22,104 bases of DNA. Source: an uncultured Lachnospiraceae bacterium. GTDB lineage: Bacteria; Bacillota; Clostridia; Lachnospirales; Lachnospiraceae. The notes below the pieces were generated by a model. It had not been told where the DNA came from. It saw only the letters and a list, made by a program, of their open reading frames with translations, and ran no database searches. The stretch is from contig CARRLP010000001.1 in the NCBI GenBank assembly GCA_949055985.1, positions 1 through 22,104 of the forward strand. Direction: 5' to 3'. Both the position numbers and the translations under genes were made by a program. Below are positions 1 through 22,104 of the stretch, in pieces (within the stretch, counting starts at the first letter, position 1; each line of letters begins with the position of its first letter).

Positions 1-1
1 C

Positions 2-196
2 AGGAGTATTCAGGCGGAAGGCTCTTTTGGCGAGTTAAAACAAGACATGCAATTCCGAAGATATTTGAGCAGGGGTACATCAAATGTTCTTGCTGAGAGT
101 GTTTTGCTTGCAATGGCAAGAAATGTAAACAAACTCCACAACAAGATACAAAAAGGGAAAACAGGAAAGCATTTATTCTCCTTGAAAAGCGCATAA
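2..196 (+). mobile_element. 3' end of a transposase gene, IS1182/IS5-like C-terminus, 5' end outside the window
   Basis: Frame 2 is open from the window edge to TAA at 194-196. Its translation ends ...QDMQFRRYLSRGTSNVLAESVLLAMARNVNKLHNKIQKGK, which matches the FRRFLLRG...KV...L.A.N..KL pattern seen at IS1182/IS5 transposase C-termini. An imperfect hairpin plus T-run follows at about 203-236. Confidence 0.45.
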
Positions 197-468
197 ATTA
201 AAAAGGATTAAAATTTTTAATGATCCTATTTTTTAGGTGTATTAAAGTACGCCCTTTTTTAATTTAAGCAAACATTTCCGACAGAACAGATCAAATATGA
301 CCATAAAAAAGGCAAAAAGGAAGCTGCCGCTTCACGATTATTCAATCGTTAAAGCGACAGTTCCTTCTTTTATTTCTTACAGAATAAATATAATAAGGGG
401 ATACAGGGATTTATCCTGACATATTTGCTTCTATTTCGCTGTAAATCATAGAAGCGTAATATGTTTCA

Positions 469-1998
469 TTAGAGTTTAAGATTTGTCATGCTTAATAATA
501 AATTTCCCATGATTGCCCTGCATTGTATTGAAAATAATTCAGGAATATGTTCAAGGTTTTCTGTGTCCTTACAATGCAAAGAATGTTCAATATAAGGAGA
601 GAGTTCCAATCCGTCCAAATGATTAGAAAATTGCTGTTGGAATCGTCTGAAATATTCGGATAGTAAAGCAATTTCCTTTTGGGAAATATGCTCCGTTTGA
701 CATAAATCATTAGATGCCAAAACTGACATACGGTTCAGTTGATAAATCGCATCTAAAATAAGCGTTTGTTTATCAGGGTATTCAATTTGAAAATCCAGTT
801 CCGCTCCTTCCCCGTCTTGGATAAAAGAAACATGGAACGTGGTTTCCAATTCTCTTAACATATCATGCGCACGGGAATGCCATGTATGGTTCTGTATTTT
901 TTTGTATCCGTTTTCGGCAATTTTCATCGCAGTCTGTGGGTTTGCCAGCAAATCTTTGAGGCGGTTTGCAAGTGAATCCAAATCTTTTAAAGAATAAATG
1001 ATTATATTTTCATTATTCTCAAAATTTTCGATAATATATTTGCTTTCGTCTGTGACGGCAACTGCTTTGCTTAACATGGCGGAAGCAATTCTTTCCTGAA
1101 AGGCGTCTTTAAACCACGGCATTATATTTAATGAAAGTTTTGCGTTTGCCAAAGCTTTGCAAGCGGCATAAGAGCCTCCTTTATGGATTATCAGGTTTTG
1201 TTTACAGTCAAAGTTAAAATTTTCCCAGCCATTTCCAAAAACGTGTATTTTCAAGCCGGCGGATAAAAGAGCGCGGATTGCTTTTTCCCGATAGTAAAAG
1301 CGGGCAAAAAAATCCACTTTTGTAAAATCCTCCACTAATTCTTCAAACTCAGCATCGCTGACAGAGACATTGTATTTTTTTAAAATTCTGGCAAGGCATT
1401 CCGGCAATGTGTATTGTGGGTTTGTAATACTGTCTTCCATTAAATCCTCTGCAAATTTTGTTAGTGTGGCGTTGTCTTTGAATTGGTTAAGCAGGTCATT
1501 TTTATAGACCTCTGGACTTGTGTAGGTTCCCGTAAAGATAATGTCTGTCTGACGGTTTTCATAGGGCGCGCATTCGGGATAAGAGCTCCCGGACAAAGGA
1601 ATAAAAGCCGCATGTTTTACGCTGGGATAATAGCGGAGGATATAGTCGCGGAAATGTTTGTCACAGGCGAATATGACGGTTCGTTCATCCGCTTGGGCAT
1701 ATAGAGTTTTAAAAGCGGAAGGCGGATCGCAAAGATACGTCACATAGATTGTTTCAGGCGGCAGGCATTTTGTCACATTCCATGAACTGAGGATGCCGTT
1801 TACGTCGATTACTGCGTCGAATTGATAAGTTGAAATAATGTGGTTATATAAAGTGGGCTGTGCGAGAGACCATGCATCTAATACACATGTGTTACAGCCG
1901 AATTTTCGCATGGAGCAGGCCCATTCGTCGATATATCTGTTTAGTGAATTATAACGGGAAACAGTTTTTACTAATAGAATGTTCTTTCGTTTATCCAT
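469..1998 (-). CDS. hypothetical 509-aa protein, possibly a CgeB-like or glycosyltransferase-like accessory protein, divergent from flagellin
   Basis: Long ORF with ATG at 1998, preceded by AAAGGAGAA with a 7-nt spacer. Stop TAA at 471..469. No motif recognised with certainty. Its position next to flagellin suggests a flagellin-modification role. Confidence 0.6.
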   Translation of the reverse strand: MDKRKNILLVKTVSRYNSLNRYIDEWACSMRKFGCNTCVLDAWSLAQPTLYNHIISTYQFDAVIDVNGILSSWNVTKCLPPETIYVTYLCDPPSAFKTLYAQADERTVIFACDKHFRDYILRYYPSVKHAAFIPLSGSSYPECAPYENRQTDIIFTGTYTSPEVYKNDLLNQFKDNATLTKFAEDLMEDSITNPQYTLPECLARILKKYNVSVSDAEFEELVEDFTKVDFFARFYYREKAIRALLSAGLKIHVFGNGWENFNFDCKQNLIIHKGGSYAACKALANAKLSLNIMPWFKDAFQERIASAMLSKAVAVTDESKYIIENFENNENIIIYSLKDLDSLANRLKDLLANPQTAMKIAENGYKKIQNHTWHSRAHDMLRELETTFHVSFIQDGEGAELDFQIEYPDKQTLILDAIYQLNRMSVLASNDLCQTEHISQKEIALLSEYFRRFQQQFSNHLDGLELSPYIEHSLHCKDTENLEHIPELFSIQCRAIMGNLLLSMTNLKL

Positions 1999-2114
1999 TT
2001 GAGGTTCTCCTTTTAAATTTTTGAAGTAAAAAATATAAGTTCAATAGCTTCATTATAAGAAAAGAGACTAATTTGCACAAGTTGAAATTTGCTAAAAAAA
2101 TTTAAAATTTAGGC

Positions 2115-2141
2115 TAAAGTTTTCCAGTAGAGGGACGATAT
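2115..2141 (+). promoter_or_regulatory. sigma-28 (SigD/FliA) type promoter for flagellin
   Basis: TAAA (2115-2118), N15, GACGATAT (2134-2141), against the consensus TAAA-N15-GCCGATAT. It lies about 140 nt upstream of the flagellin ATG. Confidence 0.6.
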
Positions 2142-2240
2142 ATAATGTGAGTAAACAAAAACAATATTGTTACTTACTGACACAGTTCCAAATGAAGCGT
2201 ACGGTCATTGGGGATTGCGTCGTATAGCAAATCAAAATTA

Positions 2241-2274
2241 TGCAGCAAGGAAGCTGCAGTAAATTCAAGGAGGA
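2241..2274 (+). promoter_or_regulatory. flagellin mRNA leader with two CsrA-type binding sites: BS1 in a hairpin loop and BS2 overlapping the SD
   Basis: Hairpin tgcagc/AAGGAA/gctgca at 2241-2258 puts GGA in the loop. The SD-overlapping site CAAGGAGGA lies at 2266-2274. This architecture matches the Bacillus subtilis hag leader controlled by CsrA-FliW. Confidence 0.5.
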
Positions 2275-2282
2275 AAAATATT

Positions 2283-3395
2283 ATGGCAATGGTAGTACAG
2301 CACAACCTTACAGCAATGAACGCAAACCGTCAGTTAGGCGTTACAACAAGCGGACAGTCCAAATCAACAGAGAAATTATCCACAGGTTACAGAATTAACC
2401 GCGCAGGCGATGACGCAGCAGGATTAAAAATCTCTGAGAAAATGAGAAGCCAGATCCGCGGATTGAACAAAGCTTCTTCCAACGCGCAGGACGGCGTATC
2501 CCTTATCCAGACAGCAGAAGGCGCATTAAACGAAGCGCACAGCATCCTTCAGAGAATGAATGAGCTTGCAGTTCAGGGCGCAAACGACACAAACCAAGGC
2601 ATCGACCGTGACGCAATCAACCAGGAGTTAAGCGCGTTGACAGAAGAGCTTGACCGTATTTCTGAAACGACACAGTTCAATAAGCAGAGCCTGTTAGACG
2701 GAAGCTTCACAGGAAAGAACCTTCAGGTAGGCGCAAACCAGAACCAGAAGATTACAATCAACATTGCGGCAATGAACGCAGTGGCAATCGGAATCAAACC
2801 GACAGGCGTTGGCGGAACATCCGGATACCTGACAACAAATGAAGTTGTTAAGAATCAGAAGGTTGGCGTTGACAATTCTGCCGCTCTTAGAGGATCCATT
2901 GGTAAATTGGCAGCATGCAATGCTCAGGTAGCTCCAATCTACTCAGCAAACGCAGCAGGCAAACCATACTTCAAGACAGCAAATGGAACAATCACAACTG
3001 ATTCTTCTGTAGTAAGAGCATCTGTTGAGAACTTGGCAAAATGCGCTGCGCAGATCTTCAAAGTGGCAACAAAGGCTGCAACAACAGTCAGCACGCCAAA
3101 CGTAAGGGATTACCAGCAGGCAACAGGTACCATCACAATGGTACAGAACGCAATCAACAATGTATCCAGCCAGAGATCCGCTCTTGGCGCATTACAGAAC
3201 AGATTAGAGCACACGATTGCAAACTTAGACAACGTATCTGAGAATACACAGGCAGCAGAATCCCGTATCCGTGATACAGATATGGCTTCTGAAATGGTAG
3301 AATACAGCAAGAACAACATTCTTGCGCAGGCTGGACAGTCTATGTTAGCTCAGGCAAACCAGTCAAATCAGGGTGTATTATCATTGTTACAGTAA
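2283..3395 (+). CDS. fliC: flagellin (370 aa)
   Basis: The N-terminus MAMVVQHNLTAMNANRQLG and the C-terminus ...LAQANQSNQGVLSLLQ are canonical flagellin D0/D1 segments. The central region is Ser/Thr-rich and variable. GGAGG at 2269-2273 precedes ATG 2283. The ORF-track start at 2208 is an upstream TTG. Confidence 0.95.
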   Translation: MAMVVQHNLTAMNANRQLGVTTSGQSKSTEKLSTGYRINRAGDDAAGLKISEKMRSQIRGLNKASSNAQDGVSLIQTAEGALNEAHSILQRMNELAVQGANDTNQGIDRDAINQELSALTEELDRISETTQFNKQSLLDGSFTGKNLQVGANQNQKITINIAAMNAVAIGIKPTGVGGTSGYLTTNEVVKNQKVGVDNSAALRGSIGKLAACNAQVAPIYSANAAGKPYFKTANGTITTDSSVVRASVENLAKCAAQIFKVATKAATTVSTPNVRDYQQATGTITMVQNAINNVSSQRSALGALQNRLEHTIANLDNVSENTQAAESRIRDTDMASEMVEYSKNNILAQAGQSMLAQANQSNQGVLSLLQ

Positions 3396-3416
3396 TATTG
3401 AATTATTTAATAAAAA

Positions 3417-3443
3417 AGAGCCGGCGTTTGCCGGTTCTTTTTT
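3417..3443 (+). terminator. rho-independent terminator of flagellin
   Basis: Stem aGAGCCGGC/GCCGGtTCt around loop gttt (3426-3429), followed by a T6 run at 3438-3443, directly after the flagellin stop. Confidence 0.75.
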
Positions 3444-3453
3444 ATATAAAATC

Positions 3454-3480
3454 TAAAGTTTTTGTATGTATGTCCGATAT
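3454..3480 (+). promoter_or_regulatory. second sigma-28 type promoter, a duplicate of the flagellin promoter
   Basis: TAAA (3454-3457), N15, tCCGATAT (3473-3480), followed by TATAAT as in the first copy. Confidence 0.55.
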
Positions 3481-3515
3481 ATACTATAATGAAATCAACA
3501 TTTTTAAAATCTATT

Positions 3516-3587
3516 GTAGCAAGGAAGCTGCGCCAAATTCAGGGAGGAAAATTCATGGCATTCAAAATCTGGAATTATTTTACCTAA
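3516..3587 (+). other. duplicated flagellin-type CsrA leader (hairpin AAGGAA plus SD CAGGGAGGA) driving a 10-codon ORF MAFKIWNYFT (3555-3587)
   Basis: Segment 3517-3558 aligns almost base for base with 2241-2286, including the 11-mer aaggaagctgc. ATG is at 3555 and TAA at 3585-3587. Downstream there is no similarity to flagellin. Confidence 0.5.
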
Positions 3588-3620
3588 GTATAATTGAACA
3601 TTGAATAAGAAAAATATAGG

Positions 3621-3648
3621 TTGACAAATGTCAGCTTTTTATTATAAT
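3621..3648 (+). promoter_or_regulatory. sigma-A consensus promoter
   Basis: TTGACA (3621-3626), 16 nt, TATAAT (3643-3648). Both hexamers are perfect. It lies upstream of the 3687 ORF. Confidence 0.5.
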
Positions 3649-3686
3649 ACAAAAAAATATTGCTGGGCAATATGGAGGGGTATAGT

Positions 3687-4028
3687 ATGGAGGAATTTTC
3701 AAATTTATTGTGGCACAATATTGAAATTGTTCAGTGCATTTGTAATAAAATCGAGAATCAGGAAGCGTACATTGAGGATATTCGGGGATACCTTCCTTCT
3801 CTTAATCAAATGATTACATCAATATTTACAAATATGCAGCAAGGGCAAATTTCTTTGGAATTGAATCAAGGCTTTATTATTCAGGCGCTAAATGATATTC
3901 TATATGGAATAGAAAATGAAGATTCTGTATTTTTGCTTGATGTATTGCGATATGGGTTATTAGAAATTTATGGATACATAAGTAGTGAACTGCAAAGTGA
4001 GGGCTGTTATGAATCAGTTAATATATAA
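3687..4028 (+). CDS. hypothetical small protein (113 aa) upstream of maf and overlapping it
   Basis: ATG 3687 is preceded by GGAGGGG (3674-3680). The ORF-track start 3660 is a TTG. No motif recognised, including the FlaG VIRQIP motif. The 3' end overlaps the maf start by 20 nt. Confidence 0.5.
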   Translation: MEEFSNLLWHNIEIVQCICNKIENQEAYIEDIRGYLPSLNQMITSIFTNMQQGQISLELNQGFIIQALNDILYGIENEDSVFLLDVLRYGLLEIYGYISSELQSEGCYESVNI

Positions 4029-5907
4029 AAAAAATCTGGAGGCGTTAAATGCGAAATATCCTATATGGGCGGCTCTTATAGACGGGGTAAAACGTAAAAA
4101 ACGAAATTTCAATGTTGAAGCAGAGCAGAGTTTCATGGGAGAAACTATTTTGAAAGTAACTCAAGATGGGAAAATGCGTTACTTAAATGGAAAATATGCT
4201 CCTTCGGCAGTAGTGGAACGTTGGTTTGAAAAACAGGGAAAAATAGAAGAATACGCGCCAATTGTGATAATAGGCATTTCAAATGGAGAACATATACGAC
4301 AAATTATAGAACGCTCCCCAAAGACTTCTAATATTTTAATTTATGAGCCATCTTTTGAATTATTCCGCAGGGCGATGCAAGAAGTGGATTTAACATTTCT
4401 TTTTGAGATGGATATTCCGGTAGGGATTATTGTTGAGGGATTAAATGAAGATGAGTTAGAAGCTTTCCTTTATTTATTTATATCTTATGACAATATGGCT
4501 TTTCTTCGGTGGTATATTTCAGGGAATTATCAGGAATTATTTCCAAAAGAAGTGGAAGAATTTGTAGGACGTTTAAAGAATCATGTGTCACAAATCCATA
4601 TTGGCTGGAATACAAAATTACGTTATACAAATGTCAGGGCAGTAAATGTATTTGTCAATCTGCCATATTTAGCAGATGGATACAGCATTCGGGAATTGTA
4701 TGGAATGCTTCCGGAAGACGTTCCGGTTATTGTCGTTTCAGCAGGCCCATCTTTAAATAAAAACATTATGGAATTGAAAAAAGCAGTCGGGAAAGCCTGT
4801 ATTATTTCAACAGATACTGCGATAAAGCCTCTCTTAAATGCAGGAATCGTGCCGAATTTCTTTATTATTATAGATGGGTTAAAGCCGGAAGTGCTATTTC
4901 AACATAAGGATATATCTAAAGTTCCTATGGTGACTATGACGGCGGTTTCCACAGAGCCGATGTCATGCCATAAAGGGAAAAAATTCTTTTATGGCGCGGA
5001 GTCTGCATTTGAAGATGAACTTACGGGAGATATAAAGAGGAGCCGTGACGAAGACAGTGACAGAGTGATACCGTTTCTTGTAACTGGCGGTTCTGTTGCG
5101 ACTTCGGCATATGCGCTGGGTTTAAATATGGGAGCTAAGACAGTGATATTAGTGGGTCAGGATCTTGCAATGACCGGGAATAAAACGCATGCAGACGGTA
5201 CATTTCAGGCGCAGATGGATCAGATTGACAAAAATAGCGGCGAATACTTTGAAGTGGAAGCTATAGATGGCGGCAAGGTTTTGACGAGACTTGATTTTGA
5301 TATGTACCGTAAATGGTTTGAAGACCATTTTAAGCAGTGGAATCATGTCACAGTCGTAGATGCGACAGAAGGCGGAGCATTAATTCATGGAACGAAAGTA
5401 ATGACTTTAAAAAAGGCAGTTCAAAAATATTGTGTGCATGAATTTAATGTAAAGTGGCATACGGATCGCTGCAAAAAATTATTTCAAGATGAACAGCGGG
5501 AAGTTGTGTTGGATTATTTTGCAAATTCCCTAAAAAAATTACAGGAAGTGAAGAAAAAAGCGACAGAAGGGATTCGTTTCTATGAACGTCTGGAGAAGAT
5601 GGCGAAAAAAAGCTCGGTATCAGATCAGGAGCTTGGAAAGGCTTTGAAAAAAATCAAGAAATTAAATCATTATATGGAAACTGACTATATGGCGCGCACT
5701 GTTATGGATAGTTTAGATGGTCTAAATTTTACGTTAAGGCCGCTTGCTTATCAATTAAGAGAGGATAAACGGAGCGAGCTTTTAGATGTGGCTAGTCAGG
5801 GAAAAGTGCTACTTTACGGGGTGGCAGTTGCAGTAGATGAAGTATCTGAGATAGCGGAAAAGACGATTGTGCAGTACGCCAATTCCAACAGGACGAAACG
5901 GAAATAA
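4009..5907 (+). CDS. maf: motility accessory factor (Maf family, DUF115/MptE-like), a putative flagellin glycosyltransferase
   Basis: The N-terminus MNQLIYKKNLEALNAKYP is typical of Maf proteins. A GPSL motif (VVSAGPSLNKN) precedes STDTAIKPLLNAGIVPNFFIIIDG. The protein is about 630 aa and adjacent to flagellin. ATG 4009 has GAGGG upstream. Track start 3985 is GTG. Confidence 0.7.
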   Translation: MNQLIYKKNLEALNAKYPIWAALIDGVKRKKRNFNVEAEQSFMGETILKVTQDGKMRYLNGKYAPSAVVERWFEKQGKIEEYAPIVIIGISNGEHIRQIIERSPKTSNILIYEPSFELFRRAMQEVDLTFLFEMDIPVGIIVEGLNEDELEAFLYLFISYDNMAFLRWYISGNYQELFPKEVEEFVGRLKNHVSQIHIGWNTKLRYTNVRAVNVFVNLPYLADGYSIRELYGMLPEDVPVIVVSAGPSLNKNIMELKKAVGKACIISTDTAIKPLLNAGIVPNFFIIIDGLKPEVLFQHKDISKVPMVTMTAVSTEPMSCHKGKKFFYGAESAFEDELTGDIKRSRDEDSDRVIPFLVTGGSVATSAYALGLNMGAKTVILVGQDLAMTGNKTHADGTFQAQMDQIDKNSGEYFEVEAIDGGKVLTRLDFDMYRKWFEDHFKQWNHVTVVDATEGGALIHGTKVMTLKKAVQKYCVHEFNVKWHTDRCKKLFQDEQREVVLDYFANSLKKLQEVKKKATEGIRFYERLEKMAKKSSVSDQELGKALKKIKKLNHYMETDYMARTVMDSLDGLNFTLRPLAYQLREDKRSELLDVASQGKVLLYGVAVAVDEVSEIAEKTIVQYANSNRTKRK

Positions 5908-5941
5908 TAGGATCACATGATACAGGGCATTACAAAAAGCA

Positions 5942-5975
5942 GCGGGCGGCTGAAAATCAAATTTCAGCCGCCCGC
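5942..5975. terminator. bidirectional rho-independent terminator between convergent maf and the SDR gene
   Basis: Perfect 14-bp inverted repeat gcgggcggctgaaa/tttcagccgcccgc with a 6-nt loop. It is flanked by an A-run on the left and a T-run on the right. Confidence 0.8.
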
Positions 5976-5987
5976 GTTATGTATCTT

Positions 5988-6971
5988 TTATTTTAGGTAC
6001 TTGAACCAATCTTCCGTGGCATCGACAATGGTATCCGGCGTCCATACAGGAGCTTTCCGCCAATAGTCAATGTTTTCAAGGACTTTGCTAACGCCATCTT
6101 CAAATGAGATTTTAGGCTCCCATCCCAGAACATCATGAATTTTTGAAGTGTCAGCAAATGTGCAGTCGGGTTCTCCGGGTCTTTTTGGGATATTTGTGAT
6201 TTCACCGCCCAATAGTTCACACAGCCTGTTTATAGAGTAGGTTCCTCCGCTTCCAACGTTGAATGTGTCTTGTTTGATATCCGACATAGCGGCTGTATAA
6301 AAAGCGTCGACAATATCTGTTACATATGTAAAGTCCCTTGTTTGAGTTCCATCTCCTACAACGGTAAATGGTTTGTTGGCTAGTTTTTGGGCTAAAAATA
6401 CGCCAAATACAGCCCCATAAGTGCCGGAAGTCCTCGATCTTGTGCCATATACGTTGAATAGTCTCAAAGTAATCACAGGAAGACCGTAGACTTGCCCCCA
6501 GTGCAAGATGGTTTCTTCCCCTAATCTTTTTGTAAGGGCATAAGGATACTGTGGCCTGATTTCGGCTGTTTCTCTGGTAGGGTATTGGTCAGGAATGCCA
6601 TAACAGGAAGATGAAGCGGCATAAAGCAGCTTTTTGATATTTGTGTTTTTCGCGCATTCCACTACATTAAACGTTCCTAGGACATTAGAGGAGTAATAAT
6701 CTTGAGGCCTCTGAATAGATGGAACGATGTCGGCTAATGCCGCAAAGTGGAAAATGTAGTCCACATCTTTAAAAATAGGCTGGATTTCCTCCTTATTTCG
6801 AATGTCCATTTGATAGATGCTGAGATTTTTGTGGCCTTTGAGGTGATCTAGGTTTTCTAATCTTCCAGTGCTTAAATTATCAATTACGCGGACGTCATGC
6901 CCTTCAGATAAAAGCCTATCCACCATATGGGAGCCAATAAATCCGCACCCGCCTGTAACCAGTGACGTCAT
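5988..6971 (-). CDS. NAD-dependent epimerase/dehydratase (extended SDR), candidate nucleotide-heptose epimerase or modifying enzyme
   Basis: GxxGxxG motif TGGCGFIGSHMV at the N-terminus. A YxxxK motif (PYALTK) is present. ATG at 6971 forms an ATGA overlap with the gmhB stop. Confidence 0.75.
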   Translation of the reverse strand: MTSLVTGGCGFIGSHMVDRLLSEGHDVRVIDNLSTGRLENLDHLKGHKNLSIYQMDIRNKEEIQPIFKDVDYIFHFAALADIVPSIQRPQDYYSSNVLGTFNVVECAKNTNIKKLLYAASSSCYGIPDQYPTRETAEIRPQYPYALTKRLGEETILHWGQVYGLPVITLRLFNVYGTRSRTSGTYGAVFGVFLAQKLANKPFTVVGDGTQTRDFTYVTDIVDAFYTAAMSDIKQDTFNVGSGGTYSINRLCELLGGEITNIPKRPGEPDCTFADTSKIHDVLGWEPKISFEDGVSKVLENIDYWRKAPVWTPDTIVDATEDWFKYLK

Positions 6972-7531
6972 ATACTGTTTCCTTCCTTTCTTTCTAATAT
7001 TTTAATAAAGTCCCTCAAATCTTTCAATGTATAATCGGGAACTACTATTTCTTCTAGGCGCGCAACTCCATAACCGGAATCAAGCAATACCGTTTTTAAG
7101 TTCGCATTTTCGCCAAGCCGTATATCACATGCGCGATCTCCAACTACATAAGAGCCATTCATAGTTATTTGAAAATCTGAACAGGCTTTTTCTAACATAC
7201 CTATAGCGGGTTTGCGGCAATTACAATTAAAGGCATAGCCTTGTATCACGCCTTTTTGATGATGTGGGCAGTAATACACAGCATCAACTCCTGTCTCTTG
7301 TATGAGATATTGATTCATGGAGAGAAGCGTTTCTTCCGTGAAATAACCGCGCGCAATCCCGCTTTGGTTAGAAACGACAATCGCATAGTAACCATAAGTA
7401 TGTATTTTTTCTATACAGCTTTTGGAGTATGGGAAAATTTCCAGCTCATTTGTGGAACGGATATAGCTTTTTTCTTTAGTAAGAACGCCATCTCTATCAA
7501 GGAAAATAGCGGGTTTTGCTTTCTTTTTCAA
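6968..7531 (-). CDS. gmhB: D-glycero-D-manno-heptose 1,7-bisphosphate phosphatase (HAD family)
   Basis: The FLDRDGVL HAD motif I and CPHH...CNCRKP are both typical of GmhB. The apparent TTG start at 7531 overlaps the gmhA TGA stop by 2 nt (TTGA). There is no in-frame ATG upstream of the FLDRDG motif. Confidence 0.8.
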   Translation of the reverse strand: MKKKAKPAIFLDRDGVLTKEKSYIRSTNELEIFPYSKSCIEKIHTYGYYAIVVSNQSGIARGYFTEETLLSMNQYLIQETGVDAVYYCPHHQKGVIQGYAFNCNCRKPAIGMLEKACSDFQITMNGSYVVGDRACDIRLGENANLKTVLLDSGYGVARLEEIVVPDYTLKDLRDFIKILERKEGNSI

Positions 7532-8109
7532 ATGGATGCCCCTTCACTTTCTAATATCATATCTACTATTTGTTGTAAAATTAAATTATGGGCTGATTCC
7601 ACAATGCCATATTTACTGCAAGGAGTATAGACGTTAATATCGCCTAATTGCCTTGCCTTATTGTCAGGGCTAAAACCTGTAAATGTAATGACTTTTGCAT
7701 TTTTTGCTTTGGCTGTTTGAATTGCATTGATAATATTTTGTGAATTGCCTGAACTGCTGATTGCCACGACTAAATCATCTTTTTTTACAAGAAAATCCAT
7801 TGGTTTTGAAAATATATATTCATAACCATAATCGTTGCCAATGCAGGTTGTCAAAGCGTTATCATACAGGTTATATGCGTTCATTTTTCCGTTTTTCATA
7901 AAATCTGCCGCCATATGGCTGGCAATGGCAGCGCTGCCGCCGTTTCCTACGAAAAAGAGATTTGAGCAGAAACGTTTATGTTCAAGAAAAACATCAAAAA
8001 GCATTTGGATGCCTTCTGTGTAGGTTTCGTGGTATGAACCGTCTTTTTTTTGTATTTTCGTTGATTCTAATGTTTGTATAAATGTGTTAATATAATTATT
8101 TTGCAGCAT
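7528..8109 (-). CDS. gmhA: phosphoheptose (sedoheptulose-7-phosphate) isomerase, SIS domain
   Basis: FVGNGGSAAIASHMAADF is the SIS nucleotide-sugar isomerase motif. The protein is 193 aa. It is the first gene of the leftward cassette. Confidence 0.8.
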   Translation of the reverse strand: MLQNNYINTFIQTLESTKIQKKDGSYHETYTEGIQMLFDVFLEHKRFCSNLFFVGNGGSAAIASHMAADFMKNGKMNAYNLYDNALTTCIGNDYGYEYIFSKPMDFLVKKDDLVVAISSSGNSQNIINAIQTAKAKNAKVITFTGFSPDNKARQLGDINVYTPCSKYGIVESAHNLILQQIVDMILESEGASI

Positions 8110-8272
8110 AATAATCGCTTCTTTCTGATAATTATTTATAATGTATTAGTATATCACAGGAGTATAGCATGTAACAAGAATTTTTTGTAATGATTCCTGT
8201 TATTGATTTCTGTTATAAATAATAGAAATGGTTAGAATGAAATAATTCGTAAATGATTGTATTTAATATGTA

Positions 8273-8300
8273 TAAAGTTAAATTAAGGATAAGCCGATAA
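8273..8300 (+). promoter_or_regulatory. candidate sigma-28 type promoter for the rightward sugar-biosynthesis operon
   Basis: TAAA (8273-8276), N16, GCCGATAA (8293-8300). The spacer is 1 nt longer than consensus and there is one mismatch in the -10. Confidence 0.35.
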
Positions 8301-8369
8301 AAAGAATAAGAGTTAAATTGCGTTTTCTATCAGCATGGAAGCTGTATTTTATTCAGGGAGGAAGAAGAA

Positions 8370-8483
8370 ATGACGAAAAGGAAAGACATGCAGCGAAAAA
8401 TTGCATGGGGGGGGGAAAATCAGAATCTACTAAAAAGTGGAAAAAAATTCAAACTTTATATGGATTATCTCAAGAGACGTTAG
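8370..8483 (+). CDS. leader small ORF (37 aa) containing a G9 tract, a candidate phase-variable upstream peptide
   Basis: GGGAGG (8355-8360) lies 9 nt before ATG 8370. The SD context ttcagggagga echoes the duplicated flagellin leader. Codons tgg ggg ggg gaa span the G9 at 8407-8415. A +1 G fuses it to the long frame ending at 8605. Confidence 0.3.
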   Translation: MTKRKDMQRKIAWGGENQNLLKSGKKFKLYMDYLKRR

Positions 8484-8719
8484 GGGCAATTTTTTTGTTG
8501 CCTTTTTTTTGGTGTCTGCCGTTTGATCCGGTTATGGCTTGTAAAGGATATAAGTGTGTTGGGATAAGAATGGATAAGAATTGTTGGAAGGACGCCTATG
8601 TTTGAAACAAAGACAGCATGGGAAACGCAGTGAATATACTACAATTCTTTTTTTGCGTTTTATAACATTTTTTGCAACAGAAGATAATATGCCAAAATAG
8701 CTGGGAAGAAGGAATTAAA

Positions 8720-10300
8720 ATGAATTTAGAAGCTGAATTTGAACGGTTAAAAACATGTTCCCGTATTTTGATTTGGGGCGGCGGTTATCATACGAAAGAG
8801 GCGCTAAGGTTTTATAAATCTTTTTTTAGGGAACGGGACATACAGATTGTAGATAAGAATAAGGCAGGCCAAAGCATAGAAGGATATAAAATTATTGCTT
8901 CAGATGAAGCAGATTATTCGATTGATTATGTTGTGATTATGTCGTCAATATACCATGATGAAATTGAATATGCTTTGCGGAACAGACATGGTTATCAAGG
9001 GGCAGTGATAGGTTTATATGCGTTTCGGAGAGTTCTTTTAAAACTGGATTCATATGAAGAATGTATTGGGCATATGGAAGATTTTGTGTCTCATATGGAA
9101 CAAGGCATAGCAAGTTATTCTTACGACTATATATTTCAAGAAAACTATAGCGTATATAAAAAAATAAGGCTATATGCGTTTTGGGCGTCTTCTATTGGTG
9201 AATCAGTCCGGTATTTATCGGCATATTATGAAACTGTTTTTAAGGATAAGGCAGAAGATGAATACTGCCTGTTAATTCCCTATATAAAAGGGAATGATTT
9301 CGCGAATGGGCAATTTATAGAGGTTGTTTCCCGTACAGTTCCTATGGTTACATATTGCAACTGTCATTTTTGGGAGTATGCGGTGAAAAAGTACAGAGAG
9401 CGTTTTGATTTGACGTCTTATAATGAATTTAACGGTATTTTAGTGGATGCATATAATCAATTTGATGAACGGATTATAAACAGGACGTTTTGTGATAAAA
9501 AGTTTCCTTTGATTGCCTATACGCCGGAAGAACGTAAGATGGCGGAATATAAATTAAGGCAAATGGGCGTTTTTGGAGATTTCGTGTGTATATTTGCAAG
9601 AGATAACCACTATTTGCAGCATCAGTATGGACAGGCTTATGGAATTAATGAAATAAGAAATATGGATATCAATTCTTTTAAATCTGCAGTGGATTATTTG
9701 GAGGGACAGGGAGTAAAGGCAGTCCGCATGGGAAAAGTTGTCAACGGGCCGGTCAATCTGCCAAACTGCATAGATTATGCGGCGGATTTCCATAGCGACT
9801 TTATGGATTTATATTTATGCGGTAATTGCAAGTTTTATGCAGGGAGTTTGTCTGGGATTGTTGCGCTTGCCCAGCTTCAAAGCGCGCCTGTGGTTTTGCT
9901 CGGGGTGGTTCAGCTGGGGATTCACAATTCAATACCATATAGGAGCAGAGATATTTACGTCCCAAAGAAAATATATGACAAAAATAAGAAACGTTTTTTA
10001 AATTTTACGGAAATATGGGATGCGGAAATGGCCGCTAAGGACAAAATATCAAAATATTATGGGGAACACGGGCTTGAGTTTATAGAGCTTGGCAAAGAAG
10101 AAATAAAAGAAGCGATAGTGGAGATGAACGATAAATTAGATGGAGTGTATCAGGAAGACGAACAGGAAAAAGAACTTCAAAAGAAATATCATTTGCTGTT
10201 GGAAAACTGGATATTAGAGAATGGATACCAGTATTCTTATTTCTTGCATATTGACATAAGCGGCAGTTTTATTAAAAAGAATACATTTATGCTTGCATAG
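8720..10300 (+). CDS. hypothetical 526-aa protein, first gene of the rightward operon; possibly a sugar-transferase-like protein
   Basis: ATG 8720 is preceded by GGAAGAAGGAA. The ORF-track start 8672 is a TTG. No confident motif. The Rossmann-like N-terminus ILIWGGGYHTKEAL...IQIVDKN is suggestive only. Confidence 0.6.
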   Translation: MNLEAEFERLKTCSRILIWGGGYHTKEALRFYKSFFRERDIQIVDKNKAGQSIEGYKIIASDEADYSIDYVVIMSSIYHDEIEYALRNRHGYQGAVIGLYAFRRVLLKLDSYEECIGHMEDFVSHMEQGIASYSYDYIFQENYSVYKKIRLYAFWASSIGESVRYLSAYYETVFKDKAEDEYCLLIPYIKGNDFANGQFIEVVSRTVPMVTYCNCHFWEYAVKKYRERFDLTSYNEFNGILVDAYNQFDERIINRTFCDKKFPLIAYTPEERKMAEYKLRQMGVFGDFVCIFARDNHYLQHQYGQAYGINEIRNMDINSFKSAVDYLEGQGVKAVRMGKVVNGPVNLPNCIDYAADFHSDFMDLYLCGNCKFYAGSLSGIVALAQLQSAPVVLLGVVQLGIHNSIPYRSRDIYVPKKIYDKNKKRFLNFTEIWDAEMAAKDKISKYYGEHGLEFIELGKEEIKEAIVEMNDKLDGVYQEDEQEKELQKKYHLLLENWILENGYQYSYFLHIDISGSFIKKNTFMLA

Positions 10301-10349
10301 CATTCTGGCGGGAACAAAATTTGATGAATAAACAGGGGGAATTTGAATT

Positions 10350-11411
10350 ATGGCAGATAAAATCCGAATGGATTCGCACAAATTAATTTATCATCCAGAG
10401 AGGGTTGCGGCTTGGAAGCGTGGAGAAAATATATATCCGATTGAATTGGAAATAGGATTAACAAACGCCTGTAATCATAGATGCATTTTTTGCGCAGTGG
10501 ATTATACAGGTTACAAACCGACAATGCTTGAGGCGGATCTTTTAAAATTAAGGATCAGTGAGTTTGCAGAAAAAGGAGTGAAATCTATTATATATGCCGG
10601 AGAAGGGGAACCGCTTTTAAATAAAGACGCGGCAGATATTATTAATTTCACGAAAAAAAGCGGAATAGATGCGGCGTTATCTACAAATGGAGCATTGCTT
10701 ACGCCGGAAGCATCGAGAGACTGTCTGGCTTCTTTGACATGGATTCGTTTTAGTACGGCCGCAATTAGAGAAAAAACGTATGAGAAAATCCATCAATGCC
10801 GGAAAGGAGAGCTTAAAACTGTTTTAAATAATATTCAGGAAGCAGTCCGGACGAAAAAAGATCAAGGGCTCAAAACGACGATTGGCGCGCAATTATTGCT
10901 TCTGCCGGATAATAAAGATGAAGTTGTGGAGATGGCGAAGGAAATGAAAAAAATAGGAGTGGATTATTTTACGGTAAAACCATTTTCGCAGCATCCGTCA
11001 AGCGGCAATATCTTGCAAGTGGATTATCAGGAATTACTGGAATTGGAACGGGAATTAGAAGGAATTGGAACGGAAGAATTTAAAATATATTTCCGGGCGC
11101 ATTCTATGAAGAAATTGGCATGTGAGCGCGGTTATAAGCAATGTCTGGCGCTGCCATTTATGGTATACATTGATGCGAAGGGGAATTTATGGCCCTGTAT
11201 TGTGTTTATGGGGCAGGAACAGTTTAGTTATGGAAATTTATATAATGCATCATTTGAAGAAATATGGGAAGGAGAGCGGAGGAAGAAGCTGATTCAAGAG
11301 TTTTCCCAGATGGATTTAGAGAAAAATTGCAGGGAGTTGTGCAGGCTGGATGAAATGAATAAGTATCTCAATGATTTGAGAAATCCCGGACTTCATGTAA
11401 ATTTTATATAG
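10350..11411 (+). CDS. radical SAM protein (paralog A) with a Cys-rich C-terminal region
   Basis: CNHRCIFC is a CxxxCxxC motif about 40 aa from the N-terminus. Further Cys residues lie in the C-terminal third, possibly for an auxiliary cluster. The protein ends ...HVNFI. It is a clear paralog of the 13218 gene. Confidence 0.75.
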   Translation: MADKIRMDSHKLIYHPERVAAWKRGENIYPIELEIGLTNACNHRCIFCAVDYTGYKPTMLEADLLKLRISEFAEKGVKSIIYAGEGEPLLNKDAADIINFTKKSGIDAALSTNGALLTPEASRDCLASLTWIRFSTAAIREKTYEKIHQCRKGELKTVLNNIQEAVRTKKDQGLKTTIGAQLLLLPDNKDEVVEMAKEMKKIGVDYFTVKPFSQHPSSGNILQVDYQELLELERELEGIGTEEFKIYFRAHSMKKLACERGYKQCLALPFMVYIDAKGNLWPCIVFMGQEQFSYGNLYNASFEEIWEGERRKKLIQEFSQMDLEKNCRELCRLDEMNKYLNDLRNPGLHVNFI

Positions 11412-11461
11412 TATCCGTTTATTCCAATAGGAGAATAAATTTTAAGAGTTAGGAGAGAACG

Positions 11462-12307
11462 ATGGATTTAAAAGAGCGGGCGGCTGAAATAAGAAAAATG
11501 ATTTTTAAAATGGCATACCGGGGAGGGAGCGGGCATTTGGCATCGGCTTTTTCGATTGTGGAAATTTTAACGGTTTTATATTTTGGGGGAATTTTAAATA
11601 TAGATCCGAAAAATCCGGATTGGGCGCAAAGGGATAAATTGATATTAAGCAAGGGACACGCGAGTTTGGCATTATATAGTGTATTGGGTATGAAGGGATT
11701 TTTTCCACAAAAAGAGTTACAGACTTTTTGCAAGCCGGGTTCAGAATTCGGAGGAGAACCCAGAATGGGGCATATAACGGGCGTAGAGGCGACTACAGGC
11801 TCGCTTGGGCATGGGCTTTCATTTGGCGTGGGGATTGCAATGGCGCATAAGATGAATGGGGAAGCGAACAGGACATATGTGATAATTGGAGATGGCGAAT
11901 GCCAAGAAGGAAGCATATGGGAAGCTGTAATAGCGGCGCCGCACCACAAACTAGACAATTTGACAGTGATTTTAGATAATAACAGGCTACAGGCAATGGG
12001 GAAAGTGGAGGATATTCTTGCGTTGCGCCGCCTGCGGGAAAGCTGGGAAAATTTCGGCTGGGGCATCGCAACAGTAGATGGGCACGATATAGAAAAGCTT
12101 TGTAAATGTCTGGATAAGGACAGACAAACGGAGGATGGCAGACCGCATTTAATTTGTGCGGATACAGTGAAAGGAAAAGGCGTTTCCTTTATGGAAAGCG
12201 AGCCCATCTGGCATTATCGGATGCCGAATGAACAGGAATTAGAAATTGTATTGCAAGATTTGGGCATGACAAGAGAGGAGCTGATTCAATGCGAAATGAA
12301 TATTTAG
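11462..12307 (+). CDS. transketolase, N-terminal (TPP-binding) subunit
   Basis: GHITGVEATTGSLGHGLSFGVGIAMA and VIIGDGECQEGSIWEA are the transketolase TPP-binding motifs. The protein is 281 aa. AGGAGA precedes the ATG. Confidence 0.85.
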   Translation: MDLKERAAEIRKMIFKMAYRGGSGHLASAFSIVEILTVLYFGGILNIDPKNPDWAQRDKLILSKGHASLALYSVLGMKGFFPQKELQTFCKPGSEFGGEPRMGHITGVEATTGSLGHGLSFGVGIAMAHKMNGEANRTYVIIGDGECQEGSIWEAVIAAPHHKLDNLTVILDNNRLQAMGKVEDILALRRLRESWENFGWGIATVDGHDIEKLCKCLDKDRQTEDGRPHLICADTVKGKGVSFMESEPIWHYRMPNEQELEIVLQDLGMTREELIQCEMNI

Positions 12308-13212
12308 CGGAACTATATCATCTTGCAAAAAATGATCGGAATGTGCTTTCTTTAGTGTCCGATAATGGCATGATTGTATATGATGAATTTCGGGCGGCTT
12401 TTCCAGAGCAATATTTTAATTTTGGCATTTCAGAATGCCATATGATTGCGGCGGCGGCAGGAATGGCGACATGTGGGAAAATTCCTTTTGCATATACAAT
12501 TAGTTCATTTTTGGCGTACCGGGCATACGAATTTTTAAGGCTGGACGTATGTCTGGAAAATTTGAATGTAAAGATAGTTGGAATAGGCACAGGCGTATCT
12601 TATGGCTATTTAGGCCCTACGCATCATACGACAGAGGATTTGGCTCTTTTGCGATCACTGCCTAATTTGACTATATTTTCTCCGGCAAGCCCAATGGAAG
12701 CGCGCGAGGCGGTACGGGCTGCATATCAAATAAAGGGACCTGTCTATATCCGGCTTGGCAGCAGCGGGGAACCGGAGGTTCATACGGAAAAATTTTCTTT
12801 TGAAATTGGGAAAGGGCAGGTCATATTTGACGGGCATGACATTGCGCTGATAACTTCAGGGGCAATCACGGCTGAAGCGAAAATAGCGGCGGAGCGGCTT
12901 ATGGAAGAAGGAATATCAGTTAAGCTGATTAGTATGCACACGATAAAGCCTTTTGATGAGGATCTTATAGCAAAAACGGCTGAAAAGGTTTCTAAATTAG
13001 CTGTAATAGAAGAACATAATATTATCGGCGGGTTAGGAAGCGCAGTGGCTGAGACATTAGCAGACAGGCAGATTGCAATTCCTTTTTATAGAATTGGGTT
13101 ATATGATCAATTTGCAAAAGGCTATGGAACGGGACAACAGGTACGGATGCAAAATAGGCTGGACAGTGAAGGGATTTATCAACAAATCAGCCAATATGTA
13201 AAGGAAGGATGA
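12289..13212 (+). CDS. transketolase, C-terminal (pyrimidine-binding) subunit
   Basis: FNFGISECHMIAAAAGMATCG is the transketolase Pyr-domain motif. The protein is 307 aa. It overlaps the N-subunit gene by 19 nt. GAGGAG precedes the ATG. Confidence 0.85.
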   Translation: MRNEYLAELYHLAKNDRNVLSLVSDNGMIVYDEFRAAFPEQYFNFGISECHMIAAAAGMATCGKIPFAYTISSFLAYRAYEFLRLDVCLENLNVKIVGIGTGVSYGYLGPTHHTTEDLALLRSLPNLTIFSPASPMEAREAVRAAYQIKGPVYIRLGSSGEPEVHTEKFSFEIGKGQVIFDGHDIALITSGAITAEAKIAAERLMEEGISVKLISMHTIKPFDEDLIAKTAEKVSKLAVIEEHNIIGGLGSAVAETLADRQIAIPFYRIGLYDQFAKGYGTGQQVRMQNRLDSEGIYQQISQYVKEG

Positions 13213-13217
13213 CAAAA

Positions 13218-14327
13218 ATGGAGTCAGAAAAATTAATATTAGACGGCAGTAAAGTATTATGGCACAAAGATAGAATAGAGCAATGGAAAAGGGGGGAGCG
13301 TTTTGCGCCTGTTACGATTGATTGCGCGCTGACTACGAAATGCAGTTACCGCTGTGTGTATTGTTATGGAAAAATGCAGTGCATAAACCAGTCGGATAAT
13401 CTTGACGAAGAAACAATTTTACGCTTTTTAGAGGATGCGGCGGAAATAGGAGTAAAAGCGGTTAGTTTTGTAAGCGATGGAGAAAGCACATGTAACCCAC
13501 ATTTGAAAAAAGCGGTTTTACATGGCAAGAGCCTTGGATTAGATATGGCTCTTGGCACAAATGGCTTTTTGTTAAAAGATGAGGAATTAGAGGAAATTTT
13601 GCCGGCGCTTACTTATCTGCGTTTTAATATATCGGCTGGGGAGAGGGAACGATATGCCGAAATTCATGGCTGCGCCTTAAAATGCTATGATAAAGTAATT
13701 GAAACGATGAAAAAAGCGGTAGATATTAGGGAGAAGAAAGATCTGGCGGTTACAATTGGAATGCAAATGGTTTTAATGCCGGATTTTGCAGATCAGATTC
13801 TTCCGCTTACAAAGTTAGGCAGAGAGATTGGCGTGGATTATCTCGTGATTAAACATTGTAGTGATGATGAGGAAGGCACGCTTGGCGTAAATTACGAAAA
13901 ATATGATGCCGTGATTCCGGTTTTAAAGGAAGCGGAAACTTATTCTACGGATAAGTATCAGGTTTCGGCAAAATGGTCAAAGATTTTAAGCCATGGGAAG
14001 AAAAGTTACTGTAAGTGTTTTGGAGCCCCCTTTATTCTTCAAATGTCGGGTACGGGCCTTGTGGCTCCTTGTGGAATGTTTTTCAATGAGAAATACAGTA
14101 AATACCATATTGGAAATATTAAGGAAAAGAGATTTAAAGAGATATTTGAAAGCGACAGGTATTGGGAAGTTATGAAAATGATAACAGACGAAACTTTTGA
14201 TCCAAACCGCGATTGCGGTACGCTCTGTCTTCAGCATAAAACAAATGAGGCATTGTGGAAGATCTATCAAACAGGGACAATTCCAAAGAGTCCGGAAATT
14301 GAACCGAATCATATTAATTTTATATAA
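13218..14327 (+). CDS. radical SAM protein (paralog B) with a Cys-rich C-terminal region
   Basis: CSYRCVYC is a CxxxCxxC motif. Its N-terminus and C-terminus (...HINFI) align with paralog A. ATG 13218 has AAGGAAGG 9 nt upstream. The track start 13209 abuts that RBS, so 13218 is preferred. Confidence 0.75.
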   Translation: MESEKLILDGSKVLWHKDRIEQWKRGERFAPVTIDCALTTKCSYRCVYCYGKMQCINQSDNLDEETILRFLEDAAEIGVKAVSFVSDGESTCNPHLKKAVLHGKSLGLDMALGTNGFLLKDEELEEILPALTYLRFNISAGERERYAEIHGCALKCYDKVIETMKKAVDIREKKDLAVTIGMQMVLMPDFADQILPLTKLGREIGVDYLVIKHCSDDEEGTLGVNYEKYDAVIPVLKEAETYSTDKYQVSAKWSKILSHGKKSYCKCFGAPFILQMSGTGLVAPCGMFFNEKYSKYHIGNIKEKRFKEIFESDRYWEVMKMITDETFDPNRDCGTLCLQHKTNEALWKIYQTGTIPKSPEIEPNHINFI

Positions 14328-14366
14328 ATTTCAGAAATCTGGAAAAATAAGCATGGAGGCTGAAAA

Positions 14367-15896
14367 ATGGCACTTGTTGTGACAAAAGCGGAATTTAGGA
14401 ATATAAGAAAGGAATTGCGGGCGGAAGGGAAGAAAGTGGTTCTCTGCCATGGCGTATTTGATTTAGTGCATCCCGGCCATATCATTCATTTTGAAGAAGC
14501 AAAAAAGATGGGGGACGTTTTAGTGGCGTCTGTCACGGCGGCAAAATATGTGAGAAAAGGTCCGGATAGGCCGTATTTTGGAGATGAGATGCGTCTGAAA
14601 TTTTTATCTTCGATTGCGTATATTGATTATATTCTTTTGTCAGAGGGCTTTACTGTAGATGATATTATTGAAGCGGCGGAGCCGGACTTGTATGTAAAAG
14701 GCTCGGAGTATCAGGCGCAAGAAGATGACATTACCGGAAAGATTGCCGGAGAAATAGAGCTGGTCCGTAAACATGGAGGGGAAATTGCTTATACAGGCGG
14801 GCAGGTGTTTAGTTCAACGAAACTAATCAACCATGCTTTTCCATCACTTTCTGAGGAAGTGAAACAATTTATGAAATCATTTTCAGATAAGTATAGTTTA
14901 TCTGAAATCAGAGCGCTGGCGGAAAAAATTTCGGGCTTTAAGATAGCGGTAATTGGAGACGTAATTATAGATGAATATATTTATTGCAATGTACAGGGGT
15001 TAATGTCGAAAGACAGGGGATATTCTGCCCGTTATAGATATGTGGAGCAGTATTTAGGCGGTTCGTTAGCCGTGGCGAGGCATATTGCCTCATTTTGTGA
15101 CGACGTCACTCTTTTGAGCGTTGTAGGGAAAGAGGAGGCGGTACATAGCCGGATGTTAGACGAACTTGGCGATAAGATGAGGATAGACGTAACGTTTAGC
15201 GATGTTTTTGAAACCATTATAAAAACACGGTACGTTTCCATGAATGAAAAACGGGAAGAGCTTGATAAAATTTTCGCTGTAAATAACCTTCCTGTATATA
15301 TGCGCATTGATAAACCTGCATTAGATAAGTTTAAAGAAAAAATAAAAGAGAAAATAGAACAGTGTGACGTGGTTATTTTGTGTGATTTTGGGCATGGGCT
15401 GATAGATGAAGAAGTGATGGATTTGATTCAGTCTAAGGCGAAGTTTTTAGCGTTGAACTGCCAGACTAATTCATCGAATTATGGAAAAAATTTAATTACA
15501 AAATATAAACGGGCAGATGTATTTGCGATTGACCAGAAAGAATTGGGGCTGGCATTTGCGAATTACCGTTTAGATGAGCAAGAGCTTCTTCAGAAGTTAG
15601 AAAAACATTTGGACTGCCATGGGTGGCTGACACAGGGATCCCAAGGGGCAGTTTCGATTGAAGATGGAGAAATAAAACATTGTCCGGCATTTGTTTTAAA
15701 AGTGAAAGACACCATTGGAGCAGGGGATGCGTTCTTTTCCATTGCAAGCTTATTTGCGGCAGCAGGCGCTTCCATGGAGATGGGAACATTTATGGGAAAT
15801 ATTGCGGGGGCATTGGCGACAAATATCGTAGGAAACAAAAAAGGCATTGATAAAGTAGATGTACTGAAGTACGCTTCTACTTTACTTAATATATGA
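14367..15896 (+). CDS. bifunctional heptose-phosphate nucleotidyltransferase / sugar kinase (HldE/RfaE-like) with reversed domain order
   Basis: The N-terminal 140 aa carry a cytidylyltransferase-like HxGH motif (GVFDLVHPGHIIHF). The C-terminal 330 aa form a PfkB-family kinase with a DTIGAGDAF anion-hole motif. In E. coli HldE the kinase is N-terminal. Confidence 0.7.
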   Translation: MALVVTKAEFRNIRKELRAEGKKVVLCHGVFDLVHPGHIIHFEEAKKMGDVLVASVTAAKYVRKGPDRPYFGDEMRLKFLSSIAYIDYILLSEGFTVDDIIEAAEPDLYVKGSEYQAQEDDITGKIAGEIELVRKHGGEIAYTGGQVFSSTKLINHAFPSLSEEVKQFMKSFSDKYSLSEIRALAEKISGFKIAVIGDVIIDEYIYCNVQGLMSKDRGYSARYRYVEQYLGGSLAVARHIASFCDDVTLLSVVGKEEAVHSRMLDELGDKMRIDVTFSDVFETIIKTRYVSMNEKREELDKIFAVNNLPVYMRIDKPALDKFKEKIKEKIEQCDVVILCDFGHGLIDEEVMDLIQSKAKFLALNCQTNSSNYGKNLITKYKRADVFAIDQKELGLAFANYRLDEQELLQKLEKHLDCHGWLTQGSQGAVSIEDGEIKHCPAFVLKVKDTIGAGDAFFSIASLFAAAGASMEMGTFMGNIAGALATNIVGNKKGIDKVDVLKYASTLLNI

Positions 15897-15934
15897 TGAT
15901 TCTAAAGATATATTTATAAAATGGAGGGTAAGAA

Positions 15935-17575
15935 ATGAAGATTTTGTTGGTGGTTCCGCAATACTATAGCCGGAAAGAACGATATTATCAAATGCCATTA
16001 GGCTTAGCGTATGTGAATGCAGCTCTGCGGGAAGCAAATTTAGATGTGCAATGCCTGAATATGAACCATATTGAAGCAGAAGACGCCTATTCAGTTTTAG
16101 CTGAACGGGTAGTAAATTCCAATATTGACGTTGTCCTTTGCGGCGGAATAAGCCCGCTTTGGAAAACGATTGAAAAAGTGTTTGATACAGTTAAAAGGGC
16201 AAAAGCTTCCATAATTACTGTGGGGGGGGGTGGAGCCTTTACGTCGGAGCCTCTTATTTCAGCGGAACTTCTTGAAGTAGATTATGCTGTAATTGGAGAA
16301 GGGGAGATTACAGATGTAGAGCTTATTCAAACGTTGATGGCGAATCAGAATGTAAGCAATGTAAAAGGAATTGTATATAAAACGCCGGACGGATATAGGC
16401 AGACGGCTCCGAGGGAAGAAATTGCCGATGTGGATTCCATTCCATTTCCATGCTATGAGGGGTTTGACATGGATTTATATTTAGAAAATCAAATGGTGAG
16501 CGATGAATATTATTCTTTTTATTCGGACAAGCCGAGAATTATGCCGATGATTTTAGGCAGGTCATGCCCTTATCAATGCAAATTTTGTTTTCACCCTATA
16601 GGAAATAAATACAGGGTGCGAAGTCTGGATAATTTTTTTATGGAACTGGATCAATGGAAGAATAAGTATGCTCCAACCTGTATTTTGATATTAGATGAAT
16701 TATTTAGCGCAAGCGTTGAAAGAGTGTATGAGTTTTGTGAAAGAATAAAAGGATATGAGATAAAATGGATTGTCCAAATGCGGGTGGATATTATCACGAA
16801 AGAGTTATTGCAGACAATGCGGGACGCCGGATGCCTCAGCATCAGTTATGGACTTGAAAGTTTTAGCCCTGCAGTTTTGAAAAATATGAGAAAACATATC
16901 TCTTTAGCAGACATAGAAAACGCTTTAAAATTGACTTATGAAGCAAAAATAGACATTCAGGGCAATTTTATTTTTGGAGACGAGTTAGAAAATGAGCATA
17001 CGATATATGAAACATTGCGGTTTTGGTTTCAGCATCCAGAATATAAAATTAATTTGGGGTGGATAGAGACATATCCGGGATGCGGCTATTATCAGGAATT
17101 ATCAAAAAATTGGAGCGTTGAGGAGAAAAAAGCATTTTTAGAAATGAGTGAATGGCTGACAAATTTAACAAAGATGCCAGATGAAGAATATGGGAAATAT
17201 AAAGTTGTGATTCAACTGCTTACATTTTATTATAACCCAGATTGTGTGAAAGAAAAAGAGACGCGGACAGACGAAAATGGCGATGGGATTATTGAAGCGA
17301 AGTGCGTGCATTGCGGTTCGGTAAATCGGTGGGCAGGAGTTAAAAAATATCTGCTAAATCAATCGTATTTTAAATTATGCTGCCGGAAATGCAATCATAG
17401 GAATGTGATTTACAGCAGGAAAGAAAGGTTAAAAAATTGGGATTTAATTCTGCCATTATGTGAGAAAATGGCTTTGGCAACAAAGGAAGATGAATTTATT
17501 AAAGCGGTAAACGCTTTATATGAGACGTATATGGTGACGCATGACCCAGAAAATCCATTTCCTGTTTTGTTTTAG
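15935..17575 (+). CDS. B12-binding-domain radical SAM enzyme (class B) with a C-terminal Cys4 zinc-ribbon-like tail
   Basis: The N-terminus ILLVVPQ...MPLGLAYVNAAL...VVLCGG is a B12-binding-like domain. The radical SAM motif is CPYQCKFC. The C-terminus has CVHCGS...CCRKCNH. A G9 tract lies at 16222-16230, encoding GGGG. Confidence 0.75.
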   Translation: MKILLVVPQYYSRKERYYQMPLGLAYVNAALREANLDVQCLNMNHIEAEDAYSVLAERVVNSNIDVVLCGGISPLWKTIEKVFDTVKRAKASIITVGGGGAFTSEPLISAELLEVDYAVIGEGEITDVELIQTLMANQNVSNVKGIVYKTPDGYRQTAPREEIADVDSIPFPCYEGFDMDLYLENQMVSDEYYSFYSDKPRIMPMILGRSCPYQCKFCFHPIGNKYRVRSLDNFFMELDQWKNKYAPTCILILDELFSASVERVYEFCERIKGYEIKWIVQMRVDIITKELLQTMRDAGCLSISYGLESFSPAVLKNMRKHISLADIENALKLTYEAKIDIQGNFIFGDELENEHTIYETLRFWFQHPEYKINLGWIETYPGCGYYQELSKNWSVEEKKAFLEMSEWLTNLTKMPDEEYGKYKVVIQLLTFYYNPDCVKEKETRTDENGDGIIEAKCVHCGSVNRWAGVKKYLLNQSYFKLCCRKCNHRNVIYSRKERLKNWDLILPLCEKMALATKEDEFIKAVNALYETYMVTHDPENPFPVLF

Positions 17576-17592
17576 GAAAAGGATTTCCGCCA

Positions 17593-18288
17593 TTAAATTG
17601 TGACATTAAAGTATTGTTGGGCCTTACAGTATTTTTTCTGCCTGTTTCTGATTAAGACACTGCCGTCAGGGTTACGCAGCACAACGGAATCATCGGAGAC
17701 CGGCTGTCCATATACAAACGCATCTACTCCAATGGATACACGGTTTCCGATTGGTTCATTGCCTATAATTTTAGCTCCGGCGGCTAAGTAGAGCCCTTTT
17801 CCGAGTTTTGGGACAGTTTCGCCGACAGGGCTTTCACCGGTATTGATGGTGACATTTTGGCCTATTACAAGAAAATCACTGTAAGCTGCATTGCCAATTA
17901 CGCTTCCTACCGGATGTGTAAGGAAGAATATTTCCGGCAGTTTGCCTTTGTAAGAGATAAAAAAACTATGTAAAGTTTTATTCAAGTAAATTAATTTGTC
18001 ACAGACAGATTTGTTTGCGGAAAGCTCCCACAGTGAGTTAGCCCAAAAATATAAAAACTGGGCATACTGGTCAGAATGCAGATGCGAGAAAAATGTTTCG
18101 CCTTGGTTATCTGAATATGCGGAATTTTTAATAAAACGGAAGCAATGCTCTGTCCGTTCTAAGGCGCGTTCAAAAGCGGCGTCAACGTCGCTGCCTTTTA
18201 GAGTATGAGTATTGCGATCCGGAAAAAAAAGCTCTAACTGATGCAGCGTATATGTTTGAAGTTCTTGTTTCGGTAATGATAGGTTCAT
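17593..18288 (-). CDS. hexapeptide-repeat (left-handed beta-helix) acetyltransferase, serine-acetyltransferase-like, a probable sugar O/N-acetyltransferase
   Basis: The C-terminal half has hexapeptide repeats (VGSVIGNAAYSDFLVIGQNVTINTG...). ATG at 18288 overlaps the upstream TGA as ATGA, with GGAAG in front. The longer track ORF start at 18405 falls inside the GT2 gene. Confidence 0.6.
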   Translation of the reverse strand: MNLSLPKQELQTYTLHQLELFFPDRNTHTLKGSDVDAAFERALERTEHCFRFIKNSAYSDNQGETFFSHLHSDQYAQFLYFWANSLWELSANKSVCDKLIYLNKTLHSFFISYKGKLPEIFFLTHPVGSVIGNAAYSDFLVIGQNVTINTGESPVGETVPKLGKGLYLAAGAKIIGNEPIGNRVSIGVDAFVYGQPVSDDSVVLRNPDGSVLIRNRQKKYCKAQQYFNVTI

Positions 18289-19256
18289 TTCTTCTTCCTT
18301 TTTTGAATATAAATTGGCTCTAAAATAAAACGTGGGAGAATTGCGTATGGCCATACATGGAACCATATCGTAGGATATTTGTATGTATTTAAAAATAATA
18401 TCCATTTATCGTCCATATCATACTGATTATCCTCTACGCTGTATTTTAGGATAGAATCTTTAATAAATCCTTTCATGTCAGTAAGAAAGATTTTTTTCAT
18501 CTGGCTTTTTGGAAAACCGGCTTTTACGGCTGTTTGGAGCAAAAGTCTTTTATATTGCTTTACCCAGACTTCAAATAAATTAAATCCGCCGCTGTTATTA
18601 TTTTTTGCGGCTAAATAGGGGGCTTTTGTCAGGATCATTTTAGTATTTTTGCCTGAGAGAATGTGAAATACGATATGCGCGTGTAGAAAATGGGTTCCAA
18701 AATATTTCTCAGGATGCTTTATTTGTTTAAATTTGCTCATTTTCAGAACGGTTGCAGATATATACGTTACATAAACGCCAATGTAATTCATCAGAAGGGT
18801 TTTATCGTAAGTAATCAGATCGTTTGTTTCCCTAAGTTTTATTCTTGGCGCTTTTCTAATGTCCGGATTGAATGTCTGTGTTGAATATGTAAAAGAATTT
18901 ATATTAATATAGGCTGGTCTTTCTGTTTTTATCAGATATAATATTTTTTTTATCGCTCCGGGCAGCAATATGTCATCGTCCGAGAGAAACTGTATATATT
19001 CGCCGTTCGCTTTTTGGAAACAGTTAAAAAAATTTTTATCCATACCCAAATTTTTTGAATTACGATAATAACGTATCTTATGTTCTTTGCAATATTTTTT
19101 CATTACTTTTGGGGTCTCGTCTGTGGAAGCGTTATCTGATACAAGGATTTCAACGCCGTCTTCCAACTGCCCTAGCGCGCTTTCTAATGACTGGCATAAT
19201 AAATGACAGCGGTTATAGGTAGGGATAGCGACTGTCAGTATAATTTTTTGTCCCAT
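18285..19256 (-). CDS. family 2 glycosyltransferase (GT-A fold)
   Basis: ILTVAIPTYNR...SDNASTDET...DDD fits the GT2 DxD architecture. ATG 19256 has AGAGGT upstream. The N-terminal extension in the track ORF overlaps the upstream gene. Confidence 0.7.
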   Translation of the reverse strand: MGQKIILTVAIPTYNRCHLLCQSLESALGQLEDGVEILVSDNASTDETPKVMKKYCKEHKIRYYRNSKNLGMDKNFFNCFQKANGEYIQFLSDDDILLPGAIKKILYLIKTERPAYININSFTYSTQTFNPDIRKAPRIKLRETNDLITYDKTLLMNYIGVYVTYISATVLKMSKFKQIKHPEKYFGTHFLHAHIVFHILSGKNTKMILTKAPYLAAKNNNSGGFNLFEVWVKQYKRLLLQTAVKAGFPKSQMKKIFLTDMKGFIKDSILKYSVEDNQYDMDDKWILFLNTYKYPTIWFHVWPYAILPRFILEPIYIQKRKKK

Positions 19257-19260
19257 GATC

Positions 19261-20193
19261 TTACCTCTTTCTTTTGGTTTCATAATACTGGATTGTTTTT
19301 TGGATGCCTTCTTCAAAGGGAATTTCAGGCTTCCAGCCGGTATCTCTTGTAAGAGGTTCAATATTGATACAAGAACTTGGCATTATGCCGGGGGAGCTGA
19401 TTTTTCTTTCGGGAGGGGGAGTTTTTTCTCCAATGCCTAAAGGAAGCGATGGGTTTATCATGTCCCGAATAGTTAAGACGTATTCCCGAAGTGTTTTGTG
19501 CGTTCCGCTTCCTATTCCATATGTAATATTATGCCTGCCTTTCTCTCCAATTTTAATAATTGCTTTTGCTACATCTGATACATAGACAAAATCCCAATTA
19601 GACTGGAGATTGCCATAGACAGGGTATTTGCCATCTAAAAGAGTGGTAATCGTATAAGTCAGGATATTGTCTTCTGTTCTTCCTTCCCCATATGTGCTTG
19701 GAAGAACAGTCCAAATCATATCCTGCCCTAATTGCGCGGCAACGGCTTCTAACAGATAGTGGACGGAAGTTTTTGTGGCTCCATAGATGTCAATGGGCGT
19801 CTGTTTCCTTGAAAAATCAATGACGCATACATTATAAACATATTCTGCCACTGTGCCTGCGGCCAGAAATAGTTTGCATTTTAAATATTTAGAGAGACGT
19901 AACATATCCAGAGAAGTTTCGATATTGCTTAATTGCAAAGGAATGTTGTTTTTTTCTTTCCCAGAAACGCCTGCCCAGCCAAGATGATAAAATATATCAT
20001 ATGTTTTTCCAGACAGCCTTTGCGCCAGTTCTTTAAATTGATAGCCGGCAGTTATTGTTTTTACGGAAGAATTATGAAATGGCATAGAGGAGGGGGAGGA
20101 GGTCAGGACGGTTACGTTAGCGCCTGATTTTAATAATTCCGCAACAACATATCTGCCGATAAATCCGGTTCCTCCTGTAAGAATGGCTTTCAT
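19261..20193 (-). CDS. NAD(P)-dependent epimerase/dehydratase/reductase (extended SDR)
   Basis: The N-terminus ILTGGTGFIGRYV is a Rossmann motif. The catalytic YxxxK motif is YGATK. The protein is 310 aa. Confidence 0.75.
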   Translation of the reverse strand: MKAILTGGTGFIGRYVVAELLKSGANVTVLTSSPSSMPFHNSSVKTITAGYQFKELAQRLSGKTYDIFYHLGWAGVSGKEKNNIPLQLSNIETSLDMLRLSKYLKCKLFLAAGTVAEYVYNVCVIDFSRKQTPIDIYGATKTSVHYLLEAVAAQLGQDMIWTVLPSTYGEGRTEDNILTYTITTLLDGKYPVYGNLQSNWDFVYVSDVAKAIIKIGEKGRHNITYGIGSGTHKTLREYVLTIRDMINPSLPLGIGEKTPPPERKISSPGIMPSSCINIEPLTRDTGWKPEIPFEEGIQKTIQYYETKRKR

Positions 20194-20203
20194 ATTCTTC
20201 CTC

Positions 20204-21217
20204 CTACTGTTCCATGCGTTTTAGAATGATGTCTGCATAGCTGTCTATATCGTCGGTTGTATTCGCCGACAGGCTTTCGCAATGTCTGCAGATTGGTATA
20301 TCGTCTTTCCTCTTTTTTAAGTGGAGTTTTTGGTACTGGCAAAGTTTTTCGCCATTCCAAATATCCGCAATTTTTTCGGTTTTTAAATCGCCTAAAATAT
20401 ATTCTGTTTTCCAGTCTACACAGCACAGATGCGCAATGCCGGAATGGTTTATTACCATCGTAGTAAATAAAAATGGGCAGACTTCTTTTGGTTGTAGCTC
20501 CTGGCCGTAAGTGCCTTTATGGGCGTTGTTTATTTTTGCGCCGATATTTGTGTCCTGCCAAAGGGTGGAAGAAATGGTTTCTACAAATATTTCGTCAGAC
20601 ACTTTTTCAAATGTCTGGTAAAAATTCTGTTTTTCTGTTTCGGTATAACCAATATCGCTGTATTTAATAAAGATTTTACAATTCTGTTTATTTTTATAGA
20701 AAAACTCGATTTTTTTATAGAAATCCTGAAAGTCCATTTCGTATTGGCATACGTCTTTGTACTGTTGTTCATTAATTCCATTTACTGAAATATTTAATAT
20801 GTCAAGACCTGCCTCAATAAGCTCAAGGCTGAGCGTTTCGTTTAGAAGCGTGCCGTTGGTCGTGATTTCAATACATTCTGCGGCCTCTGCTTTTTTGGCA
20901 TAGGCTGCCATTTGGGCAATCTTGGGATTCATCAAGGGCTCTCCGATTTTAAACAGCCTTAATTTTTTGATTTTTTGTCTGCCCCAGCAAGAGACAATGT
21001 CGTCTATGATTTTTTGGAAAAGTTCCAAAGACATTGCGCCAAATGTTACATTAGATTTTTTTATGGTTTCCATGTCTGAGTGGAAACAAAAATTGCATTT
21101 TAAATTACAGGCGCTGCATACGTCAATTTGAATTGCAAAGGGCGCGGAAAGCGGCAGAACTTCCTGTAACGGGGTTCTTTCCCTTGCGTAAATTTTGGCT
21201 CTTCTTATTGCGCTCAT
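20204..21217 (-). CDS. radical SAM enzyme with a C-terminal SPASM-type auxiliary cluster domain
   Basis: CNLKCNFC is a CxxxCxxC motif. The C-terminal Cys array CPFLF...HLCCVDW...CQYQ...CRHC is SPASM-like. GGAGGT lies 7 nt before ATG 21217. Confidence 0.75.
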   Translation of the reverse strand: MSAIRRAKIYARERTPLQEVLPLSAPFAIQIDVCSACNLKCNFCFHSDMETIKKSNVTFGAMSLELFQKIIDDIVSCWGRQKIKKLRLFKIGEPLMNPKIAQMAAYAKKAEAAECIEITTNGTLLNETLSLELIEAGLDILNISVNGINEQQYKDVCQYEMDFQDFYKKIEFFYKNKQNCKIFIKYSDIGYTETEKQNFYQTFEKVSDEIFVETISSTLWQDTNIGAKINNAHKGTYGQELQPKEVCPFLFTTMVINHSGIAHLCCVDWKTEYILGDLKTEKIADIWNGEKLCQYQKLHLKKRKDDIPICRHCESLSANTTDDIDSYADIILKRMEQ

Positions 21218-21243
21218 CGTTGTACCTCCGTGTGGTCTGCTTT

Positions 21244-22104
21244 TTAAGGCAGCATAAGTTTTTTTATTTCATCTTCTTCTAAGAAAGGATACATATCATG
21301 TAAAGCGGGAGTTTTCATTTTGCCGTTTTCATCTATGCGTGACATGACTTTTGGAATAACAGGATCGTCAAATGCCTGCAATACTTCCAGTATCATATGC
21401 TTTGTTGTCTGCATAAAAGCATGTAAGCAGGAATCCACTTCGCCATTATTATGGCAGCAAAGATATTTAAACCCGAATGTGTCTGCAATTTTTTTAAAAT
21501 CAGGGAAACTTACTCCGGTATCCGGCGTACAGCCAATGTATTCTCCTTGAAAGAAGTTTTTTGAAGTCTGCCGGATTGCCCCATAACCTTCATTTGAAAA
21601 GATAACGATTGAAATTGGAAGATCGTACTGGGCAATCGTTTGAAGTTCTTGTAGGTTCATCATTATGCTTCCGTTTCCTGTAATGCAGTATACGCCGGAT
21701 TTGGAGGAGATGGCGGCGCCTATGGCCGCGGGAATATCGTATCCCATAGATCCGCAAGTATAATTTGTAAGAATCCGTTGGTTTCTCTTTTGGGTTCCAA
21801 TTTGTAATTTTGCAGTATTTGCGCTGTTGTTGCCAAGCGCTAAAATGCTGTTATCCGGTTCATGTGAATGGAACTGTTTCCAAAAATAGTAGGAAGAAAC
21901 CCTGTCTGACAAATGAACGCCATGCCGGATTGCTTCATATGGAGAAAAGCGTTCTTTTAGGTTTTGGCAGTAGGAAAGCCATTCTTTATGCGGCATACAG
22001 GGGATGACGCTCTGTCTGGCAGTTTCAAAAAACTGATTTAGGTCTATATGGAGGCTCTTTTGGATTTTAAGCCCCGGTTTTAGGGCTTCGTTTTTGTCAG
22101 CGTC
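21244..22104 (-). CDS. TPP-dependent enzyme, acetolactate-synthase-like family, C-terminal TPP-binding domain; 5' end outside the window
   Basis: GSMGYDIPAAIGA...ITGNGSIMMNLQEL is the TPP-binding motif of the ALS/POX family. The reading frame stays open from 21996 to the window end. The track ORF's first Met is therefore internal. Confidence 0.7.
   Translation of the reverse strand, partial: DADKNEALKPGLKIQKSLHIDLNQFFETARQSVIPCMPHKEWLSYCQNLKERFSPYEAIRHGVHLSDRVSSYYFWKQFHSHEPDNSILALGNNSANTAKLQIGTQKRNQRILTNYTCGSMGYDIPAAIGAAISSKSGVYCITGNGSIMMNLQELQTIAQYDLPISIVIFSNEGYGAIRQTSKNFFQGEYIGCTPDTGVSFPDFKKIADTFGFKYLCCHNNGEVDSCLHAFMQTTKHMILEVLQAFDDPVIPKVMSRIDENGKMKTPALHDMYPFLEEDEIKKLMLP

What the first reader, a model, noticed from the sequence alone, without database searches (positions are those of the whole stretch)
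3454..3587. Duplicated flagellin promoter plus CsrA-type leader now fronting a 10-codon ORF
The sequence shows that 3454-3480 repeats the sigma-28 promoter and 3517-3558 repeats the flagellin leader, both the AAGGAA hairpin and the SD-overlapping GGA site. The ATG GCA start is preserved, but the reading frame then diverges from flagellin and stops after 10 codons (MAFKIWNYFT). The first inference is that this is the scar of a deleted or recombined tandem flagellin paralog. The second is that it places the downstream genes (small ORF and maf) under flagellar sigma-28 and CsrA/FliW-type control. It could also act as a CsrA-titrating decoy leader.
Basis: partly seen in the sequence, partly recalled or inferred. 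Interest (0 to 1): 0.6.

Follow-up and report, generated by a model that had tools for sequence, protein, structure and literature searches.

The report
Flagellin-style control region before glycosylation genes
The extra copy of the flagellin promoter and leader is real, but it is an old, conserved control region in front of the genes that add sugars to flagellin, not a recent deletion scar.

Summary
Window 3454-3480 is a sigma-28-type promoter. Window 3515-3557 repeats the flagellin leader: a hairpin with a GGA loop, a GGA-containing ribosome-binding site, and ATG GCA (local alignment z=15). A 10-codon ORF follows.

It is not a recent scar. A conspecific strain with two tandem flagellin genes carries the identical element after the second gene. 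At least nine other Lachnospiraceae lineages have an orthologous element upstream of the same operon (small DUF8042 gene plus Maf glycosyltransferase), two of them with no flagellin gene next to it. Silent sites are saturated (29-45% identity). The promoter, hairpin, ribosome-binding site and a weak terminator stay 70-92% identical, while the peptide is not conserved.

A third copy at 8273-8510 heads the next glycosyltransferase operon. fliW and csrA lie 7 kb upstream in a conspecific genome.

My best reading (confidence 0.5): a flagellin gene reduced to its regulatory shell, kept as the sigma-28, CsrA-type leader and leaky attenuator of the glycosylation operon. A free-standing CsrA decoy RNA is not excluded. 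No transcript or binding data exist. I rate it a new variant of a known kind, of moderate interest.

The parts
2115..2141 (+). Sigma-28-type promoter of the flagellin gene (TAAA, 15 nt, GACGATAT). Reference copy.
   Evidence: Consensus -35 TAAA and -10 MCGATAa for this bacterial group is quoted in PMC3720852.
2242..2285 (+). Flagellin leader core: hairpin GCAGC-AAGGAA-GCTGC (2242-2257), ribosome-binding site AAGGAGGAA (2267-2275), ATG 2283. Flagellin CDS is 2283-3395.
   Evidence: Flagellin_N and Flagellin_C; 65.7 bits.
3410..3445 (+). Strong intrinsic terminator of the flagellin gene (about -20.6 kcal/mol). It separates the flagellin transcript from the element.
   Evidence: (inverted repeat I6).
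3454..3480 (+). Sigma-28-type promoter of the element: -35 TAAA 3454-3457, -10 TCCGATAT 3473-3480. The predicted start near 3488 is inferred.
   Evidence: CCGATA is invariant in 9 aligned copies. The block is 70-83% identical across species with saturated silent sites.
3516..3531 (+). Hairpin SL1: GTAGC-AAGGAA-GCTGC. GGA is displayed in the loop, a CsrA BS1-type site.
   Evidence: Covariation over 24 leaders: 92% of cells paired, 5 of 6 pairs with compensatory changes, 0 of 500 shuffles reach the score.
3538..3549 (+). Ribosome-binding site TTCAGGGAGGAA with two overlapping GGA (BS2-type site), 20-23 nt after the loop GGA.
   Evidence: GGAGGAA invariant; 83-92% identity.
3555..3587 (+). Ten-codon ORF (MAFKIWNYFT). 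The start codon is conserved; the peptide is not. Probably a ribosome-loading or decoy ORF.
   Evidence: Orthologs have 10-31 codons with unrelated peptides; 9 of 10 keep ATG or GTG.
3618..3642 (+). Weak terminator-like hairpin (8 bp with two G-U pairs, about -9 kcal/mol) followed by a T-run. Proposed leaky terminator or attenuator.
   Evidence: (100% paired in 7 species, one compensatory change).
3621..3648 (+). Sigma-70-type promoter TTGACA, 16 nt, TATAAT. Its -35 lies in the 5' arm of the terminator hairpin.
   Evidence: 12 of 12 consensus positions. A similar -35/-10 pair is present in 9 of 10 long-form orthologs, read.
3657..3680 (+). Hairpin ATATTGC-TGG-GCAATAT abutting the ribosome-binding site GGAGGGG of the small ORF. 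The stem is conserved in L001 with a different loop.
3687..4028 (+). Small ORF (113 aa, DUF8042-like in relatives). First gene of the controlled operon; it overlaps maf by 20 nt.
   Evidence: PF26154 is weak in relatives.
4009..5907 (+). Maf-type flagellin glycosyltransferase (MptE-like).
8273..8510 (+). Paralogous third module. Promoter TAAA, 16 nt, GCCGATAA (8273-8300). Hairpin with ATGGAA loop (8330-8345). TTCAGGGAGGAAG (8353-8364). ATG 8370. G9 tract 8407-8415. Stop 8481-8483 inside terminator 8482-8510. Upstream of a TIGR04372 glycosyltransferase.
   Evidence: 50.5 bits.

Best explanation
The element is the conserved regulatory 5' region of the flagellin-glycosylation operon (small DUF8042 gene plus maf). 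It is built from the regulatory shell of a flagellin gene.

Proposed mechanism; every step below is inferred:
1. RNA polymerase carrying the flagellar sigma factor (sigma-28) starts near 3488.
2. The leader displays the same two GGA sites as flagellin mRNA: one in the hairpin loop and one over the ribosome-binding site.
3. CsrA, once released from FliW, would therefore bind it as it binds flagellin mRNA.
4. Ribosome loading on the short, sequence-free ORF would decide how much transcript survives or passes the weak terminator at 3618-3642 into DUF8042-maf.
5. A sigma-70-type promoter embedded in that terminator would give basal expression.

Shown here: the sequence features, their conservation under selection, their linkage to the operon, and csrA and fliW in the same locus.
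Not shown: transcription start, read-through, CsrA binding, and the coupling between ORF translation and termination.
For: - Significant similarity to the flagellin leader.
- Orthologous long-form elements lie upstream of DUF8042-maf in L001, L004, L019/L038, L022, L036, L040, L042 and L045. In L004 and L038 there is no adjacent flagellin gene.
- Four-fold degenerate sites in Maf are 29-45% identical, which is saturation.
- Against that, the promoter is 70-83% identical, the hairpin 69-88%, the ribosome-binding site 83-92% and the terminator 71-83%. The spacer between promoter and hairpin is 36-64%.
- Hairpin covariation is strong.
- The terminator hairpin is fully paired in 7 species, with conserved G-U pairs that work only on the + strand RNA.
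- It is half as stable as flagellin terminators: -8 to -13 against -18 to -21 kcal/mol.
- Short forms (L005, L043, L006) carry the sigma-28 promoter and GGA hairpin directly in front of DUF8042 with no terminator.
- A paralogous module heads the next glycosyltransferase operon in the window. A promoter-plus-terminator copy does the same in L001.
- fliW and csrA lie 7 kb upstream in a conspecific genome whose element is 291/291 identical.
Against: - A terminator-like hairpin and a consensus sigma-70-type promoter sit between the element and the operon. The sigma-28 unit could therefore be a self-contained small RNA gene.
- The distance from the ORF stop to the hairpin varies from -69 to +47 nt. 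It is 30 nt in the window, too far for a terminating ribosome to mask the hairpin.
- No conserved antiterminator was found.
- L035 and the second L001 copy keep the promoter and terminator but have lost the hairpin, ribosome-binding site and ORF. The CsrA-type part is therefore dispensable in at least one lineage.
- There are no transcript or binding data.
Confidence: 0.5

Rival explanations
1. A free-standing small RNA of about 150 nt. It would be transcribed by sigma-28 from about 3488 and end at the terminator near 3640. By mimicking the flagellin leader it would act in trans as a CsrA decoy, easing repression of flagellin mRNA when late flagellar genes switch on.
For: - The unit is complete: promoter, structured RNA with a GGA loop and a GGA ribosome-binding site, then hairpin and T-run.
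- The operon has its own sigma-70-type promoter downstream.
- GGA is about twofold enriched in long forms, 4-8 per 150-220 nt.
- There are two such units in the island.
- There is precedent: the C. jejuni flaA leader titrates CsrA (PMC4894983).
Against: - Orientation and linkage to DUF8042-maf are kept even when the element is moved away from flagellin. Short forms lack any terminator. Both point to cis action.
- There is only one GGA hairpin plus the ribosome-binding site, far from the repeated hairpins of CsrB/RsmZ.
- The terminator is weak.
- The start codon is retained in 9 of 10 copies, which a pure decoy would not need.
- The abundant flagellin mRNA already carries the same sites.
Confidence: 0.22
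2. A non-functional relic: the decaying remains of a flagellin gene whose coding part was deleted, with no present role.
For: - The short ORF is not conserved as a peptide, and its length is what chance gives in AT-rich DNA.
- The L001/L035 lineage shows decay: GTG start, frameshift, then loss of the hairpin, ribosome-binding site and ORF.
- The terminator matches the position and sequence of flagellin terminators in relatives without the element.
Against: - Silent sites are saturated between these genomes. Yet the promoter hexamers, hairpin (with compensatory changes), ribosome-binding site, start codon and terminator persist in at least 8 lineages.
- The element is identical across strains.
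- A paralogous copy sits before a second operon.
Confidence: 0.08
3. A real micro-protein gene: the 10-residue peptide MAFKIWNYFT is the functional product.
For: A good ribosome-binding site and start codon are conserved. A (K/R)(I/V)W(N/K) motif recurs in three lineages.
Against: - Peptides in orthologs are unrelated in length and sequence (10 to 31 residues). L001 is frameshifted with the same nucleotides, and L006 has no ORF.
- The shared TCTGGA is equally well explained by pairing with UUCAGG.
Confidence: 0.03

Closest known systems
Flagellin mRNA leaders controlled by CsrA and FliW (B. subtilis hag, Yakhnin 2007; C. difficile fliC, PMC8523840)
   Same: Sigma-28/SigD promoter. One GGA site upstream in a hairpin and a second over the ribosome-binding site about 20-24 nt later. 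csrA and fliW in the flagellar locus.
   Different: Here the leader fronts a 10-codon, non-conserved ORF followed by a weak terminator and a glycosylation operon, not a flagellin gene. The 5' part of the leader is 65 nt shorter than in the neighbouring flagellin gene.
C. jejuni flaA mRNA as a dual-function CsrA antagonist (PMC4894983)
   Same: A flagellin leader with GGA hairpins that can titrate CsrA as well as be repressed by it.
   Different: In C. jejuni the titrating RNA is the full flagellin mRNA. Here it would be a leader detached from any flagellin coding sequence. Titration is untested here.
CsrB/CsrC and RsmX/Y/Z sponge RNAs
   Same: A possible short non-coding transcript with its own promoter and terminator that carries GGA motifs.
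   Different: Only one GGA hairpin plus a ribosome-binding site, 4 GGA in 158 nt. No Rfam match. A start codon is retained.
Leader-ORF transcription attenuators (pyrBI or trp type; from my own knowledge)
   Same: Short ORF, then an intrinsic terminator, then the operon. In L042, L022, L045, L040 and the window's third module, the ORF ends in or within 11 nt of a terminator hairpin.
   Different: In the window the gap is 30 nt. No conserved antiterminator exists. The trigger would be CsrA occupancy of the ribosome-binding site rather than tRNA or nucleotide supply.
CsrA- and flagellar-sigma-dependent expression of a Maf-type glycosyltransferase in H. pylori (jhp0106, PMC5368276)
   Same: A flagellin glycosyltransferase tied to the flagellar regulatory cascade and to CsrA.
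   Different: In H. pylori the control is reported to run through CsrA acting on RpoN. No flagellin-leader copy is involved.
5' stem-loop plus ribosome-binding-site mRNA stabilisers of Firmicutes (aprE leader, STAB-SD; from my own knowledge)
   Same: A 5'-proximal hairpin and a strong ribosome-binding site whose occupancy, not its product, matters for the downstream mRNA.
   Different: Those stabilisers are not known to be CsrA-gated or copied from flagellin leaders. A stabilising role here is only a possibility.

Membership tests
Sigma-28 (FliA/SigD) dependent promoter | -35 TAAA and -10 (G/M)CGATA(A/T), separated by about 15 nt | tested here: met
   TAAA, 15 nt, TCCGATAT at 3454-3480. CCGATA is invariant in 9 copies. 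The consensus is quoted in PMC3720852.
Sigma-28 (FliA/SigD) dependent promoter | Transcription start and dependence on the sigma factor shown experimentally | not testable with these tools
   No transcriptome or mutant data are available.
CsrA/FliW-controlled flagellin leader | GGA in the loop of a conserved hairpin (BS1) | tested here: met
   Hairpin 3516-3531 with loop AAGGAA. Covariation over 24 leaders.
CsrA/FliW-controlled flagellin leader | Second GGA overlapping the ribosome-binding site within bridging distance | tested here: met
   GGGAGGAA at 3542-3549, 20-23 nt after the loop GGA.
CsrA/FliW-controlled flagellin leader | csrA and fliW present in the genome | tested here: met
   A conspecific genome whose element is 291/291 identical has fliW (149 aa) and csrA (71 aa) 7 kb upstream. 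The window itself does not reach that far.
CsrA/FliW-controlled flagellin leader | The leader controls a flagellin coding sequence | tested here: not met
   A 10-codon ORF with no residual flagellin coding similarity in any ortholog.
CsrA/FliW-controlled flagellin leader | CsrA binding and translational repression demonstrated | not testable with these tools
   Needs a gel shift, footprint or reporter assay.
CsrB/Rsm-type CsrA sponge RNA | Many repeated GGA hairpins in a non-coding transcript | tested here: not met
   One GGA hairpin plus the ribosome-binding site. 4 GGA in 158 nt against 1.7 expected. No Rfam hit.
Leader-ORF transcription attenuator | Short ORF followed by an intrinsic terminator upstream of the regulated operon | tested here: met
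   ORF 3555-3587, hairpin plus T-run 3618-3642, operon from 3687.
Leader-ORF transcription attenuator | ORF translation physically or structurally coupled to terminator formation (overlap or alternative antiterminator) | tested here: inconclusive
   Stop-to-hairpin distance is 30 nt in the window. It is -69 to +11 nt in 5 of 10 copies and 19-47 nt in the rest. No conserved antiterminator appears in the consensus fold.
Flagellin pseudogene | Recognisable remnant of flagellin coding sequence | tested here: not met
   Smith-Waterman of the region after the start codon against the flagellin gene: all z between -0.8 and 1.7 in 7 orthologs.

The most novel reading that the evidence does not exclude
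The two sigma-28-driven leader mimics in the glycosylation island (3454-3642 and 8273-8510) are released as short RNAs that act in trans as CsrA antagonists. That would make them the first RNA decoys of CsrA in a FliW-type (Firmicutes) system, evolved by stripping a flagellin gene down to its leader. A related alternative is that they are CsrA-gated translational attenuators, a mode of CsrA action on transcription termination not described before.
Probability: 0.2. Interest if true: 0.75.

Novelty: new variant of a known kind. Interest (0 to 1): 0.5.

Why it matters
Flagellin must be glycosylated in the cytoplasm before export, so the glycosylation machinery has to be matched to flagellin synthesis.

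If this leader works as proposed, gut Lachnospiraceae achieve the match by re-using the flagellin gene's own promoter and CsrA-type leader in front of the glycosyltransferase operons. This would extend the flagellin-FliW-CsrA homeostasis circuit beyond flagellin itself.

It also gives a concrete example of a gene reduced to its regulatory shell and kept for that role.

These bacteria are major sources of immunologically active flagellin in the gut. A cultured relative carries the element: the L038-type copy belongs to Lachnospiraceae bacterium KK002. The idea is therefore directly testable.

Tried and rejected
- Rfam, at gathering and at permissive thresholds: only terminator noise.
- Residual flagellin coding sequence after the start codon: none in 7 orthologs.
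- Conserved micro-peptide: rejected, because the peptides are unrelated and one lineage is frameshifted.
- Recent scar of the strain-level tandem flagellin deletion: rejected, because the two-flagellin strain has the identical element.
- Uniform ribosome-over-terminator geometry: not found; distances run from -69 to +47 nt.
- Conserved antiterminator: none. The consensus fold gives only SL1, the terminator and a weakly supported SL2 (UUCAGG with UCUGGA), which has no double-sided covariation.
- Unusual overall RNA stability: none, z = -0.02.
- CsrB-like GGA density: only about twofold enrichment.
- Part of an unrelated conserved gene on either strand: no. Only spurious ORFs overlap it.
- Further copies in the window: the covariance model finds exactly three. 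The site at 14350 is only a ribosome-binding site inside a 3-bp hairpin.
- Literature search: no description of such an element in Lachnospiraceae.

Full report
**Context.** The window is a flagellin glycosylation island of a mouse- or human-gut Lachnospiraceae; sources label it 'Eubacterium sp.'. Its gene order:
- a glycosyltransferase on the minus strand (469-1998);
- flagellin (2283-3395);
- a 113-aa ORF (3687-4028, DUF8042-like in relatives);
- a Maf-type glycosyltransferase (4009-5907);
- sugar-nucleotide genes, several radical-SAM enzymes and further glycosyltransferases.

- The flagellin gene has TAAA, 15 nt, GACGATAT at 2115-2141. The element has TAAA, 15 nt, TCCGATAT at 3454-3480.
- Both fit the sigma-28 consensus used for this bacterial group: -35 TAAA, -10 MCGATAa (PMC3720852).
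- The leader repeat 3515-3551 against 2241-2277 is 86% identical over 37 nt.
- A local alignment of 2100-2290 against 3440-3590 scores 56. Dinucleotide shuffles give 18.5 +/- 2.5, so z=15.
- The start ATG GCA is shared, and the ORF stops after 10 codons.
- The repeat is partial. The flagellin leader has about 100 nt between its -10 and the hairpin; the element has 35 nt. Nothing after the start codon resembles flagellin.

**It is not a recent scar.**
- A conspecific contig (L017) carries two nearly identical tandem flagellin genes, each with its own promoter and leader. The same element still follows the second gene.
- The window's single flagellin has the upstream flank of copy 1 and the downstream flank of copy 2. 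The 291-nt intergenic region holding the element is identical in both strains.
- Copy number therefore changes by recombination between the flagellin genes, without touching the element.

**It is conserved across species and travels with the glycosylation operon.**
- I fetched loci through Maf and through the small ORF.
- Orthologous long-form elements are present in L001/L018, L004, L019/L038, L022, L036/L037, L040/L041, L042 and L045.
- In every case the order is the same. Sigma-28 promoter, then a hairpin with an A(A/U)GGA(A/G) loop, then TTCAGGGAGGAAG, then ATG or GTG. After that comes a short ORF, a hairpin with a T-run, and the small ORF and maf.
- In L004 and L038 the upstream neighbour is not a flagellin gene. 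The element belongs to the operon, not to the flagellin 3' end.
- Four-fold degenerate sites in Maf are only 29-45% identical between the window and these genomes, which is saturation.
- The element's functional blocks are 70-92% identical, while the spacer between promoter and hairpin is 36-64%.
- The hairpin is supported by covariation over 24 flagellin and element leaders: 92% of cells paired, 5 of 6 pairs with compensatory changes, and no shuffle of 500 reaching the score.
- Element copies share signatures that flagellin leaders lack: CAGGGAGG instead of CAAGGAGG, a shorter distance to the start codon, and a shorter 5' part. They are therefore orthologous to one another and derive from an old duplication.

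**The peptide is not the point.**
- Orthologous ORFs have 10 to 31 codons and unrelated sequences. L001 carries the same nucleotides with a GTG start and a frameshift. L006 has no ORF.
- A start codon at the right distance is nevertheless kept in 9 of 10 copies.
- A recurrent TCTGGA a few codons in can pair with UUCAGG just before the ribosome-binding site. This would place the site and the AUG in a loop. Support for that second hairpin is weak.

**The downstream hairpin.**
- Window 3618-3637 plus a T-run forms an 8-bp hairpin that includes two G-U pairs.
- It is fully paired in seven species, with one compensatory change. The G-U pairs are invariant, and they pair only in the + strand RNA.
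- It is about half as stable as flagellin terminators: -8 to -13 against -18 to -21 kcal/mol.
- Its 5' arm doubles as the -35 of a consensus sigma-70-type promoter, TTGACA, 16 nt, TATAAT. A similar -35/-10 pair is seen in 9 of 10 long forms.
- In relatives that lack the element (L012, L013, L020, L023, L024, L029), the flagellin terminator sits directly upstream of the small ORF and reads GAGTTGRC...GYCAACTC. This is the same position and nearly the same sequence.
- The simplest history is that the flagellin gene once preceding the operon lost its coding part and left promoter, leader and terminator.

**Variants that bear on function.**
- L005 and L043 have the sigma-28 promoter and the GGA hairpin directly in the 5' UTR of the small ORF, with no terminator. 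L006 is similar.
- L002 and L044 keep only a GGA hairpin just before the ribosome-binding site.
- L035, and a second copy in L001 at 13734-13841, keep the promoter and terminator but lack the hairpin, ribosome-binding site and ORF.
- The most widely shared feature is therefore a sigma-28-type promoter pointing into a glycosylation operon. It is present in all forms except the L002/L044 short forms, where none is evident. The GGA hairpin is frequent but can be lost.
- The window holds a third module at 8273-8510 with the same signature. Its ORF stops inside a terminator, and it lies upstream of the next glycosyltransferase operon.
- A covariance model of the leader core finds exactly these three sites in the window.

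**CsrA and FliW.** A conspecific genome with an identical element encodes fliW and csrA 7 kb upstream, in the order flgK, flgL, fliW, csrA, flaG, fliD, fliS. The two-site layout matches the hag and fliC leaders, which have BS1 and BS2 about 24 nt apart (PMC8523840). It also matches the GGA-loop rule (PMC4894983).

**Mechanism I commit to (confidence 0.5).** The element is the sigma-28-dependent, CsrA-type leader of the DUF8042-maf operon. It times and scales glycosylation capacity with flagellin synthesis. The weak terminator acts as a leaky attenuator. Ribosome loading on the decoy ORF, blocked when CsrA is free, would favour read-through or mRNA survival. The embedded sigma-70-type promoter would give a basal level.

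**What weakens it.**
- The window's 30-nt gap between the stop codon and the hairpin.
- The lack of a conserved antiterminator.
- The fact that promoter, RNA and terminator form a complete unit on their own.

**Rivals.** The main rival is a free-standing CsrA decoy RNA (0.22). A dead relic (0.08) and a micro-protein (0.03) are unlikely given the conservation pattern.

**Comparison with known systems.**
- It works like a flagellin leader under CsrA/FliW control, but it fails the membership feature of controlling a flagellin gene.
- It is not a CsrB/Rsm-type sponge by architecture.
- It resembles leader-ORF attenuators in layout, but the coupling is unproven.
- No Rfam family matches, and I found no description in the searched literature.
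- I rate it a new variant of a known kind, with moderate interest (0.5).

Noticed in passing
window 8273-8510 (G tract 8407-8415): The third leader copy is followed by an ORF containing a G9 run. With G9 (window, L032) the ORF is 37 codons and stops inside the terminator hairpin. A conspecific contig (L033) has G10, which shifts the frame so that the ORF runs through the terminator to 8605 (78 codons). This could be phase variation of an attenuator, or an assembly error.
   Followed up: partly
window 2283-3395; L017 1251-3709: Flagellin copy number differs between conspecific strains. L017 has two nearly identical tandem genes. The window has one, with the upstream flank of copy 1 and the downstream flank of copy 2, as expected from unequal recombination. 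The central variable region (about nt 500-700 of the gene) differs between strains.
   Followed up: yes
window 3621-3648: A perfect sigma-70-type promoter (TTGACA, 16 nt, TATAAT) is embedded in the terminator hairpin; its -35 is the 5' arm. The same arrangement recurs in most orthologs, and weaker versions sit on flagellin terminators of relatives that lack the element.
   Followed up: partly
window 1-196 and 469-1998; L046 5690-6765: The window begins with the 3' end of a transposase-like gene (DDE family in L032). A conspecific genome instead has fliS and a 212-aa ORF at that place. This looks like an insertion sequence between the flagellar cluster and the glycosylation island in this strain.
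   Followed up: partly
window 14350-14381: AGCATGGAGGCT, the flagellin hairpin core with one change, forms a 3-bp hairpin whose loop is the ribosome-binding site of the kinase/cytidylyltransferase gene (ATG 14367). That gene begins MALVV, like flagellin's MAMVV. It scores below threshold with the leader model and is possibly chance.
   Followed up: partly
L001 13734-13841: A second sigma-28 promoter plus AGTTGGC...GTCAGCT hairpin and T-run, without the GGA hairpin or ORF. It heads the next + strand region of that genome's island. The promoter-terminator unit is itself repeated within a genome.
   Followed up: partly
L008 3964-4239; L002 3975-4571: In two Agathobacter-like genomes a csrA homologue lies immediately upstream of the flagellin gene that precedes the small ORF and maf.
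   Followed up: partly
window 3687-4028 and 4009-5907: The 113-aa ORF has no significant Pfam hit for this sequence (DUF8042 hits are weak in relatives). It is always found directly upstream of maf, overlapping it by 4 to 20 nt, across about 140 homologues. It may be an uncharacterised partner of the glycosyltransferase.
   Followed up: partly
window 5988-21996: The island combines heptose-type genes (SIS isomerase, HAD phosphatase, kinase/cytidylyltransferase) with a split transketolase, a TPP enzyme, three radical-SAM/SPASM enzymes and a B12-radical-SAM enzyme. This suggests an unusual, heavily modified flagellin sugar.
   Followed up: no
L011 8560-8625: In a distant relative (Maf 38% identical) a sigma-28-like -10 (GCCGATAT) and a GGAGGAA ribosome-binding site, without the hairpin, precede the gene after maf. 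This hints that sigma-28 control of glycosylation genes is general in this family.
   Followed up: no

What the first reader, a model, noticed from the sequence alone, without database searches (positions are those of the whole stretch)
8273..22104. Flagellin-associated sugar island combining a complete heptose-precursor pathway with four radical SAM enzymes, a candidate undescribed glycan-tailoring system
The sequence shows a flagellin gene and a Maf/DUF115 gene that anchor the locus as a flagellin-glycosylation island. The surrounding genes are not the usual pseudaminic or legionaminic acid set. Instead they encode a split transketolase, the enzyme that makes sedoheptulose-7-P; GmhA; an HldE-like kinase/nucleotidyltransferase; GmhB; and two SDR epimerases. 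Together these form a nucleotide-heptose route. Embedded in the same operons are two paralogous CxxxCxxC radical SAM proteins, one B12-binding radical SAM protein, one SPASM radical SAM protein and an acetolactate-synthase-like TPP enzyme. From established knowledge, radical SAM enzymes in sugar pathways methylate, epimerise, dehydrate or form C-C bonds, as do TunB and PolH/NikJ, which build high-carbon sugars. YerE-type TPP enzymes add two-carbon branches to sugars. The inference is that this combination next to flagellin encodes a heavily tailored, possibly branched or extended heptose glycan on flagellin.
Basis: partly seen in the sequence, partly recalled or inferred. Interest (0 to 1): 0.85.

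Follow-up and report, generated by a model that had tools for sequence, protein, structure and literature searches.

The report
Radical-SAM-rich flagellin sugar island
A common gut Lachnospiraceae bacterium carries, beside its flagellin gene, a large mosaic of sugar-building gene modules (a heptose-type cassette with radical SAM enzymes and a branched-sugar module) that look real, widespread and uncharacterised, and probably decorate an immunologically important flagellum with unusual sugars.

Summary
The thiamine (TPP) gene is cut by the window end.

The locus is a mosaic of separable modules, not one heptose pathway.

1. **Core cassette.** GmhA-like, GmhB-like, a GalE-like SDR, a nucleotidyltransferase-kinase with HldE's domain order reversed, a twitch radical SAM enzyme (rSAM1), a paralogue, and a split transketolase. 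It recurs in 80 species sampled. Fusions link rSAM1 to nucleotidyltransferase, SIS, TPP and methyltransferase domains. The best fold match for rSAM1 is DesII. Only 13 of 80 loci have flagellin or Maf within 10 kb.

2. **Accessory module.** SDR, YerE-like TPP enzyme (best solved relative JanthE), SPASM radical SAM enzyme and acetyltransferase. It recurs next to flagellin in other Lachnospiraceae, there interleaved with legionaminic-acid-type genes.

3. **Extent.** The island runs at least 18 kb past the window, with a fifth radical SAM enzyme and a second YerE-like enzyme.

No enzyme reaches a curated equivalog cut-off, and no paper describing the system was found. I rate it a new variant of a known kind, interest about 0.68.

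The parts
469..1998 (-). Glyco_trans_1_2 (CgeB-like) glycosyltransferase, 509 aa. It marks the left edge of the island.
   Evidence: Pfam PF13524, 58.2 bits. The same family appears as a ~690-aa protein directly upstream of rSAM1 in 12 flagellin-linked loci. A transposase lies next to it in L090.
2283..3395 (+). Flagellin, 370 aa. The longest ORF starts at TTG 2208; the gene call elsewhere starts at MAMVVQHNL.
   Evidence: Flagellin_N 148.6 bits and Flagellin_C 98 bits. The 370-aa gene call comes from L001.
3621..3648 (+). Promoter-like site with a perfect match to the sigma-70 consensus, ahead of the small-ORF/Maf operon.
   Evidence: 12 of 12 hexamer matches. This is a consensus match only.
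3660..4028 (+). Small protein (113-122 aa) with no known domain. It overlaps the start of Maf.
   Evidence: No Pfam or NCBIfam hit. A 108-125-aa ORF sits before Maf in L001, L007, L010, L012 and L092.
3985..5907 (+). Maf-type flagellin glycosyltransferase (MptE-like/DUF115), 632-640 aa.
   Evidence: PF01973, 119.8 bits against a cut-off of 34.6. Also a weak Maf_flag10_N hit, and NF050051 PseD-like at 107.6 bits, far below its cut-off of 670.
5942..5975 (.). Bidirectional terminator-like hairpin of 14 bp between the convergent Maf and SDR genes.
5988..6971 (-). GalE/UXS-like extended SDR, 327 aa. It is the most conserved gene of the core cassette.
   Evidence: galE 190 bits, LegB 166 bits, heptose 6-epimerase only 112 bits, all below cut-off. 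PDB best hits are 4-epimerases, Pal and UXS. Median identity is 82% across 68 loci.
6968..7531 (-). GmhB-like HAD-IIIA phosphatase, 187 aa.
   Evidence: NF006506, 149.5 bits against a cut-off of 178. The HAD-IIIA and histidinol-phosphatase domain models are passed. The CPHH...CNCRKP zinc-loop motif is visible in the sequence. The gene is absent from the cassette in about 19 of 56 loci.
7528..8109 (-). GmhA-like SIS sugar-phosphate isomerase, 193 aa.
   Evidence: TIGR00441, 90.8 bits against a cut-off of 209. All top PDB hits are phosphoheptose isomerases, E 7e-19.
8672..10300 (+). TIGR04372-family glycosyltransferase (526-542 aa), first gene of the plus-strand operon.
   Evidence: TIGR04372, 174 bits against a cut-off of 45. 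Orthologues lie next to rSAM1 in L008, L017 and L023.
10350..11411 (+). rSAM1: a twitch-type radical SAM enzyme, the invariant partner of the cassette.
   Evidence: - Radical_SAM 68 bits and SPASM 36 bits.
- Invariant C41/C45/C48, plus conserved C265/C283/C327/C331.
- 22,224 relatives at E<=1e-3 and 502 at E<=1e-30 among the 50%-identity representatives.
- Domain fusions.
- AlphaFold pLDDT 96.
11462..12307 (+). Split transketolase, N-terminal (TPP-binding) subunit.
   Evidence: Transketolase_N 154 bits; NF004559 262.8 bits.
12289..13212 (+). Split transketolase, C-terminal subunit.
   Evidence: The best PDB hit is the C-terminal chain of the Carboxydothermus split transketolase, 6yaj, E 5.8e-67.
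13209..14327 (+). rSAM2: a paralogue of rSAM1 (369-372 aa).
   Evidence: 27% identity to rSAM1 over the full length, E 3e-53. Orthologues of 64-84% identity occur in 17 loci. About 50 loci carry instead a third paralogue type, about 356 aa.
14367..15896 (+). Bifunctional cytidylyltransferase-like nucleotidyltransferase (N-terminal) plus PfkB sugar kinase (C-terminal). The domain order is the reverse of HldE.
   Evidence: - CTP_transf_like 48 bits and PfkB 55 bits.
- HldE 150 bits against a cut-off of 521; rfaE domain I 120 against 345; rfaE domain II 91 against 181.
- PDB best hits HldC 1.8e-13, TagD 2e-11, HldA 5e-11.
- Conserved motifs CHGVFDLxHPGH, TxGxxxSSTxLIN and DTxGAGDAF in 72 orthologues.
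15935..17575 (+). Cobalamin-binding (class B) radical SAM enzyme, 546 aa.
   Evidence: - B12-binding 46.7 bits against a cut-off of 32.1; Radical_SAM 62 bits.
- Best NCBIfam hits are BchE, HpnJ, ApyD and PhpK, all far below cut-off.
- PDB best hit AprD4, 4e-14.
- Split into 114 + 413 aa in strains L002 and L004.
17593..18405 (-). CysE/WcaB-like hexapeptide acyltransferase (231-270 aa).
   Evidence: cysE 44 bits. 51% identical to the gene following the rSAM3 orthologue in L099.
18285..19361 (-). GT2 glycosyltransferase (323-358 aa).
   Evidence: Glycos_transf_2 97 bits. Truncated to 107 aa in strains L002 and L004.
19261..20193 (-). Extended SDR, 310 aa, whose C-terminal half resembles dTDP-glucose 4,6-dehydratases.
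   Evidence: Epimerase 109 bits. RmlB-type best hits in NCBIfam and PDB.
20204..21217 (-). rSAM3: a radical SAM enzyme with a full SPASM domain, 337 aa.
   Evidence: - Radical_SAM 55 bits and SPASM 51 bits.
- The C-terminus resembles BtrN, 2e-7.
- A small family: 246 proteins at E<=1e-10.
- Always found with an ALS-like TPP enzyme: L092, L094, L099, L100.
21244..22104 (-). C-terminal 286 codons of a 594-aa YerE-like ThDP enzyme, cut by the window end. D452N (AAC, 21673-21675) lies in the GDG motif.
   Evidence: TPP_enzyme_C 110 bits. The full-length orthologue has the N, M and C domains. Best PDB hit JanthE 8rph, 340 bits. GNG here against GDG in all 7 homologues aligned.

Best explanation
The window is the left half of a flagellin glycosylation island of at least 40 kb that varies between strains. 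The host is an uncultured gut 'Eubacterium sp.' (Lachnospiraceae). The island is assembled from separable sugar-nucleotide modules.

**Module A.** Flagellin, a small ORF and Maf, plus the GT1_2, TIGR04372 and GT2 transferases. These attach the sugars to flagellin. This is inferred.

**Module B, the widely conserved core cassette.** The proposed route is:
1. A dedicated split transketolase boosts the supply of sedoheptulose-7-P.
2. The GmhA-like isomerase converts it to a heptose-7-P.
3. The PfkB kinase domain phosphorylates C1.
4. The GmhB-like phosphatase removes the 7-phosphate.
5. The cytidylyltransferase-like domain makes an NDP-heptose. Which nucleotide is used is unknown.
6. The NDP-heptose is remodelled by a GalE-like SDR through a transient 4-keto intermediate, and by the twitch radical SAM enzymes rSAM1 and rSAM2. 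By analogy with DesII, BtrN and HygY, these abstract a sugar hydrogen and then oxidise, epimerise or deoxygenate.
7. The cobalamin radical SAM enzyme is an optional C-methylase.

**Module C.** SDR295, a YerE-like ThDP enzyme, SPASM rSAM3, the dehydratase-like SDR310 and an acyltransferase. This module makes a different sugar. A 4-keto-6-deoxy sugar nucleotide receives a two-carbon branch from a 2-keto acid, then is reduced, radical-tailored and acylated. A second paralogous pair (TPP601 and a 341-aa radical SAM enzyme) sits beside a PseB-type dehydratase beyond the window.

**What is shown and what is inferred.** Domain identities, synteny, fusions and fold similarity are shown. Substrates, reaction types and attachment to flagellin are inferred.
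For: - **Domains.**
- **Host.** The exact proteins occur in 839 collection blocks and are named Eubacterium sp..
- **Core cassette synteny in 80 species.** Nucleotidyltransferase-kinase 75, SDR 68, TktN 66, GmhA 61, GmhB 41.
- **Fusions.** The rSAM1 family occurs fused to cytidylyltransferase-like domains in three representatives, and once each to SIS, ALS-like TPP and methyltransferase domains.
- **Heptose assignment.** The best solved relative of each of the four heptose-type activities is the heptose enzyme: GmhA, HldC, HldA. GmhB scores 149.5 against 178 and shows the zinc-loop motif.
- **Transketolase.** TktC matches a solved split transketolase, 6yaj, at E 6e-67.
- **YerE-like enzyme.** JanthE is the best solved relative of the TPP enzyme.
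- **Module C recurrence.** SDR-TPP-rSAM3 follows flagellin in the L092/L093 island, which also holds Maf. TPP, rSAM3 and the acyltransferase recur upstream of flagellin in L099, at 65, 59 and 51% identity, with a 295-aa RmlD-like SDR also present.
- **Duplicated pair beyond the window.**
- **Flagellar context.** Thirteen cassette loci have flagellar genes nearby.
Against: - No enzyme of module B reaches its NCBIfam equivalog cut-off: GmhA 91 against 209, HldE 150 against 521, rfaE domain I 120 against 345.
- The domain order is the reverse of HldE.
- The (F/L)xxGxSTT motif of heptose nucleotidyltransferases is replaced by TxGxxxSST (compared with PMC11461863).
- Some GmhA metal-site positions appear substituted (read against residues recalled from memory).
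- The nucleotidyltransferase domain is about as similar to TagD as to HldC.
- 67 of 80 cassette loci show no flagellin or Maf within 10 kb. Their neighbours are methyltransferases, aminotransferases, IspD-like cytidylyltransferases and glycosyltransferases.
- Maf enzymes are known as nonulosonate transferases, yet no NeuB or CMP-synthetase gene lies in the roughly 40 kb seen.
- The window's YerE-like gene has GDG changed to GNG and may be inactive.
Confidence: 0.55

Rival explanations
1. The core cassette (module B) serves a cell-envelope glycopolymer such as a capsule or a teichoic-acid-like polymer. It merely lies next to the flagellin genes in this genome. Only Maf and the YerE-like module act on flagellin.
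For: - 67 of 80 cassette loci have no flagellin or Maf within 10 kb.
- In those loci the cassette sits in long co-directional clusters. These hold tandem IspD-like cytidylyltransferases, a 451-aa protein with no Pfam hit, methyltransferases, DegT aminotransferases and GT2 enzymes.
Against: - Here the cassette is wedged between the Maf operon and module C, which is flagellin-linked in three other lineages.
- Thirteen loci carry the cassette among FliD, FlaG, FliW, flagellin and Maf genes. In L011 it lies between PseB and PseF, directly after flagellin and Maf.
- No Wzx, Wzy, priming-transferase or TagF-type gene was detected in the window.
- The 10-kb flank limit undercounts flagellin neighbours.
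Confidence: 0.2
2. Module C (SDR, YerE-like TPP enzyme, rSAM3, acyltransferase) tailors a nonulosonic acid or its 2,4-diamino-6-deoxy-hexose precursor, not a heptose. Maf then transfers that modified nonulosonate. The rest of the nonulosonate pathway would be encoded elsewhere in the genome.
For: - In L099, orthologues of the TPP enzyme (65%), rSAM3 (59%) and the acyltransferase (51%), plus a 295-aa RmlD-like SDR, are interleaved with other genes just upstream of flagellin. Those genes are NeuB, a NeuC-like 2-epimerase, a CBS-nucleotidyltransferase, a Polysacc_synt_2 dehydratase and a DegT aminotransferase.
- L100 shows the same mix.
- A PseB equivalog lies about 9.5 kb past the window end, 507 bits against a cut-off of 408.
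- Maf is present.
Against: - No NeuB/PseI, PseC/LegC, NeuC-like or CMP-synthetase gene occurs in the window or in the 18 kb beyond it.
- The KK002-type island (L092) has the module and Maf but no nonulosonate genes in 21 kb.
Confidence: 0.3
3. The TPP enzymes extend carbon chains instead of supplying precursor or adding branches. A radical SAM enzyme oxidises the sugar nucleotide to an aldehyde or ketone. The transketolase or the YerE-like enzyme then adds a C2 unit, producing a higher-carbon sugar (C9 or larger).
For: - TPP enzymes and rSAM1- or rSAM3-type enzymes are paired repeatedly. Examples are the fusion P0135, two TPP/radical SAM pairs within one island, and transketolase with an rSAM1 paralogue forming a sub-operon in L016, L051 and L052.
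- rSAM1 has a four-cysteine auxiliary-cluster site, which is typical of oxidising twitch enzymes.
Against: - TktC is about as similar to a solved split transketolase of a distant Firmicute as to cassette orthologues, so nothing indicates a new function.
- The transketolase is missing from several otherwise complete cassettes, including L024, L026, L046 and L060.
- I know of no precedent for a transketolase acting on a nucleotide sugar.
Confidence: 0.1
4. The radical SAM genes are peptide (RiPP) or cofactor maturases unrelated to sugars. This is the refutation case the first reader named.
Against: - All such hits fall three- to ten-fold below their cut-offs.
- No precursor-peptide gene is evident.
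- Synteny with sugar-nucleotide enzymes holds in 75 of 80 loci.
- Fusions link the family to nucleotidyltransferase, SIS and TPP domains.
- DesII and BlsE are among the top three fold matches.
Confidence: 0.03

Closest known systems
NDP-D-glycero-beta-D-manno-heptose pathway (GmhA, HldE or HldA/HldC, GmhB). It serves Gram-negative LPS, and related heptose-biosynthetic enzymes occur across kingdoms (Tang et al. 2024, summarised in PMC11461863).
   Same: The same four activity types are encoded together: SIS isomerase, PfkB kinase, HAD-IIIA phosphatase and an HxGH cytidylyltransferase-fold nucleotidyltransferase. The best solved relatives are the heptose enzymes.
   Different: - All scores are below equivalog cut-offs.
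- The domain order is reversed.
- The STT motif is a variant.
- There is no HldD 6-epimerase; a GalE-like SDR takes its place.
- The host is Gram-positive and has no LPS.
- One or two twitch radical SAM enzymes are obligately linked, and usually a dedicated transketolase as well.
Maf-dependent flagellin glycosylation islands of Campylobacter, Helicobacter, Aeromonas, Clostridium botulinum and Geobacillus.
   Same: Flagellin lies next to a Maf (MptE-like) transferase and a variable set of sugar genes. Content varies between strains, and pseudogenes occur.
   Different: No nonulosonate synthase or CMP-synthetase gene lies in about 40 kb. The island holds five radical SAM enzymes, two YerE-like ThDP enzymes and a heptose-type cassette. 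I found no report of any of these in such islands.
YerE (yersiniose branched-chain sugar synthase) and the YerE-like enzymes JanthE and ErwE (PMC12188165).
   Same: Three-domain ALS-like ThDP enzyme. JanthE is the best solved relative at 340 bits over the full length. Dehydratase-like and reductase-like SDRs flank it, as DdhB and YerF do in the yersiniose pathway (that comparison is from my own knowledge).
   Different: - It is always paired with a SPASM radical SAM enzyme, which YerE systems lack.
- It sits in a flagellin island.
- The window allele has GNG in place of GDG.
- The physiological substrate is unknown, and it is unknown for JanthE too.
DesII, BlsE, BtrN, HygY and AbmJ: radical SAM enzymes acting on nucleotide- or aminoglycoside-linked sugars.
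   Different: - Sequence identity is only about 15-17%.
- The TIGR04426 score is 38 against a cut-off of 450.
- rSAM1 has a four-cysteine auxiliary-cluster (twitch) site, which, from memory, DesII lacks.
- The presumed substrate is an NDP-heptose.
Class B cobalamin-dependent radical SAM sugar C-methyltransferases (GenK, GenD1, Fom3).
   Same: An N-terminal B12-binding domain plus a radical SAM core, in a sugar cluster.
   Different: No equivalog is matched. The best solved relative is the dehydratase AprD4, through the radical SAM core only. The enzyme is accessory: true orthologues occur in about 4 of 80 loci. It is frameshifted in some strains.

Membership tests
NDP-heptose pathway (GmhA/HldE/GmhB) | GmhA: sedoheptulose-7-P isomerase equivalog score | tested here: not met
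   TIGR00441 90.8 bits against a cut-off of 209.45. Even so, all 13 best PDB hits are phosphoheptose isomerases, E 7e-19.
NDP-heptose pathway (GmhA/HldE/GmhB) | HldE architecture: kinase N-terminal, adenylyltransferase C-terminal, and equivalog score | tested here: not met
   The nucleotidyltransferase covers residues 27-118 and the PfkB kinase 192-485. NF008454 scores 150.5 against 521; rfaE domain I 119.7 against 345; rfaE domain II 91.3 against 181.5.
NDP-heptose pathway (GmhA/HldE/GmhB) | (F/L)xxGxSTT nucleotidyltransferase motif (PMC11461863) | tested here: not met
   The conserved motif in 72 orthologues is T.G.++SST+LIN. The HxGH motif is present.
NDP-heptose pathway (GmhA/HldE/GmhB) | GmhB: heptose-1,7-bisphosphate phosphatase | tested here: inconclusive
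   NF006506 149.5 against 178; TIGR00213 127.1 against 149.6. The HAD-IIIA and histidinol-phosphatase domain models are passed. The CxH...CxCRKP loop is present.
NDP-heptose pathway (GmhA/HldE/GmhB) | Conversion of sedoheptulose-7-P to NDP-heptose | not testable with these tools
   This needs enzyme assays.
Maf-type flagellin glycosylation island | Flagellin gene adjacent to a Maf (MptE-like/DUF115) gene | tested here: met
   Flagellin 2283-3395 and Maf 3985-5907. PF01973 scores 119.8 against 34.6.
Maf-type flagellin glycosylation island | Nonulosonic acid synthase (NeuB/PseI/LegI) and CMP-synthetase in the island | tested here: not met
   None in the window or in the 18 kb beyond it. Only a PseB equivalog is present. 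Both are present in related islands L011, L099 and L100.
Maf-type flagellin glycosylation island | Glycan actually present on flagellin | not testable with these tools
   This needs mass spectrometry.
YerE-like ThDP carboligases | ALS-type N, M and C domains, and closer to a YerE-like enzyme than to acetolactate synthase | tested here: met
   The full-length orthologue has the three domains. JanthE 8rph scores 340 bits, ALS II 248 bits. JanthE is described as YerE-like in PMC12188165.
YerE-like ThDP carboligases | Intact ThDP/Mg motif (GDG, or CDG in JanthE) | tested here: not met
   The window allele reads GNG (D452N, codon AAC at 21673-21675). All seven homologues read GDG.
YerE-like ThDP carboligases | Acyl transfer from a 2-keto acid to a 4-keto sugar nucleotide | not testable with these tools
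   Only the context is available: dehydratase-like SDR310 and reductase-like SDR295 are adjacent.
DesII-type sugar-nucleotide radical SAM enzymes | Family model score (TIGR04426) | tested here: not met
   38 bits (rSAM1) and 33.9 bits (rSAM2) against a cut-off of 450.
DesII-type sugar-nucleotide radical SAM enzymes | Fold similarity | tested here: met
SPASM/twitch radical SAM enzymes | CxxxCxxC motif plus a C-terminal Cys-rich auxiliary-cluster domain | tested here: met
   PF13186 scores 36.3, 27.7 and 51.1 bits against a cut-off of 21.5 for rSAM1, rSAM2 and rSAM3. Conserved Cys residues are listed.
Class B (cobalamin) radical SAM enzymes | B12-binding domain plus radical SAM core | tested here: met
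   PF02310 46.7 bits against 32.1; PF04055 62.3 bits. No specific equivalog is reached.
RiPP or cofactor radical SAM maturases | Equivalog score, or an adjacent precursor or cofactor gene | tested here: not met
   The best score is 93.5 against 380, for the tungsten-cofactor maturase. The neighbours are sugar enzymes.
Split transketolase | Separate N and C subunits homologous to a solved split transketolase | tested here: met
   6yaj C-chain, E 5.8e-67 over residues 9-285. NF004559 scores 262.8 bits (N) and 202.9 bits (C).

The most novel reading that the evidence does not exclude
The conserved cassette is a widespread, uncharacterised pathway of anaerobic Firmicutes. Its parts are a GmhA-like isomerase, an optional GmhB, a reversed nucleotidyltransferase-kinase, a GalE-like SDR, twitch radical SAM enzyme(s) and usually a dedicated transketolase. 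In this pathway radical SAM chemistry remodels an NDP-heptose into a sugar type not yet described.

In this gut commensal that sugar, together with a YerE/SPASM-made branched sugar, would be O-linked to flagellin. That would be the first heptose-derived flagellin glycan. The recurring pair of a ThDP carboligase and a SPASM radical SAM enzyme would be a new two-enzyme unit for building C-branched or chain-extended sugars.
Probability: 0.3. Interest if true: 0.85.

Novelty: new variant of a known kind. Interest (0 to 1): 0.68.

Why it matters
- **Immunology.** From my own knowledge, Lachnospiraceae flagellins are dominant antigens in Crohn's disease and include 'silent' TLR5 ligands. Their glycans are essentially unknown. 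A chemically unusual glycan that varies between strains would bear on antigenicity, phage resistance and host recognition.
- **Enzymology.** Two radical SAM families have no assigned reaction. The rSAM1 family has 502 representative clusters at E<=1e-30. The rSAM3 family is always partnered with a YerE-like enzyme. Both now have a defined and testable substrate context, namely an NDP-heptose and a 4-keto-6-deoxy sugar nucleotide.
- **Innate immunity.** NDP-heptoses are agonists of the innate sensor ALPK1 (PMC11461863). A heptose pathway in abundant Gram-positive gut commensals would therefore matter for host signalling.

Tried and rejected
1. **Peptide or cofactor maturase reading of the radical SAM genes.** Rejected: all such scores are far below cut-off, and the synteny and fusions are with sugar enzymes.
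2. **A standard pseudaminic acid island just outside the window.** A true PseB equivalog exists there. Walking 10 kb further showed no PseC, PseH, PseG, PseI or PseF, and instead another radical SAM/TPP pair.
3. **SDR327 as the heptose 6-epimerase HldD.** Rejected: 112 bits against a cut-off of 275, and lower than its GalE and LegB scores.
4. **The TPP gene as a phosphonopyruvate decarboxylase or a split enzyme.** Rejected: the full-length orthologue is a three-domain ALS-type protein.
5. **Salvage of 5-deoxyribose, a radical SAM by-product, by the transketolase to give 7-deoxy-heptose (cf. PMC8102628).** I considered this because GmhB is optional. I found no supporting evidence.
6. **Technical dead ends.**
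   - The genome scan with a 66-sequence alignment failed because it had no conserved stretch.
   - The fusion-protein contigs L006 and L089 were too short to give context.
   - The metagenome DNA scan returned only a 5-kb contig.
   - Rfam gave no hits.
   - Five literature searches found no description of the system.

Full report
**1. Observation**

- On the plus strand: flagellin (2283-3395), a small ORF with no known domain (3660-4028) and Maf (3985-5907).
- Convergent on the minus strand: a GalE-like SDR (5988-6971), a GmhB-like phosphatase (6968-7531) and a GmhA-like isomerase (7528-8109).
- A divergent plus-strand operon: TIGR04372 glycosyltransferase, rSAM1, split transketolase N and C, rSAM2, nucleotidyltransferase-kinase and B12-radical SAM (8672-17575).
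- A convergent minus-strand operon: TPP enzyme, rSAM3, SDR310, GT2 and acyltransferase (22104 down to 17593).

A 12/12 promoter-like site at 3621-3648 and a 14-bp bidirectional hairpin at 5942-5975 fit these units.

Five corrections apply.
- Flagellin, Maf, GmhA, GmhB and one SDR lie outside the stated interval.
- All three non-B12 radical SAM proteins have SPASM/twitch domains.
- The 'HldE-like' protein has the reverse domain order.
- The TPP gene is cut by the window end. It is 594 aa with N, M and C domains elsewhere.
- rSAM1 and rSAM2 are confirmed paralogues, while rSAM3 is only distantly related.

**2. Source and extent**

The exact proteins occur in 839 blocks of the assembly collection, on contigs of up to 230 kb. 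NCBI names them 'Eubacterium sp.' MAG proteins. Homologues are Lachnospiraceae and Roseburia.

The island continues past the window. The gene order is:
1. SDR295, which heads the TPP operon.
2. A divergent operon: a 561-aa unknown, a 571-aa GT2, an RmlD-like SDR and a PseB equivalog (507 bits against a cut-off of 408).
3. Two unknowns of 485 and 476 aa.
4. A fifth radical SAM/SPASM enzyme of 341 aa, 29% identical to rSAM3.
5. A 409-aa unknown, a 514-aa methyltransferase and a 288-aa unknown.
6. A second ALS-like TPP enzyme of 601 aa, 42% identical to the first.
7. An aldo-keto reductase.

No PseC, PseI or PseF, or any NeuB-type gene, appears in these 18 kb. On the left, a transposase abuts the GT1_2 gene in one assembly.

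**3. The core cassette is widely conserved**

The rSAM1 family is large. There are 4,364 or more close relatives and 502 representative clusters at E<=1e-30.

A scan of species-representative genomes gave at least 556 confirmed hits. I analysed 80 loci, from Lachnospiraceae, Butyrivibrio, Selenomonas, Veillonellaceae, Schwartzia, Fretibacterium and Acutalibacteraceae.

Genes found within 10 kb of rSAM1:

| Gene | Loci (of 80) |
|---|---|
| Nucleotidyltransferase-kinase | 75 |
| GalE-like SDR | 68 (median identity 82%, against 57% for rSAM1) |
| TktN | 66 |
| TktC | 61 |
| GmhA | 61 |
| GmhB | 41 (truly absent from the cassette in about 19 of 56 loci) |

A second paralogue follows in most loci. 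It is either the rSAM2 type (17 loci) or a third type of about 356 aa (about 50 loci).

The B12 enzyme, the TIGR04372 transferase and the whole minus-strand operon are rare accessories.

Fusions tie the family to its neighbours. Three representatives are cytidylyltransferase-rSAM1 fusions. One each is fused to SIS, to a full ALS-like TPP enzyme and to a methyltransferase.

**4. Is it a heptose pathway?**

For each of the four activities, the best solved relative is the heptose enzyme.
- GmhA, E 7e-19.
- HldC 1.8e-13 and HldA 5e-11.
- GmhB scores 149.5 against 178 and has its zinc-loop motif.

Four such genes in one operon make an NDP-heptose-type route the most economical reading.

However, nothing reaches an equivalog cut-off. 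The nucleotidyltransferase is about as close to TagD as to HldC. It also has TxGxxxSST where the published motif is (F/L)xxGxSTT (PMC11461863).

TktC is a solid member of the split-transketolase family (6yaj, E 6e-67). This fits a precursor-supply role.

The SDR has the S-S-S...YxxxK pattern of 4-epimerases and lacks the D-E of 4,6-dehydratases. I read this from the sequence against residues recalled from memory. It is not HldD.

**5. The radical SAM enzymes**

rSAM1 has the CxxxCxxC motif plus four conserved C-terminal cysteines, which indicates one auxiliary cluster, the twitch type.

In L071 a DesI-like aminotransferase and a formyltransferase directly follow rSAM1. L068 has ORFs of similar size in the same position, but they were not scanned.

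I infer hydrogen abstraction from the NDP-heptose followed by oxidation, epimerisation or deoxygenation. Which of these occurs cannot be decided in silico.

**6. The TPP/rSAM3 module**

The best solved relative of the TPP enzyme is JanthE (8rph), at 340 bits over the full length against 248 bits for acetolactate synthase. JanthE is a YerE-like ThDP enzyme that couples 2-keto acids to ketones (PMC12188165).

The rSAM3 family is small, with 246 proteins. In every context I inspected it accompanies an ALS-like TPP enzyme and SDRs.
- Directly after flagellin in a KK002-type Lachnospiraceae island, with Maf, the 558-aa unknown, the 573-aa GT2 and phosphocholine genes.
- In a deltaproteobacterial sugar cluster.
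- In L099 and L100, interleaved with NeuB, a NeuC-like epimerase, a CBS-nucleotidyltransferase, a 4,6-dehydratase and an aminotransferase. In L099 this lies just upstream of flagellin.

So this module is an independent unit linked to flagellin islands. Its substrate is more likely a 4-keto-6-deoxy-hex(osamin)e or a nonulosonate precursor than the heptose.

**7. Flagellin linkage of the cassette**

Thirteen of 80 cassette loci have flagellin or Maf within 10 kb. Those loci also hold FliD, FlaG, FliW and FlgK genes. A ~690-aa Glyco_trans_1_2 protein sits directly upstream of rSAM1 in 12 cases.

In L011 the cassette lies between PseB-WbuX-HisH-WbuZ and PseF, immediately after flagellin and Maf.

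In the other loci the cassette sits among methyltransferases, aminotransferases, tandem IspD-like cytidylyltransferases and glycosyltransferases. The cassette is therefore a portable sugar-supply module that flagellin islands recruit in a minority of lineages.

**8. Variation**

The window's TPP allele differs from other strains at one residue in the 286 compared. That residue is D452N in the GDG cofactor motif, which is conserved in all seven homologues aligned.

Other strains have a split B12-radical SAM gene, a truncated GT2 and duplicated flagellin genes. This pattern suggests glycan diversification or decay between strains.

**9. Novelty**

Searches combining flagellin glycosylation, radical SAM, heptose, transketolase and Maf found no description of this system. 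The library is incomplete.

The kinds of component are known: flagellin glycosylation islands, NDP-heptose biosynthesis, YerE-type branching and sugar radical SAM enzymes. The combinations are not. I class the locus as a new variant of a known kind and score interest at 0.68.

Noticed in passing
window 21673-21675 (minus strand): The window's YerE-like TPP gene has AAC (Asn) where all seven aligned homologues have Asp in the GDG ThDP/Mg motif (D452N). It is the only difference from strain L003 across 286 residues. It could be an inactivating allele or a sequencing error.
   Followed up: partly
L097 5386-21002 (equivalent to about 2-18 kb past the window end): The island continues beyond the window. 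It holds a PseB equivalog without the rest of the Pse pathway, a fifth radical SAM/SPASM gene, a second YerE-like TPP gene and an aldo-keto reductase. It also holds five proteins with no Pfam hit (561, 485, 476, 409 and 288 aa).
   Followed up: partly
L002 15586-17225 and 18582-18905; L004 likewise; L002 587-3045: In other strains the B12-radical SAM gene is split into 114 + 413 aa and the GT2 gene is truncated to 107 aa. One strain has two tandem flagellin genes. This suggests strain-level decay or phase-like variation of accessory tailoring genes.
   Followed up: no
window 3660-4028; L092 18518-18844; L007 19348; L012 1646: A small ORF (108-125 aa) with no known domain precedes and overlaps Maf in several lineages. 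It may be a Maf partner or a flagellin-handling factor.
   Followed up: no
window 5988-6971 and 68 related loci: The GalE-like SDR is far more conserved than its operon partners. Its median identity is 82%, against 52-59% for the other cassette genes other than rSAM2 (71%). Its 90%-identity cluster holds a single sequence seen on 497 contigs.
   Followed up: partly
P0121, P0132, P0156, P0144, P0135, P0130, P0231: The rSAM1 family occurs fused to cytidylyltransferase, SIS, ALS-like TPP and methyltransferase domains. One member carries an intein with an HNH endonuclease. P0121 sits between an HD-domain protein and a PseC-like aminotransferase (L087).
   Followed up: partly
L085 2234-5921, and similar positions in L019, L027, L047 and L059: In loci without flagellar genes, the cassette is preceded by a 255-aa unknown, two tandem IspD/TarI-like cytidylyltransferases and a conserved protein of about 451 aa with no Pfam or NCBIfam hit. 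This hints at a different, perhaps polyol-phosphate-type, acceptor system.
   Followed up: partly
L092 12843-18048: The KK002-type flagellin island combines the SDR-TPP-rSAM3 module with four further genes: a sulfatase/phosphodiesterase-like protein, a choline kinase, a LicC-like nucleotidyltransferase and a BCCT transporter. This suggests phosphocholine decoration of flagellin glycans.
   Followed up: no
L090 11803-13422 (left of window position 469): A DDE transposase abuts the GT1_2 gene, and many assemblies break here. The best species-representative genome hit is only 81% identical to rSAM1. Together these suggest the island is variable or mobile.
   Followed up: no
window 8318-8605: A 95-aa ORF lies in the divergent intergenic region between GmhA and the TIGR04372 transferase. 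It is called as a gene in L090 (95 aa) and as a 78-aa ORF in L002 and L091. It has no domain, and a terminator-like hairpin lies inside it at 8482-8505.
   Followed up: no

What the first reader, a model, noticed from the sequence alone, without database searches (positions are those of the whole stretch)
8353..8605. Second G9 tract inside a well-initiated leader sORF upstream of the sugar operon
A 37-aa ORF (8370-8483) has a strong SD (GGGAGG, 9-nt spacer). It runs through a G9 tract at 8407-8415. With G10 the frame fuses to the long downstream frame ending at 8605, giving about 78 aa with a hydrophobic segment LGAIFLLPFFWCLPF. With G8 the peptide terminates after 20 aa (MTKRKDMQRKIAWGGKIRIY). 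The SD context ttcagggagga is the same as in the duplicated flagellin leader at 3537-3548. A sigma-28-like promoter (8273-8300) lies upstream. The inference is that tract length could set how far ribosomes travel on the 410-nt leader. That would modulate expression of the downstream radical SAM/heptose operon, or produce a phase-variable small membrane peptide.
Basis: partly seen in the sequence, partly recalled or inferred. Interest (0 to 1): 0.6.

Follow-up and report, generated by a model that had tools for sequence, protein, structure and literature searches.

The report
Length-variable poly-G in flagellin-type leader
A run of nine G's that changes length between otherwise identical copies of this gut Eubacterium-like genome sits in a short reading frame behind a copy of the flagellin promoter and leader, just before a terminator and the flagellin-sugar operon, so it is a real mutational switch whose effect on the operon is plausible but untested.

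Summary
G9 lies at 8407-8415 inside a 37-codon ORF (8370-8483) with a GGGAGG Shine-Dalgarno. G10 fuses it to a 78-codon frame ending at 8605. G8 gives 20 codons.

New evidence:
- The tract is hypermutable. Public assemblies with otherwise identical flanks of about 560 nt carry G7, G9, G10, G11 or G13, and three haplotypes each occur as both G9 and G10. The nearby T8 run never varied in 14 loci.
- The ORF sits behind the third copy of the flagellin control module: a sigma-28-type promoter, a GGA hairpin and a GGA-containing SD, as in CsrA-regulated hag/fliC leaders.
- The G9-frame stop abuts a terminator-like hairpin with a U-run. The G10 frame reads through it, so its "hydrophobic segment" is the translated terminator. 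The G8/G11 frame stops 49 nt before it.
- Neither frame has a homologue in two very large protein libraries, so a functional 78-aa membrane peptide is unlikely.

Best reading (about 0.4): a phase-variable leader ORF whose stop position gates terminator read-through into the flagellin-glycan operon. A neutral, vestigial tract is nearly as likely.

A second G9 tract (16222-16230) is a classic coding ON/OFF tract. Relatives carry poly-G inside their glycan enzyme genes.

The parts
8273..8300 (+). Sigma-28 (SigD/FliA)-type promoter: TAAA, 16 nt, GCCGATAA.
   Evidence: TAAAGTT-N10-16-CGATA has 3 matches in the window, with 0.03 expected. The other two lie upstream of the flagellin gene (2115-2140) and of leader copy 2 (3454-3479).
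8331..8344 (+). Small hairpin CAGC-AUGGAA-GCUG that presents GGA in its loop. It corresponds to CsrA site BS1 of hag/fliC leaders.
   Evidence: It is part of the 37-nt three-copy family D1 and of the leader motif. The fold shows a 4-bp stem here, against 6 bp in copies 1 and 2.
8352..8363 (+). TTCAGGGAGGAA: the Shine-Dalgarno (GGGAGG, 8356-8361) with embedded GGA motifs. It corresponds to CsrA site BS2.
   Evidence: The C. difficile fliC BS2 is given as CTAAGGAGGG in PMC8523840.
8370..8483 (+). Leader ORF in the G9 state, 37 codons. Its stop TAG (8481-8483) overlaps the base of the hairpin.
   Evidence: Gene callers called it on only 4-5 public contigs. No homologues were found.
8376..8405 (+). 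Candidate anti-terminator strand (ORF codons 3-12), complementary to 8485-8511.
   Evidence: The duplex is -21.0 kcal/mol, against -9.4 for the terminator hairpin. Only 5% of shuffles of the upstream segment pair as well, so this is marginal.
8407..8415 (+). Hypermutable poly-G tract, G9 in this window.
   Evidence: G7, G9, G10, G11 and G13 occur in otherwise identical flanks. Contig counts are G10 186, G9 120 (+4 carrying the 37-aa ORF), G7 3, G13 2 and G12 1. Three haplotypes each occur in both the G9 and G10 states.
8431..8433 (+). Stop codon used in the G8 and G11 states, 49 nt upstream of the hairpin.
   Evidence: Read directly from the sequence. L001 is an example of the G11 state.
8483..8510 (+). 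Terminator-like element specific to the + strand: stem GGGGCAAU/GUUGCCUU (8483-8490 and 8497-8504), a 6-nt loop, and the T8 run 8503-8510.
   Evidence: Found by the terminator scan. The fold is -12.6 kcal/mol with the A/U extension, z -2.7, and -9.4 for the core. The T8 run was constant in 14 loci.
8603..8605 (+). Stop codon used in the G7, G10 and G13 states (77-79 aa), 114 nt before the next gene.
8720..10300 (+). First gene of the downstream + strand operon, named TIGR04372-family glycosyltransferase by NCBI. It is followed by radical SAM, transketolase and HldE-like genes and a B12-radical SAM gene, running to 17575.

Best explanation
The tract is a true simple-sequence contingency switch placed inside a translated leader ORF. 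That ORF belongs to a flagellin-type control module: a sigma-28 promoter, a 5' leader with a GGA hairpin, and an SD that contains GGA, which is the layout CsrA binds on hag/fliC mRNA.

Transcription starts near 8307. Ribosomes load at the strong SD when it is not blocked. Tract length then decides where they stop.
- G8 or G11: the stop is 49 nt before a weak intrinsic terminator, which is left free to form, so most transcripts would end near 8510 (operon low).
- G9 or G12: the stop is exactly at the foot of the hairpin (intermediate or low).
- G7, G10 or G13: ribosomes translate through the hairpin and U-run up to 8605, which would prevent hairpin formation and let RNA polymerase read into the glycosyltransferase/radical-SAM/heptose operon (operon high).

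The result would be stochastic, heritable and reversible setting of flagellin-glycan synthesis. This setting would be layered on the sigma-28 control and possibly the CsrA/FliW control that flagellin itself receives.

Shown:
- the anatomy;
- the three-copy promoter and leader module;
- the hypermutability of the tract;
- the frame consequences of each length.

Inferred:
- that the promoter and terminator are active;
- that CsrA binds the leader;
- that translation affects termination;
- that the operon depends on this promoter.
For: Anatomy:
- Promoter, leader motif, SD and ATG, tract, and a terminator-like hairpin with T8 directly after the G9-frame stop and inside the G10 frame.
- All of these are on the + strand and face the operon.

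Hypermutability:
- G7, G9, G10, G11 and G13 occur in identical flanks, while the T8 run is constant.
- Index blocks: the downstream glycosyltransferase is in 787, the G9-state ORF in 286 and the G10-state ORF in 348.
- Both states recur on three haplotypes.

The ORF is unlikely to matter as a protein:
- No homologue among 5.8 billion clustered proteins or 1.84 billion representatives.
- No Pfam match.
- Intermediate codon score.

An alternative pairing of ORF codons 3-12 with the whole terminator has -21 kcal/mol against -9.4. This is the layout of an attenuator.

The leader RNA is 11% C and 24% G, so it is a poor Rho substrate. That points to the intrinsic hairpin rather than Rho polarity.

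Context:
- The last gene of the same operon carries a second G9 tract that is clearly ON/OFF variable.
- Relatives carry G9-G10 tracts in the 5' parts of their glycan genes.
- This clade therefore uses poly-G to vary flagellin glycans.

Precedent for a variable G-repeat in an mRNA leader tuning a co-transcribed glycosyltransferase: H. pylori tlpB-hp0102 (PMC8295292).
Against: - There are no expression data of any kind.
- The hairpin is weak (8 pairs, 3 of them G-U, -9.4 kcal/mol) and may terminate poorly in any state.
- Whole-leader folds are no more stable than shuffles (z 0.0 and -1.1). The anti-terminator pairing is only marginal (p about 0.05).
- Sigma-70-like hexamers exist at 8659-8688 and 8670-8698 (and direct reading), so the operon may have its own promoter.
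- In Bacillus subtilis, RNA polymerase is reported to outrun ribosomes (my own knowledge). That makes ribosome-dependent control of intrinsic terminators less common in Firmicutes.
- The G9/G10-centred length distribution is what mutational equilibrium of a neutral poly-G tract would also give (my own knowledge, from Campylobacter tracts).
- The module is not conserved. The nearest relatives of the downstream gene (63-69% identity) have unrelated upstream regions.
- Leader copy 2 (3454-3585) looks vestigial and is followed by a perfect sigma-70 promoter. Copy 3 could be vestigial too.
Confidence: 0.4

Rival explanations
1. The tract is a neutral relic. The sigma-28 and CsrA-type module, the ATG and the poly-G are left over from a former phase-variable gene or from a duplicated flagellin control region. 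The tract still slips, but its length has no effect on fitness, and the operon is driven from elsewhere.
For: - Leader copy 2 is followed by only a 10-codon ORF that starts MA- like flagellin, and then by a perfect TTGACA-16-TATAAT promoter. Vestigial copies of this module therefore exist in the same locus.
- In relatives the poly-G tracts always sit in the 5' coding parts of real enzyme genes. That is the kind of gene such a relic could come from.
- The ORF is an orphan.
- The length distribution is centred on G9-G10 with no clear frame preference.
- The + strand stop-free stretch of 107 codons is longer than in shuffles (p 0.037 over six frames). This fits decayed coding sequence.
Against: - No similarity to any gene could be detected, either by blastn or tblastn against the related loci or by the protein searches.
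- An uninterrupted G7-G13 tract has been kept on at least three haplotypes. Unselected tracts are expected to acquire interruptions.
- The stop codon, hairpin and U-run are arranged precisely around the frames.
Confidence: 0.3
2. The tract switches a small protein. The module is a self-contained sigma-28-dependent gene ended by its own terminator. The product is either the basic 37-aa peptide (G9 state) or the 78-aa product (G10 state), and the poly-G turns it ON or OFF.
For: - The G9 state has a complete gene layout: promoter, SD, ATG, 37 codons, and a stop directly followed by a terminator.
- The codon score of both frames lies between the in-frame and off-frame distributions.
- The 78-aa form is the one most often called in public assemblies (186 contigs).
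Against: - There is no homologue outside this near-clonal lineage in either protein library and no Pfam hit.
- The 78-aa frame contains the terminator. Its 'hydrophobic segment' is the translated T-runs, with three prolines, and the product is rich in Trp and Cys.
- Neither state is preferred in the population, which is odd for an ON/OFF protein.
Confidence: 0.15
3. The tract acts at the RNA level without translation. One version is a short sigma-28-dependent RNA (about 8307-8510) that carries flagellin-leader CsrA sites and titrates CsrA. The other is a G-repeat targeted by a C/U-rich small RNA, as in the H. pylori RepG-tlpB system. In either case tract length would tune binding.
For: - The leader has two CsrA-type sites at hag-like spacing and a terminator that would give an RNA of about 205 nt.
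- There is precedent for a G-repeat in a leader upstream of a glycosyltransferase (PMC8295292).
- The flaA mRNA is described as a dual-function CsrA-binding RNA in C. jejuni (PMC4894983, title and abstract).
Against: - GGA motifs are not enriched beyond the two sites (7 observed against 4.3 expected, p 0.10).
- No run of 6 or more C that could pair with the tract exists anywhere in the window.
- No Rfam family matches.
- The tract lies inside an ORF with a strong SD, not in an untranslated stretch.
Confidence: 0.1
4. The variation is an artefact of sequencing or assembly at G homopolymers, and the real tract has one length.
For: - Some low-coverage contigs show scrambled sequence around the tract (P0001, P0002, P0016).
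- Homopolymers are error-prone.
Against: - Lengths from 7 to 13 were seen on long contigs at about 10-23x coverage, judged from the contig names, with perfect flanks.
- The neighbouring T8 run was constant in all 14 loci. A changed T-run form appears on only 9 contigs (P0004).
- The second G9 tract shows a different distribution, dominated by its in-frame length. That is expected from selection and not from error.
Confidence: 0.05

Closest known systems
Poly-G contingency tracts of the Campylobacter jejuni flagellar glycosylation island (maf and other genes)
   Same: G8-G11 homopolymers that change length at high rate in a locus making flagellin glycans, with several tracts per locus. Maf-type (MptE-like) and sugar-modifying genes are present here too. 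The second tract, at 16222-16230, works exactly this way. Ribo-seq and sequencing of C. jejuni tracts are described in PMC11955535.
   Different: The host here is a low-GC Firmicute labelled 'Eubacterium sp.', not an epsilonproteobacterium. The tract under study is not inside an enzyme gene but inside a 37/78-codon orphan leader ORF upstream of the operon.
Variable G-repeat in the Helicobacter pylori tlpB-hp0102 mRNA leader, targeted by the small RNA RepG
   Same: A length-variable G-run (6-16 G) in the leader of an operon that contains a glycosyltransferase for a surface glycan. Tract length tunes expression of the co-transcribed genes (PMC8295292).
   Different: In H. pylori the repeat is untranslated and acts through pairing with the C/U-rich loop of a trans-acting small RNA, which gives graded control. 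Here the repeat is inside a translated frame with a strong SD. No C/U-rich partner was found in the window, and the proposed readout is the stop-codon position relative to a terminator.
hag/fliC 5' leaders controlled by sigma-28 and the CsrA-FliW-flagellin partner switch (Bacillus subtilis, Clostridioides difficile)
   Same: A sigma-28 promoter, one GGA site in a hairpin loop, and one GGA site overlapping the SD. For C. difficile fliC, BS1 is TGACAAGGATGT and BS2 is CTAAGGAGGG (PMC8523840). In this window the motif is shared with the real flagellin gene.
   Different: The module here heads a short orphan ORF and a glycan operon, not a flagellin gene. The copy-3 hairpin has only 4 base pairs and AUGGAA instead of AAGGAA. 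CsrA binding was not tested.
Leader-peptide (ribosome-mediated) transcription attenuators
   Same: A short translated ORF, an intrinsic terminator before the structural genes, and a possible alternative pairing between the ORF and the terminator.
   Different: The input would be a heritable frameshift that moves the stop codon, not ribosome stalling in response to an amino acid or an antibiotic. I found no described example of this in four literature searches.
Clostridioides difficile flagellar switch in the flgB leader
   Same: Phase variation is exerted in the 5' leader of a flagellar operon in a Clostridia-class organism and is read out as premature transcription termination (PMC12360218).
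   Different: That switch is an invertible DNA element read by Rho. Here the switch is a homopolymer and a Rho-independent hairpin, and the leader is C-poor.

Membership tests
Simple-sequence-repeat contingency locus (phase-variable homopolymer) | Uninterrupted G/C homopolymer of about 7 or more bases, far longer than composition predicts. | tested here: met
   G9 at 8407-8415. About 0.03 runs of 9 or more are expected in the window and 2 were found.
Simple-sequence-repeat contingency locus (phase-variable homopolymer) | Length differs between otherwise identical sequences. | tested here: met
   G7, G9, G10, G11 and G13 occur with 0-1 differences in about 560 nt of flanks. The control T8 run is constant.
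Simple-sequence-repeat contingency locus (phase-variable homopolymer) | Changes are recurrent and reversible, not a single ancestral polymorphism. | tested here: met
   Three haplotypes, defined by substitutions elsewhere in the ORF, each occur in both the G9 and G10 states.
Simple-sequence-repeat contingency locus (phase-variable homopolymer) | Mixed lengths within one population (read level or single colonies). | not testable with these tools
   Only consensus assemblies were available.
Simple-sequence-repeat contingency locus (phase-variable homopolymer) | Tract length changes expression of a functional product. | tested here: inconclusive
   It changes the reading frame and stop position of the leader ORF. 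The ORF has no demonstrable function, and the effect on the operon is untested.
CsrA-regulated flagellin-type leader (hag/fliC) | Sigma-28-type promoter. | tested here: met
   TAAA-N16-GCCGATAA at 8273-8300, one of three such sites in the window with 0.03 expected. This is a consensus match only.
CsrA-regulated flagellin-type leader (hag/fliC) | GGA in a hairpin loop plus a second GGA overlapping the SD, about 10-60 nt apart. | tested here: met
   CAGC-AUGGAA-GCUG at 8331-8344 and GGGAGGAA at 8356-8363. The first GGA of each site (8337 and 8358) start 21 nt apart. The motif is shared with the true flagellin leader.
CsrA-regulated flagellin-type leader (hag/fliC) | CsrA binds and represses translation, and csrA and fliW are present in the genome. 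| not testable with these tools
   There is no binding assay. csrA and fliW are not in the window, and the genome could not be retrieved.
Leader-peptide transcription attenuator | A translated short ORF in the leader. | tested here: inconclusive
   A strong SD with 8-nt spacing and an ATG are present. Translation itself was not tested.
Leader-peptide transcription attenuator | An intrinsic terminator between the leader ORF and the structural genes. | tested here: met
   Hairpin at 8483-8504 plus T8, + strand only. Found by the scan. z -2.7 and core -9.4 kcal/mol. Termination activity was not tested.
Leader-peptide transcription attenuator | A mutually exclusive anti-terminator structure whose formation depends on ribosome position. 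| tested here: inconclusive
   8376-8405 pairs with 8485-8511 at -21 kcal/mol, but 5% of shuffles do as well. The whole-leader z-scores are not significant.
Leader-peptide transcription attenuator | The structural genes depend on the promoter upstream of the leader. | tested here: inconclusive
   Only weak sigma-70-like matches lie between 8513 and 8719, no more than chance would give. This cannot be decided without transcript data.
RepG-type small-RNA-targeted G-repeat leader (H. pylori tlpB) | The G-repeat lies in an untranslated leader and is bound by a C/U-rich small-RNA loop. | tested here: not met
   The tract lies in codons 13-15 of an ORF with a strong SD. No run of 6 or more C exists in the window and no Rfam match was found. 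A small RNA encoded elsewhere in the genome cannot be excluded.
Small membrane protein | A hydrophobic helix of about 18 or more residues, and conservation in relatives. | tested here: not met
   The hydrophobic stretch is 15 residues with three prolines and coincides with the terminator. No homologues were found and no Pfam match.

The most novel reading that the evidence does not exclude
A heritable poly-G frameshift switch is built into a leader ORF that carries the flagellin gene's own sigma-28 promoter and CsrA sites. Three inputs would then converge on one weak terminator to set flagellin-glycan synthesis in a gut commensal Firmicute:
- the flagellar assembly state, through sigma-28;
- flagellin homeostasis, through CsrA/FliW gating of leader translation;
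- a stochastic mutational switch, where tract length decides whether ribosomes cross the terminator.

This would be a 'phase-variable attenuator', a readout of simple-sequence repeats that I did not find described.
Probability: 0.3. Interest if true: 0.75.

Novelty: new variant of a known kind. Interest (0 to 1): 0.55.

Why it matters
Poly-G phase variation of flagellar glycans is textbook for Campylobacter. My literature searches found no description of it in gut Clostridia or Lachnospiraceae-type commensals.

These data show two hypermutable tracts in one flagellin-glycan locus of an organism whose downstream glycosyltransferase is indexed in several hundred blocks of the public assembly collection. 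They also show similar tracts in related species. This suggests that commensal Firmicutes vary their flagellin surface stochastically. That bears on recognition of flagella by the host immune system and by flagellotropic phages.

If tract 1 really gates a terminator through the stop position of a leader ORF, it adds a new way for a simple repeat to control a whole operon. It would also link that control to the flagellin checkpoint. The experiment is simple, because natural G7 to G13 variants already exist.

Tried and rejected
- **Exact pattern scans.** I scanned for the tract flanks in the GTDB species genomes and in the JGI metagenome contigs. Both gave 0 hits, so the tract-length census had to come from exact protein look-ups.
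- **Protein-guided locus searches.** Searches of both collections returned only distant relatives at 29-63% identity, with unrelated upstream regions.
- **Rfam.** A search of the whole window at E up to 1 found nothing at or near the leader.
- **Relic-gene idea.** I tested whether the ORF is the 5' end of a C2185-like_N or methyltransferase gene, as in relatives. A 23-nt resemblance to L015 around its poly-G has E 1.3, there is no Pfam signal even at E 10, and the DNA alignment is unconvincing. I could neither show this nor fully exclude it.
- **CsrA sponge RNA.** GGA motifs are not significantly enriched.
- **Tract as promoter spacer.** TTGCAT at 8401-8406 followed by the tract has no acceptable -10 element at 16-18 nt (direct reading). 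Rejected.
- **Minus-strand role.** There is no minus-strand ORF of 60 aa or more across 8110-8719. The divergent gmhA-like gene starts 298 nt away, with promoter-like sites at 8148-8177. Unlikely.
- **Rho polarity as the readout.** The leader is 11% C and 24% G, so this is disfavoured.
- **Codon-usage scoring.** Values fall between the coding and non-coding distributions for both frames. Uninformative.
- **G8 and G11 states.** ORFs specific to these states were never called by gene finders. Their frequency could only be bounded, at roughly 20% or less of index blocks.
- **Association between the two tracts.** This could not be tested, because the contig look-up collapses similar places.
Full report
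**Setting**

The window is a flagellin glycosylation island of a low-GC (39%) Firmicute.
- It holds a flagellin gene (2283-3395) and a Maf/MptE-like gene (3985-5907).
- A minus-strand set of SIS/GmhA-like, HAD phosphatase and epimerase genes covers 5988-8109.
- A plus-strand operon runs from 8720 to 17575. It encodes a glycosyltransferase, two radical SAM/SPASM enzymes, a split transketolase, an HldE-like kinase/nucleotidyltransferase and a B12-binding radical SAM enzyme.
- NCBI names the identical proteins 'MAG: Eubacterium sp.', and calls the first operon gene a TIGR04372-family glycosyltransferase.
- The finding lies in the 610-nt gap between the two divergent gene sets.

- The ATG is at 8370 and G9 is at 8407-8415.
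- The G9 frame stops at TAG 8481-8483, giving 37 aa.
- One extra G joins it to the frame that ends at 8603-8605, giving 78 aa.
- One G fewer, or two more, gives a stop at 8431-8433 and a product of 20 or 21 aa.
- The SD GGGAGG is at 8356-8361, 8 nt before the ATG.
- Only two G/C runs of 8 or more exist in the window, against about 0.03 runs of 9 or more expected.

**The tract is hypermutable**

The downstream glycosyltransferase, at 100% protein identity, is indexed in 787 blocks of the public assembly collection.
- The first contig retrieved (L001) was identical to the window over the whole 631-nt alignment, except that it had G11 instead of G9.
- Different tract lengths make gene finders call different ORFs, so I looked up the predicted product of each state by exact sequence.

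| Tract state | ORF looked up | Contigs |
|---|---|---|
| G10 | 78 aa | 186 |
| G9 | 95-aa TTG-frame ORF | 120 |
| G9 | 37-aa ORF | 4 |
| G7 | 77 aa | 3 |
| G13 | 79 aa | 2 |
| G12 | 96 aa | 1 |

- By index blocks, the G9 form is in 286 and the G10 form in 348 of about 787. About a fifth is left over for states that give no callable ORF, such as G11, and for contig ends.
- I fetched examples of each state. G7, G9, G10, G11 and G13 all sit in flanks of about 560 nt that differ from the window at 0 or 1 positions. The T8 run at 8503-8510 is unchanged in all 14 loci.
- Three haplotypes are marked by substitutions elsewhere in the ORF. Each occurs with both G9 and G10, so switching is recurrent.
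- A pure sequencing artefact is unlikely, for three reasons: the range of lengths, the long and well-covered contigs, and the constant T8 control.

**What surrounds the tract**

A repeat search showed that the 37 nt before the ATG are the third copy of a motif. The motif is also found in front of the flagellin gene (2241-2277) and at 3515-3551.
- Each copy has a small hairpin presenting (A/U)GGAA in its loop (CAGC-AUGGAA-GCUG at 8331-8344).
- About 20 nt later each has TTCA(A/G)GGAGGAA, which is the SD.
- The combined pattern occurs three times with none expected.
- Each copy is preceded by TAAAGTT-N14-15-CGATA, a sigma-28 type promoter, again three times with 0.03 expected.
- One GGA in a hairpin loop and one over the SD is the layout of the CsrA sites BS1 and BS2 of B. 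subtilis hag and C. difficile fliC (PMC8523840).

So the leader ORF is headed by a duplicate of the flagellin gene's own transcriptional control region, and probably of its translational control region too.

Copy 2 is followed only by a 10-codon ORF (MAFKIWNYFT) and then by a perfect TTGACA-16-TATAAT promoter at 3621-3648. At least one copy therefore looks vestigial.

**The terminator**

- The G9-frame stop overlaps the first base of a hairpin: GGGGCAAU, a 6-nt loop, then GUUGCCUU, at 8483-8504. The hairpin runs into T8 (8503-8510).
- The consensus scan reports it as terminator-like on the + strand only.
- It folds at -12.6 kcal/mol with its A/U extension, z -2.7, and at -9.4 for the core.
- This is far weaker than the flagellin terminator, at -23.3.
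- The 'hydrophobic segment' of the 78-aa product (LGAIFLLPFFWCLPF) is simply this hairpin and T-run read as codons.
- ORF codons 3-12 (8376-8405) can pair with the whole terminator (8485-8511) at -21 kcal/mol. This would be an anti-terminator, but 5% of shuffles pair as well. The whole leader is no more structured than shuffles.

**Is the ORF a protein gene?**

- The 78-aa product found only copies of itself among 5.8 billion clustered proteins.
- A full HMMER scan of the 95-aa frame against 1.84 billion representatives found only itself and a spurious repeat protein.
- Pfam gave nothing, even at E 10.
- Codon usage lies between the coding and non-coding distributions.
- The longest + strand stop-free stretch, 107 codons, is somewhat longer than in shuffles (p 0.037 over six frames). 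This could mean decayed coding sequence.
- No similarity to any gene in the window or in related loci was detectable.
- I conclude that a functional 78-aa membrane peptide is unlikely, and that a 37-aa peptide is possible but unsupported.

**Context in the operon and in relatives**

- The second G9 tract (16222-16230) lies in codons 96-99 of the B12-radical SAM gene. The in-frame 546-aa protein is found on about 300 contigs. Truncated forms of 112-115 aa, matching G7, G8, G10 and G11, are found on about 170. This is a classic coding ON/OFF tract.
- In species whose glycosyltransferase is 64-69% identical, G9-G10 tracts lie in the 5' parts of a methyltransferase gene, a radical SAM gene and the glycosyltransferase itself. 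One of them differs between assemblies.
- None of these relatives has the leader module or the ORF.
- Poly-G switching is therefore a habit of these glycan loci. The leader-ORF placement is peculiar to this lineage.

**Mechanism**

The most economical reading of the anatomy is that tract length sets where ribosomes stop relative to the weak terminator.
- G8 or G11: well before it.
- G9 or G12: at its foot.
- G7, G10 or G13: beyond it.

Only the last class would keep the hairpin from forming and let transcription continue into the operon.

Sigma-28, and possibly CsrA/FliW, would decide when the leader is made and translated. The tract would decide, heritably but reversibly, what that translation achieves.

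I put this at about 0.4. The reasons for not going higher are these:
- No expression data exist.
- The hairpin is weak.
- An independent promoter cannot be excluded.
- Leader copy 2 shows that vestigial copies of the module occur.
- A G9/G10-centred distribution is also what a neutral tract would show.

The neutral-relic reading gets about 0.3. A phase-variable small protein gets 0.15, an RNA-level role 0.1, and artefact 0.05.

**Comparison with known systems**

The tract meets every testable criterion of a simple-sequence contingency locus. What remains untested is its effect on expression.
- It resembles the Campylobacter flagellar-glycan tracts in locus and chemistry.
- It resembles the H. 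pylori tlpB-hp0102 leader G-repeat in position (PMC8295292).
- It resembles the C. difficile flgB switch in acting through premature termination in a flagellar leader (PMC12360218).
- It differs from all three in sitting inside a translated leader ORF placed against an intrinsic terminator.
- Four literature searches found no description of such an arrangement, nor of poly-G variation of flagellin glycans in gut Clostridia.

I rate it a new variant of a known kind.

Noticed in passing
window 16222-16230 (inside ORF 15935-17575): A second G9 tract lies in codons 96-99 of the B12-binding radical SAM gene and is in frame in this window. In public assemblies the intact 546-aa form is on about 300 contigs. 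Truncated forms of 112-115 aa (G7, G8, G10, G11) are on about 170, and matching 413-aa C-terminal fragments are on about 100. This is a classic coding ON/OFF contingency tract.
   Followed up: yes
window 3454-3648: A second extra copy of the flagellin sigma-28 promoter and GGA-hairpin/SD leader lies here. It is followed only by a 10-codon ORF (MAFKIWNYFT, which starts MA- like flagellin). A perfect TTGACA-16-TATAAT promoter then follows at 3621-3648, overlapping a small hairpin and T-run, upstream of the Maf operon. It looks like the stump of a deleted flagellin gene copy.
   Followed up: partly
L014-L016 positions 1885-1895 and 6291-6300; L018 positions 2934-2943: Related glycan loci, whose glycosyltransferase is 64-69% identical, carry G9-G10 tracts in the 5' coding parts of a Methyltransf_21 gene, a radical SAM/SPASM gene and the glycosyltransferase homologue. 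The radical SAM tract is G9 in L016 and G10 in L014 and L015, and the gene is split accordingly.
   Followed up: partly
window 300-331 (minus strand) compared with 8482-8513: The terminator-like element after the leader ORF is 78% identical over 32 nt to the terminator region of the minus-strand glycosyltransferase-like gene at 469-1998. This could be a shared terminator type, or chance similarity between T-rich sequences.
   Followed up: no
window 8503-8510: One ORF variant (P0004, 65 aa, 9 contigs) implies a change in the T8 run of the terminator in a G10-state background. The T8 run was constant in all 14 loci fetched.
   Followed up: partly
window 17593-18405 and 18285-19361 (minus strand): The longest-ORF coordinates of two minus-strand genes overlap by 120 nt. 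Public gene calls for the same region give shorter products (231 and 323 aa, L011), so the true starts are probably downstream of the listed ones.
   Followed up: no

What the first reader, a model, noticed from the sequence alone, without database searches (positions are those of the whole stretch)
10350..14327. Paralogous radical SAM pair bracketing a split transketolase
The sequence shows that the 353-aa and 372-aa proteins share their N-terminal region (…KLIYHPERVAAWKRGE versus …KVLWHKDRIEQWKRGE), the CxxxCxxC placement and their C-termini (HVNFI versus HINFI). They sit on either side of the two transketolase subunit genes, and all four ORFs are tightly packed (TK-C overlaps TK-N by 19 nt; the second radical SAM starts 6 nt after the TK-C stop). 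This duplication-plus-transketolase arrangement is not a pattern I recognise from described heptose or nonulosonate pathways. One inference is two successive radical reactions on a transketolase-derived ketose phosphate. Another is that they act as an activase/partner pair.
Basis: partly seen in the sequence, partly recalled or inferred. Interest (0 to 1): 0.7.

Follow-up and report, generated by a model that had tools for sequence, protein, structure and literature searches.

The report
Radical-SAM pair around thiamine enzyme, heptose tailoring
Two related radical-SAM enzymes flank an atypical transketolase-like enzyme in a cassette, found in many bacterial phyla beside heptose-activation genes, that probably builds an undescribed nine-carbon sugar, here for decorating flagellin.

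Summary
The two ORFs are true paralogues: 27% identity over their full length, BLASTP E 3e-53. They flank a split transketolase-like pair.

The arrangement is a conserved cassette. In 60 of 66 informative loci, the second radical SAM (rSAM2) lies within 3.3 kb of a two-subunit ThDP enzyme. That enzyme is transketolase-type in 38 loci and pyruvate-dehydrogenase-E1-type in 22. The exact order rSAM1–ThDPαβ–rSAM2 recurs in 27 loci, usually beside HldE-like and GmhA heptose genes.

The "transketolase" is not canonical. It keeps the ThDP and catalytic residues, but the substrate residues have changed: H461→G in 45/45, D469→L in 41/45 and never Asp, and H100 varies.

rSAM1 also occurs without the ThDP enzyme and rSAM2. 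There it is followed directly by a sugar aminotransferase. Some relatives are fused to a nucleotidyltransferase, GmhA or a YerE-like ThDP enzyme. Both AlphaFold models are closest to DesII, a nucleotide-sugar radical lyase.

Most likely mechanism (inferred):
- rSAM1 converts NDP-heptose into a keto sugar.
- The ThDP enzyme adds a two-carbon unit.
- rSAM2 performs a second radical step.

The product would be a C9 sugar transferred to flagellin. No curated family, solved structure or paper covers this cassette.

The parts
10350..11411 (+). rSAM1. A radical SAM enzyme with a twitch/SPASM-type C-terminal domain (353 aa). Proposed to generate the ketone on NDP-heptose.
   Evidence: Pfam Radical_SAM 68 bits and SPASM 36 bits. 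No NCBIfam model reaches its cutoff. 48 orthologues share the invariants CNHRCxxC, GEGEP, KPxSxH, four C-terminal Cys and PxxHxNFI-COOH. It lies next to the HldE-like gene in 14 of 16 genome loci. The AF2 model has pLDDT 85, and its top PDB neighbour is DesII.
11462..12307 (+). TK-N. The ThDP-binding subunit of a diverged split transketolase-like carboligase.
   Evidence: Pfam Transketolase_N 154 bits. Closest PDB sequence is the C. hydrogenoformans split TK 6YAK, E 1e-70. H26, H66, D155, N185 and H261 are conserved. H100 is E here and varies across 46 orthologues (C25, E6, H6, I/L6).
12289..13212 (+). TK-C. The pyrimidine-binding and C-terminal subunit of the same enzyme. It overlaps TK-N by 19 nt.
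   Evidence: Pfam Transket_pyr and Transketolase_C. 6YAJ at E 6e-67. E411, H473 and R520 are kept. H461→G in 45/45 and D469→L in 41/45, never Asp.
13218..14327 (+). rSAM2. A paralogue of rSAM1 (369 aa from the likely start; the maximal ORF starts at 13209). Proposed to carry out a second radical step on the ThDP product.
   Evidence: BLASTP against rSAM1 gives E 3e-53. Orthologues are 60-73% identical across phyla. Invariant features are CX3CX2C, C214 in IKHCSDDE, C267, C285, C333, C337 and HxNFI. In 60 of 66 loci it lies within 3.3 kb of a two-subunit ThDP enzyme on the same strand. The AF2 model has pLDDT 91, and its top PDB neighbour is DesII.
14367..15896 (+). HldE-like bifunctional heptose kinase / nucleotidyltransferase with swapped domain order (NTase at the N-terminus, PfkB at the C-terminus).
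   Evidence: Pfam CTP_transf_like and PfkB. NCBIfam rfaE domains I and II match at E 1e-34 and 5e-26, below cutoff. It co-occurs with rSAM1 in nearly all loci.
7528..8109 (-). GmhA-like sedoheptulose-7-phosphate isomerase.
   Evidence: Pfam SIS. NCBIfam gmhA at E 9e-26, below cutoff. Syntenic in related loci.
6968..7531 (-). GmhB-like heptose 1,7-bisphosphate phosphatase.
   Evidence: NCBIfam NF006506 scores 149.5 bits against a cutoff of 178. The HAD-IIIA subfamily domains are above cutoff.
5988..6971 (-). SDR (GalE/LegB/RmlB-like, SSSCYG...YxxxK). The most conserved partner of the heptose genes, probably an NDP-heptose epimerase or oxidoreductase.
   Evidence: Pfam Epimerase and GDP_Man_Dehyd. 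NCBIfam hits are all below cutoff. Orthologues are 60-83% identical in related loci of several phyla.
15935..17575 (+). B12-binding radical SAM enzyme, a probable C-methyltransferase-type tailoring enzyme. It is the last gene of the + strand block.
   Evidence: Pfam B12-binding and Radical_SAM. Homologues recur next to the cassette.
8672..10300 (+). TIGR04372-family glycosyltransferase. It is the first gene of the + strand block.
   Evidence: NCBIfam TIGR04372 scores 174 bits against a cutoff of 45. Homologues at 29-34% identity occur in L025, L034, L062, L075, L079 and L088.
3985..5907 (+). Maf / MptE-like flagellin glycosyltransferase candidate.
   Evidence: Pfam MptE-like 120 bits and Maf_flag10_N. 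NCBIfam PseD domain is below cutoff.
2208..3395 (+). Flagellin, the presumed acceptor of the glycan.
   Evidence: Pfam Flagellin_N and Flagellin_C. Flagellin genes also flank the cassette in L002 and L008.

Best explanation
The two radical SAM genes and the split 'transketolase' between them form one conserved three-enzyme cassette, rSAM1 – two-subunit ThDP enzyme – rSAM2. The cassette tailors a nucleotide-activated heptose made by the neighbouring GmhA, GmhB and HldE-like enzymes.

Proposed sequence of events (the chemistry is inferred; the anatomy and associations are shown):
1. S7P is converted to NDP-D-glycero-D-manno-heptose, which the conserved SDR may epimerise.
2. rSAM1 uses a 5'-deoxyadenosyl radical to abstract a carbinol hydrogen. 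It converts a CHOH (or a vicinal diol) into a ketone, in the way DesII, BtrN and AprD4 do.
3. The diverged TK-like enzyme forms a ThDP-bound two-carbon acyl-anion equivalent. The donor is most likely pyruvate, as for the E1-type enzymes that replace it elsewhere. It adds this unit to the new carbonyl, making a C-C bond and turning the C7 sugar into a branched or extended C9 sugar (YerE / AviB1-AviB2 logic).
4. rSAM2 then performs a second radical reaction on this product. rSAM2 differs from rSAM1 by an invariant active-site-proximal cysteine (IKHCSDDE). The reaction could be epimerisation, dehydration or radical cyclisation.
5. The B12-radical SAM enzyme, the acetyltransferase-like protein and the glycosyltransferases / Maf finish the sugar and transfer it to flagellin.
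For: Shown:
- Paralogy at E 3e-53.
- The family forms two clean clades, 49 rSAM1-like and 90 rSAM2-like sequences.
- rSAM2 lies within 3.3 kb of a two-subunit ThDP enzyme in 60/66 loci, 38 TK-type and 22 E1-type.
- The exact order rSAM1-ThDPαβ-rSAM2 occurs in 27 loci, 14 TK-type and 13 E1-type. These come from Firmicutes, Omnitrophota, Myxococcales and many metagenomes.
- Cluster TKs keep the ThDP and catalytic residues but lose H461 (G in 45/45) and D469 (L in 41/45), with H100 variable.
- rSAM1 occurs without the ThDP enzyme and rSAM2, but always with HldE/GmhA/SDR. In L006-L009 it is directly followed by a DesI/PseC-like sugar aminotransferase. Both downstream enzyme classes need a keto sugar.
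- Where rSAM1 is absent, an extra SDR plus two aminotransferases occupy its place.
- rSAM1-like proteins are found fused to a cytidylyltransferase-like NTase (three cluster representatives), to SIS/GmhA, and to a full ALS/YerE-like ThDP enzyme.
- Both AF2 models (pLDDT 85 and 91) have DesII as the best PDB neighbour, followed by SuiB/SkfB, BlsE, anSME, viperin and MoaA.

From the literature: two-carbon branches on keto sugars are proposed to be installed from pyruvate by the AviB1/AviB2 complex and its Pau11/Pau12 homologues, and by the single ThDP flavoprotein YerE (PMC4753412).
Against: - No biochemical data exist for any member.
- The regiochemistry, the nucleotide, the C2 donor and the reaction type of each radical SAM enzyme are all inferred.
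- The conserved SDR could be the ketone-forming enzyme (4-oxidase or 4,6-dehydratase). That would leave rSAM1 another role.
- In the rSAM1-less variant both DegT proteins keep the catalytic lysine. They are true aminotransferases, so that module is not simply equivalent to rSAM1.
- DesII is only marginally better than peptide-modifying SPASM enzymes in Foldseek (E 3e-16 against 1.5e-14).
- Arg358 and Arg520, which bind the substrate phosphate in canonical TK, are retained. A sugar-phosphate substrate therefore cannot be excluded.
- The fusion proteins come from metagenomic gene calls and were not verified at the DNA level.
Confidence: 0.5

Rival explanations
1. TK-first model. The split TK makes an unusual ketose phosphate, for example a nonulose-9-P from heptose-7-P or an octulose-8-P. 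The two radical SAM enzymes then modify that sugar phosphate, before or instead of nucleotide activation.
For: The TK keeps Arg358 and Arg520, which bind the substrate phosphate in canonical TKs. Loss of D469, the residue that reads the acceptor's C2-OH configuration, could adapt the enzyme to a manno-configured heptose-7-P acceptor (inference). GmhA and GmhB homologues are present to process a sugar phosphate.
Against: rSAM1 occurs with the heptose genes in loci that have no TK or E1, so its substrate does not depend on the ThDP enzyme. E1-type and ALS-type ThDP enzymes replace or fuse in the same position, and they do not carry out ketol transfer from ketose phosphates. rSAM1 is fused to an NTase domain in three cluster representatives. 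The nearest structural neighbour is an NDP-sugar enzyme.
Confidence: 0.15
2. Supply model. The split TK is an extra copy of ordinary transketolase that boosts sedoheptulose-7-phosphate for heptose synthesis. The two radical SAM enzymes are independent heptose-tailoring enzymes, and the bracketing is incidental.
For: The best family and PDB matches are bona fide transketolases: NF004559 at 263 + 203 bits, and 6YAK/6YAJ at E 1e-70 and 6e-67. S7P is the pathway precursor.
Against: H461 and D469 are lost in essentially all 45 cluster TKs, and H100 is variable. TK-C is cut down to the pyrimidine domain in several loci. The TK is tied to rSAM2 rather than to GmhA, and it is absent whenever rSAM2 is absent. 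It is interchangeable with PDH-type E1 alpha/beta, which cannot make S7P.
Confidence: 0.08
3. Activase / partner or protein-maturase model. One radical SAM enzyme activates or matures the other, or matures the ThDP enzyme, flagellin or a peptide. This would follow the pattern of SPASM peptide maturases and glycyl-radical activases.
For: The SPASM Pfam domain and the best sub-threshold NCBIfam hits are to maturases: the W-cofactor oxidoreductase maturase and several RiPP maturases. SuiB and SkfB are close structural neighbours.
Against: There is no glycyl-radical enzyme or precursor-peptide gene in the window or the related loci. All maturase and activase models are far below cutoff, for example NrdG at 35 bits against 131. 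The two clades have separate distributions, since rSAM1 occurs without rSAM2. The family is constantly associated with, and sometimes fused to, nucleotide-sugar enzymes.
Confidence: 0.03

Closest known systems
DesII (TDP-4-amino-4,6-dideoxy-D-glucose deaminase / TDP-quinovose dehydrogenase, desosamine pathway)
   Same: It is a radical SAM enzyme acting on a nucleotide sugar that converts a carbinol carbon into a ketone. It is the best PDB neighbour of both models (E 3e-16 and 3e-15, TMq 0.64-0.72). In its pathway it is followed by a sugar aminotransferase, as rSAM1 is in L006-L009.
   Different: Sequence identity is only 14-17%. The TIGR04426 scores are 38 and 34 bits against a cutoff of 450. 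DesII is about 100 residues longer. The substrate sugar and nucleotide differ, and DesII has no link to a ThDP enzyme.
YerE, and AviB1/AviB2 with their homologues Pau11/Pau12: ThDP-dependent installation of a two-carbon branch on a keto sugar
   Same: A ThDP enzyme sits in a sugar-tailoring cluster, either as a single ALS-like protein or as an E1 alpha/beta-like pair. The known examples are described as transferring a pyruvate-derived acetyl unit onto a keto sugar (PMC4753412). The cassette uses an E1 alpha/beta pair in about one third of loci. One homologue is fused to an ALS/YerE-like enzyme. An ALS-like gene also sits at the window edge.
   Different: Here the ThDP enzyme is transketolase-derived. 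Its presumed substrate is a heptose, not a 6-deoxyhexose. The flanking steps are radical SAM enzymes rather than the 4,6-dehydratase, E1/E3 and ketoreductase of the known pathways. No activity has been shown.
Split transketolase of Carboxydothermus hydrogenoformans (PDB 6YAJ/6YAK) and canonical TktA
   Same: The two-subunit architecture and fold are the same, and all ThDP-binding and core catalytic residues are conserved.
   Different: H461→G and D469→L, with H100 variable. WHG becomes WHYR(M/I)P. The C-terminal domain is absent in some orthologues. The genomic context is glycan tailoring rather than the pentose phosphate pathway.
Twitch radical SAM carbohydrate enzymes (BtrN dehydrogenase; HygY and NeoN epimerases)
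   Same: They have a single auxiliary-cluster C-terminal domain, and rSAM1 and rSAM2 each have four conserved Cys there. They act by H-abstraction from sugar carbinol carbons. The title of the HygY paper reports a switch between epimerase and dehydrogenase activity that depends on one cysteine (reference list of PMC10991966). This parallels the difference between rSAM2, which has C214, and rSAM1, which has none at that site.
   Different: BtrN is only a weak structural match (rank 37-48). There is no sequence-level family membership. The substrates of the known enzymes are aminoglycoside intermediates, not nucleotide heptoses.

Membership tests
Radical SAM superfamily (PF04055) | CX3CX2C cluster motif and a Pfam score above the gathering threshold | tested here: met
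   rSAM1 has CNHRCIFC and scores 68.2 bits. rSAM2 has CSYRCVYC and scores 60.8 bits. The cutoff is 29.5. The motif is invariant in 48 and 89 orthologues respectively.
SPASM subfamily (PF13186; seven-Cys motif binding two auxiliary clusters) | A C-terminal domain with the full CX9-15GX4C...CX2CX5CX3C...C motif (seven Cys) | tested here: inconclusive
   The Pfam SPASM scores of 36.3 and 27.7 bits are above the 21.5 cutoff. However, only four C-terminal Cys are conserved in each clade. That suggests one auxiliary cluster (twitch-like). Metal content cannot be tested here.
MoaA (GTP 3',8-cyclase) | NCBIfam equivalog score above cutoff | tested here: not met
   TIGR02666 scores 67.9 and 42.8 bits against a cutoff of 284. 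TIGR02668 scores 72.8 and 52.7 against 325. The PDB MoaA match is only E 5e-7.
Anaerobic RNR / PFL activases (glycyl-radical activating enzymes) | Equivalog score above cutoff, plus a cognate glycyl-radical enzyme nearby | tested here: not met
   For rSAM2, NrdG TIGR02495 scores 35.4 bits against 131, and PflA scores 25.9 against 232. Neither model is among the 25 best of rSAM1's 68 matches. None of the ORFs scanned in the window matches a glycyl-radical enzyme family.
DesII family (TIGR04426) | Equivalog score above cutoff | tested here: not met
   The scores are 38 and 33.9 bits against a cutoff of 450. The resemblance is structural only.
Canonical transketolase (EC 2.2.1.1) | ThDP-binding and catalytic residues (H26, H66, D155, N185, H261, E411, H473) | tested here: met
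   These residues are conserved in the window protein and in 40-46 of about 46 orthologues.
Canonical transketolase (EC 2.2.1.1) | Substrate-binding residues H100, H461 and D469 (E. coli numbering), and an NCBIfam equivalog score | tested here: not met
   H461→G in 45/45. D469→L in 41/45, never Asp. H100 is E here and variable elsewhere. NF004559 scores 262.8 bits (TK-N) and 202.9 bits (TK-C), each against a cutoff of 488 for the whole enzyme.
HldE (bifunctional heptose-7-P kinase / heptose-1-P adenylyltransferase) | Kinase domain at the N-terminus and NTase at the C-terminus, with equivalog scores above cutoff | tested here: not met
   Both domains are present but in reversed order. The scores are 119.7 bits against 345 and 91.3 against 181.5. 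The protein is therefore HldE-like, and its nucleotide specificity is unknown.
YerE / AviB-type two-carbon branching systems | A ThDP enzyme transfers a pyruvate-derived C2 unit onto an NDP-keto sugar | not testable with these tools
   Only context supports this: interchange with E1 alpha/beta pairs, fusion to an ALS-like enzyme, and a keto-sugar-consuming aminotransferase as the alternative partner of rSAM1.

The most novel reading that the evidence does not exclude
The cassette makes a carbocyclic or otherwise C-C-rearranged nine-carbon sugar of the caryose type. In this reading:
- rSAM1 dehydrates the C3/C4 diol of NDP-heptose to a 3-deoxy-4-keto sugar.
- The ThDP enzyme adds a pyruvate-derived acetyl unit at C4. 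This gives the 9-deoxy methyl group and a tertiary C4-OH.
- rSAM2 abstracts a hydrogen from C7, and the C7 radical adds to the C8 ketone. That closes a five-membered carbocycle.

These steps reproduce every feature of caryose, 4,8-cyclo-3,9-dideoxy-nonose. A 2022 review states that the biosynthetic origin of caryose is unknown (PMC9092360). If true, rSAM2 would be a new radical C-C cyclase acting on nucleotide sugars, and a widespread one: about 1,140 clusters at 50% identity match the joint rSAM1/rSAM2 profile at E<=1e-30.
Probability: 0.1. Interest if true: 0.9.

Novelty: new variant of a known kind. Interest (0 to 1): 0.7.

Why it matters
The enzyme types involved are known: radical SAM sugar-tailoring enzymes and ThDP two-carbon carboligases. 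Their combination on a nucleotide-heptose scaffold has not been described in the literature searched.

The cassette is not a curiosity of one genome:
- rSAM2 orthologues are 60-73% identical across phyla. One subclade stays at 80% identity or more across more than 100 protein clusters from soils, groundwater and the ocean.
- About 1,140 clusters at 50% identity match the family profile at E<=1e-30.

If the model holds, it defines a new route to nine-carbon (7+2) bacterial sugars. It also assigns functions to two large families now annotated only as "radical SAM protein", and to a neofunctionalised transketolase subfamily. It would explain part of the flagellin glycan chemistry of gut Lachnospiraceae. 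That chemistry bears on flagellin recognition and on heptose-nucleotide metabolism in commensals. The model is directly testable in vitro, because the precursor pathway from S7P to NDP-heptose is well understood.

Tried and rejected
- Ten full-text literature searches found no paper on the cassette. The term sets combined radical SAM with transketolase, heptose, flagellin, ADP-/CDP-heptose, E1 and Lachnospiraceae.
- Sequence searches of the PDB with either radical SAM protein gave only weak hits (E>=1e-7) to MoaA, SkfB, BlsE, PqqE and DesII.
- The promoter/terminator scan of 8000-18600 was no better than shuffled sequence and was not used.
- The third radical SAM in the window (20204-21217) was tested as a possible third paralogue and rejected. 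It shows only generic similarity.
- I tested whether one of the two DegT proteins in the rSAM1-less variant is a ColD/E1-type 3-dehydrase lacking the catalytic lysine. Both keep it, so that equivalence argument was dropped.
- The HygY paper could not be retrieved. Only its title is cited, from another paper's reference list.
- A tblastn search of PLSDB found the cassette only in plasmids of Azospirillum oryzae and Solidesulfovibrio carbinolicus.
- A final homologue search seeded with the Azospirillum protein returned only unnamed or generically named proteins.
I could not measure how close C214 or the four C-terminal Cys lie to the active site.

Full report
**What is in the window.**
- The 22-kb window is a flagellin glycosylation island from a Lachnospiraceae-like Firmicute. 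The best genome matches to rSAM1 are Lachnospiraceae at 71-78% identity.
- It encodes a flagellin (2208-3395) and a Maf/MptE-like transferase (3985-5907).
- On the minus strand lie an SDR (5988-6971), GmhB (6968-7531) and GmhA (7528-8109).
- A tightly packed plus-strand block follows: a TIGR04372 glycosyltransferase (8672-10300), rSAM1 (10350-11411), TK-N (11462-12307), TK-C (12289-13212), rSAM2 (13209/13218-14327), an HldE-like kinase/nucleotidyltransferase with swapped domain order (14367-15896), and a B12-binding radical SAM enzyme (15935-17575).
- After that block come minus-strand genes: an acetyltransferase-like protein, a GT2, a second SDR, a third radical SAM/SPASM protein, and an ALS/YerE-like ThDP enzyme that runs off the window end.

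**Checking the observation.**
- The two outer proteins align over their whole length at 27% identity, E 3e-53.
- The similarity is specific. The third radical SAM protein in the window matches rSAM1 only at E 1e-8 over 150 residues. No PDB chain scores better than E 1e-7. No NCBIfam model comes near its cutoff; the best is the W-cofactor maturase at 93 and 86 bits against 380.
- The 19-nt TK-N/TK-C overlap is real.
- rSAM2 most likely starts at 13218, giving 369 aa. A ribosome-binding site sits at 13201-13208, and homologues are 368-371 aa long.

**The arrangement is a conserved cassette.**
- A genome scan with rSAM1 returned 16 orthologous loci, L001-L016. Their taxa are Lachnospiraceae, Clostridiales, Eubacteriaceae, Butyrivibrio, Selenomonadaceae, Prevotella, Planctomycetota, Myxococcales, Omnitrophota and Gallionellales. 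In 14 of them the HldE-like gene is present, usually with the SDR and GmhA/GmhB.
- A metagenome scan with an rSAM2 alignment returned 80 loci at 60-80% identity.
- I called ORFs and compared them with the window proteins. In 60 of 66 informative loci, rSAM2 lies within 3.3 kb of a two-subunit ThDP enzyme on the same strand. Most of the remaining six have one further away.
- The ThDP enzyme is transketolase-type in 38 loci and pyruvate-dehydrogenase-E1 alpha/beta-type in 22. Pfam confirmed the E1 type in L014.
- The exact order rSAM1 – ThDPαβ – rSAM2 occurs in 27 loci, 14 TK-type and 13 E1-type. Three more have rSAM1–rSAM2–TK.
- Where at least 6 kb upstream is available, rSAM1 is present in 29 of 41 loci. 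In 10 others its place is taken by an extra SDR plus two PseC-like aminotransferases. The same variant sits on an Azospirillum oryzae plasmid, where PGAP gives only generic names.
- Pfam-annotated contigs from Omnitrophota and two Firmicute genomes show the same gene set.

**The 'transketolase' is not an ordinary transketolase.**
- Its closest solved relative is the split TK of Carboxydothermus hydrogenoformans (E 1e-70 and 6e-67).
- I aligned about 46 cluster TKs with that enzyme and with E. coli TktA. The ThDP-binding and catalytic residues are conserved: H26, H66, D155, N185, H261, E411, H473 and R520.
- The substrate-pocket residues are not. H461 is Gly in 45/45. D469 is Leu in 41/45 and never Asp. 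H100 varies (C, E, H, I, L).
- From established transketolase enzymology, H461 helps bind the substrate phosphate, D469 reads the C2-hydroxyl of the aldose acceptor, and H100 contacts the donor C1-hydroxyl (my own knowledge).
- Some orthologues lack the whole C-terminal domain.
- Together with the free interchange with E1 alpha/beta pairs, this argues against a role in S7P supply. It supports a carboligase that delivers a two-carbon acyl-anion unit, plausibly from pyruvate as in DXS and E1 enzymes. That last step is an inference.

**What the radical SAM enzymes are.**
- The family splits cleanly into an rSAM1 clade (49 sequences) and an rSAM2 clade (90 sequences). Only the L014/L015 second copy is intermediate.
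- Each clade has four conserved C-terminal cysteines. That suggests one auxiliary cluster (twitch-like) rather than a full seven-Cys SPASM domain. Both end in an invariant PxxHxNFI-COOH.
- They differ after beta-strand 6. rSAM2 has an invariant IKHCSDDE with Cys214, while rSAM1 has KPxSxH with no cysteine.
- The AlphaFold models are confident, pLDDT 85 and 91. Both have DesII as the top PDB neighbour, followed by SuiB, SkfB, BlsE, anSME, viperin and MoaA. DesII is the radical SAM lyase/dehydrogenase that acts on a TDP-sugar. This is a lead rather than a membership: the DesII NCBIfam scores are 38 and 34 bits against 450.
- A profile of both clades finds about 1,140 clusters at 50% identity with E<=1e-30 in 1.84 billion representatives.
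- Among the best hits are rSAM1-like proteins fused to other enzymes: a cytidylyltransferase-like nucleotidyltransferase (three representatives), SIS/GmhA, a SAM methyltransferase, and a complete ALS/YerE-like ThDP enzyme. These Rosetta-stone fusions tie rSAM1 to nucleotide-sugar formation and to ThDP carboligation.

**Order of action.**
- rSAM1 occurs without the ThDP enzyme and rSAM2, but with HldE/GmhA/SDR (L006, L007, L008, L009, L011, L012). In four of those loci a DesI/PseC-like sugar aminotransferase follows it directly.
- From established knowledge of these families, sugar aminotransferases and ThDP branch-installing enzymes both need a keto sugar.
- rSAM2 is essentially never found without a ThDP enzyme.
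- The simplest reading is that rSAM1 makes the carbonyl, the ThDP enzyme adds C2 to it, and rSAM2 works on the adduct.
- Precedent for the middle step comes from the literature. [quoted passage not shown]
- Precedent for a cysteine deciding between epimerase and dehydrogenase outcomes in a twitch radical SAM sugar enzyme is the HygY study. I cite it only by its title.

**Rivals.**
- The TK-first model is not excluded, because Arg358 and Arg520 are retained. It is disfavoured by the TK-independent occurrence of rSAM1, the E1 and ALS substitutions, and the NTase fusions.
- The S7P-supply model is disfavoured by the altered active site, the linkage to rSAM2 rather than GmhA, and the E1 interchange.
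- The activase/maturase model has no positive evidence.

**Most novel reading.**
- Heptose plus C2 gives nine carbons.
- Caryose is a 4,8-cyclo-3,9-dideoxy-nonose. A 2022 review says its biosynthetic origin is unknown (PMC9092360).
- It could be assembled by exactly this enzyme set: 3-deoxy-4-keto formation by rSAM1, acetyl addition at C4 by the ThDP enzyme, and radical C7-C8 ring closure by rSAM2.
- I could not test whether the caryose producer carries the cassette.

**Verdict.**
It is wrong on the likely order and on the activase idea.
- The cassette is an undescribed variant built from known enzyme kinds, it is widespread, and it can be tested experimentally.

Noticed in passing
window 21244-22104 (-) and 20204-21217 (-): An ALS/YerE-like ThDP enzyme lies directly next to a third, unrelated radical SAM/SPASM gene. 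Only its TPP_enzyme_C part is in the window, because the reading frame runs open to the window end. This is a second ThDP + radical SAM pairing in the same island.
   Followed up: partly
window 14367-15896 (+): The HldE-like protein has the nucleotidyltransferase domain at the N-terminus and the PfkB kinase at the C-terminus, the reverse of E. coli HldE. Both halves score below the NCBIfam cutoffs. Its nucleotide specificity (ADP, CDP or other) is open.
   Followed up: no
window 15935-17575 (+), 8672-10300 (+), 17593-18405 (-): Homologues of three further genes recur next to the cassette in other loci (L023, L025, L034, L062, L075, L079, L088). The genes are the B12-binding radical SAM enzyme, the TIGR04372-family glycosyltransferase, and a 270-aa CysE-like hexapeptide protein with no Pfam hit. 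The conserved unit is therefore probably larger than four genes.
   Followed up: partly
P0275 and P0285 (rSAM2-like representatives): Two rSAM2-like homologues carry intein / LAGLIDADG insertions near the radical SAM core.
   Followed up: no
L014 16775-17212; L108 13112-13687 (Azospirillum oryzae plasmid NZ_CP054615.1): A NUDIX hydrolase gene directly follows rSAM2 in an Omnitrophota locus and in the Azospirillum plasmid. This hints that the nucleotide may be removed or exchanged after the rSAM2 step.
   Followed up: no
L108 and proteins P0390-P0509: The Azospirillum-type rSAM2 subclade is 54% identical to the window protein. It stays at 80% identity or more over more than 100 protein clusters, including Tara Oceans, Chloroflexota and Rhodospirillaceae sequences. 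That is unusually strong conservation for a glycan-tailoring enzyme.
   Followed up: no
window 17593-18405 (-) and 18285-19361 (-): The mechanical ORF for the GT2 glycosyltransferase has a TTG start and overlaps the downstream acetyltransferase-like ORF by about 120 nt. Its true start is probably further in.
   Followed up: no
L022 9519-9998, L074 8728-9219, L060 8687-9187, L034 9360-9860: In several loci (L022 is Omnitrophota; the others are metagenome contigs) the TK-C subunit is only about 160 aa. It has the pyrimidine-binding domain and no Transketolase_C domain. A GT2 gene is sometimes inserted between it and rSAM2.
   Followed up: partly

What the first reader, a model, noticed from the sequence alone, without database searches (positions are those of the whole stretch)
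16222..16230. G9 homopolymer inside the B12-radical-SAM coding sequence, a candidate slipped-strand phase-variation switch
The sequence shows nine consecutive G at 16222-16230, encoding the GGGG of ...IITVGGGGAFT... in the B12-binding domain (gtg ggg ggg ggt gga). The window is visibly AT-rich, and a G9 run with GGG codons is unlikely by chance there. From established knowledge, a 1-nt change in tract length would frameshift and truncate the protein. That is the mechanism that phase-varies maf and glycosylation genes in Campylobacter flagellin islands. Here it would switch a glycan modification ON or OFF.
Basis: partly seen in the sequence, partly recalled or inferred. Interest (0 to 1): 0.75.

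Follow-up and report, generated by a model that had tools for sequence, protein, structure and literature searches.

The report
Poly-G on/off switch in a flagellin-glycan gene
A run of nine G's inside a vitamin-B12-dependent radical-SAM gene of a mouse-gut Clostridia bacterium gains and loses single G's from sample to sample, so the gene reads intact or truncated, in the way Campylobacter varies the sugar coat of its flagella.

Summary
The G9 run is at 16222-16230, coded as GTG GGG GGG GGT GGA (VGGGG, residues 96-100) in a 546-aa B12-binding radical-SAM gene (15935-17575). This is the last gene of a sugar-pathway operon that lies next to a flagellin gene and a Maf-like gene.

The run is more than chance. 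About 0.03-0.08 G runs of nine or more are expected in the window, and two are present. Local codon usage gives about 1% for this coding of VGGGG.

The phase-variation reading is supported by public assemblies.
- **Length spectrum:** the same species carries G7, G8, G9, G10 and G11 at this site on about 23, 52, 300, 88 and 9 contigs.
- **Recurrence:** every out-of-frame length occurs on two or three protein haplotypes.
- **Clonal background:** loci with 0 SNPs to the window over 14-21 kb carry G8, G9 or G10.
- **Specificity:** apart from scaffold N-fills and two 7-bp deletions, the only indels among those loci are at poly-G tracts.
- **Controls:** tract-free neighbouring genes and a tract-free ortholog show almost no split forms.
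- **Other species:** two sister species-level clusters keep the tract and are also polymorphic. Two more distant orthologs have poly-G coded differently, one of them at another site.

Switching within one population, reversibility and the glycan phenotype were not tested. This is a new member of a known kind.

The parts
16222..16230 (+). G9 homopolymer, the slipped-strand switch. G9 is the in-frame (ON) length.
   Evidence: Sequence read directly. Lengths G7, G8, G9, G10 and G11 are seen at the homologous site in public assemblies.
15935..17575 (+). B12-binding (class B) radical-SAM gene of 546 aa, preceded by a GGAGGG ribosome-binding site. It is the last gene of the + strand operon and converges on the - strand gene that ends at 17593.
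   Evidence: ORF list. Pfam PF02310 and PF04055. No NCBIfam equivalog reaches its cutoff. The exact protein is listed in 134 blocks of the public collection.
15989..16324 (+). B12-binding domain (residues 19-130), which holds the conserved GGGG loop encoded by the tract.
   Evidence: Pfam coordinates. G98, G99 and G100 are invariant in alignment A1.
16565..16588 (+). CX3CX2C radical-SAM cluster motif (C211, C215, C218). It lies downstream of the tract and is lost in every OFF product.
   Evidence: Translation. C211, C215 and C218 are invariant in A1.
16273..16275 (+). TGA stop reached in the +1 frame class (G10 and G7), giving products of 113 and 112 aa.
   Evidence: In-silico tract edits. The exact products are present in public data (P0155, P0158, P0157, P0160).
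16278..16280 (+). TAG stop reached in the -1 frame class (G8 and G11), giving products of 114 and 115 aa.
   Evidence: In-silico tract edits. The exact products are present in public data (P0156, P0159, P0161).
16334..17575 (+). The C-terminal 413-aa remainder (TTG at L134) that gene callers annotate when the tract is out of frame. No Shine-Dalgarno sequence is evident upstream, so it is probably not expressed.
   Evidence: P0123, P0124, P0125 and P0127 (413 aa) occur on about 105 contigs up to 232 kb. Loci L005-L008 and L093-L102 show it.
8407..8415 (+). Second G9 tract of the island, in the intergenic region upstream of the operon. It lies inside a small ORF and is also length-polymorphic (G7 to G13).
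   Evidence: Lengths in loci: G7, G8, G9, G10 and G11.
8370..8483 (+). Small ORF with a GGGAGG ribosome-binding site. Its length depends on the second tract: 37 aa at G9, 78 aa at G10, 20 aa at G8.
   Evidence: The 78-aa form is on about 194 contigs.
8482..8510 (+). Intrinsic-terminator-like hairpin and T run. It starts at the stop codon that the small ORF uses in the G9 state.
   Evidence: Terminator scan. The fold gives -12.3 kcal/mol.
18944..18951 (-). A8 tract (T8 on the + strand) in the GT2 glycosyltransferase gene 18285..19256. An A7 frameshift allele is common but follows lineage.
2283..3395 (+). Flagellin gene, the presumed acceptor of the glycan.
   Evidence: Pfam Flagellin_N and Flagellin_C.
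3985..5907 (+). Maf/PseD-like (MptE-like) putative flagellin glycosyltransferase.
   Evidence: PF01973 at 1.3e-34, and Maf_flag10_N below its cutoff. NCBIfam FlagModPseD below its cutoff.
8720..15896 (+). Upstream genes of the same operon: a TIGR04372 glycosyltransferase, two SPASM radical-SAM genes, a split transketolase, and an RfaE-like kinase/nucleotidyltransferase.

Best explanation
The G9 run is a hypermutable simple-sequence repeat, a contingency locus, inside a class B (B12-binding) radical-SAM gene of a flagellin-glycosylation island. The host is a mouse-gut Clostridia bacterium that NCBI names 'Eubacterium sp.' (a MAG); its relatives are Lachnospiraceae.

Proposed mechanism:
1. Slipped-strand mispairing at replication adds or removes single G's.
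2. G9 keeps the frame and encodes the conserved VGGGG loop of the B12-binding domain.
3. G7, G8, G10 and G11 shift the frame after residue 97-99 and stop at codon 112-115. The CX3CX2C cluster, the radical-SAM core and the Cys-rich C-terminus are all lost.
4. The gene is the last one on its strand, so loss should affect only this enzyme.

The enzyme most likely performs a cobalamin-dependent radical tailoring step, such as a C-methylation, on the heptose-derived sugar that is put on flagellin. The population would then hold cells with and without that modification. Host antibody, phage or bottlenecks can shift the majority state.

Shown here: the tract, the frame consequences, extensive recurrent length polymorphism in near-identical backgrounds, conservation of the tract in sister species, and separately coded tracts in more distant orthologs.

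Inferred: the slippage mechanism itself, reversibility and rate, the enzyme's chemistry, and the glycan phenotype.
For: 1. The tract and its frame are confirmed.

2. Length spectrum in the same 90%-identity cluster: ON 546 aa on about 300 contigs (P0121 200, P0122 77, P0126 18, and others). OFF N-terminal products: G7 on 23 contigs, G8 on 52, G10 on 88 and G11 on 9. These match the predicted peptides VGGW, VGGV, VGGGW and VGGGV. OFF makes up about 36%.

3. DNA read directly: G8 in L005, L097, L101 and L105; G10 in L006-L008, L093-L096, L098-L100 and L102; G7 in L103; G9 in the window, L001 and L002.

4. Homoplasy: each OFF length sits on two or three haplotypes. Haplotype A is ON 77 to OFF 33, haplotype B is 203 to 132, and haplotype C is 18 to 6.

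5. Clonal test: L093 and L096-L099 and L101 have 0 SNPs to L001 and the window over 14-21 kb, yet carry G8, G9 or G10. Apart from scaffold N-fills and two 7-bp deletions, the only indels among them are at the poly-G tracts.

6. Controls: three A8/T8 tracts are invariant in every locus where they could be read (11-16 of the 16 examined). Seven tract-free neighbouring genes show only a few percent truncated forms, mostly on short contigs. The tract-free ortholog cluster (L009, GGA GGA GGC GGA) has only in-frame contig-edge fragments.

7. Evolution: a sister species with 73% nucleotide identity keeps GTG GGG GGG GGT and shows G7, G8 and G10 products alongside ON forms. L012 has TGC GGG GGG GGG ATG at the same motif. 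L010 has a G8 at another site, created by a W-G-G-N substitution.

8. Two further poly-G tracts in the same island vary in the same way.

9. The length range and the ON-centred mode resemble the G9/G10 tracts of Campylobacter jejuni (PMC8355987).
Against: - No reads were available, so heterogeneity within one population and true reversibility are not shown.
- Contig counts are not independent samples, because the same run can appear in ENA, NCBI and Logan.
- Consensus tract lengths from short-read assemblies could include some homopolymer error.
- Clostridia usually have MutS/MutL mismatch repair, which should lower slippage rates compared with Campylobacter. The repair status of this genome is unknown.
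- The enzyme's substrate is unknown; no NCBIfam equivalog reached its cutoff.
- No experiment links this island to flagellin glycosylation.
Confidence: 0.85

Rival explanations
1. The length variation is real but not adaptive. The tract is a by-product of a conserved glycine loop that happens to be coded with GGG codons. It acts as a mutational hotspot that repeatedly inactivates a dispensable gene. This would be recurrent pseudogenisation rather than a selected, reversible switch.
For: The GGG(G) motif is invariant at the protein level, so a G-rich coding is partly forced. The neighbouring GT2 gene carries a common A7 frameshift that follows lineage and looks like ordinary decay. Reversion was not observed directly.
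Against: The chance of this codon choice is about 1%, and most homologs avoid it. The tract is retained at 73% nucleotide identity in a sister species. Poly-G is coded differently at the same motif in L012 and arose at another codon in L010. ON remains the majority on all three haplotypes while four OFF lengths coexist on the same backgrounds, which is hard to maintain without frequent back-switching or selection for ON. Two or three tracts cluster in one surface-glycan island.
Confidence: 0.1
2. The polymorphism is a sequencing or assembly artefact. The true length is always G9, and short-read consensus or scaffolding miscalls the homopolymer.
For: Homopolymers are error-prone. Several contigs end at, or carry N's beside, the longer third tract of G10-G13. 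No reads were inspected.
Against: A consensus error in about 36% of assemblies is far above what short-read data give at nine bases. This benchmark comes from general knowledge and was not measured here. Three A8/T8 tracts never vary in the same loci. The same combinations recur in separate records: L093 and L098 both have G10 with G11, and L095 and L096 both have G10 with G10. Lengths two steps away (G7 and G11) occur on long contigs up to 232 kb. The three tracts vary independently of each other.
Confidence: 0.04
3. The tract is an ordinary, stable piece of coding sequence with no special behaviour. The G run simply encodes glycines.
For: Glycine codons all begin with GG, and the loop is conserved.
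Against: Five different lengths are observed, and frameshifted products are abundant.
Confidence: 0.01

Closest known systems
Poly-G contingency genes of the Campylobacter jejuni/coli flagellin glycosylation locus (maf1/maf4, Cj1295 and others)
   Same: Both have an intragenic G tract of about 9-10 bases that switches a flagellin-glycan gene ON or OFF by frameshift. Both have several tracts in one glycosylation island, next to flagellin and Maf-type genes. Both have a length spectrum centred on G9/G10 (PMC8355987, PMC3068675).
   Different: The host here is a Gram-positive gut commensal of the Clostridia, not an Epsilonproteobacterium that lacks mismatch repair. The switched gene is a B12-binding radical-SAM enzyme, not a Maf or Cj1295-type (DUF2972) protein. 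The sugar pathway is heptose-, transketolase- and radical-SAM-based rather than Pse/Leg nonulosonate. Switching rate and glycan change are unmeasured.
Homopolymeric-tract phase variation in Helicobacter (H. pylori, H. canadensis), and homopolymeric tracts as a general prokaryotic device
   Same: Homopolymer slippage in coding regions gives reversible truncation (PMC2823697, PMC2831843).
   Different: The organisms and genes differ. Here the evidence comes from hundreds of metagenome assemblies rather than from isolates.
Clostridioides difficile flagellar (flgB) switch and other invertons of gut Clostridia and Bacteroides
   Same: Phase variation of flagellum-related surface features in gut Clostridia (PMC13464465).
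   Different: That mechanism is site-specific DNA inversion by a recombinase, acting on transcription of the flagellar regulon. Here no inverted repeats or recombinase are involved, and the switch is a frameshift in one tailoring enzyme.
Class B (cobalamin-dependent) radical-SAM enzymes, e.g. the sugar and antibiotic C-methyltransferases GenK, Fom3, TsrM and CysS (these four names are from memory), and the BchE and HpnR families
   Same: An N-terminal B12-binding Rossmann domain with a Gly-rich loop, a CX3CX2C radical-SAM core, and placement in a secondary sugar-modification cluster.
   Different: No equivalog model reaches its cutoff; the best is BchE at 130 bits against 481. The protein has an extra C-terminal domain with four conserved Cys (C457, C460, C483, C486). 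The substrate is unknown.

Membership tests
SSR-mediated phase-variable (contingency) locus | A homopolymer or short repeat long enough to be hypermutable (about seven or more G/C) | tested here: met
   G9 at 16222-16230.
SSR-mediated phase-variable (contingency) locus | The repeat is placed so that a change of unit number alters expression, either in-frame versus out-of-frame or through promoter spacing | tested here: met
   A change of 1 or 2 G gives stops at codon 112-115, upstream of the radical-SAM core.
SSR-mediated phase-variable (contingency) locus | Repeat-number polymorphism among otherwise near-identical strains, recurring on different backgrounds | tested here: met
   G7 to G10 occur among loci with 0 mismatches to the window, G8-G10 of them over 14-21 kb and G7 on a 914-nt contig. 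G7 to G11 occur on two or three haplotypes. Tract-free controls are clean.
SSR-mediated phase-variable (contingency) locus | Heterogeneity within a single population or clonal culture | not testable with these tools
   No read-level data. Only consensus contigs are available.
SSR-mediated phase-variable (contingency) locus | High-frequency, reversible switching (about 1e-5 to 1e-2 per division) | not testable with these tools
   Indirect support only: ON remains the majority on every haplotype while several OFF lengths are present.
SSR-mediated phase-variable (contingency) locus | A phenotype that switches with the tract | not testable with these tools
   Needs glycan mass spectrometry of ON and OFF cells.
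Flagellin glycosylation island | A flagellin structural gene adjacent to the island | tested here: met
   Flagellin_N and Flagellin_C at 2208..3395.
Flagellin glycosylation island | A Maf/PseD-type flagellin glycosyltransferase | tested here: inconclusive
   The MptE-like core PF01973 is strong (1.3e-34). Maf_flag10_N (21.1 bits against 23.5) and NCBIfam FlagModPseD (107.6 against 670) are below their cutoffs.
Flagellin glycosylation island | Nucleotide-sugar biosynthesis genes and further glycosyltransferases | tested here: met
   GmhA-like, GmhB-like and RfaE-like genes, epimerases, and TIGR04372, GT2 and GT1-like transferases. No Pse or Leg genes were seen in the window.
Class B (B12-binding) radical-SAM enzymes | An N-terminal cobalamin-binding domain together with a radical-SAM core carrying CX3CX2C | tested here: met
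   PF02310 and PF04055 are above their cutoffs. C211, C215 and C218 are invariant.
Class B (B12-binding) radical-SAM enzymes | Membership of a named functional subfamily (BchE, HpnJ, PhpK, HpnR and others) | tested here: not met
   All NCBIfam hits fall far below their curated cutoffs.

The most novel reading that the evidence does not exclude
The island may be a multi-switch phasome in a Gram-positive commensal, in which the two non-coding poly-G tracts act by a mechanism not described before.

Each of those tracts sits in a module made of a small ORF, an intrinsic terminator and a glycosyltransferase gene. The tract at 8407-8415 lies inside the small ORF. The tract just beyond the window (L001 20022-20032) lies at the small ORF's Shine-Dalgarno position. 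In both modules the small ORF's stop codon abuts the terminator hairpin.

Tract length could therefore decide whether a translating ribosome masks the terminator. That would be phase-variable, translation-coupled attenuation. Together with the frameshift switch in the B12 radical-SAM gene, it would give combinatorial glycan states.
Probability: 0.15. Interest if true: 0.75.

Novelty: new member of a known kind. Interest (0 to 1): 0.6.

Why it matters
Phase variation in gut commensals is mostly known from DNA inversions. Campylobacter-style poly-G contingency loci have, as far as the searchable literature shows, not been described for flagellin glycosylation in Lachnospiraceae-type Clostridia.

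From my own knowledge, not checked here: flagellins of these bacteria are dominant targets of mucosal IgA and T cells, and are classic antigens in mouse colitis and Crohn's disease. A stochastic switch in their glycan coat would be a simple route to escape from antibody or phage.

The data here give a ready-made test system. A clonal mouse-gut strain is present in many public metagenomes, with the ON and OFF states readable from sequence. It can be correlated with host, cage, IgA status or phage load.

The separately coded poly-G tracts in orthologs of three lineages also point to selection for switchability of this particular tailoring enzyme, whose chemistry is unknown.

Tried and rejected
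1. Two scans of JGI metagenome contigs with patterns flanking the tract. The first found nothing. The second gave five chance hits unrelated to the window. That collection does not hold this organism, so the length spectrum was taken from the protein and contig collection instead.

2. The GTDB representative genomes hold no copy of this species' gene; the best hit is 73% identical. The species could not be named beyond NCBI's 'Eubacterium sp.' MAG label.

3. An attempt to show both states within one sample by tracing short contigs that carry OFF products. This gave sample names but no sample with both states. It is inconclusive.

4. The first Markov simulation timed out and was replaced by analytic expectations.

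5. Rfam and tRNA scans of the window found nothing. Pfam found nothing for the small ORFs beside tracts 2 and 3. Their DNA has no homolog in the other species' loci. The attenuator idea therefore stays a hypothesis.

6. The GT2 A8 tract was considered as another true switch. Only A7 is common, it follows one divergent lineage, and it is absent from the 0-SNP clone. It is therefore treated as lineage-structured decay or at most a slow switch.

7. In-frame alternatives G6 (545 aa) and G12 (547 aa) were looked up as exact sequences and are absent. This fits a requirement for exactly four glycines.

8. Structure prediction and fold search were not run, because they would not bear on the switch.
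Full report
**1. The observation**

Window positions 16222-16230 are nine consecutive G on the + strand. They lie in ORF 15935..17575 (546 aa, ATG start, GGAGGG seven bases upstream). Pfam places residues 19-130 in the B12-binding domain and 205-363 in the Radical_SAM domain.

The window has 39% G+C. Markov estimates of order 1 and 2 give 0.084 and 0.028 expected G runs of nine or more. Two are present, the second at 8407-8415. The run spectrum jumps from G6 straight to G9, with no G7 or G8 and no C run above 5. With the window's own codon usage, the chance of coding V-G-G-G-G as a run of at least nine G is 0.010. The glycines are constrained: G98, G99 and G100 are invariant in 32 homologs down to about 40% identity. 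The oddity is therefore the codon choice.

**2. Context**

The window is a flagellin-glycosylation-type island.
- Flagellin lies at 2208..3395 and a Maf/MptE-like protein at 3985..5907.
- Leftward genes include GmhA-like, GmhB-like and an epimerase.
- A rightward operon runs from 8720 to 17575. It encodes a TIGR04372 glycosyltransferase, a SPASM radical-SAM enzyme, a split transketolase, a second SPASM radical-SAM enzyme, an RfaE-like kinase/nucleotidyltransferase, and the B12 radical-SAM enzyme.
- Convergent genes follow on the other strand: a hexapeptide acyltransferase-like gene, GT2, an epimerase, a third SPASM radical-SAM gene and a TPP enzyme.

The B12 radical-SAM gene is the last gene on its strand, so a frameshift should have no polar effect. 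It matches no NCBIfam equivalog; the best is BchE at 130 bits against a cutoff of 481. Its nearest solved structures align only over the radical-SAM core.

The window is 100% identical over 16,170 bases to an ENA mouse-gut contig (L001). NCBI names the protein 'radical SAM protein [Eubacterium sp.]', from a MAG. Its relatives come from Lachnospiraceae and Oscillospiraceae MAGs, many from mouse gut catalogues.

**3. Does the tract vary?**

Yes. The 90%-identity cluster of this protein holds full-length 546-aa members on about 300 contigs. It also holds 413/412-aa members that start at L134/M135, on about 110 contigs, some as long as 232 kb. Reading the DNA of such loci shows G8 (L005) and G10 (L006-L008) in place of G9.

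Translating edited tracts predicts N-terminal products of 112 aa (G7...VGGW...), 114 aa (G8...VGGV...), 113 aa (G10...VGGGW...) and 115 aa (G11...VGGGV...). Exact look-up finds all four types in public data, on 23, 52, 88 and 9 contigs. The in-frame G6 and G12 products are absent. About 36% of contigs are therefore OFF, and the spectrum is centred on the ON length.

Contig counts are not independent samples, since the same run can appear in ENA, NCBI and Logan. The pattern holds within each of three protein haplotypes all the same:

| Haplotype | ON contigs | OFF contigs | OFF lengths seen |
|---|---|---|---|
| A (the window's) | 77 | 33 | G7, G8, G10 |
| B | 203 | 132 | G7, G8, G10, G11 |
| C | 18 | 6 | G7, G10, G11 |

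**4. Clonal test and controls**

Sixteen loci of the species were compared with L001 and the window. Six have 0 SNPs over 14-21 kb (L093, L096, L097, L098, L099, L101) and carry G10, G10, G8, G10, G10 and G8. L002 and the window carry G9. L103 (914 bases, 0 mismatches) carries G7. In these clonal comparisons, the only indels apart from scaffold N-fills and two 7-bp deletions are at poly-G tracts.

Controls:
- Three A8/T8 tracts (8044, 8503, 18223) are invariant in every locus where they could be read, 11-16 of the 16.
- Seven neighbouring genes without tracts show only a few percent truncated forms, mostly on short contigs. Examples: the RfaE-like gene has 382 full-length against about 12 truncated, and the epimerase about 660 against about 4.
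- The ortholog cluster whose motif is coded GGA GGA GGC GGA (L009) has only in-frame contig-edge fragments and no frameshift products.

Together these argue against general assembly noise and against ordinary gene decay. They cannot fully exclude a G-specific consensus error. A 36% consensus error at nine bases, the recurrence of the same length combinations in separate records, and two-step variants on 232-kb contigs make that unlikely.

**5. Evolution**

- A sister species with 73% nucleotide identity keeps GTG GGG GGG GGT at the same codons. It occurs as G8 (L003), G10 (L004), G7 (P0152) and ON forms (P0149).
- A third species-level cluster shows a split product of 106 + 426 aa (P0153, P0017).
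- Most other homologs code the loop with mixed codons, giving runs of 2-5.
- An Oscillospiraceae ortholog (L012) has TGC GGG GGG GGG ATG at the same motif.
- A Clostridium sp. MAG ortholog (L010) has a G8 at another place. There W-G-G-N replaces the K-N/E-K of its relatives.

The sister clusters retain the tract, and the two more distant orthologs have tracts coded differently, one of them at another codon. This points to selection for mutability of this gene. Neighbouring islands in several gut Clostridia carry one to four further G/C tracts of eight or more.

**6. Mechanism**

The best explanation is slipped-strand mispairing at the G9 tract, switching the B12 radical-SAM enzyme between a full-length ON state and truncated OFF states. 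The OFF products lack the iron-sulfur cluster motif and the catalytic core. From the context, the enzyme most likely carries out a cobalamin-dependent radical tailoring step on the heptose-derived flagellin sugar. Switching would then change the glycan rather than motility.

OFF is the consensus state in about a third of assemblies. OFF cells must therefore often become the majority in a host, which implies selection or bottlenecks.

These last steps are inference. Within-population heterogeneity, reversibility, rate, chemistry and phenotype were not testable here.

**7. Comparison with what is known**

The closest system is the set of poly-G contingency genes in the Campylobacter flagellin glycosylation locus. 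There G9/G10 tracts in maf and Cj1295-type genes alter the flagellin glycan (PMC8355987, PMC3068675). Homopolymeric tracts as general switches are also known (PMC2831843, PMC2823697).

The present case works the same way. It differs in three respects:
- The host is a Gram-positive gut commensal.
- The switched gene is a class B radical-SAM enzyme.
- The sugar pathway is not Pse/Leg.

Phase variation in gut Clostridia has so far been described through DNA inversion, for example the C. difficile flagellar switch (PMC13464465). Eight literature searches found no report of repeat-mediated phase variation of flagellin glycosylation in Lachnospiraceae. The library is incomplete, so this is absence of evidence only.

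**8. Verdict**

This is a new member of a known kind. Interest is moderate to high (0.6). The mechanism is familiar. The taxon, the gene class, the separately coded tracts in orthologs, and the strength of the public-data evidence make it a useful and directly testable case.

The most novel reading still open is that the other two poly-G tracts work through modules of a small ORF plus a terminator. I give that about 15%.

Noticed in passing
window 8407-8415 (with small ORF 8370-8483 and terminator-like hairpin 8482-8510): A second G9 tract lies upstream of the sugar operon, inside a small ORF that has a strong ribosome-binding site. Tract length sets the ORF to 20 aa (G8), 37 aa (G9, with its stop abutting the terminator hairpin) or 78 aa (G10, reading through the hairpin). 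Public loci show G7, G8, G9, G10 and G11, and called product lengths (79 and 96 aa) imply G12 and G13. G10 (about 194 contigs) is commoner than the window's G9 (about 130). There is no Pfam hit and no homolog in other species.
   Followed up: partly
L001 20022-20032 (about 3.9 kb beyond the window's right end); also L002 15321-15333, L005 19623-19632, L008 19624-19635: A third poly-G tract (G9 to G13 in different assemblies) lies 8 nt upstream of the ATG of a 37-aa ORF. That ORF is followed by a terminator-like hairpin and then a 571-aa GT2-like gene. Several contigs end at, or carry N's next to, this tract.
   Followed up: partly
window 18944-18951 (T8 on +, A8 in the GT2 gene 18285..19256 on -): A one-base-shorter allele (A7) truncates the GT2 glycosyltransferase to 107 aa (116 aa from an upstream start). 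It is on about 274 contigs, against about 266 with the intact gene. It is seen only on a divergent haplotype (L005-L007) and never in the 0-SNP clone, so it looks lineage-structured rather than freely switching.
   Followed up: partly
L010 10722-10729; L012 8462-8470 and 17283-17292; L025 (three tracts); L034 (four tracts); L009 14795-14803; L015 5298-5306 and 17558-17567; L023 18991-19000: Islands around homologs of this radical-SAM gene in other gut Clostridia carry one to four G/C tracts of 8-11 bases, many inside ORFs. L010 has a G8 inside the ortholog itself at a different codon (W-G-G-N). L012 has a G9 at the same Gly loop. Several intergenic tracts share the form Gn-TA(A/G)A.
   Followed up: partly
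window 5988-21996: The sugar pathway is unusual for a flagellin island. It holds GmhA-, GmhB- and RfaE-like heptose genes, a split transketolase, TPP (acetolactate-synthase-like) enzymes, three SPASM radical-SAM enzymes and one B12 radical-SAM enzyme. No pseudaminic or legionaminic acid genes were seen. The product sugar is unknown.
   Followed up: no
window 11449-12207 (-): A 252-aa ORF runs antisense to and fully inside the transketolase N-terminal gene (11462..12307). It is Ser/Pro/Cys-rich and is probably a spurious shadow ORF.
   Followed up: no
window 18252-18258 (in L002) and 11486-11492 (in L097): Two 7-bp deletions relative to the window occur in otherwise 0-SNP loci. One of them is in a scaffolded contig that also carries an N gap. 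It is unclear whether they are real or scaffolding artefacts.
   Followed up: no
window 5935-22104: This stretch is 100% identical, with no gaps, to the ENA mouse-gut metagenome contig ERZ1755894 NODE_23 (121 kb). Several other mouse-gut assemblies differ by 0-1 SNP over 14-21 kb, so one clone appears widespread in laboratory mice.
   Followed up: partly

What the first reader, a model, noticed from the sequence alone, without database searches (positions are those of the whole stretch)
17593..22104. Leftward module: ALS-like TPP enzyme, SPASM radical SAM, SDR, GT2 and acetyltransferase, a possible branched-chain sugar route
The sequence shows five co-directional genes in a tightly packed array (two ATGA start-stop overlaps; other gaps 4-26 nt, several with GGAGG-type RBSs). 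The first is a TPP-dependent ALS-family enzyme. From established knowledge, in yersiniose biosynthesis the ALS homolog YerE attaches a two-carbon unit to a keto-sugar nucleotide and an SDR reductase follows. The inference is that ALS-like, SDR and SPASM radical SAM together fit a keto-sugar branching and redox sequence. A GT2 would transfer the product and a hexapeptide acetyltransferase would decorate it.
Basis: inference. Interest (0 to 1): 0.6.

Follow-up and report, generated by a model that had tools for sequence, protein, structure and literature searches.

The report
Branched-sugar genes in flagellin glycosylation island
These genes most likely add a carbon side-branch to a sugar that a gut Lachnospiraceae bacterium puts on its flagellin, and one of them is an unstudied radical enzyme that accompanies this chemistry across many bacterial phyla.

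Summary
The five leftward genes are real: a truncated ALS-like ThDP enzyme, a radical SAM enzyme, an SDR, a GT2 and a CysE-like acetyltransferase. Gaps are 26, 10 and 4 nt, with one ATGA overlap, not two.

The same contig in public assemblies completes the ThDP enzyme (594 aa, N/M/C domains). It adds a sixth upstream gene, a 295-aa SDR. No ilvN or ilvC lies nearby.

The ThDP enzyme fails every ALS model. It groups with the ketone-accepting YerE-like enzymes JanthE and PpYerE in 197 of 200 bootstraps. The window also carries flagellin and Maf, so this is a flagellin glycosylation island.

The radical SAM enzyme has one auxiliary cluster (Twitch), not a full SPASM domain. Its closest fold is BtrN. 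Its family has about 1,900 clusters at 50% identity.

In 56 loci from many phyla, this family sits beside a YerE-like enzyme and the 295-aa SDR family. Those loci are usually CDP-3,6-dideoxyhexose clusters that also carry an aldolase. The window's SDR, GT2 and acetyltransferase are lineage-specific.

The radical SAM step is unknown chemistry. This strain also carries a natural Asp-to-Asn change (GNG) in the ThDP motif.

The parts
21244..22104 (-). C-terminal 286 aa (residues 309-594) of a 594-aa YerE-like ThDP/FAD-type carboligase. The gene continues beyond the window.
   Evidence: Pfam TPP_enzyme_C. The full protein was recovered from the identical contig L003:8190-9971 and has N, M and C domains. 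Best solved relatives are JanthE 8rph (338 bits) and PpYerE 5ahk (246 bits), against E. coli ALS I at 201 bits. The clade has 197/200 support. It fails all ALS NCBIfam cutoffs.
21673..21675 (-). AAC codon (Asn452) in place of the invariant Asp of the ThDP/Mg motif G-D-G. It is a natural allele.
   Evidence: The SNP at 21675 is A here and G in L001. All 120 listed homologues carry GDG. So do 39 of the 44 clade sequences aligned; the window has GNG, JanthE CDG, L055 GEG, and two were not resolved. The exact GNG protein is on 94 contigs and the GDG allele on 415.
20204..21217 (-). Radical SAM enzyme (337 aa) with a BtrN-like Twitch domain holding one auxiliary cluster. It belongs to an unnamed family.
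19261..20193 (-). Extended SDR (310 aa) with GxxGxxG and YxxxK motifs, lacking the dehydratase D-E pair. It is a probable nucleotide-sugar ketoreductase or epimerase and is lineage-specific.
   Evidence: Pfam Epimerase 3e-31. PDB relatives are RmlB and GalE-type enzymes at 40-72 bits. Homologues occur beside the cassette only in L007, L008 and L012.
18285..19256 (-). GT2-family glycosyltransferase (323 aa).
   Evidence: Pfam Glycos_transf_2 8.8e-28. PDB relatives are chondroitin synthase and SpsA. It is conserved with the cassette only in L007, L008 and L012.
17593..18288 (-). CysE/EpsC-like left-handed beta-helix acyltransferase (231 aa). Its start overlaps the GT2 stop (ATGA).
   Evidence: NCBIfam CysE 44.8 bits and EpsC 44.2 bits, both below cutoff. 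Serine acetyltransferase structures match at E about 1e-7. It follows the cassette in L007, L008, L009, L012 and L014.
2208..3395 (+). Flagellin gene: the likely glycosylation target (context).
   Evidence: Pfam Flagellin_N 1.6e-43 and Flagellin_C 4.1e-28. In L008 and L009 flagellin, Maf and the cassette are contiguous and co-directional.
3985..5907 (+). Maf / MptE-like motility accessory factor, a flagellin glycosyltransferase family (context).
   Evidence: Pfam MptE-like 1.3e-34, with a weak Maf_flag10_N hit. Maf homologues lie within 10 kb of the cassette in L007, L008, L009, L011, L013 and L014.

Best explanation
The module is the distal part of a six-gene operon: SDR295, ThDP enzyme, radical SAM, SDR310, GT2, acetyltransferase. 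It sits inside a flagellin glycosylation island of a gut Lachnospiraceae bacterium labelled 'Eubacterium sp.'.

The ThDP enzyme is a YerE-like carboligase. It would decarboxylate a 2-keto acid (pyruvate or a longer one). It would then add the acyl anion equivalent to the carbonyl of a nucleotide-activated 4-keto-6-deoxy sugar. The product is a C-acyl-branched sugar with a tertiary alcohol.

In this genome the most likely acceptor is the product of the PseB encoded about 5 kb upstream. In close relatives it is CDP-4-keto-3,6-dideoxyhexose made by ddhABC-like genes.

The 295-aa SDR family is the likely YerF-type ketoreductase partner. The radical SAM enzyme is a BtrN-like Twitch enzyme. It would abstract a carbinol hydrogen on the sugar or its branch. 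Most likely it oxidises that position to a ketone, using its fully ligated auxiliary cluster as the electron sink. An SDR would then re-reduce it.

The GT2 (or Maf) would transfer the finished sugar into the flagellin glycan, and the CysE-like enzyme would O-acylate it.

Shown here: gene identities, clade membership, conserved co-occurrence, the flagellin and Maf context, the Twitch architecture and the fold.

Inferred: the substrates, the order of steps, the reaction type of the radical SAM enzyme, the target protein and the roles of the GT2 and acetyltransferase.
For: ThDP enzyme:
- It aligns end to end with JanthE (338 bits), including the C-terminal tail and the Lys matching JanthE K567.
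- It has N, M and C domains and the HHEQ catalytic Glu50.
- The clade with JanthE and PpYerE has 197/200 support.
- It fails every ALS equivalog model, and no ilv neighbours are present.
- The literature describes YerE-like enzymes as the only decarboxylase subclass known to use isolated ketones. YerE and ErwE branch CDP-4-keto-3,6-dideoxyglucose, followed by a YerF or ErwF reduction (PMC12247030, PMC9306805).

Co-occurrence in 56 loci whose radical SAM homologue scores at least 200 bits:
- SDR295 family in 47 and the ThDP enzyme in 45.
- TylC3-like C-methyltransferase in 33, E1-like 3-dehydrase in 29, HpcH/HpaI aldolase in 27.
- CDP-glucose 4,6-dehydratase in 24 and cytidylyltransferase in 24.
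- The SDR295-family gene lies immediately downstream of the radical SAM gene in 33 of 45 loci outside the close Lachnospiraceae relatives.

Flagellin link:
- Flagellin and Maf are in the window.
- L008 and L009 run flagellin, Maf and the cassette in one direction. L009 continues with ddhABC-like genes.

Acceptor and reductase:
- A PseB equivalog scores 508 bits against a cutoff of 408. It sits beside a 46%-identical paralogue of SDR295.

Radical SAM enzyme:
- BtrN is the top fold match by two methods, followed by DesII and BlsE. All three are radical SAM enzymes that act on sugars or cyclitols.
- The four-Cys Twitch pattern aligns with BtrN.
Against: - There is no biochemistry and no known glycan structure.
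- YpYerE, ErwE and MMAR_2332 sequences could not be obtained. The clade is anchored only by JanthE and PpYerE, and the tree is neighbour-joining with E. coli outgroups only.
- No ddhABC-like genes and no HpcH aldolase lie within the roughly 30 kb seen in this genome. The acceptor and donor are therefore guesses.
- PseB could instead feed a separate sugar through its adjacent reductase.
- The window allele has Asn in place of the Mg-binding Asp of the ThDP motif. This may weaken or abolish activity.
- Fold similarity among Twitch and SPASM enzymes does not predict reaction type (PMC6231123 says so explicitly).
- The module lies about 12 kb from flagellin and Maf in this genome. It could serve another surface glycan.
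Confidence: 0.65

Rival explanations
1. The ThDP enzyme is an ordinary biosynthetic or catabolic acetolactate synthase for branched-chain amino acids or acetoin. It merely happens to lie next to sugar genes.
For: The best NCBIfam matches are ALS models (E 8e-90), and one source names the protein 'acetolactate synthase-1/2/3 large subunit'.
Against: It scores 301.6 bits against a cutoff of 738, and 289.7 against 538 for TIGR00118. All other ALS models also fail. There is no small subunit and no ilvC or ilvD within 10 kb. It lies outside the E. coli ALS group in 197/200 bootstraps. It is tightly embedded in a sugar operon that is conserved across phyla.
Confidence: 0.02
2. The ThDP enzyme does not branch the sugar ring. 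It makes an acyloin or aldehyde from 2-keto acids, and that product is attached as an N- or O-acyl or alkyl substituent, for example on an amino sugar or a nonulosonic acid. The radical SAM enzyme and the SDR tailor that substituent.
For: Some cassette loci carry NeuB and NeuC-like genes rather than ddh genes (L006, L010, L012, L015). The acceptor in this genome is unknown. YerE-like enzymes also do benzoin-type aldehyde couplings in vitro (PMC9306805).
Against: No aminotransferase or acyl-activating gene lies in the module. The commonest companions of the cassette are the enzymes that make a 4-keto-3,6-dideoxyhexose, plus an HpcH aldolase. That is the published arrangement for ring branching in the erwiniose cluster.
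Confidence: 0.15
3. The module serves a capsule, S-layer or cell-wall polysaccharide rather than flagellin.
For: In this genome about 12 kb and two other operons separate the module from flagellin and Maf. Outside the close Lachnospiraceae relatives, no flagellin or Maf homologue scored above 100 bits within 10 kb of the cassette. GT2 enzymes usually act on lipid-linked or soluble acceptors.
Against: In L008 and L009 the cassette is contiguous and co-directional with flagellin and Maf. Six of ten related Lachnospiraceae loci have Maf within 10 kb. No Wzx, Wzy or ABC exporter and no initiating phosphotransferase is seen in the window.
Confidence: 0.12
4. The radical SAM enzyme is a SPASM-type peptide (RiPP) maturase unrelated to the sugar chemistry.
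Against: Only four conserved C-terminal Cys are present, not the seven-Cys SPASM motif (the motif is defined in PMC6231123). Intergenic gaps are 26 nt or less, so no precursor ORF fits. The conserved neighbours are sugar enzymes in 56 loci. The top fold hits are sugar or cyclitol enzymes.
Confidence: 0.03
5. The radical SAM enzyme and its SDR partner form an AprD4/AprD3-like pair. A radical 1,2-diol dehydration followed by ketoreduction would remove a hydroxyl from the branched sugar.
For: The radical SAM gene and an SDR gene are tightly adjacent in 33 of 45 loci. AprD4/AprD3 provide the precedent (PMC5461906). The YerE/YerF product carries a vicinal diol.
Confidence: 0.15

Closest known systems
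YerE/YerF yersiniose pathway (Yersinia pseudotuberculosis O:VI), with ErwE/ErwF (erwiniose) and MMAR_2332 (caryophyllose)
   Same: An ALS-like ThDP enzyme with a central domain. It is encoded among nucleotide-sugar genes and followed by an NAD(P)H reductase. Relatives of the window cassette sit with ddhA/B/C-like genes and, in other phyla, with an HpcH/HpaI aldolase as in the erwiniose cluster.
   Different: This is a Gram-positive anaerobe and the context is flagellin and Maf rather than an O-antigen. No ddhABC or ddhD lies in the 30 kb seen here; a PseB is present instead. A conserved Twitch radical SAM enzyme accompanies the pathway, which the papers read here do not describe. Sequences of YpYerE and ErwE were not available for direct comparison.
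JanthE (Janthinobacterium sp. HH01, PDB 8rph) and PpYerE (PDB 5ahk)
   Same: These are the closest solved relatives: 338 and 246 bits, about 32% and 30% identity, in the same clade. The alignment is end to end, including the C-terminal tail and the Lys equivalent to JanthE K567. JanthE also departs from the GDG motif (CDG).
   Different: JanthE keeps the Asp, while the window allele replaces it (GNG). The physiological substrates of JanthE and PpYerE are themselves undefined. The position equivalent to JanthE V121 is Leu here.
BtrN, the Twitch radical SAM 2-deoxy-scyllo-inosamine dehydrogenase (butirosin pathway)
   Different: Sequence identity is only 17-20%. This protein is about 90 residues longer, and its partners are a ThDP enzyme and an SDR. 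The reaction type is not established.
AprD4/AprD3 radical SAM dehydratase plus reductase (apramycin C3' deoxygenation)
   Same: A radical SAM enzyme genetically paired with an NAD(P)H-dependent reductase acting on a sugar.
Maf-type flagellin glycosylation islands (Campylobacter, Helicobacter, Clostridium; usually pseudaminic or legionaminic acid)
   Same: Flagellin, Maf and PseB are clustered with sugar-tailoring genes.
   Different: No PseC/H/G/I/F set is seen. Instead there are ThDP carboligase, transketolase, heptose and four radical SAM genes.

Membership tests
YerE-like ThDP-dependent carboligases (decarboxylase superfamily, ketone-accepting) | Three-domain ALS-like architecture (TPP_enzyme_N, central FAD-type domain, TPP_enzyme_C) | tested here: met
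   Pfam on the completed protein: N at 4-106, M at 200-316, C at 404-549. FAD binding itself is not testable.
YerE-like ThDP-dependent carboligases (decarboxylase superfamily, ketone-accepting) | Groups with characterised YerE-like enzymes rather than with ALS, Gcl, Pox or Oxc | tested here: met
   The NJ tree has a clade with JanthE and PpYerE in 197/200 bootstraps. PDB bit scores are 338 and 246 against 201 or less for ALS. YpYerE and ErwE were not available.
YerE-like ThDP-dependent carboligases (decarboxylase superfamily, ketone-accepting) | Catalytic Glu and ThDP/Mg motif GDG-X25-N(N) | tested here: inconclusive
   Glu50 in HHEQ is present. The motif reads GNG in the window allele but GDG in the major allele of the same species and in all 120 homologues.
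YerE-like ThDP-dependent carboligases (decarboxylase superfamily, ketone-accepting) | Encoded with enzymes that make a nucleotide-activated deoxy-keto sugar, plus a reductase | tested here: met
   A PseB equivalog lies about 5 kb away. ddhABC-like genes occur in L007, L009 and L012 and in about half of the distant loci. The SDR295 family is present in 47 of 56 loci.
YerE-like ThDP-dependent carboligases (decarboxylase superfamily, ketone-accepting) | Carboligation of a 2-keto acid onto a keto sugar | not testable with these tools
   Needs an enzyme assay.
Biosynthetic acetolactate synthase large subunit (IlvB/G/I) | Reaches the curated equivalog score | tested here: not met
   Best scores are 301.6 against 738 (PRK08978) and 289.7 against 538.35 (TIGR00118). 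All others are below cutoff.
Biosynthetic acetolactate synthase large subunit (IlvB/G/I) | Adjacent regulatory small subunit and ilvC/ilvD | tested here: not met
   None is among the called genes within 10 kb or in the window.
SPASM-domain radical SAM enzymes (two auxiliary clusters) | Seven-Cys motif CX9-15GX4C-gap-CX2CX5CX3C-gap-C | tested here: not met
   Only C247, C265, C310 and C313 are invariant. The CX5CX3C part is absent. The motif is as defined in PMC6231123.
Twitch radical SAM enzymes of BtrN type | CX3CX2C core plus four Cys (CX12GX4C ... CX2C) for one auxiliary cluster, and a BtrN-like fold | tested here: met
   (Cys pattern). (ungapped alignment of C265, C310 and C313 to BtrN C187, C232 and C235). 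(BtrN is the top hit).
Twitch radical SAM enzymes of BtrN type | Two-electron oxidation of a secondary alcohol (dehydrogenase activity) | not testable with these tools
   Needs anaerobic reconstitution.
Yersiniose-type pathway (ddhA-D, yerE, yerF) | Cytidylyltransferase, CDP-glucose 4,6-dehydratase, and the E1 and E3 3-deoxygenation enzymes in the same locus | tested here: not met
   Absent from the roughly 30 kb seen in this genome. ddhA/B/C-like genes are present in relatives L007, L009 and L012. An E3-like gene was not among the conserved neighbours.
Maf-type flagellin glycosylation island | Flagellin and a Maf/MptE-like transferase clustered with sugar biosynthesis genes | tested here: met
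   Window 2208-3395 and 3985-5907. The arrangement is contiguous in L008 and L009.

The most novel reading that the evidence does not exclude
The Twitch radical SAM enzyme and the 295-aa SDR family form a previously undescribed two-enzyme tailoring unit. It would act on the tertiary-alcohol, C-acyl-branched sugars made by YerE-like enzymes, through radical oxidation and re-reduction, deoxygenation or rearrangement. It would define a new class of branched sugars that is widespread, from Pelagibacter and Prochlorococcus to Elusimicrobia. In gut Lachnospiraceae these sugars would decorate flagellin, and natural GDG/GNG alleles would switch the decoration on or off.
Probability: 0.3. Interest if true: 0.75.

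Novelty: new variant of a known kind. Interest (0 to 1): 0.6.

Why it matters
YerE-type branching is known from Gram-negative and mycobacterial LPS and LOS, and has been studied mostly as a biocatalyst. Finding it in flagellin glycosylation islands of abundant gut Lachnospiraceae points to an unknown branched sugar on an immunologically important protein: Lachnospiraceae flagellins are TLR5 ligands and Crohn's-associated antigens.

The exact radical SAM protein is indexed in 839 blocks of the assembly collection.

The comparative analysis also singles out a large, unnamed radical SAM family, about 1,900 clusters at 50% identity. Its conserved partners (a YerE-like enzyme, an SDR, an aldolase, a C-methyltransferase and an E1-like dehydrase) give it a clear, testable biochemical context. 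The likely chemistry is new radical sugar chemistry.

The circulating D452N allele offers a natural test of how essential the GDG aspartate is in this enzyme class.

Tried and rejected
- Bona fide ALS. Rejected on NCBIfam cutoffs, neighbourhood and the tree.
- RiPP maturase reading of the 'SPASM' enzyme. Rejected on the Cys count, the lack of room for a precursor ORF and the sugar neighbourhood.
- The window's 310-aa SDR as the conserved YerF-like partner. Rejected: it is only 23% identical to the conserved SDR295 family and is present only in L007, L008 and L012.
- SDR327 next to gmhA/gmhB as a heptose 4,6-dehydratase supplying the acceptor. Considered unlikely, because its active-site stretch reads SSSCYG, which is epimerase or decarboxylase-like (from the sequence, on established motif knowledge).
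- Extending the contig leftward to look for ddh genes. Two metagenome scans gave nothing useful: no hit, then one 5-kb contig.
- Promoter and terminator scan of the operon. No more sites than in shuffles.
- Rfam scan of the window. No family found.
- Literature searches. Nothing links radical SAM enzymes to YerE-like enzymes or to flagellin glycosylation, and nothing links yersiniose to flagellin.
- Krug et al. [quoted passage not shown] 2024 (JanthE) are not held. I cannot exclude that they mention the radical SAM neighbour.
- GNG as a sequencing error. Rejected, because the exact protein is on 94 contigs from several sources.

Full report
**Observation.**
The region 17593-22104 holds five minus-strand genes with no room for anything else.
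- A ThDP enzyme runs off the window end (22104..21244). 286 aa are visible, with Pfam TPP_enzyme_C at E 1.1e-31.
- A radical SAM enzyme lies at 21217..20204 (Radical_SAM 1e-14, SPASM 1.7e-13).
- An extended SDR lies at 20193..19261 (Epimerase 3e-31).
- A GT2 lies at 19256..18285 (8.8e-28).
- A 231-aa protein lies at 18288..17593. It has no Pfam hit. It resembles serine acetyltransferases only weakly: CysE 44.8 bits against a cutoff of 210.65, and PDB matches at E about 1e-7.

The gaps are 26, 10 and 4 nt, followed by one ATGA overlap between the GT2 and the acetyltransferase. GGAGG precedes the radical SAM and SDR genes. The rest of the description is correct.

**Completing the picture.**
The radical SAM protein is found, identical, in 839 blocks of the public assembly collection. 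Three long contigs were fetched. One of them (L003, ENA ERR675511_1, 215 kb) is 100% identical to the window over 11.9 kb. The other two are 99.85% identical.

These contigs show three things.
- The ThDP enzyme is 594 aa with N-terminal, central and C-terminal domains.
- A sixth co-directional gene, a 295-aa RmlD-like SDR ('SDR295'), precedes it.
- No ilvN, ilvH, ilvC or ilvD lies within 10 kb.

Further upstream, on the other strand, lie four genes:
- two paralogous weak-GT2 proteins of 561 and 571 aa;
- a 293-aa SDR that is 46% identical to SDR295;
- a true PseB, the UDP-GlcNAc 4,6-dehydratase (inverting). It scores 508 bits against a cutoff of 408.

The rest of the window contains:
- flagellin (2208-3395) and a Maf/MptE-like protein (3985-5907);
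- gmhA-like and gmhB-like genes;
- an HldE-like enzyme with its two domains in reversed order;
- a split transketolase;
- three more radical SAM genes.

The window is therefore a flagellin glycosylation island of a roughly 39% G+C Lachnospiraceae bacterium. NCBI names the ThDP protein as coming from a 'Eubacterium sp.' MAG.

**The ThDP enzyme.**
Against NCBIfam, the full protein's best ALS model gives 301.6 bits where 738 are required. TIGR00118 gives 289.7 against 538, and every other equivalog model also fails.

Against solved structures, the top two hits are JanthE (8rph, 338 bits, E 1e-99, aligned over residues 4-593) and 5ahk (246 bits). E. coli ALS I scores 201 bits and plant AHAS 174. 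That 5ahk is the PpYerE structure rests on my own knowledge; the papers read name PpYerE as a solved YerE-like enzyme but give no code.

JanthE and PpYerE are characterised ketone-accepting 'YerE-like' enzymes. The review PMC12247030 calls this the only decarboxylase subclass known to use isolated ketones as acceptors.

I built a neighbour-joining tree from:
- the window enzyme;
- 41 ThDP enzymes found next to homologues of the radical SAM gene;
- JanthE and PpYerE;
- E. coli IlvB, IlvI, Gcl, PoxB and Oxc.

All the first group form one clade that excludes the E. coli enzymes in 197 of 200 bootstraps. The catalytic Glu (HHEQ, E50) is present, as is the Lys matching JanthE K567.

**Conservation of the module.**
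The radical SAM family was aligned (A1) and used to scan one genome per species. In the 56 distinct loci whose radical SAM homologue scores at least 200 bits, I clustered all ORFs and annotated the commonest clusters.

| Gene family | Loci (of 56) |
|---|---|
| Radical SAM | 53 |
| SDR295 family | 47 |
| ThDP enzyme | 45 |
| TylC3-type C-methyltransferase | 33 |
| E1-like (DegT-type, Cys-rich) 3-dehydrase | 29 |
| HpcH/HpaI aldolase | 27 |
| Second radical SAM | 26 |
| CDP-glucose 4,6-dehydratase-like | 24 |
| Glucose-1-phosphate cytidylyltransferase-like | 24 |

The hosts include Elusimicrobia, Pelagibacter, Prochlorococcus, Pseudoalteromonas, Magnetococcales, Saccharibacteria, Desulfobacterota and Planctomycetes.

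Outside the close Lachnospiraceae relatives, the SDR295-family gene lies immediately downstream of the radical SAM gene in 33 of 45 loci. The ThDP gene is on the same strand within about 1-7 kb in 30 of 45.

This gene set matches what Steitz et al. (PMC9306805) describe for erwiniose:
- the genes for CDP-4-keto-3,6-dideoxyglucose;
- an aldolase that makes a longer 2-keto acid donor;
- the ThDP enzyme ErwE;
- a reductase, ErwF.

It differs by the added radical SAM enzymes and a C-methyltransferase.

By contrast, the window's 310-aa SDR and GT2 recur only in close relatives (L007, L008, L012). The acetyltransferase recurs in L007, L008, L009, L012 and L014.

**Link to flagellin.**
In L008 the order is flagellin, a small ORF, Maf, a homologue of the 561/571-aa proteins, then SDR295, the ThDP enzyme, the radical SAM enzyme, SDR310, GT2 and the acetyltransferase.

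In L009 the order is flagellin, a small ORF, Maf, a GT1-like gene, SDR295, the ThDP enzyme, the radical SAM enzyme and the acetyltransferase. ddhA/B/C-like genes follow, all in one direction.

Six of ten related Lachnospiraceae loci have Maf within 10 kb. This is good circumstantial evidence that the product ends up on flagellin.

In this genome no ddh-like genes are seen in about 30 kb. The PseB product, a UDP-4-keto-6-deoxy-HexNAc, is the best available candidate acceptor. This is inference.

**The radical SAM enzyme.**
The CX3CX2C motif (C37, C41, C44) and the GEP SAM-binding motif are invariant. Only four C-terminal cysteines are invariant (C247, C265, C310, C313), arranged as CX12GX4C ... 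CX2C.

The seven-Cys SPASM motif is therefore not met. This is a Twitch domain with one auxiliary cluster, using the definitions in PMC6231123.

phmmer aligns residues 255-325 without gaps to BtrN residues 177-247. This puts C265, C310 and C313 on BtrN Cys187, Cys232 and Cys235. That these BtrN cysteines ligate the cluster comes from my own knowledge of Goldman et al. 2013.

No NCBIfam model claims the protein (best 84 bits against a cutoff of 380). A profile search of 1.84 billion representatives finds 1,929 proteins at E<=1e-30. The family is large and unnamed.

My best reading is a BtrN-like abstraction of a carbinol hydrogen with oxidation to a ketone, coupled to an SDR. A diol dehydratase/reductase pair (precedent AprD4/AprD3, PMC5461906) or an epimerase remain open. 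Fold does not predict chemistry in this superfamily.

**An unexpected allele.**
The window (and L003) reads ITGNGS where L001 and L002 read ITGDGS (window base 21675, A against G). The aspartate is the Mg ligand of the ThDP motif.
- All 120 listed homologues have GDG.
- So do 39 of the 44 sequences in this clade; JanthE has CDG and L055 GEG.
- The GNG protein carries a second D-to-N change outside the window. It is found identically on 94 contigs from NCBI, JGI, ENA and Logan.
- The GDG allele is on 415 contigs.

The GNG allele is therefore real and circulating. Whether it weakens cofactor binding is untested. From memory, D-to-N at this position in E. coli AHAS II is tolerated with altered Mg/ThDP affinity.

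**Verdict.**
The module belongs to a known kind of pathway, YerE-type C-branching of a keto sugar.

The novelty lies in three points:
- the setting, a flagellin glycosylation island in a gut Firmicute;
- the conserved Twitch radical SAM and SDR partners, which none of the literature available here describes;
- the natural motif variant.

Substrates, the order of steps and the final glycan are unknown.

Noticed in passing
window 10350-17575 (+): The rightward operon holds two paralogous radical SAM/SPASM proteins (27% identical, both ending H[VI]NFI). It also holds a split transketolase (N and C halves), an HldE-like kinase/nucleotidyltransferase with its domains in reversed order, and a B12-binding radical SAM enzyme. 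The same block recurs in L014. The review PMC12247030 says split transketolases have been proposed to branch keto sugars only in Streptomyces. This could be a second ThDP-dependent sugar-branching or chain-extension system.
   Followed up: partly
window 5988-8109 (-): GmhA-like SIS isomerase, GmhB-like HAD phosphatase and a 327-aa GalE/UXS-like SDR. Together with the HldE-like gene they indicate a nucleotide-heptose branch in the same island.
   Followed up: partly
window 21673-21675 (and L003:9543): There is a natural Asp452Asn change in the ThDP GDG motif, linked to a second D-to-N change ('ATMLTNPYA') upstream of the window. The exact protein is on 94 contigs, against 415 for the GDG allele.
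   Followed up: yes
L003:1427-3335 (-), about 5-7 kb beyond the window end: A true PseB (508 bits against a cutoff of 408) sits next to a 293-aa SDR that is 46% identical to SDR295. No PseC/H/G/I/F genes are in view.
   Followed up: partly
L003:3345-7039 (-): Two paralogous proteins of 571 and 561 aa are 41% identical, and only one has a weak GT2 hit. A homologue sits between Maf and SDR295 in L008 and next to the cassette in L007. They are candidate flagellin-glycan transferases of unknown family.
   Followed up: no
window 8672-10300 (+): A 542-aa protein has no family assignment (C2185-like_N at 17 bits only). It is conserved next to the radical SAM/transketolase block in L014 (799 bits).
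   Followed up: no
L003:1-400 compared with L001/L002: The left flank of the island (the 485-aa gene) differs between strains far more than the 99.85%-identical remainder. This suggests a recombination boundary.
   Followed up: no
window 11449-12207 (-): A 252-aa Ser/Pro-rich ORF lies antisense to the transketolase N-half gene. It is almost certainly not a gene.
   Followed up: no
L004/L005 and most loci outside the close Lachnospiraceae relatives: E1-like 3-dehydrases with a Cys-rich motif are common in the cassette loci (29 of 56). No E3 (DdhD)-like reductase appeared among the conserved neighbours.
   Followed up: no
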